32,475 nt of DNA from Amoebophrya sp. A120 (GCA_905178155.1 CAJINV010000005.1:1224954-1257428); one strand, 5' to 3'; counted from the first letter of the stretch, positions 1-32,475 are shown. The notes: generated by a model not told the origin, from the sequence alone. Translations and numbers: made by a program.

Positions 1-1
1 G

Positions 2-395
2 AGCAACGAGAATCTTTGTCGCACTTTAAAAGAGCGAAGCCCGCGCCTAGCAGGCTCGCCATGCCTTTTCAAGTACAACTAGCACCCCTAGATGCACTAT
101 GTTTGCTTCCTTGCTGTCCCCCTTTTGTACCAGGTGAACAGGCTCTTTGAGCTCTTGCGAAATCCGATCTGGCAGCGGAAACGCGCCTACGTGATCTAAT
201 TTTCGCATGGAACAATGATGCGCAGCGCTTTGCTTGCACAACAATATTTTGTCCCAGGTAAATACGGTTTACCACGTCAAAACGATACGAACACCGAAAG
301 ATCAATGCAGCGTCTGAGAGAAGTTGAAAGTTCTCAAAGGGAGGCGTTCGCGTCGTGCAGTGCGTAGTGTTTGAAGAATGTTATAATTACTTATA
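2..395. repeat. Long direct repeat, copy 1 (3' end of a preceding copy of the YR unit, or its left terminal repeat)
   Basis: Matches 5007-5400 at offset 5005 with at least 4 transitions (219/5224, 293/5298, 345/5350, 360/5365); both copies end at ...TTATAATTACTTATA. May extend left of the window. Confidence 0.95.
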
Positions 396-593
396 GGCGA
401 TCTTTAAATACTAGCACTCACGACCTAAGGGTAAGGAACATCTACCGCTTCTGCCCTACCCCCTCTCCAATGGGGGGCCTTGCTGAAGCTCTATTTTTTC
501 AGCCCGCCCTTCTCGAATGCGTCCTTTTGACGAATTCCCACCCATTTCAAAAAATTTGACAGTCTCAATTTAGGTGTTTTTTAGTGCGAAAAG

Positions 594-1790
594 ATGTCGC
601 TCTCGGACATTAGTTCTGTGAACTTCCACTCGGATAACGCTAAGGAAAACCCTAGACCCAGACTTAACGAAGTTAGAGACTCAACTCGATCGGATAGCAC
701 TCACGATTCGCAGGGTTTTCTTACTTGCCCTTTGTATTTTAAGGTAGTATCAGTCGACTTTACGGAAAACGAGCACACTTTTCCTAGAGGCGAAACTAAC
801 CACGTATATTCCCAAGATAACCCGCCACCCCGCCCGGACTCCATCTTCTGTTCTTGCAACACCATCGCGGACGTCCCTTTCCAGTGTGAGTTGAATACGG
901 CGCCGTACAATAACGGTACGGAATTTTTGCACCAGCACCGCTGCCTCCGCAGAGTTAAACTCGCGTTGGAAAAGGTGCATTCGCCACGGGAACACCAGAC
1001 TACCGACGGAATCTTCTTCATCCGAACAATCAGCACCTGCTTCGTGAGGTGTTTGGTAGTTTTCCAGATCCCGCGCCCGCAGAACAAGGCGAATACCGCC
1101 ACAGCAGCGGCGACAGCTTTCCACCCGACAAACCCGTACATCCTGGCGGGCTACGTCACTTTGTGCATCAGAGATTTCACGCAGACGCAGATCAAGCGCT
1201 TTCTGCAGTGCAGTGCCTGTGTCGGATCAGTTCTGGCGCAGCTTGCTTACGATTACGTGTTGGGAAAGCTGTACGCAAAAACGGGCGACACCACTTTACG
1301 CCCGTTCGATTGCTGTTTAAATTTTCCGGACGCGGATTTTTTCCACTTCGCCCAGCAGCCGTATTACCGCTACTTGCAAGTAGTGGATCAGCTTACGGAG
1401 ATTTTTGACCCGGACTTATTCACCAGCCCGTGCAACCTGCCTAGACACCTGCTGGAACCAAGATTGGCACACAACTTGAAATTCCAGAGACAACTGGTGC
1501 GGAGCGCGGGTTTTGACTGGCGCGACCCGGTAGCGAGCCGGGAGCTTTTCTCTTGCTGTGCGGACGCGGACACGCAGTACACGGTCAGCGAAGAAGCTTC
1601 CTTTGGAGCGGGATTTGATCGCCGCAACGACGGCTCGCTCTGGCTGGTTAACTGTGGTACGAAAACGGAGTTCGAGGCCCACCCAGACTTCCAACCCATT
1701 GACGAGCAGGACAACATCCACGACTGCGTGCTCCGAGTAGTAATCGCCCACCTAGGAGCACCGTTCCCCCTCCAGCAGGCTCCGGTCTAA
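594..1790 (+). CDS. Hypothetical protein, ORF1 of the YR element (398 aa, Cys-rich)
   Basis: Long uninterrupted ORF whose stop lies 7 nt before the YR ATG; no confident domain. Confidence 0.7.
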   Translation: MSLSDISSVNFHSDNAKENPRPRLNEVRDSTRSDSTHDSQGFLTCPLYFKVVSVDFTENEHTFPRGETNHVYSQDNPPPRPDSIFCSCNTIADVPFQCELNTAPYNNGTEFLHQHRCLRRVKLALEKVHSPREHQTTDGIFFIRTISTCFVRCLVVFQIPRPQNKANTATAAATAFHPTNPYILAGYVTLCIRDFTQTQIKRFLQCSACVGSVLAQLAYDYVLGKLYAKTGDTTLRPFDCCLNFPDADFFHFAQQPYYRYLQVVDQLTEIFDPDLFTSPCNLPRHLLEPRLAHNLKFQRQLVRSAGFDWRDPVASRELFSCCADADTQYTVSEEASFGAGFDRRNDGSLWLVNCGTKTEFEAHPDFQPIDEQDNIHDCVLRVVIAHLGAPFPLQQAPV

Positions 1791-1797
1791 ATCCAAA

Positions 1798-4098
1798 ATG
1801 TCGTGGCTTTCGTATCTGGCAGCTATAGAGAGCGCAGCTCCTCCGGTGTTGCAGTCGGAATCAGCTGCGAATTACCTCCGGGATAAGAAATTAAAAGAAG
1901 ACCTCGCGAAACAGAAAAAAGACAACGACATCGAGTTTCTCTTGCTGGAGGAACAGTTTAAGAAGCGACCTTTCATTCGGCCGGCGCTGTTCGATGCCAC
2001 ACGTGTTAAGCGCCCTCGTCGCCCTTCTTTCGATTCTGCGGACACCGATGTAGATTACGAAGACGAGGACCTCCTCTTCCCGCCTTCACCAAAAATTAAA
2101 CTTGCGGTAGCCCGTAAGTGGTTGCGACTTACTGATCTACTCCGACAGAACGAAAAAGATGCGATTTGGGACGAAGCGCGAGCCATGGCCGGGGGGCGCG
2201 AGCAGTTTCTTCTTCCTCGGAAAAAGCAAAAGCTTAACAAACCGGCGCCTACCATCTTGTTTGAAGATGAAGTTCAGGCTTTTCAGGAGAAGGAAGCTTC
2301 CCTGTTGATGTCTATTTCGAGTAAGTTATCGGACCGCGCGCAGATCAACTCCACGTCTTCGTCTTCCGCGTCATCTTCTTCTTCCAACGCATTTATGCAG
2401 CCCCAACCACAACAGCAGCGGGATTTGGGGTTTTTCCAATCAGAAAACTTGGTGGCTCCGGCGGACGACGGCATCGTGGATCCAGCAGATATTGCGTTTT
2501 ATTTTCCGCAAGAAAAAATCAACAAGGAGCCGTCGTCTTTCTCGACCTTTGTCCCCTACAAGGAGGTGCCACGCGAGGCACGCGTGGTCTCGGACAACAG
2601 TAGTGGCGCCTTGGTTTCTTTTCAACAACTAAAAAACGACAATAGTTTCAAGCGGAAGCTGCAGCTCATGTCGGAGATTGAAGAGCAAAAGGATCTAGCG
2701 AGTCGCGTCGTCGTGGAGGAGGAAGAACTACCGGAGGCGGAAGCCCTGGAGTTCATGAGGAAATTAGTGTTGGACGAGGATCCTGCTGGCCAGGACCCAC
2801 CTCTCCACCCTCCCCTCTCGGATGCAGTCGCCCAGCTCTCCGAGGAACAAATTTCCGACACCTTGAAAATCTACAACGAGACTTTCCTCCGAAACAACAA
2901 GTCCCAAGGGCTGTACCGCAAACAGCTGCAGGCTAGGTACATCCGTCTGCTGAAATATTGCGACCTGTGCCCACTGCCGGACAGCGTATCCAGCTATTCC
3001 ATGCGGATTTGCTGTACGTACTTCTTGAAGCTCAAAGCGGCAAAGCAGTCCCGGTGCACCAACTTCTCGTACATTAAGAACCTGCTTTGTAATCATAAAA
3101 CGTTTACGTTCGAGATGCGTTCCGAGTACCATACGCATTTCAAAGCGTTGACGAGAGCTCGCTCGCCACCCCAGCAGAAAACCGGCATCAGGCTGTCGCA
3201 TTTGATCTTGATAATCCAAGCCTGCCAGCAGTTCAAGATCCAACAGGTCGGGGCTACGACATCTTCTTCCGGCGTCCACCCAATACGGTTCTGTCGTCTG
3301 ATGGTCGTGGTTTGGTTCGCATTCTTGCGCATCGACGATATTCCAAGTACACGTCGACTTGCGAACGGCAACAGTGTGGAATACTGTATTTTTTCGTCGA
3401 AAACAAACGGCACTGGCCACCGCCGCGAAGGCTTTATGCTAGGGTGCAGCTGCCCCTATGCTCCCTTAGTGGAGCCCGCAGAAAACGACCCGAAGAACCA
3501 CTTGGAATGCAAAATCTGTCCTACGTGCGGAATTTCCGCAGCGGAGTGGCTCTACTTTCGCAGATGGCCCGTGCCCCGGCTGAAGGCCGCTTTGAAGGAA
3601 GTTCTTGTTCTTACGGACAATTGGAACATGCTCGAAAGCAGTGAGTTTATCTCCGAGGTGGATGGTCTCTCCTCCGATAATTTCGGTGGTCATAGCCTCC
3701 GGATAGGGGGCATACAATCGGCCGCCGAGGGAGGTATGAAAATGATGGACCTCCGCAGAATGTCGCGACACGATGCAGCTACCACTACCGAGGGATGCGT
3801 CGGGCTCAGTCGCAATTACCCTGACAGCACGACTATCTTCTGGCCGCGACTTCGACAACTGCATTTTGGACCAACACAAGAATACGACTGGACAAAACGC
3901 CTCGCCACAAATTCCGACTTCTACCTCAAGACCTGGCGCTTCAAAAAATCTACGCTCCAGCGGGACCGCATGCGAAACCCGCAAACCTTGTCGGACGGTT
4001 TCTTTGAATATAGAAATCCGGAAGAAGTGCGAGAGGGGGATGAGCCCCGCCTCCTCCCCAAGGAGGAGAAATTTCTGAGCATCATTCCACGGCTTTAA
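1798..4098 (+). CDS. Tyrosine recombinase / phage-integrase-family protein (766 aa, long low-complexity N-terminus)
   Basis: Box I WFAFLRIDDI (Arg 3328-3330), SSKT lysine, box II GGHSLRIGG (His 3691-3693, Arg 3700-3702), then MSRH-x4-TTEGC where Tyr is expected; Cys-rich insert CSC...CKICPTC. Confidence 0.85.
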   Translation: MSWLSYLAAIESAAPPVLQSESAANYLRDKKLKEDLAKQKKDNDIEFLLLEEQFKKRPFIRPALFDATRVKRPRRPSFDSADTDVDYEDEDLLFPPSPKIKLAVARKWLRLTDLLRQNEKDAIWDEARAMAGGREQFLLPRKKQKLNKPAPTILFEDEVQAFQEKEASLLMSISSKLSDRAQINSTSSSSASSSSSNAFMQPQPQQQRDLGFFQSENLVAPADDGIVDPADIAFYFPQEKINKEPSSFSTFVPYKEVPREARVVSDNSSGALVSFQQLKNDNSFKRKLQLMSEIEEQKDLASRVVVEEEELPEAEALEFMRKLVLDEDPAGQDPPLHPPLSDAVAQLSEEQISDTLKIYNETFLRNNKSQGLYRKQLQARYIRLLKYCDLCPLPDSVSSYSMRICCTYFLKLKAAKQSRCTNFSYIKNLLCNHKTFTFEMRSEYHTHFKALTRARSPPQQKTGIRLSHLILIIQACQQFKIQQVGATTSSSGVHPIRFCRLMVVVWFAFLRIDDIPSTRRLANGNSVEYCIFSSKTNGTGHRREGFMLGCSCPYAPLVEPAENDPKNHLECKICPTCGISAAEWLYFRRWPVPRLKAALKEVLVLTDNWNMLESSEFISEVDGLSSDNFGGHSLRIGGIQSAAEGGMKMMDLRRMSRHDAATTTEGCVGLSRNYPDSTTIFWPRLRQLHFGPTQEYDWTKRLATNSDFYLKTWRFKKSTLQRDRMRNPQTLSDGFFEYRNPEEVREGDEPRLLPKEEKFLSIIPRL

Positions 4099-4585
4099 AG
4101 GAATTTCAGTTTTGAGTTTTATTGAGAAAATTCATCGCGGAAGCGAGAATTCTCTGTTGTCCTTTACAACGACTCAATAAGAAATCTAAATTGTCCATTT
4201 GGTCCGATCAAAATTTCAGACCAAAAGCTCTGCGGTGTCCTACCGGTATTTTTTTTTTTTTTTTTCGACTCGCATCACAAAATCCAAAAAGTGCGCCGAT
4301 ATTCAAATCGATCTGTCTGAGGGTAAGCATTTCGGTTTCTACAAGCAAAAAATTAAATGCACTTCGTTGAGCGTGAGCTTTCTGCCCTGGGGCCATGTTT
4401 TCTGCTCTTCAGCTGTCGCTGCCTCGTAGAGAATTCTTTTTTTCCCAAAAATGTTCACCACACAGGGCCCCCGCTTTTTTGGTTTTAAAACACCCTACTT
4501 GTGTTTTCTTGTCAAAAAGCCTTCATATTCACGAAGTAGTATTCTTTTGCGCGTAGATCAACCTCTTACACACCCCCAGATCAAA

Positions 4586-5155
4586 ATGGCAGCAGGAGCA
4601 GCAGCAGGTGATGCCGCTATCGCGGTCTTGCAGCAGCAGCAGCAGCAGGCAGCTGAGCTAGGTGTTGGCGTCCTTACAGAAGAGCAGGCGGAACTGCTCC
4701 GCGTACAAGCCGCAAACTGCGGCACTAAAATCGATGGTAAGAAATTCAGGTTCGGCACCGAATTACTTGCCAACGAACGCCTCCGCGACGTTCTCAAGTC
4801 GACCTGTCCTCCCTCCTGCCGCATGACTCCGATGGAAATGTGCACCTTGTTCCGTGCCCTGCAGATCACAAACGACGCGCAATGCCGCCTCATGGTGGAC
4901 ATGATCCAGAACGCCCTCTTCCCCGTGATGCCGGATTCCTGCGGGTCGACGCCCAAGGAAGCGCCGGTCGCTCTGGAAGTAAACAAAGTCGCAGAACTCT
5001 TTTTCCAGCAACGAGAATCTTTGTCGCACTTTAAAAGAGCGAAGCCCGCGCCTAGCAGGCTCGCCATGCCTTTTCAAGTACAACTAGCACCCCTAGATGC
5101 ACTATGTTTGCTTCCTTGCTGTCCCCCTTTTGTACCAGGTGAACAGGCTCTTTGA
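4586..5155 (+). CDS. Hypothetical protein, ORF3 of the YR element
   Basis: Open frame 4451-5155; likely ATG at 4586 (MAAGAAAGD..., poly-Q). The C-terminus lies in the repeat, and the same C-terminus is present at 1-150. Confidence 0.6.
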   Translation: MAAGAAAGDAAIAVLQQQQQQAAELGVGVLTEEQAELLRVQAANCGTKIDGKKFRFGTELLANERLRDVLKSTCPPSCRMTPMEMCTLFRALQITNDAQCRLMVDMIQNALFPVMPDSCGSTPKEAPVALEVNKVAELFFQQRESLSHFKRAKPAPSRLAMPFQVQLAPLDALCLLPCCPPFVPGEQAL

Positions 5156-5400
5156 GCTCTTGCGAAATCCGATCTGGCAGCGGAAACGCGCCTACGTGAT
5201 CTAATTTTCGCATGGAACAATGACGCGCAGCGCTTTGCTTGCACAACAATATTTTGTCCCAGGTAAATACGGTTTACCACGTCAAAACGATACGAACGCC
5301 GAAAGATCAATGCAGCGTCTGAGAGAAGTTGAAAGTTCTCAAAGGGAGGTGTTCGCGTCGTGCAATGCGTAGTGTTTGAAGAATGTTATAATTACTTATA
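5007..5400. repeat. Long direct repeat, copy 2
   Basis: Near-identical to 2-395 and contains the 3' end of ORF 4586-5155; identity stops abruptly after TTATA at 5400. Confidence 0.95.
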
Positions 5401-5431
5401 TGGAATTGAATCGAATGGATGCGGGTCATGA

Positions 5432-5515
5432 TCATGATGAGTTAAATTTGAAAAAAGGAAATGATCGGAGCGCGCAAGTGTCGAGATCTTTACCGAGTCT
5501 GATACACTCACTCTG
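5432..5515 (+). ncRNA. Candidate box C/D snoRNA, paralog of 9161-9245
   Basis: Box C ATGATGA at 5434-5440 and CTGA near 5499-5502; ~84 bp conserved with the 9161 copy in otherwise unrelated intergenic DNA. Confidence 0.5.
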
Positions 5516-5584
5516 GCATGGACTTTTCCGCATGAATTTTCACGATAGCAAATGATCGCCGGGAAGATGATCTGCAGAAGACCG

Positions 5585-5675
5585 TCATGATGACCAAAAG
5601 AAACCAAATAAGAAGAGCCGTCTGAAATTCCCTGGAATTGGAGACGAGGCACTTTCTGAGAGCACTGGGTTCTGA
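5585..5675 (+). ncRNA. Box C/D snoRNA, U49/SNORD49-like
   Basis: Box C ATGATGA 5587-5593; guide AATAAGAAGAGCCGT before D' CTGA (5622-5625) is antisense to conserved LSU rRNA CGGCUCUUC(C)UAU; box D CTGA at 5656-5659 or 5672-5675. Confidence 0.7.
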
Positions 5676-5773
5676 AAGCACTTCTCGTAAATGCAATTTG
5701 ATTGCGCGATCCCTAACATAGACGTACGAAAAAAATATTACGTCACGGCTCTTCAAGGACAGAGGAACTTCCG

Positions 5774-8700
5774 ATGCGACATTTTTGTTTGTTTGTCGTT
5801 TTTTTTCTCACCACCGCATCTTCCGTTCCTGATGCAAACGGCGCAGCACGACGATTACATTTACATCCCGGTACCGTCGGCACAACGACAGACAGCGGCT
5901 TCTGGAGGTGGTTTGGCTCGGAGCAGTCCATTTTTGACGTTTCCCAAGCGCCGGAGGCGTCCAGGTCTGTATCGAGATCGGACTCCAAAGCTGCGGCCCG
6001 TGCGCGGTACTGTGTGTGGAAAACACAAGAAGTAGAAGATACCACCGACGATGGCAGAATTCTGCAGTGCGTGCGCCGATGGATGGCGTGGGACACGTCC
6101 GACGAAGCCGTGCCGCACCAAACCCTGCACTGCGGCCAAAATGGAGAAGATGACACTTCTGAAGAAGGTCTTCTCGAAGGAAATCAGCACAAGGCGGAAA
6201 TAAATACGAGTAGTATCCTCAATAATTTTCCGTCTAGCTTTGACTTTCGTGAGAGTGGTGCCTCACAAGGTGCTGATCCTGCAAGAACGGAGACGGAGCA
6301 GAGGAGACGAGATGCATTTGCCGTCGACCATGGTGACGAGCAGGCAACCGCTGGCCGTCGGCGCGTCTTGGCGTTTGTGGGCGATTCCTTACTACGACAG
6401 CAGACTCTCGTGCTCGCTTGTGTCCTTACCAAGGGCGGGTGGGACGGCGCCTAGTACGTCGATCTTGCCGAGTTGCGCGCAGAGCTTAGAAGTGTGGGAC
6501 AAAGAACTGGTGTTGCGCAAGATTCATCTGCACAAGGCGAAGCGGGAGAGGACAAAAATGCGCCACAGATCAACACGACCGTTTCAGACACAACTAAAGA
6601 GGAGAAAAGAACAAGGACCATGATTGTCTCAAATAACGTCCACTATTTGCCAGATGTCTCCGATCTCCCCGACGCCGCCGTGGCACAGGGAGTTTTTCCG
6701 CCAAGAAGCCAGATGAACCCCGTGGAACTCGTGCTGTCGCCAATGATAGTACCCTCTGTATCGCCCGGAAAGACATGCTTAGTAGACTAGGCATGATGTA
6801 GCTATAGGATTTCTCAGCTCGTCATCCCTGGTGTGCCATGCCTAGGTTTTTCCCCGTAAAAATACAGTTCTACAAAAAGGGAAGACCTCTCGCATGCTGC
6901 GAAAGCGACCCGGTTGTTCTATTTTCCGGCGCAGTGGCTGACGAGAAATAGCAAGATTCAAGAGCACGGATGGTTGGCCAACTTCCCTCCTCCAACAACA
7001 GGCGCGGCCTCATCCTCAGCACCGGGCAACGAGGACAAAAAGAGCGACAGCATGATTGCCACGCATATAACAGCACACGAAAATCCATTTTCCCTGGACC
7101 ATTTCCACACCAATCCTCATCCTCTCGCGCTGCCGGAGTTGCTGGGTGCCATTGGTGGAATAGAGAGAGCAATGGAGAACAAAACCCGGAGTTGTACAGC
7201 AGCTTCTAGTGAAGATGCTGCCCGTAGTACTACTAGCAGTGGTACAACAACTTTGGGAGATGACGGAGGTAGTTCCACCGGGGGCACCACGACACGGCAA
7301 GAAGTAGAAGCAACGTCATCAACAACGCCGCCGCCACCGGCCGAGAGGGACGCTCAGGATGTAGTTGACAGCGAGATGATCTCGTTTCAAATTGTCGTGA
7401 ACCATGGGGCGCACTCGCTCAACCAGTTTGGGCTCGAAAACTGCGGCTTTCTCGACGGCGGTGCGATAGGAGAAACTATGCAGCGGCTGTATGCGGTGGT
7501 GAAAGAATACCTGTTTTTGAAGCCCGATAGAAGAAGTACTAGTGCGGTTGCAGAGCATCCGCTTCCACTTCCTCTCGTTGTTGACCATCTTCACGAAGAA
7601 GAAGATGAATCGCGCCTGCAGCTTAAAAGAAAGAGAGTCCGCATACGGTACCAGCAGGCCCCGCCGACGTTCTATCAAATGTAAAAGTGTCATGGTCTGG
7701 GAGGATACAACTTGTGACGCTACTTTTGGAATCTACAACGTAGAAACTGTATTGCATGAACAGCAAAAGAGGTGTAATTTGTGCTCCGCGGAGAGGGCAT
7801 TTCTCATGCGGTATGAGCATCAGAAAGCCCTTGCAACACCTCTGATGCTAGGGCATGCATCACAGGAGACCTCGTGGGTCATGCAAAATCTGCATGACAA
7901 ACTCCTGCATTCTTCCAGACCCAGACATTTTTCCAATCCATACGTTCTGGCGGACTACAAACGGGTGGTTTGACCTCAGTGTCGCGCAACGCTGGCAACA
8001 GTGGGTGCTCCCGGAGCACTACCCCTCGTTATTCTTTATGCACCGAAAAAATAATATCACCAACCGGTGCGCGCCCCTGAATCGCACGAGACGGGATCCG
8101 CGGTGGTACGGCACGGAGGCGGAATCGATGGAACAAGCGCAGCATGAAATGCAAATATGTCTGGGTCTGGAAAGAATGGGATTTGTGATGCTATTGCCAA
8201 TCTTCTATGCTACAAAACCCTGTGTTGCATGAGCAGCAAAAGGTGCTTGATTTTTTGTCACCCGCAGCGGGCATTTCTCATTCAGGATCGGCATGAGCAA
8301 GCCTTCGCGAGAGGTCGAGGTGTGGTGCTGGAGCATGCATCACAGGCAACACGGGTCATGTGCTATTGATATTGTGCATGAGAAACTCCCCCAATCTTCC
8401 AGACCCAGACATACTTATTTGCATTTGATACGCAGCAAATGGGGCTGCTCCCGATTCCGGGCAGACCCAACTCCGCGTACGTGCAGAAACCGCACTGCGC
8501 TCCCTTTTGCCACCTGCCGAACTTCCTGTGCGCGCTGCGCGAAAAACTCGTGTTTGGTGACACGTTTGGATGGAACAGGACCGCAGGAACGGTTCAACAT
8601 GAAGATGTCGAAAAAAAGATGAACCCACTGAAGACGAGAGCGGCAATCGACTCGAGTGTCGAGTTCGTCTCGGCGTACCAACACATAGTCACGCATCCTT

Positions 8701-8783
8701 CGCCGACCATATCGGGCACGGATTGCACGCACCTCCGACCCGACGTGCTGCTTGCGTTGTTGAAATTAAGTCTCCATGATTGA
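5774..8783 (+). CDS. PC-esterase / trichome-birefringence-like (SGNH-type acyl-esterase or acetyltransferase), interrupted gene
   Basis: Signal-peptide-like start, LAFVGDSLLRQQ (GDS motif) and C-terminal GTDCTH (DxxH). Approximate exons 5774-~6757, ~6866-7672, 7948-8142, 8436-8783. One in-frame TAG at 6452-6454. Confidence 0.7.
6758..6865. mobile_element. Degenerate hairpin intron / old TIR element, boundaries uncertain
   Basis: GTAT...ATAC ends with internal IR CTAGGCATG/CATGCCTAG; contains a stop; flanking coding segments share a frame; no clear TSD. Confidence 0.4.
7673..7942. mobile_element. Introner family A (270 bp), TSD CGTTC
   Basis: TIR TATCAAATGTAAAAGTGTC.../...CCAGACCCAGACATTTTTCCAATCCATA; CGTTC at 7668-7672 and 7943-7947; join gives PPTFWRTTNGWF. 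Confidence 0.9.
8143..8430. mobile_element. Introner family A (288 bp), TSD CGCAG
   Basis: TGTCTGGGTCTGGAA/TTCCAGACCCAGACA TIR (left end degenerate, CATG); CGCAG at 8138-8142 and 8431-8435; join gives EQAQQMGLLP. Confidence 0.9.
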
Positions 8784-9160
8784 TTGATTAACTTGAAGTC
8801 GACGACTTTCGTGAGGTCGCAGTTTTTAGTTGCAATTGCAACTAAAAACTAAAGAAAATAAAATAATGATAATCTCATTGAAAATTAAAGAAACAGCAAA
8901 CAACAATATTGCACGTCCTGAAGAACTTGTGTGTTCGGAATTGATGAGCTTCTCGTGTGTATTAAGATGTAGCTGCGAAGGTGTATGTTGATGTTTGCAA
9001 GATCGCTCATGCTAAAAACAGCCCTTCGAAAGATCTGAAACGAACCTAAAATTACCTCGATCCTGGCCAGTAAAGAAAAGTTCCGAATCGAAAACAAGAA
9101 TATTCCAAGTTGTAGTCAACACAGAGACAGATGTGGCTGTGGCAGTGTCAGTGGCCGCTG

Positions 9161-9245
9161 TCATGATGAGTCAAATTTGAAAAAAGGAAAGGATCTGAAC
9201 GCGCAAGTGTCGAGACCTTTACCGAGTCTGATAAACTCACTCTGA
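9161..9245 (+). ncRNA. Candidate box C/D snoRNA, paralog of 5432-5515
   Basis: ATGATGA at 9163-9169 and three downstream CTGA boxes, the last at 9242-9245. Confidence 0.5.
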
Positions 9246-9549
9246 TATTATGGCCGTCCTTTGAGTTTGAGGATGAATGTGCTCTAACTCTTGTCCTTGA
9301 TAAAGAAAAACGAAGCATCTTGGTTCATTTTCATATTTTTCTGCTACCGAAAATCGAAATTATCCCAATTCTAAGCACAGGTTGAGGATAACAGCAGCTA
9401 GCAAGGACACGACAGATTACAACGCAGATATGTGATCTCAATAGCGAAGACGGAAGACACATTAGAGAAACAAAAATACAGTGTTATAGATACCTCGATT
9501 TTGCTCCGACAAGAAATAAAACGGCAAAAGAAAATCAACAAAACCGACA

Positions 9550-12500
9550 ATGCTGTCCAACAACAAGCGGAAGCGCAACGACAAAGCCGCTAAAGGCTCG
9601 GCGGAAAATGCTATCAAAGCAAAAAAGAGCAAAACCGACGAGCCAACGGTCGGCACCAGCAGTCCGACGGATAAGGACGAGGAGGACTTGAGTGAGGAAG
9701 ACGAGGAGGAAATTTCTCATCAACAGGATGAGCAAAGCCGACCGGGCTCCTGCGACGAGGACGAGATAAGCCAGGAACATGAAGATTCTCAAGACCAGTC
9801 CGAGTCCGGCGAGCCCGTGATGCTTGCCCCGGTGACCATCCTCGGGCACCGGGTTCTCCCCGGCGTCGTGAAGCACACGGTGCTAGAGAACCAGCCGCTG
9901 GGGGTGTTCACCTACGAGGACAATTTCCGGAACGCAGAGGATTTGGAAACCGCGAAGCAGCAGTGCGAGATCCTGCAGACCAAGCCGAAGACGTCCGACG
10001 CGGAAAACGAAAACTACTCCGCGGGGAACACGTACTGGATCGGGGCAAATGACGAGCCGAAGTTTCTGTTGGAGAAGCTCGCGAAGGAAATTTTTTTGCA
10101 GTACACCAAGGAAATCCCCATCGATTTTGAGGATAATGTGGACGAATCCGAGAATAATTCCGATGATGAAGATGGACAACAAGAAGCTGGTGCTACTTCT
10201 TCCGCGCAGGAGAAGATGCAGGAACAGATTTCCCTGAACAAGTCTGGCAGCTTCCAGATGCGTATCACAAGAAAAAGTGTTAACATTAACGGTTTTCACA
10301 GATGGCAGTCATGCATATACAAATTTCGCCTTCCATGCATGCTATGCAATACAAATTTGCGCACCTTTTCTGATGCATCACTGCATCACAAATTCCGTTA
10401 ACGTTAACACTTTTTTTTGTGATAATGCGCCGGCGTGTCCCCCCGGCTCTGGTGAAGAAAAACGAGCAGGAAACGTTGAAATCAAAAAGCGATGTTGGAG
10501 TAGAGCAGGAACAAGGTACCGGAGTCGCGGCAGTGGCAGGAGCACCTGCTTCAGGAGACGCGGAACAAGAAGACTCCAACGAGGATTTTTACATCTGCAA
10601 TCCGTGCAAGGATGAAGATTGCACGGAACTACAAGGTGGTAACGAATCCGGTACCGACGCCGAAAGGAATGAACTCCTCGGCCGGGATATCGAAAGAAAA
10701 AATCCCCCCTCCCCATATCGAAACGGAATTTCTGCTGCTGGATTTGTGTACACAGATCAGCTTTGTATTGCAGAGAGGCATTCTTGCGGCCAGGCCCCAG
10801 GCTAGGTAGGGGCGTATGGGTCTAGTTGTTCAGCATGGCAAACGGCTTCCCTTTAGGCGCAATAGCATTACAAATCGCGTCCATCATGGGGCGGAAGCTT
10901 CTGCCCTTGTCTTCTTGCAATACAAATGTGATTTGTGACCGGAAATCAGCAACGCAAATTTTCGGAAACAACCCTGCTCAATATGGGGAGGGGGGATTTT
11001 TCCTTCTGATACGGGATTTGACGGCGCCGGTCCCGGCGAGTATTTCCGGGGCGGAGTACTGGGCGGTGGTGTTGGATGACAAGGAAAAAGAAGACAGCGA
11101 CAACGTGGACCTGCACTTCGACAAGGATTACATTTTGGAGGAGGATCACAAGGTGAACTTGCACCCCTTATTCGGCTCGGTGTTGTACTTGACCAACCAC
11201 GGGGCGCCGACGGTCGTGACCGCCCAGCGGGAGGAGTACATGCCGGCGATCACGTTCAACTTGTCCCCGGAGAAAGGTCTCGACAGTAACGAAAACATGT
11301 GCGTCGTCTCCTATCCGCGAGCCGGGAAGCACGTCGTGTTCGACGGGCAACTGTTGCATTTCGCGGACGGATATCAACTGCAAAAGTGTCTGGGTCTGGA
11401 AGGATGCAAGGTTTGTCATGCACAGTCTGCATGACTCCTGACGTCTGTGAGGCATGCCCTAGCATCACAGATTTTGTGAGGTGGGCTTCCTGATGCCTAT
11501 AACGCATGAGAAATGCCCTCTCGCCGTGGCAAAAACTGGACCTCTTTATTTGCTGTTTATGGTGCAATCCAGATTTTTGTAGTATCCAAATGCAGCATCA
11601 CAAGTTGCAACCTTGCAGACCCAGACATATTTGCACTGCATAACGGAAGTCTCGCGCAGCAGAAGGCGGAGAACAGGAAGCGGATCGCCCTGTTGGTGAA
11701 CATATCAAATGTAAAAATGTCTAGGTCTGGAAGAATGCCACTTGTGATGCTAACTTTGGATTCTAAAAAAATCTGTATTGCATGACCAGCAAGAGGCGCC
11801 CAGTTTGTGCTACGCGGGGAGGGCATTTGTCATGCGGGATAGGCATCAGGAAGGCCTGTAGAAACACGTGATGCTAGATCATGCATTACAGACATCCTGA
11901 GTCATGCAAAGTATGCATGACAAACCTGCTAAGCTTCCAGACCCAGACACTTATACATTTGATAGAGCATCTGGGTGGGGCACCGCCCGGTGGAATGTCT
12001 CCGAATGGAGGAAGACACGGGGAAGAGAAAATTGTTGGAGAAAATCATCGCGGTAGAGAAGAAAGAAAACCAAAATAAGGTCAAAGAACAAGCAGAAGGA
12101 ACAAAGGAACAAAAAACTGCTTTGTCCTTCACCAGTCCCGGCCTGATCCACGTTGTGAATGACAAGCACGAGGTGGACCAGGAGTGCCAAAAAGCTTGCA
12201 CCTTCTCGAAAAAGTTCAAATCCTCCACCAACCAGTACGAGTTTGGGCGATGCGATTGGGTCAATTTTGAGGCTGTGGCGGAAGATGCAAAAGAAAAATT
12301 ACCCTCGACTCTGTTTTACCCGCCAGGGGGAGTGATTGATGTCAGTGAAGAAGGCAAGAACGGCCGCGGGCCTGGAACAGCAGCTCCTGTAGGAAGCGCT
12401 ATGAAGAAGAAGGCCGCTCCTGGTGCTGCGAAGAAAAAGCAAGAAGAACATCCGCCCCCACCTCCGGAGGAGCCGATGGATGCGGAGTTGGTCGAATCTT

Positions 12501-12694
12501 TGATCGGGCAGGGTGAGGCTTTGAAGACGGTCTTCCTCACCACCCATTTCCCGGGCCGTGACGCGGGCAACAGAAAGCCGCACGGACTGACCATTCGGGG
12601 GAGCAAGCAGAAGATGGGAAATGAGAAAGAAGAGTGCAACAAGCACAAGAAGCTCTTCGACCCGGTCATTCGACTAACGACGAAATTTATGTGA
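9550..12694 (+). CDS. 2OG-Fe(II) oxygenase-like protein with acidic low-complexity regions, four TIR inserts
   Basis: Exons 9550-10262, 10430-10687, 11017-11371, 11648-11702, 11970-12694 join in frame; motifs GAEYW, LHFDKD (HxD), HPLFGSVLYL, FDGQLLH, RIALLVNIW. Confidence 0.75.
10263..10424. mobile_element. Introner family C (162 bp), TSD ATGCG
   Basis: TIR TATCACAAGAAAAAGTGTTAACATTAACGG / CCGTTAACGTTAACACTTTTTTTTGTGATA; ATGCG at 10258-10262 and 10425-10429; join gives FQMRRRVPP. Confidence 0.9.
10688..11011. mobile_element. Introner family B (324 bp), TSD CGGGA
   Basis: TIR TATCGAAAGAAAAAATCCCCCCTCCCCATAT / ATATGGGGAGGGGGGATTTTTCCTTCTGATA; CGGGA at 10683-10687 and 11012-11016; join gives LLGRDLTAP. 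Confidence 0.92.
11372..11642. mobile_element. Introner family A (271 bp, reverse orientation), TSD ACGGA
   Basis: ACGGA at 11367-11371 and 11643-11647; join gives LLHFADGSLAQ. Confidence 0.9.
11703..11964. mobile_element. Introner family A (262 bp), TSD GAACA/GAGCA
   Basis: TATCAAATGTAAAA...ATACATTTGATA; TSD has one mismatch (11698-11702, 11965-11969); join gives LLVNIWVGHRP. Confidence 0.88.
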
Positions 12695-13495
12695 GATGAA
12701 GTAGATGAGAACAACAACAAATACAAAAAACCGACCCGCACGGGGCGTATTGCCGCGTTGTTGACCACGACCTGTGGGAGTAATTGTACGGCGCTTTACT
12801 TTTAACTTTTACTTTTGCAAATAACGACGAAGAACGAGACGAAAAATTGAAGGCCGGTGTGTGGCAATGAGTGGCGCCACAACGATACTATCCTCTTTTT
12901 CAGGCTCAGACTTCCTCATCACTACTGCGCAGTAGTACGACTCGATACACGACTCTACGTATATGAGAAGATGAAACCAAAACACGAAATCGTAGCCTTG
13001 ACCTTGAGGAGCTTCACAACATGTAAAAAAAGCTGGACACGAATTGACTCGGCTGTTCTACTTGTCTCTTGGATGATGTTGGAGATCATAGGACCCGCTC
13101 GTCGATCTTGTGAATCGTGCTCTCAAACGAAGATCCGAAAGGGGCACGGAACGTCGCACTGTCAACTTCAGAATGAAATAACCGGCTCGGATCAGCATCA
13201 ACCAAGAAGATCATGCAAGGTGAAGATCTTCAAAAACAAAAAATGCAGCTGTCGCCGAAGTGGAGGACATTCATGTTTGCAGTCTGTGCCGTAGCGGTTA
13301 TGGCTATGAGTGAGCACGCCGTGCTGTTGCAAAGTTCATGATTTAGTCTACTTTTCTCACAGCGGCATGAGTAGTATCAGGTCCTTCGATTCCACTTGTT
13401 TATTTTTCATTTGTTCACGACGATATCTTTTGTGTACCATAAGGATTCTTAAGAAGTTGAAGTCCGCATCAATTTGAATTTCAATAGATTGCAAA

Positions 13496-15630
13496 ATGAA
13501 AAAACTTCAATGGCCCCTTTTCGGTGACAAAAATGGAAAGTCCAGCATCGAGGTCTATCACCATGGCCGAGTGGAGGCAGAGGTAAAAATCAAACCAGAC
13601 TGCTCGCATGAGGACCAACACGACGGCGCTTGGCGGTTCGGCTATGATTACAAGAGAAGCAAGCCAGACAGAAACAACAGACCGACCTGGGAATCCTTGC
13701 AAAAGGAAAAGATCGCGATCGTGCGAAATGTCATACCGAGACATGTTTTGGAAGAGGCAAGGAACGCAATTGGCGACACGGACGGCTTGCTGAGCAGAAT
13801 AGACGTCCAGCAGAGTGACGAGGTGCTGGGTGTGCTGGAGAATGAGAATCTAGTGAAGTGTGTCCGATCCATGTTGGAAATCGTGCAGAATGATAAAGAG
13901 CAAGAAGAAAGAAATGCTGTGGCCGCCCATTGTGCGGAAGGAAAAGACGAGCCTCGAGCTGTTGAACCCGAAGGAGCAGTTGTTGTAGAGCCACGAAATA
14001 AAACTACTGCACAAAGCGAAAAAGTCCTTGAGACAACAAGTTACAAATGGCTTCGATGTGTCAAGGAGCTGAAGTACACCGGGCTGCATCGGGATTTTTT
14101 CTACCTGCAAAACGACAAGTACTACACCGTTTGGATCCCGTTTTTGCCCAGAACAGAATTGCAGCACGGGGCTCTGGTCTGGCAGTCCTTGATGTCGGAG
14201 GAAGAGAAGAAGGAAGAGCGAGACAGCAAAAGCGAGCGCGTGGCTGCCATGCCGGAAATAAGCGAACAAAATAAGGCTACAAATATAATCACCGACGTCG
14301 AGCATTAGCGCGAAAGTACCCCTAACGAAAAAATCTCCAACAAATTGCAAAAGTTTTCGAAATTTTTTGTCGTCGTTGTTTTGTTACGCGTTGCGATGGT
14401 ATGGGCCGAGATGGCCAGCAGGCTTGGTATGTGGCCGGTGTGGGGGAGTTCTGGCCGCGAGGCCTGGTGAGGCCGCAGGCCCGGTGCAGCATAAAGCTTG
14501 GGGCTGACAGCCCATCGCGTCATGGCGCGCGAGTCGTTTTAGTGATTATTTTGGCCGTGAAAGCGTTTGCGCCTTTTTTCCAAAATTCGGCCAAAAATAA
14601 ATCGCAGGCGGGCCCGTTTTTCGGCGCCCAAATTTCCGGCGGACCGCAGACGGACTGCAGACGGACCACACTTGGGCAACAAAACAAATTTTCAAAATTC
14701 CCAAAGTGAGGCGATTCCTTAGGGCTTTTGCAGGCTCGAGCCAATTCGGGTGATTTTGTTTGCACAAAAAGGATTTGTTTTTGCAACAAGCGGAATTTGG
14801 GAAAAATTTGTTTTTGCACAAAAAAAATTTGGGAAGGCGTTACGAATGGGGGGTAAGATTGGGGGTTGAGAATTTTTCTTTCCCGGGAAGCAGGACGCCG
14901 TGCTGCGTGAACGCAATCCATGTCGCGGCTGCAGAATTAGTGCTGTGGGCCCGGATGGTTGGGCAACCTCCCGCGCAAGTCGGGCCTACATTCCGAAGGC
15001 TTCAACATGGCAGGCCTCGGCATTCCAGTTGCCCCGGTCATGGCCGCAGAAAGAGTCACGCCCTTTTTGGGGGTTTTCGCGACGACAAAAAAAAACGAAA
15101 TTTGTTGGATTCAGATTCCTTAGGGCTCCTTTCTGCCCAACGAGCAGGGGGTGGGGGACGCGTCCTCGACGACCAGTGAGGGTCCAGCACCCACTTCAGC
15201 CGCCAAGAGAGAATCCATCTGTTCGCCCGAGAAACCGACGGTGAAAAAGCGAAAAGTCCTCGAGGAGGACGCCCCAGCGAGCGGAGGCGGGGAAGAAGTA
15301 GATCCTGTAAAAACTACAGATGAATCGGCAGCACAGCAAAGCAATGGCACCACTTCCGGGTGGCTGTGCCTTGACGCGTCGGAATACGAACATCCGGAAG
15401 GCTTCTGCTGGCGCTCGACGGATTTCGAGGCCGGGGACATCGCGATTTTTGACATGAGCTTGCTCCACATGACCGTACCAAATCTGTCGGCTGTGAACAG
15501 GATATCCTGCGACACCAGGTGGCGACTGCGGCGACGAGATGTTTGTGCAGCAGATATTGAAACAGAGAAAGAACCGAAAGCATTGGGGTGGAAAGAAGTT
15601 CCATATGAAAGTGTGATTCCCGAGGACTAA
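13496..15630 (+). CDS. Phytanoyl-CoA dioxygenase (PhyH)-family protein
   Basis: WLRCV...TGLHRDFFYL...YTVWIPF in exon 13496-14304 and WRSTDFEAGDIAIFDMSLLHMT...RISCDTRW in exon 15147-15630; in frame after removing the insert. Confidence 0.8.
14305..15140. mobile_element. Large TIR element / introner family G (836 bp), 6-bp TSD CGAGCA
   Basis: CGAGCA at 14299-14304 and 15141-15146; imperfect ~70-bp TIR (CCCTAA..TCCAACAAATT..TTTTTTGTCGTCG vs CGACGACAAAAAA..AATTTGTTGGA..TTAGGG); TT...AA ends; join gives TDVEQGVGDAS. Confidence 0.85.
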
Positions 15631-16374
15631 TAAGCAGTATACCGATCCCGTTTTCTTATACTTTTTACGTTTACCTTGAAGGACGACTATGAAGCGAGAC
15701 ATAACGAATATTCTTACCTGTCTGAGAGAGCATCATCCGCTCCACCAGATAGTTTGTAGGAAAAGAAGCTGGGCAAGTTCGAGTCAGCTGCTGATGTTCA
15801 TTCGGAGAACTTTTGTCGCGAGTAGAGTTGTTGACATATCCACTGAACCTTGCATGGTTTTTCAGACATTTGCAGGAGAAACCGGAGGGCGGATTGAGAA
15901 GAGTAGAGAGAAACGACTTTAAGGACATTTTTTGATTCTATTCTGTTTGCGTTTTAAATTCATACTTTTTCTGACTGGTTTAGGTTTTCTTCGAAAAGCA
16001 TCTTGCTTTCAGATGAAGTTCCCAAGGCTGTGGTTTCTTTTCACATTCTTCTTGTTGAGCGCATGAGATCGTCACTTTGAACTGTTTTTCATTCCTGTAC
16101 TTACTATCTATACCATGAATCAAATAACCTAGACCTACCGCATTGAAAATAGGGGCGCGCGCAAAGGAATCGGTCGAAGATCTTATATCAACTCTCGAAA
16201 TTATCTTACCTCGAGAAGACCTGTAAAAGGCTATTATCCAGTCACATGGCGTAGTATGAGATTTTACGAAATGGAAATTATTTTTTGAGATGAAATAAAA
16301 ACAGAAAGAGCAAGAAGTTGGAGGTCTTCACTTCCCCCACTGTTATGTACTTTTTCGAGCCGAACTCCGTAAAG

Positions 16375-19300
16375 ATGCGTTGGCCGGTTCCGCTTCCGTC
16401 TCCTTCCACGTTCTCGGAAGTATCCTACAGAAAAAGACAGGCAGGTCATATTTGTATTGCAAAAATGAATAGATAAAAAATCTTGCATGTCCCAAGTAGC
16501 AGCATGCTATGGGGTCACCCATAACAGATTTTTCTGCTATTTTACTTTTGCATTGCAAATATGCGTCTGCCCTGCCTGCTTTTTTCTGTAGGATAGGAAG
16601 CGAGTGAGAGCACCGTAAGGAATTTTTCCTCGAAGGCCGGCGCCATGCTTATGCTGTTCTCAACTACTACATTCTCAACTGTTGCATGAATTTGTGATGC
16701 AAGCGCAGCAATATGGAAAGGGGCAAGCTTGCGAGTCTCGCATCACAAATTTGCAACAGAGTTAGATGCTGTTTAGCCCTTCGATAATTTGTCGTGCGAA
16801 GCGCCTTAATCTTCTGGCGACTTATGGGAATTTTGCATGACAAATCATGTAACACCAGTTGAGAGTGTAACAGTTGAGAGCGCCATAATGCTCCGTCAGG
16901 TCACGGCCGATACTGCCTGTTCGCCCGCAGATATGTTGCATGGTATTTTTCCATAATTGTCGTTTTCTCCTACCTTCTCGTTGTTGCCATGGCATGGCAC
17001 CCCCCCTTGGAATTCCTCACTGCAATCTAGCAATGTGAACTTGAACAACGGCAACATGTTGACTCAGAACCAGAAGACTTTCGACACAACTCCAGGTAAC
17101 AAGAACTCCTTCAACCTCAACGCAAAGATGAACCACTACGAGCAGCAGACCAGGAAGCCTACGACGTCGACCACAAGCGACGGCTTTTTTCGGCCAGTCA
17201 TGTTCACCAGTAGTACTGCTCCTGCGCCGGCGGGCAAAGGTAGCAATTATGTCACGACCAAGAACAAAGCTGCGTCGAAAAGCGCTTTCTCTACTTCCTC
17301 GGAGGACGAAGCGAGTAATCCGCGGAGCAAAAGAAAAATTCACCTCGATGTTGATAACAACAGGAAAATAAACCAGGCTCGGCACAGCAATTCTTCTAGC
17401 AGTGCAAAGTCGGTGGACACGTTTACGACTTTCAAGAAACCCGCAATAATTTGGAACAACTTCAATCAGAGAATGGAGTCGTCCGAAGAAAAAGAGAAAC
17501 AAATGAAACATAACGAAGATCAAGATGCGTACAAAAAAATAAACGCAAATCTACTGAAGAGCGATGTTGAAGATGAGCAAGGGCAATTATCCGATTTTTC
17601 CCTAGACGAGGACGAGGAGATCAGCAGCCGCTTTTCATCGTCCTCGTCCCACCTGCGGCGTAACAAGTTCGGCCAACAGTTCCCACCCGTGCCGCTCGCG
17701 CCAGTGCGGAAAAAATCTTTTCAGCTCCCCTCGGAGAAGCGGCGACAAGAGCAGGAGGCGCAGCAGGGGAAAGGGAAATTATACGGGGACGATCATGTTG
17801 CAAGCGACGTCACTAGCAAAAAGACCACCGGAGCAAGGCCGCACCCCTTTCCATTACCAAACCACGCAAGCCTGGACGAGCAACAGAAGCGGAAAAACGA
17901 AGTGAGCAACAAGTTTTTGACGGGAAACCTCGGGTTTTCGAAAAACCTGCCGAAAAAAGTGCAGGTAAAGCCGTTTGTGTTCACGACAGCGTCCGCTTCA
18001 CCAACCGCTGCTGGTTCGCCGGTGAACAACTACGACGGTGGTACTAAATCGATGAATTTCATTAAGTCATCGACGGACCAGCACCTCCCGCAAAAAAAAC
18101 ACATCAAGTATAGCAATAATTATTCAACATCGCCGAACAAGAAGAAGAACAATAAACCTCTAACGCGGAAAAGCCGCTCCTCCGTTCAACTAGACCGCAC
18201 CAATCCGGCTAATCGCGTGTGGCTCAATCCTAATAATCATGCTGGTCATCATGATGTTGATTCATCGGAGAAGAAAGCGGCCAGTAGCTCCGTACCAATC
18301 AGCGAGGGACGGGAAACGGACCAGGATTTTCTTGGCGAAACCGCAGAAGATGAGCATAATGCACATCGAGAGCAAACAAACCAAAAAACGCGATATGCGG
18401 CGAAGGAAAAGCAACAGAAAAACTTATTCTACGCACACAACAACACGACTTCGAGATCAGAAGACGGCCGCAAAAAAAATCACGTTCAGGATTCAGAAGA
18501 TTATCACTCCGCTACTTCAAAGAATGACTACACTGCAACAAGACCACAAGCAAATTGTTCCCACCTCCCTACGTGGATGTTGAACAGCGGCGCCGCAGCG
18601 ACGAGAAACACCCATGAACCACCGCAAAACTTTCAAACAGGGGCTGCACACAATCTTCAGCCAAGTTTTATCCGCGCAAAGAGCTACGACCGGAAGGTTC
18701 ACGTTAAGAAATTCTCTTTCCGCCCGTTGGATTGGCAGCCCGAAGAGCTGAAGTTGCGGGATTTCCAGTTCGACTTCAAGCAAAGTTGCATCCAGGAAAC
18801 GCGAAACTCCAATTCTTCTTCCGGAGTTTCTTCTTCCGCGCACGACGAGGGCCAGTCGGCTTTTGTCACTGCGAAGGAAGAGGACAACAACTACGTTTCA
18901 AGGATGAAAAACTATCCTGGTACTGCTGCTGGTGCTGGTCGTGGTTGCTCTTCAAGTAGTTCTTCTCAAATATCGTCTTCGTCTGACGAAAATCAGCCGC
19001 GACGTCGCGCTGGCACTGCAGCTGCTACAACAGGTAGAAGTTCCCGATCGAAAGTTCGCTTTTTGCAACAACAGGTAGAAGTTCGCTTTTTGACAGACGC
19101 GCAAGCTCCGTAGCGGTGCCGAGGGGAAGTCGTGCGAATGTCGGACCAAGCATTGCGGCCCTCTGTGTGGGGTATAGCTAGTAGAGGGCCAAACGAGGAC
19201 CCCTCCGCCCTTGTCTGCCCCAATGTCGCGAGATGTTGAATCAGGTCGGAAGAGGGGCGGGGGAATGGACCGACCTGAAGGCCACAGTTTTGCAAAGTTT

Positions 19301-22300
19301 TGGAAATATCTTTCCCCGACGGTATTGCGTGACACGCACTCACTGCGTGTCAAGTGCGTGTCACTCTTCACGCCTGTATTCTCGCCACCAGCGATTCGGT
19401 AGTGCGTGTCAGTGCGTGTCACCAGATTTAGGTGCAAAAAGTGACACGCACTGACACGCACTAGATGCGTGTCACTACCATACCGTGCAGGAATGAGACA
19501 ACGCCTGTTGGGTTTTGGTCTTCCCCGATGGTATACGGTGACACGCACTGAGTGCGTGTCACTTTTTGCACTATATTCTGGTGACACGCAGTGACACGCA
19601 ATGCGGTACGCAAGTGACACGCAGTGTGACACGCACTGCGTGTCACTTGCGTATCACTTTGCGTGTCAACTGCGTGTCACTTTTTGGACTCAACTGCGTG
19701 TCAACTGCGTGTCACTTTTTGGACGTTTTGCTTGTCTGAGCGTGTTCATTTTTTTGCGCCTTTTCTTCCCGAATTCGACTGCCTTTTTTTGCGCCACATT
19801 CTGCTTTTTTGAACAACAGAAAATACGGCTTTTTTCTGTACTTTGGCAGCTCCAAGTTGAAGAAAAAGGCCGCGCTGTGTGCTTTGCTGCAGAAAGTACT
19901 CAAGACCGGCGCCCCCGCCCTCCCTGCTGGCGGGGGTTGGCCGGCATGGGAGAGAGCACGAAGCGCCCGGAAAAGGGAAAAGAGGCCTTTTCCTGAAACT
20001 TGGCGGCCCGAAGTTGCAGAAAAAGGCCTCCAAATAATTGCCGCGAGCAAGTGCGCGCGCTTGGTCTGACTTGGCTTCTTTGGCTCGGGCGATGCTTCCT
20101 CGCTATTGTTGGGCGCGCAGCTGGGGGCGCGGTTGGGTGCAAGCCGGCTTCTTTGCTGCGATAGCTGCGAAGAAACGAAAAGAAGGGCTTTTTCTGCAAC
20201 TTGGCGGCCCCAACTTGTTGAAAAAGCCTGTCAGGCGAGACTTGCTCTGGATAACACTCGGAAGGAACGCAACGAAATATTTTCGAAGCAATTCAATTGA
20301 CGCTCCCATACTGGCACTGCAGCTGCTACAACAGGTAGAAGTTCCCGATCGAAAATGAAAGACACTCGCCCTACTCTCCTCCACCACTACCTAGATCCGG
20401 AAACCTGCATTCAGAAAGTCCGTTCAAGACGGGCGAGTCAGCAGAGTGTTCTTGACGTGAAGAGTCAGCGGAACTTTGTTTTCGAAGAAGATCGGCGGAA
20501 AATTGGGGCGGACCGCGAAGAGTCTGCTTCATCAGTTCGCCGTGGGAAGAGAAAAAGCAAAGCAGGAAGGAAATCCGCTTCCAGAGGAGGGCACGACCAG
20601 CATCGTCGTGCTGGCCACAGAGGAGATGTTGATCATGCCAGTGAACAGAGAAGCGAGCATCGGAAGTCCGGCCGGGCCCGGCGCCGGCCTTCTCCAGAAG
20701 AAGAAGAGCATAATGAGCATGTTGGTGATCCGCAACAGGGCGGCCGTCGTGGGGAGAAAAGAAACGGGCAAGAGCACCACAAACCGCCCCGCAAAAGTTC
20801 CAAGACCATGCCGAGTTCTCCATCTGGAGCTGCGGTGCGGAAGAAATCCTACAAAGAGTTCGGGAACAACTTCTACACGTCGCCAAACTCGCCGAGTGAT
20901 ATTAAGCTTAAGCGGGAAAATAAAACTTCTAGCCCGGCGCCAGCGTCAACATCCAGGGCACCAGAGATGAGCAGAAGCGAAAGGAGGCGTCGGCGCAGAA
21001 AGTCGCATCGGCACGCTTCTGAGTGCGGAGGACTACAGGAGGAACAACAGCAGCCAAAAAGCGCGGCAAGCGAAAACAATAAGAAGAGTCCGGCAAAACA
21101 GGGCGCAGCTTCCATTATGCCAAGTCGAGCCAGAAGTAGGGACGTGGATGAAGAACAAAGTCCACAGAATAATTATTCAAAGACTGATTTGGACAACTGC
21201 GAGGACATGCTGAATAGCTCCACCACCAGCCGCAGACCGCCCTCCAACGAAAGCAATTTCCGTGCCCCAAATCGCTCGCGAGCGGGAACCAGCGTCGGGC
21301 CGACAATGAACAATAAACAGTCCGATTCAACAACATCTGCACAGCAGTCCACCTCCGCGAGCAGTGCCACGTATGAACTGCAAAAGTATCGTACTAGTAC
21401 AAATTGCATTACAAATTAACTTAGCATTACAAATTTAAATTTGTAATGCGGATTTGCCTTAACAAAAAGATTTGTAATGCATAAACGCAAGTAGTACGAG
21501 TACGATACTTTTGCACAGGATACCACGACACCAAGAGCTCTGGTCCCCGGTGTTGTTCCGATGCCGCCGTTATCAAATGCAAAAATGTCTGGGTCTGGAA
21601 GAATGCAGATTTTTGTCATGGTGTTTTTGCTTGACACAGAAGGTCTGTCATGGAAAGCCTAGCATCACAGATTTCGAGAACGTTCCGCAATGCTTAATCC
21701 GCATGACAAATCCCCCTGTTTGGTGACAGAAAGTGGGAACCTTTTTCTGCCTATGCATGAGAGATTTGCGCGTGTTGTGGAATTCGCATCACAAACTCGG
21801 ATTCTTCCAGACCCAGACGTTTTTGCATTTGATAGCCGTATGGTGCGACCTACAACGTGCCCATTCCGACCCCCTGGCCGAACGCGGCATTTAATGGTAC
21901 TATCCCGAGGGGGTGCAGCGGGGAGTCCGCAAAGGATATTAGACCGCAGCAGTTACCGACGTCGAGCAAGACGGGCGAAGATGATGTCGAAGCAGTGGAG
22001 CTGCAAGTAGACCCTCGTCTTGTTCAAAACGGCCTTTTGCAGCAGGAGGCAGACGTAGAATTGGAAGACAACGTGATCGCCAGCTCCGAATCTCGCAGAA
22101 AAACGCTGTGTAATCCGGAGACAAAAACTACAAACATGAATTCCGCAACTGAGACCTCAAATTTGGTCAACAACGCCACCCTGCTCGATGCGAACGAGAA
22201 CCGGATTTCTGACATCCCACTCCATCCCTCCTCCCGAAACGTCGGGTTCTCTGATTTGCAATTCGAGGCCAGCCCCGTGGAAGAGCAAAGCGAGACGTCC

Positions 22301-24168
22301 TCTTCAACGAGAAATCAGCGAGAGAAGGCGAATATCCAGTGCAAATATGTCTGGGTCTGGAAAGAATGGAATTTGTGATGCCAACCTTCGATGATACAAA
22401 AACCTGTATTGCATGAGCAGCAAACGGCACTCAGTTTTTGCTAGTCTGCGAAAGCATTTTTTCTCATGCAGTATAGGCGTGAGAAAGCCTTCACAAAACC
22501 TGTAATGCTAAAGCATGCATCACCGACATTGCAGGTAAAATTTGCATGGCAAACTCCCCCAATCTTCCAGACCCTGACATATTTGCAATCCATAGCGAAG
22601 GCAGCGAAGCGAGTTTCCTCCTCCTCCACCGTTGTTGTAGCGCCGGACGAAGTATCCGTGTGCAAAAGTATCGTACTCGTATTGCAAACATGCATTACAA
22701 ATCTTTATCGCAAGGTCAATCCGCATTACAAATTTTCTCTCTAATGCTGTAATGCATTTATAAGAGTACGATACTTTTGCAGGTCATACGAAGTAGAGGG
22801 TCCGCCGCGACGAGCGAGACACCAGTTGCCCACACCCGGCGCGATGTCGCAGGGGGGACAGTCGGAAGGTATATTATATTGGGTTTTCTGATACATCAGT
22901 GTCAGTGTCGGCATTCTTCTTGCATGATGACAAGGAGTTGTTCTTGACGTATGCTTGGCATGGAAAATTCAAACACAGCAACCAAAGAACTCAATACATC
23001 TTCAGGTCTCACCGACGATCTTTACAGCTACAGTGTTTTTCTCGCTACCAACGGCGGAACAATCTTGTCTTCCGACGGGAGCAGTTCGACCACCTCCACT
23101 TCTTCCAGTCACACACGAAAGGAAATGCTGCAGCAATCTGTTGTCCCGTTTCAGCACCCTTTTGTCGCGGGTGGCGGTACCACTACAACGTATAGCAGTT
23201 ACGGAGCAAATGCAAATCAAAATCTAATGAACAAAACGCGCCAGCCGCCACCGAAGCCCGGCAGCAGTGCGACGATGAGCAGCAGATCTCGCCACAACAT
23301 GATCATGCCCACAATTAACGACAACGAACTTTCTGGTGAGCAAATTTCCACCGAGAACAATTCTTGCAATAAGCAGAACAGCACTGTGTTGATTTTGAAC
23401 CGCGCTTTGCCACCCAGCACAGTTAACACGTCGTCCAGCGCAAGTGCAACTACTTCCAGCTCCTCTTCCGGTCAGATTCACGACAGCATGATCGTCGATT
23501 CCGGACCACCTGATGATACATCTAAAGAGAAAAAGCTCCTCCTGGTTCCCAGCCGCAACAAGATGCTCTTCGTCACGGGCAAAGCGCCCTACCGCGGACC
23601 GCCGGCCTGTTTCAAAAAACCGCCGGAGCTGATTGGAGTGCCGAAGAGAAGGCCCACGACCGGCTCGACGATCGCAGAATCGTTCAAAAGCTTACTGAAG
23701 ATGAAGAGCAGTACCAGTGCGAACAACGAATCTACCGCGTCACGGACGCGAAGCGCGTCGCCGGGTGCTTCTACTTCTTGCAAGAACGGGGGGAAAAACA
23801 ACAATCAGTTTTTCACCAGCTCCAAGATGAACCGGCAAATTGTCGGGGAGCACAAGCAGGCACAGGAAACAACAGCTTATTCCGCTTGTTGGCGCAGTAG
23901 AACCAAATCATCGCACGAAGACTGCTCTCACCGACGCGACGCTCCTCCCGATGAAGTCTGCCTCCTTGACGAGGAATGGCAGCGGGTTGACGCGTGGTTT
24001 CGGCTACCGCAAGAGCCGACGATTTTGCAGGCGCAGAAGGTGAAGTCGCCCGACGGCGTGTCCGAGCAGTGCTGTGCCGTGGACCGCTTGGCGAGTATAC
24101 CAGTGGAAGTTCACTTCGGGGAACGACCAATAATATCGAGCAAGATGACAACCAATTGCGCTGTTTGA
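16375..24168 (+). CDS. Very large low-complexity (S/N/K/Q/R-rich) hypothetical protein, multi-exon; 5' end uncertain
   Basis: Segments ~16957-19033, 20335-21371, 21528-21570, 21840-22332, 22600-22652, 22794-22868, 23006-24168 join in one frame (GT-AG intron 22869-23005 inferred). The ATG at 16375 is in frame across elements D and E, but a TAA at 16954 needs one more unresolved intron. Confidence 0.6.
16421..16595. mobile_element. Introner family D (175 bp), TSD GGAAG
   Basis: TIR TATCCTACAGAAAAAGACAGGCAGG / CCTGCCTGCTTTTTTCTGTAGGATA; GGAAG at 16416-16420 and 16596-16600. Confidence 0.9.
16650..16887. mobile_element. Introner family E (238 bp), TSD ATGCT
   Basis: TIR TATGCTGTTCTCAACTACTACATTCTCAACTG / CAGTTGAGAGTGTAACAGTTGAGAGCGCCATA; ATGCT at 16645-16649 and 16888-16892. 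Confidence 0.88.
19010..20354. repeat. 44-bp perfect direct repeats (19010-19053, 20311-20354) flanking a 1257-bp repeat-rich insert
   Basis: CTGGCACTGCAGCTGCTACAACAGGTAGAAGTTCCCGATCGAAA occurs twice; a partial third copy lies at ~19067-19084. Confidence 0.9.
19325..19720. repeat. Array of GTGACACGCA / TGCGTGTCAC motifs in direct and inverted orientation
   Basis: More than 15 copies by eye, often paired as GTGACACGCAC-N-TGCGTGTCAC hairpins. Confidence 0.85.
21372..21522. mobile_element. Introner family F (151 bp), TSD CCACG
   Basis: TIR TGCAAAAGTATCGTACT / AGTACGATACTTTTGCA; CCACG at 21367-21371 and 21523-21527. Confidence 0.9.
21571..21834. mobile_element. Introner family A (264 bp, reverse), TSD GCCGT
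   Basis: Near-perfect TIR TATCAAATGCAAAAATGTCTGGGTCTGGAAGAAT; GCCGT at 21566-21570 and 21835-21839. Confidence 0.92.
22333..22594. mobile_element. Introner family A (262 bp), TSD GCGAA
   Basis: GCGAA at 22328-22332 and 22595-22599; join gives EKAKAAKRV. Confidence 0.9.
22653..22788. mobile_element. Introner family F (136 bp, inverted relative to 21372), TSD CGAAG
   Basis: CGAAG at 22648-22652 and 22789-22793; same TIR core as 21372-21522. Confidence 0.9.
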
Positions 24169-25578
24169 TGCGATCTACCTTTGGCTATGCCACGAACTTA
24201 TTGACACTTCCATCTAAGACAGAGTAAGATTAACAACATTTGACCATACCAGCACTAGCACGGCCTTTCTATGGATGCCTTTTGTTTTTTCAAGAAATAA
24301 TCCGACTGTAGTCACGATGAGCTTAGTCTGTGACCGTGTGATAAAAAACCAAGACCAACCCCCTTCTTTCGTTTCCTGTTTCTTGCCCACTTTGAATAAT
24401 TGCTGAAGATTCTACTGTGCTTCGCTTGTGATCCTACTGATATGCTACATCTTCATCCAATCTGAACATTCTTGCGCCAGCCAACACGTATTCAAAATTT
24501 CTTGCCTATTGACACGTATAAGTTCAAGTCTGAGTCAGCATCGAGTCGGGTTAGTTTTTACTTCGTCTTGCTTATTGAAAGAAAATCTTACCTTCAGGTA
24601 TGTCGCAACATTTCTACTAACAGCCTGTCTTGTCATACAGTCTTACAACATCTTGAATTCTCGAAATTCACGGCAGATGAGGTGGCGCCATGACATTGTT
24701 TCTTTGAATTTTTACAAATTGTCTTTTGTCACTTGATAATATGCCAGTGCCATCATCTTATTTATCCATTTATTTTCGCTCAGGAACAGAGCTATCGTAC
24801 CCACAGACAAGAACCCACGTTCCGACTTCTTGTTGGTAGCAGCCCTCTGCAAGAATGAAGGTGAAACGTCGGCTTCCAACCGTAGCTCGTTCGCCTCAAT
24901 AGAAGTATTTTCGTCCTGCTTCAGCTAACTCAATACAAGCCCGAGGTAGTACTCCCACCTGCACTTCTGCAACGGGCGAGAACAAAGCTCGTCTTCATCA
25001 CCAGGCCAACAAAATAAGTAGATCCTCCTCAGCGCTTCAGAAAAAATTAAACTCTAGTCCCGCCTTTGAATAAAAAGTTGATATCAGCTACACCGGGGCT
25101 GAACTTTTTATATTTTCCGGACAATTACTATCTGAACGTGAACACAGATAAAGATAGACTCTATCTTGCGCAATAAGTAATTCATTTTTTACCTCGCAAA
25201 GGAGCTGTACTGTTGTCCACGTGAAATTAATTGTAAATTATCCAAGATTACGAGGTTGGTGCCTTTGTTTACCGAATCTGGTTCAGACGGTGTTGGAACG
25301 CAAGCAAATCAGGTGTTCGCTGTGACTGTGGCATGGCACCATCTTCAACCGCTTCAACCGCAACCCGGGCACTATCGACGACGCGACGAAGTCAAAAGGA
25401 GAAGGAAAGAAAGAGCGAGTTTTTGAGAGTAAGACGGACGGATATTGTCGTCGCATTATATACCATTGGCATTGATTAAGTAACAAGTTGACGAGCAATT
25501 TTGATGTGTCGGAGTTTATGCTCCATCTTGTTTTTCTACTTCTTGACTGATTAGCACAGTATCGAAAACTGAATCAAA

Positions 25579-28500
25579 ATGCCAAGCATCGCCGTGGGAA
25601 AGTATCTTTTGCACACTGAGGTGCGCCTTGGTTCCGGCGGGTTTGGCGAGGTCCACGCAGCGAGTCGGCGCGGCAGTGTGGAGACCGAAGACTTGGCGAT
25701 AAAAGTCGGGAACCGAAGAGGGCTGAATTCCAAGAACAAATTGAGAAACACCTGCGACACGAACGAGTTGCACATTTTGCAATCGATAAAACACCCAAAC
25801 ATCGTCGAGCTCTGCGACCACTTCGTCGCGGACCATGGACGCTTGCACTTGGTCATGCGCCGGGCAGCGGGGGACTTGACTGTCATGGTCAGTCAGCACC
25901 ACAGTTGTAGTTCATCGTCCTCTTGTGATCTTCATACAGCGACATCACGACCGAGTACAACTACAGCCGCTCCTTCCTCCGCTGCCACGACGTTCGACGA
26001 CTACGACCAGTGGAATTGCAGCCTGCAGATTTGCCTGGGCCTGGAATTCCTGCACAACAAGAACATCCTGCATCGGGACTTGAAGCCGGAGAATATTCTG
26101 TTCTTCAAGGGCGCCGGCTCGGGGGTCAACGGCAGTCGCAGTTTAGTCTGGAAACTGGCAGTATCAAATGCAAATATCATGTCTGGGTCCTCTGGAACTT
26201 TGTGATGCTAAAATGTGCATGATGATGATGAAAAGACATCCTTATGCTCGAACACATGACAAGTTTACAGAATGCTTTCTTTAATACAAAGTCCGCATAA
26301 GAAACTGCGTTTTTGTACGACGTGAGAGGCTGCCACTTTTGTTGGTCACGCGATACAGATTTCACAGGAAAAATGTAAGACCAGCATTACAAGTTCCAAC
26401 TTCGCAGACCCAGACCTATTTGCGTTTGATAGGCAGACTTCGGGATTGGGAAGGAGGTCGACTGCGCCCACGTGGCGCAGTATCGTAAAGAAAAATCCCC
26501 CCTCCCCATATCGAAAAGGATTGTTTCCGAAAATTTGTGTTGCTGATTTGAGGTCACAAATCACATTTGTCGTGCAAGAAGACAAGGGCAGAAGCTTCCG
26601 TCCCACTATGGAAGCGATTTGTCATGCTGTTGGGCCTAAAGGTGAGCCGTTTGCCGTGCTGCACAACTAGACCCATACGCCCCTATCTAGCCTGGGGGTC
26701 TGGCCGCAATGCCTCTCGGCAATACAAACCTGATTTGTGTACACGAATCCAGCATCAGAAATTCCGTTTTGATATGCGGGGGGGGATTTTTCCTTTCGAT
26801 ACGCAGACGCACACGGTCTGCGGGACCCACTTGTACATGGCGCCGGAGGTTCTGCGCGGGGACCGGTACTTCGCGGCGGCCGACCTGTGGAGCTTGGGGG
26901 CGGTGCTGCACTACGTGCGGTTTGGAAAGTATAAACTGCGTTCGTTTTTGAGTTATTTGATAGTACTGGCATTGGATCATTCTTCATCTACTTCTAAGCG
27001 TCGTGATCTTGCGCATTGTTCTCTCAATCTCGTCGTCCTGGTGGTCACAAGTGGAATTATGCAAAAAACGTTCGTGAAGATTCACTACCACTTGTTGTCA
27101 AAAATTATCCACCCAGGGTTCTCTTCACCACCCCGGCCCAAGTCCTTCTCTGGAGCACTTCGAACGAGCTCGACGATTTCCCGGGCAAGAACACCCTCCA
27201 CGCCGACATGTCGCAGCGGGTTAAATTGAAGACGGTTCTGTCGGAAATTACCTCAAACGCCAAAACCATGTCCCACCCCAACAAATTGATCTCCTCCGCT
27301 CCCGCGGAGGTTTTAGAGGCGTACTTCTCCAGCAACACCGCGTCGCAGAAGTTCTGGTCCAGTAACGCGGGCAACGAAATCATGCTGGATATCGTCCAGG
27401 AAAAATCCCCTCTCCCCATATCGAGACGAAGTTTCTGATGCTGGATTTCCGGACACAAATGCGCGCTGTCTTGCAGTAAAGCATCGCAGCCAAATCCTCA
27501 GCCTAGGTAGGGGCGTTTGGGGGTCTAGTTGTTCACGTTTGGGTCTAGTAGTTGTTTAGCATTTTTACAAACGGCTGTCCCCGACTAGGCCCAACAGCAT
27601 CCATGCCAAATCGCTCCCATAATGGCCGCGCGGAAGCGTCTGCACTTGTCTTCTACTAACTTGCAAGACAGACGTGATTTTTTGTGGTCTCAAAAGAGCA
27701 GCACATCATACCGCTTCGATATGGGGAGGGAGGATAGGGATTTTTCTTTTTGATACTGGAGTGCCGACCGGAAGCGAGAAACGCAGTGCTCAGGAACCTA
27801 CCGTCGATCATCGCGAGCTGCACCAGGAGTTTGCGGGGCAGCAGTTCCGGCAGTAAGTTGAACAAACTTGTAGCGCCGGGTGGATCGGGCAGAAGTAGTA
27901 GTTCATCTTCCGGCTTGCGACGAAGCCGTGAGAAACAGAACATCAAAAGGGACAACAAAAACAATCAAAACCACACCGACGCCGAAGACGAGGAGGTCGA
28001 CCACATGAAGAGCGTCAGTGAAAACGACGAAGAGATGAGCGGAGACCGGGAAATGGACTCCGAGACCGAGGACGCACATTCGGAGGTGAACAGCACCGTG
28101 GTTGGGCAACCGGACCAGCCACCCGCACTGTCGTCCCTTCCCGTCGAGAATTCATCGGCCACGAAAAAGCAGAAACGCGGGCCGTTCCCCTTTTTCCTCT
28201 TCCGATTCCTGTGTATAAATCGCAAAGACCAAGAGGCGTTACATTTACTTGACTACGCCGACTCCGTGTACGATCTGAAAGTGTGTGTCCCGGTATTTGC
28301 GGCCGCCTTCGGACGGCTCATGACCGAGAAGTTGTGGGCAGGTAAGTACGTGGTTTGTAATGCGGTTCCGCATTGAGTGTGAGTTTGTGTTTGAGTTGCA
28401 ATGTTGTTGCTTCGTCCAGCTGTGGACGAGGAATTTGCACCGCTCCCCTTTCAGATTCAAATTGCTCTCCAAATAAGGTCTCCATTCTCACAAGCAGTGG

Positions 28501-28709
28501 CTTTCTTCCTGGCGTGTTCAGTGGCGGCCGGACGAAATGGGCGGGGGCTGCACCATCGAGAAAACGCAGCCGGCTGCGTTTCTGAACAACAGCAAGGCGG
28601 TTTCTGGCTGGACGCGAAAAGCATCAGTTTAAGTTTTTGCTGCAGCCGATCTGCTCCGTGTAGTGCACGTCGTGTGCCTGGCACAGAGGTCAGCTCTTTT
28701 ATGAAGTAA
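25579..28709 (+). CDS. Ser/Thr protein kinase, split by three TIR elements and two GT-AG introns
   Basis: GSGGFGEV, LAIK, HPNIV, HRDLKPEN. Exons 25579-26161, 26437-26480, 26807-26928, 27117-27389, 27761-28341, 28420-28709 give KLADFGIG, TVCGTHLYMAPE, DLWSLG and MLECRPEAR. Canonical introns 26929-27116 and 28342-28419. Confidence 0.9.
26162..26431. mobile_element. Introner family A (270 bp, reverse), TSD GGCAG, at the DFG motif
   Basis: GGCAG at 26157-26161 and 26432-26436; removal gives K-L-A-D-F-G. Confidence 0.93.
26481..26801. mobile_element. Introner family B (321 bp, inverted relative to 10688), TSD CGCAG
   Basis: CGCAG at 26476-26480 and 26802-26806; removal restores the activation loop VAQTHTVCGT. 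Confidence 0.93.
27390..27755. mobile_element. Introner family B (366 bp, diverged), TSD CTGGA
   Basis: CTGGA at 27385-27389 and 27756-27760; removal gives the kinase subdomain XI-like IMLECRPEAR. Confidence 0.9.
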
Positions 28710-29747
28710 GTAGAGAGAATCCAGGTTCTTATATGTTGCTGAATACTTGATGTTGATAAATACCGATAAATGAGAACAATTCTGGTTTTATGCCAACACC
28801 CTCCAAGCTTTTTGCTATACTTAATTTCACTTTTTGAAATCAAGTTAGTTATTTCTACTCTCGTTTCATGCTTTGCTAGCATTGGTACTATCTCCGCAGG
28901 AAAGTGTTGGCCAGCAGTATCGTTTTCATAAACGATTCACGCCAATAGTAATAGAGATGTGTTTGGGCTCTTGAGCGCACTGTGTATGTGTGGCGCTTTT
29001 TTCCCCAACCAAGCTCAAATTTATTCGATGGCCAAAAAACAAAAACCCTGCACGACAAGTGAAAACAGAACTACTTCTTTCCAGCTTATCTAAGGACGGC
29101 GCGGCTGCTAATGTTTCAACGAGAACGCCAAGACACAACAAATTGAACGGCTTCCATTGAGAGAAAAATAAGTACACAGCGACAGTTTTCAACCGAGCCA
29201 CGTCAACGCGTTCAACGGGGGTAAAGATAACGAGCGAATCATCTGTCACCGATCAGTAATTTATTTCGGTCAGAAGTCTCACTCACTCTCGCAGACGCAG
29301 TTTTTTTGTGTTGCAGCTCAAGTGACGACTTGGGGAATTTACTGTGCACAACTTGAACTTCGGTCAATGCTTTTTGTGCCCGAGAAAAGTTATACTTCTA
29401 TCTGCAAGTAGAAGTAGTAGCTTTGTTAGAGCAGGGGGGTTTTGCTTCTGCAAAAGCTATGCTATTGAACTCCACATCATTCTTGAGGTCGAAGTTTCAC
29501 GCTGAGATCTAACGTTTTATCTGCAGGCCCAGTAGTTGGAAAGCGAAAAAGCAACGACGCGCTAAACAAGTACAAAACCGATCAACGCTCGCAAAGCAAC
29601 GATCGACATTTCCCACAGTAATTTTCCCTAGAAGCCTACTCGTTGCACCTAAGACTTAGAGGAACTATTTCAGCTTCACCTCGCGGCCTGGAAGTAGTAA
29701 CAGACCACAATAAAGTAGTAAGCGAAATCCAAATCGCAAAATAAATC

Positions 29748-29894
29748 ATGGCCGCTCCCGACAGCACCTTCGTCATTTTTGGCGGCTTGGGACGCCAGGG
29801 CGGTTCCGTGGCCGAGGCGCTTGGCAAGGAATTCCCGGAGGGCAAAATCAAACTCGTCACCCGTGGGGACCCGAAATCGGAGAAGGCGATGAAG
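29748..29894 (+). pseudogene. NmrA-like NAD(P)-binding protein, N-terminal exon only
   Basis: FVIFGGLGRQGGSVAEAL...KLVTRGDPKSEKA is a typical NmrA N-terminus; no continuation is visible after the element at 29895. Confidence 0.6.
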
Positions 29895-30165
29895 TATCAA
29901 TTTGTAAAAGTGTCTGGGTCTGGAAGAATGTTGCGCGATTTGTCATGCAGCTTTCCAATGACCCATGAAGGCTGGAATGCAGGACCTAGCATGACAGATT
30001 CTGTGCGATCTCTCTCATGCCTATCCTGCATGAGAAACTCCCTCCCGACTGGACTTGGTCAAAACTGGACGACTTTATAGTAATCACGCAACACAGATTT
30101 TTGCATGCTTCAGATTTAGCATGACAAGTTGCATTCTTCCAGACCCAGACACTTTTACATTTGAT
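29895..30165. mobile_element. Introner family A (reverse) with disrupted right junction
   Basis: Near-perfect TIR to ...TACATTTGAT; the expected A+TGAAG is replaced by TTAGGCTG-TGAAG. Confidence 0.85.
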
Positions 30166-30565
30166 TTAGGCTGTGAAGGATCGCCAAAGATACGATCTCA
30201 GACGAATGAATTTGCGATGCCCGCATGTAAAATGAAAACGTAAATCTAGACTGTTGTTCTTGTGATCGCAGAGATCACTCGGGTAGCCCTGCTGGTTCGT
30301 ACGTTGAATCAGTAGCACCGGAGCCCCACCGGTGCCCGCGTTGGCTAGGGATTGATCTGAGAGATTAGAGCGTTGAGTGAGCGCTCTGCTGATTGAGCGC
30401 GATTTGCACGTGCTGCATGAGAGGAGCGCGTTTTTTTCTCACTGCAACGAGTGCAGTTTCACTTGATCGAGCGATCTTGAGGTGATGTGGATTAGAAGTA
30501 CTAAGTGGCCGCCACATTCATCTTCCCTCACAAATCGATACCATAGGATTGAAATTGAAACCAAG

Positions 30566-31968
30566 ATGGGAGACAGCGGAACAGAAGGCGCTGGCGCGGC
30601 TGCGGGCGCAGGAGCCGCACCGCAACTACCGCTGACAGCCAAGCAGCAAGCACAAGCCAGCACTGACTCCCTGACGCATACGGTACTCGAACCGACGAGC
30701 GCAGACTTCACCATGATCACGCAAGTCGACGTCTACGACCAGAAAAAATTGACGCAGGAGCTAGAAGCCGAGTGCATTGAACAAGGCATCGCCCTCGTGG
30801 TTACAGCAGCAGACGAAGCAGCGTTCACGGACTACCAGAAGACTCTGCACAAGAAAAGGATCCAAGCGCGGAAAGATCTAGTCGACAAAGAGCTCCTTTT
30901 GCGCATGGTGCAGATGGCCGACGGCCAGCGTAAGGGCATCGAGAAGATGGAGTCCGAGCTGAAAGCAAAAAAGTCACAAGAAATCCTTCTCGAGCGAGCA
31001 AAGAAACTTGCGGAAGACAAGAAGGAAGAATTGCTAGCACAACTGCACACCATTGGTACGGACAAGACCACGCTGGAAGAGCAGATGGAGGAGACGAAAC
31101 AAAAGTACAAGGAGGAAATCGACAAAGTAGGATGCTGCGTGTGTACGAGGAAGTTCAAACGAGCGGAAATGCAGAGACGACCAGCCATCATCTGCGACAG
31201 ATGCGATGCAGCCGCGGTATGCGCCGGCTGCGCGACAACCAGAATCCCAGCGACAAGAGTCATCTTCCCGAGCGCCACGAGCAAGTGCTGCCAGTTTTGT
31301 GAACAAGTCGATTTACTCGCTGGCGGTGCCGAGCTGAAGCCGGTGATCCGAGAACTGAGCGGACAACTAACCGACGAAACGATCCAAGGTAAGAACATTT
31401 GCTAACGAACATAATTGACACTGCATAGACATGAATCTGACCCGATGGCGTGTTTGTTTATTGTGGAAAACAATACTCAGATATCGCCTTGGCCTGCAAT
31501 TTCGCCGTCGTCTGTGCACGAGCGCGAAGTTCTGCGGGTGCGGCTGAGCAGCTCTTGCTGGCGCAGCAGGCCATCAAGTACCCGCTCTTGCCGGCGTTTC
31601 AGAAACAACTTAAGGAAAGCGAGTCCTCGGTTGTTCTGTCATACGCAAAAGAAGCGAGAAAGAGTCGAGAAGCAGTAGCCGCAGCGGACGACATGTTTGG
31701 CAGTTCCGAAGCCTTGAAAAGCTTGGCGAAAGACGCCATCACGAAAACGAGGCGACGCTTACCATTCGGGGTGAGTTTAGGAATCAAGGACAGTAAAGAC
31801 GACCACGTCGCGAAGCAATTCGATGGTAAAACTTCGCTGGACTCGTTCACCAAAGTCTACCAGGACATGCGGAGCTTCTACCTGCAGAAGCAAGGACTTT
31901 TTGGATCAGAAGACACCAAGACACTAGCGATTGCATTAATAGCAGAGAAATTTATAGACAGGGAGTAG
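30566..31968 (+). CDS. Coiled-coil + RING-like zinc-finger protein, two exons
   Basis: Exons 30566-31388 and 31481-31968; GTAAG...CTGAC...CTCAG intron 31389-31480 preserves the frame; CCVC...P..ICDRC...CAGC...CQFC after an E/K-rich heptad region. Confidence 0.7.
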
Positions 31969-32003
31969 GGAGGACCCTGGAGGACCAGGGAGGACCAGGG
32001 AGG
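31969..32003. repeat. 10-bp tandem repeat GGAGGACC(A/C)(G/T) x3.5 right after the stop codon
   Basis: ggaggaccct ggaggaccag ggaggaccag ggagg. Confidence 0.8.
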
Positions 32004-32157
32004 AGCGTTCGCGTCTATATAGAAAAAGCATCGGGCATTTTTTAAAAATGTGTTCACCGATGGCATGGCGAACTTTCAAGCCAAGGCCCCTTCAGCTTTC
32101 TGATAGCCATACCAATAACAACTGCGTGACGAAATTGAACAGCGACGCAGTAAATTG

Positions 32158-32418
32158 CTGAAGTAGCCACTTCAACAGTTTGCGTTGTTGTTCAGTTTAC
32201 AACTTGTCACGCAGTTGTTATGGAGGTGGCTACTTCAATTCGCACAGGCAAACTGTTGAAGTTGCCACTTCAAAAACTTGCGCTGTGCAAATTTTTGAAG
32301 TAGTCACTTCAACAATTTGCGTTCTTGTTGTTGTTCGGCTTGGGTTTGCAACGTGTCACGCAGCTTGTGTTGAAGTGGCTACTTCAACTTCGCGGAGAGT
32401 TGAGGTAGCCATTTGAAT
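32158..32418. repeat. Array of six palindromes, consensus TTGAAGT-N4-ACTTCAA
   Basis: Copies near 32159, 32222, 32256, 32295, 32370 and 32400, irregularly spaced. Confidence 0.85.
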
Positions 32419-32475
32419 AGCAAGCGCATGACAAATTGCCACAATAGTGACAATTTATTGAAATTGAACAAAAAT

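Follow-up and report, generated by a model that had tools for sequence, protein, structure and literature searches.

Fifteen inverted-repeat elements in the genes of a 32,475-nucleotide window of Amoebophrya sp. A120 (the whole stretch of DNA that was analysed) are absent, each with one copy of its flanking duplication, from transcript contigs, that is, from contigs of sequencing runs whose RNA status is a guess (putative RNA runs). These are almost certainly published A120 introner elements, and the question addressed here is the removal route of the non-canonical introns of Amoebophrya. Our best overall explanation, which we consider about equally likely to be right or wrong, is that A120 introners of MITE-like nature would be excised by a relaxed U2-type spliceosome.

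Inverted-repeat elements, host genes and published introners

A sequence-only reading had reported 16 elements of 136-366 bp, 15 of them with listed 5-bp duplications, and a mechanical scan of the window recovered all 15 as TAT…ATA inverted-repeat elements of that same size range. In thirteen, both the TAT..ATA ends and the 5-bp repeat are exact and the TIR score is at least 5, a combination shown by no hit in any of 10 shuffled windows. The exceptions are 8143, which begins with CAT, and 11703, whose duplication is GAACA/GAGCA. The 16th element (29895-30166) ends in ATT, has no flush duplication and is readable as G|T..AG at 29894-30169. The six TIR families of the same reading were recovered with 8, 3, 2, 1, 1 and 1 members. 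A 17th element of 836 bp (14305-15140) had been overlooked. The main features are as follows, with skipped lengths and joints taken from putative RNA contigs:

6860..8783, +, host reading frame of 451 codons once two elements are removed
7673..7942, +, family A element, TSD CGTTC; joint 7666>7942, 275 skipped, 4/4 runs
8143..8430, +, family A element, TSD CGCAG, CAT start after G, a GC-type donor in the spliceosomal model below; 293 skipped, 4/4 runs
9550..12694, +, host gene, 701 aa, four elements; same sequence as P0001, an annotated protein of Amoebophrya sp. A120
10263..10424, +, family D element, TSD ATGCG; 167 skipped, 4/4 runs
10688..11011, +, family B element, TSD CGGGA; 329 skipped, 4/4 runs
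11372..11642, +, family A element, TSD ACGGA; 276 skipped, 4/4 runs
11703..11964, +, family A element, TSD copies differing (GAACA/GAGCA); joint 11700>11968, 4/4 runs
13478..15630, +, host reading frame, 436 codons, broken by the 836-bp element
14305..15140, +, 836-bp element with TTAG..CCAA ends and 6-bp repeat CGAGCA, GT-AG in no register; joint 14298>15141, 842 skipped, X4/X5/X6
16294..24168, +, host reading frame, 1675 codons, six elements and three GT-AG introns
16421..16595, +, family E element, TSD GGAAG; 180 skipped, X5, X6
16650..16887, +, family F element, TSD ATGCT; 243 skipped, X5, X6
16943-17095, 19034-20334, 22869-23005, +, GT-AG introns of the 1675-codon frame
21372..21522, +, family C element, TSD CCACG; X3/X6 contig pieces, 43-letter gap
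21571..21834, +, family A element, TSD GCCGT; same 43-letter gap (X3/X6)
22333..22594, +, family A element, TSD GCGAA; 131-letter gap, X3/X6
22653..22788, +, family C element, TSD CGAAG; 131-letter gap, X3/X6
25579..28632, +, protein kinase gene (Pfam Pkinase), 585 aa, three elements and two GT-AG introns
26162..26431, +, family A element, TSD GGCAG, interrupting the LADFG motif of the kinase; 171-letter gap, X6
26481..26801, +, family B element, TSD CGCAG; 171-letter gap, X6
26929-27116, 28342-28477, +, GT-AG introns of the kinase gene
27390..27755, +, family B element, TSD CTGGA; X6 direct join 27384 to 27756, 371 skipped
29895..30166, +, family A element, no flush TSD; exon before it ends at 29893 in two runs

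Removing each element plus one duplication yields continuous frames of 451, 701, 1675 and 585 codons, in agreement with the claim that such removal restores the frame, and retention of any single element truncates the protein (9/9 tested, in the 451-, 701- and 585-codon genes). The spliced product of 9550-12694 equals P0001, which identifies the window as Amoebophrya sp. A120, and homologs are colinear at the protein level across two conserved junctions.

The literature already describes the TAT ends and 5-bp repeats, non-canonical junctions backed by RNA and a candidate mobiliser resembling Ginger (Farhat 2021; Gozashti 2025), so that the phenomenon is known, as the sequence-only reading had supposed for introners bounded by inverted and direct repeats. 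In A120, inverted repeats of introners begin with TAT, followed by ~7 variable bases and then at least 3 A, direct repeats measure 3-5 nt, with a 5-bp example, and junctions are non-canonical and RNA-supported; non-canonical introns of the Amoebophrya type exceed 60% of introns (Farhat et al. 2021, PMC7789003). The window elements, from the same organism, do not differ in kind: they have terminal inverted repeats with TAT and the A run (absent from 16650 after the variable bases), direct repeats at their borders, non-canonical junctions in transcript contigs, and repeated families. However, that paper gives the border position as unknown and the direct repeats as variable, whereas we find a constant repeat length of 5 bp and a cut probably at -2 or -1 (see below).

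The elements also have the traits of MITEs, being short and non-coding, with TIRs, a constant TSD and both orientations. Insertion would be due to a trans-acting DDE enzyme, perhaps of the Ginger/integrase-like class that has been put forward for A120 family 38, making 5-bp staggered cuts without sequence preference. Family 38, a TIR/'Ginger' introner of ~808 bp whose ORFs resemble proteins of LTR elements, is listed with '5-bp TSD, TA/TA termini' in its dataset row, although the paper itself states that the expected Ginger termini and TSDs are absent (Gozashti et al. 2025, PMC12130899). The window elements share the 5-bp TSD and TA/TA termini, but none of them carries an integrase-like or LTR-element-like ORF, nor do they show the integrase-like transposase and expected termini of Ginger elements. 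No transposase-bearing copy with the same ends was found in 541 kb of loci or in the window, among elements scanned up to 1.5-1.6 kb. The longest TAT element (L021, 505-1608) was rejected as an autonomous copy, as it holds an unrelated-looking GC-rich insert and no convincing ORF. Searches against viral contigs and Rfam gave 0 matches each.

Absence of the elements from transcript contigs

The precise non-GT-AG removal proposed from sequence is borne out in the putative RNA contigs, where exactly the element plus 5 nt is missing at all 15 duplication-bearing sites. In the region 6700-20420, joints of this length were found for 8 of 8 elements (six in 4/4 runs and two in 2/4); for the remaining seven, removal was deduced from the lengths of contig gaps or is seen as a direct join (X3/X6). 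Up to four elements are spanned by one contig without a break, and GT-AG introns are missing from the same contigs. Removal of 11703 is as exact as that of elements with perfect repeats. The 836-bp element, with its different ends and 6-bp repeat, is skipped in three of the four putative RNA runs. In a raw-read run (X9), 51 reads were placed, all at element ends and 90-95% alike, which says nothing about the junctions.

Sliding the junction through the duplication never produces GT-AG (0/15), as had been noted, and the only near-canonical registers are one GC-AG, at 26162, and one GA-AG, at 16421. The GT(GC)-AG ends of U2 introns are therefore found in a single GC-AG case among these 15.

Terminal signature, duplications and position of the cut

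Statistics were obtained from about 240 oriented relatives in a sister assembly, orientation being assigned by a codon model (none could be given to 61/263 and 63/303 candidates). L051, one dubious element, was dropped before counting mismatches, arms and terminal departures. A scan without a repeat filter found an exact 5-bp repeat in 263/382 TAT..ATA candidates, compared with 2 repeats of 4 bp and 0 of 6 bp. That unrelated families share one terminal signature, as first suggested from the window, is also seen in an end-agnostic scan, in which 237/328 hits carry TAT, and there are 23 TAT-ended sequence clusters. In the logo of the 263 elements, where TAT is imposed by the scan and recovered freely by the end-agnostic one, A has a frequency of 0.88-0.93 at positions 11-13. 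Both strands are used, with orientations of 76:57 in the largest family. Insertions are spread unevenly over the three phases (108/71/60, p=0.0004), a skew that was left out of the model.

The duplications carry no splice signal. Their base composition matches the exon background, and GT-AG is not enriched across registers (possible in 11/206, compared with 9.7 +/- 3.0 shuffled). All 15 TSDs in the window contain a G, and we considered this base as a donor, an idea rejected on the relatives, where 175/202 duplications have one against a background of 83%, and 27/202 have none. Introners of Micromonas and Aureococcus are likewise non-autonomous DNA transposons that become introns and leave the protein unchanged, but there one splice site is carried and the other co-opted from the TSD, with canonical ends, a pattern that the signal-free TSDs of our relatives do not show.

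The ends decay differently on the two sides. Among 254 oriented elements, departures at positions 1/2/3 number 2/0/6 in the 5' arm and 9/5/1 in the 3' arm, a strand asymmetry (permutation p=0.00175) that amounts to 23 departures in 22 elements and was found after several tests. Spared on the transcribed strand are U-A at the 5' end and A(-3) at the 3' end. Positions 11-13 have no such skew (13 vs 11), and comparing the family consensus of the two arms over positions 4-20 gave no significant position.

Two sites with mismatched duplications narrow the register of the cut. At 11703 the third base of the left copy is retained in the transcript joint in 4/4 runs (homologs have N here), and at L005 the A120 ortholog matches, by ortholog parsimony, the fifth base of the right copy, as register -1 had predicted beforehand. 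Together they suggest a cut at -2 or -1, that is, 1-2 nt before TAT. A further site informative at position 5, L072, gave no ortholog, its sole match being the gene call of the locus itself.

Candidate routes of removal

The strand-dependent conservation of single terminal bases suggests that sequence is read rather than structure, and a relaxed U2-type spliceosome reading the ends of the element itself is, tentatively and with somewhat more doubt than belief, the route that we consider likely. The 5' cut would fall one base before TAT, which would give an intron start N-U-A-U-(C/G), whose U-A-U would match +2 to +4 of the canonical GUAU donors of the genome, with +1 left free. Three of five canonical donors with RNA support are GTAT, and the two 5' CAT starts in the survey of ends both follow a G, which would make a GC donor. 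The model assigns the role of branch nucleotide to the A three bases from the 3' end of the element; from that A, a count of 6 nt would lead to the 3' cut, within the second duplication, making an AG unnecessary; the hairpin may help to bring the ends together. As the ends are inverted repeats, both predicted signals would be present in either orientation. The sequence before the predicted branch A is variable (element position 4 is C or G, positions 5-7 vary), so that pairing with U2 is not evident. In Yarrowia, branch motifs usually lie one base from the 3' motif.

In A120, 83/89 spliceosome proteins were found, plus U2, U4, U5 and U6, while U1 snRNA was undetected (Farhat 2021, PMC7789003). 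Published tables, shaped by the way aligners place ambiguous junctions, have T at +2 in 8/9 top motifs of A120 and 9/9 of A25. MITE-derived introns of Fritillaria borealis similarly have TIRs and TSDs without GT-AG and are reported to be excised by the spliceosome; however, they favour the motifs AG-AC and AG-AT, and the 5' end of U1 is conserved, whereas no duplication-derived motif is preferred here. A bolder version of the spliceosomal reading, which we regard as possible but doubtful, holds that the Amoebophrya spliceosome has lost its need for G+1 and for the 3' AG, and would read U+2/A+3 and a branch A and measure 6 nt, in tens of thousands of transposon introns. Such a fixed measure would delete exactly one target-site duplication, and any TAT..ATA transposon, at any site and in either orientation, would be an instant seamless intron.

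Structure-guided removal had been suggested from the window sequence, and in its explicit form the TIR hairpin would be the substrate of a spliceosome-independent route, by an endonuclease and a ligase or through euglenid-like circles, cutting at a set distance from the base of the stem. We consider this unlikely, although several facts speak for it: seven window elements fold strongly (z -5.1 to -13.7, whereas four canonical introns lie between -1.0 and +1.1), no dinucleotide rule holds among elements, U1 escapes detection, and the 836-bp element with other ends is removed too. Euglenid nonconventional introns also pair at their ends, have TSD-like repeats and no GT-AG, and leave as circles, but they show a pyrimidine|purine junction consensus, an exon-side bias not seen here. 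On the other hand, TIRs alone suffice for strong folding, and the 836-bp element as a whole folds no better than shuffles (z -0.41), though its ends do pair. Positions 4-7, beside the stem base, are paired in only 42-78% of elements, and single terminal bases are conserved asymmetrically while their partners decay. In the one test run of this idea, of low power, G.U did not exceed A.C among arm mismatches on the transcribed strand (199:182, p=0.41); G·U wobbles being thus not favoured, selection for an RNA hairpin is unsupported. A fixed register does not account for one feature of the duplications: 21/33 single mismatches are synonymous, more than the 0.39-0.46 that neutrality of one copy would give (p 0.004-0.035). 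If the junction floated within the 5-bp duplication through homology-guided joining, either copy would reach the mRNA and both would be coding-constrained, a model that expects 0.62-0.68 at omega 0.2. The 22/33 mismatches at third codon positions fit, and sliding would be invisible where copies are identical. Still, we find this improbable, given the single joint at 11703 in 4/4 runs, with unbroken contigs of ~2.5 kb in three, and the small, unreplicated sample of mismatches.

Removal of an element plus one repeat also resembles the excision of IESs, and we give a very low probability to elements being cut from the DNA in the transcribing stage, in ciliate fashion, with one repeat left. What contradicts this in the DNA-like run X1 is read from the joints listed, and 417 further joints exist there; among those listed, contigs continue through GT-AG introns and across flank-element junctions into element ends, and many other flanks are joined to element ends. 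In the putative RNA runs, too, element ends occur next to other flanks, so that element-bearing molecules are present in them, and end conservation depends on the transcribed strand. Short direct repeats with strong structure are a known setting for template-switch artefacts of reverse transcriptase, and all data are presumably cDNA-based; that the junctions are such artefacts at hairpins is nonetheless hardly credible, as retention truncates proteins and splits the LADFG motif, colinearity with homologs extends across the two conserved junctions, unbroken contigs cross as many as four elements, and the mismatched repeat at 11703 is removed just as exactly.

New here are the signal-free duplications, the lack of a G·U preference, the strand-dependent decay of the ends and a cut narrowed to 1-2 nt before TAT. 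The register and branch-point model turns the question of removal into single-base predictions. If right, it would mean that a spliceosome can do without both terminal G rules, and would explain how a class of transposons could invade exons with no site preference and no coding cost.

Inverted-repeat elements and their families

When TAT..ATA spans of the window flanked by a 5-bp repeat were ranked by inverted-repeat score, all 15 elements that the sequence-only reading had described with a duplication fell within the top 16 matches. Under the strictest criteria 13 window elements remain, and none remains in any of 10 shuffles. The sixteenth (29895-30166) lacks a flush duplication, as had been noticed, and has ends of family A type. 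The proposed six families are recovered by BLAST (8, 3, 2, 1, 1 and 1 members), with both orientations represented among their copies. As claimed, GT-AG is absent from every equivalent junction of the 15 elements (one GC-AG, one GA-AG), and removal of an element plus one duplication copy (element+5) restores frames of 451, 701, 1675 and 585 codons. It also regains a kinase LADFG motif, and each of the nine elements tested, when retained singly, truncates its protein. One further element had been missed:

14305-15140, 836 bp, TT-type ends (TTAG..CCAA), 6-bp repeat

It has no GT-AG register, and its ends resemble the published TTA motif of A25, a second Amoebophrya strain. No relatives were found among the matches listed in 541 kb of loci from assembly JACKZZ01.

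These loci come from a metagenome scan that returned at least 156 of them (541 kb, partly overlapping), all from JACKZZ01, where one exon shares 91% identity with an A120 protein; this assembly therefore represents a close relative of A120 and not the same genome. All six window families have relatives there at 70-91% identity among the matches listed. Across the at least 156 loci, with the repeat filter off, an exact 5-bp repeat flanks 263 of 382 TAT..ATA candidates and one with a single mismatch flanks 48. In an end-agnostic scan of the same loci, TAT/TAT ends with 5 bp make up 237 of 328 hits; most of the rest are these elements in a shifted register or palindromes within them. In 263 kb of shuffled DNA the scan found a single hit. 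The TAT-type elements (n=327) form 23 clusters, in line with the claim of one terminal signature over unrelated families, which would fit a single mobilising enzyme class. The suggested search for long transposase-encoding copies came back empty: none of the 327 elements among the matches listed has a transposase-like ORF.

The phenomenon itself is already known. One exon (100%) and the whole spliced gene at 9550-12694 are identical to the same annotated A120 protein, so that public annotation already treats its four elements as introns. The part of Farhat 2021 (PMC7789003) available to us reports more than 60% non-canonical introns and counts 29,850 repeated ones. In its A120 IR motif, TAT is followed by seven variable positions and then three or more A, and a DR example measures 5 bp. 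For A120 it detected no U1 snRNA and reports no transposase; it gives the border position as unknown. The descriptive points of the sequence-only reading, shared signature included, are thus in print, as it had itself suspected. In the part of the literature covered, which excludes Farhat figures 3 and S19-S25, we found no paper proposing a cut register or branch point for A120 introns, and PMC12787238, as far as available, contributed nothing further.

Removal from transcripts

Eleven sequencing runs were listed for the window, none of them on record as RNA; four were guessed to be RNA and represent at most 2 samples from 1 study. Within 6700-20420, joints correspond to an exact element+5 skip in all four putative RNA runs at the elements starting at 7673, 8143, 10263, 10688, 11372 and 11703, and in two of the four at 16421 and 16650; 14305-15140 is skipped in three of four. 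Within 20300-31900, the aligned pieces of contigs from the putative RNA runs X3 and X6 are separated by gaps of 43, 131 and 171 letters, which equal element+5 removal at 21372, 21571, 22333, 22653, 26162 and 26481 together with two GT-AG introns, as sums in which individual junctions are not resolved. At 27390 a contig joins directly. Canonical introns are likewise missing from X3 and X6. Run X1 behaves as DNA and retains the elements, since its contigs read through canonical introns and into the ends of elements. Mapping of the putative RNA contigs thus agrees with the claimed precise non-GT-AG removal, by element+5 joints at 8 sites and by gap sums or a direct join at 7.

At 29748-30360, the first exon, NmrA-like by a weak Pfam hit, stops at 29893 in two runs; a GT..AG reading meets an early stop, contigs extend into about 30220-30290 with a 1-nt deletion, and sequence past 30170 appears multi-copy. 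X9, a 2026 RNA run under the same species label, has family-A-related ends (90-95%; window 21571, 30079-30165) with other flanks, and no exon reads aligned.

Other features of the window

A 1.3-kb GT-AG intron at 19034-20334 is bounded by a 44-bp exact duplication containing CAG|GT, has TGCGTGTCA repeats and inverted repeats inside, and is skipped by a join in a single X3 contig; its appearance is that of an intron gained via duplication of a proto-splice site. The left part of the window contains:

2-395 and 5007-5400, two direct copies of 394 bp (99%) flanking a 780-codon ORF
585-1787, 1756-4095 and 4430-5152, ORFs near this repeat

The 780-codon ORF has an HSLRIGG stretch, which we take to be a tyrosine-recombinase-like motif; its region had no Pfam or PDB sequence matches. 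Repeat and ORF are possibly a DIRS/Crypton-like element. An 84-bp intergenic repeat (93% identical; 5432-5515, 9161-9244) lies upstream of two genes. Coiled-coil and Cys-rich ORFs (30467-31965, 32040-32475), followed by a short-repeat region, had no Pfam match and no X3 or X6 contig coverage.

What the removal machinery may read

A codon model trained on window genes oriented 202 of 263 and 240 of 303 elements, neighbours being co-oriented 79:6. Duplications are exon-like in composition at all five positions (G absent in 27/202), and GT-AG registers are about as frequent as chance predicts (11/206 vs 9.7), indicating that the target supplies no splice site; Micromonas-type introners, according to the available part of PMC11282704, differ in co-opting one. 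Insertions favour phase 1 (108/71/60, among matches listed at the JACKZZ01 loci).

The main rival to a spliceosomal route is hairpin-directed non-spliceosomal removal, suggested for euglenids in the available parts of PMC11170887 and PMC11282704 and close to the structure-guided removal that the sequence-only reading proposed. Although the elements fold strongly, arm mismatches are balanced (G.U 199, A.C 182, p=0.41) and arm positions 4-7 pair poorly, so that no selection on an RNA stem is detected. At positions 1/2/3 the 5' arm departs from TAT 2/0/6 times and the 3' arm 9/5/1 times (254 elements; permutation p=0.00175), with no comparable skew at positions 11-13. Since families insert in both orientations, transposition cannot be the source of the skew. 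The bases spared are the 5' U, the 5' A and A(-3), the A at the third position from the 3' end; both 5' CAT variants are preceded by G. At 11703 the left copy's third base, kept in the transcript, belongs to a residue conserved in homologs, and at one JACKZZ01 locus (L005) the right copy's fifth base is matched by the A120 ortholog. If the register is fixed, the sequences would place the 5' cut 1 or 2 nt ahead of TAT. A floating junction within the duplication is favoured by mismatches between its copies, synonymous in 21 of 33 (among matches listed, loci L001-L156), an excess that a fixed cut does not account for.

Our own scheme, every step of which we infer and to which we give slightly less than even credence, is a relaxed-donor intron with an A(-3) branch and a counted 3' cut. 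The intron would begin N-U-A-U-S, a GTAT-like donor with +1 relaxed (GTAT is the donor in 3/5 canonical introns of the window); A(-3) would serve as branch, and the 3' cut would fall 6 nt past it. The available parts of the sources offer precedents for short branch-to-acceptor spacing in Yarrowia (PMC13309789) and for spliceosomal handling of MITE introns in Fritillaria (PMC11282704, PMC13326754). After the fact, this donor/branch scheme can also read 14305-15140, which starts U-U-A with an A 6 nt ahead of the cut, and the TT-start motifs published for A25, as far as that source was available, the latter fit being weakened by aligner placement. Against the scheme stand the small event count, multiple tests, no evident U2-pairing motif and the excess of synonymous mismatches between duplication copies. 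The system is a known one, whose removal mechanism is now sharply testable.
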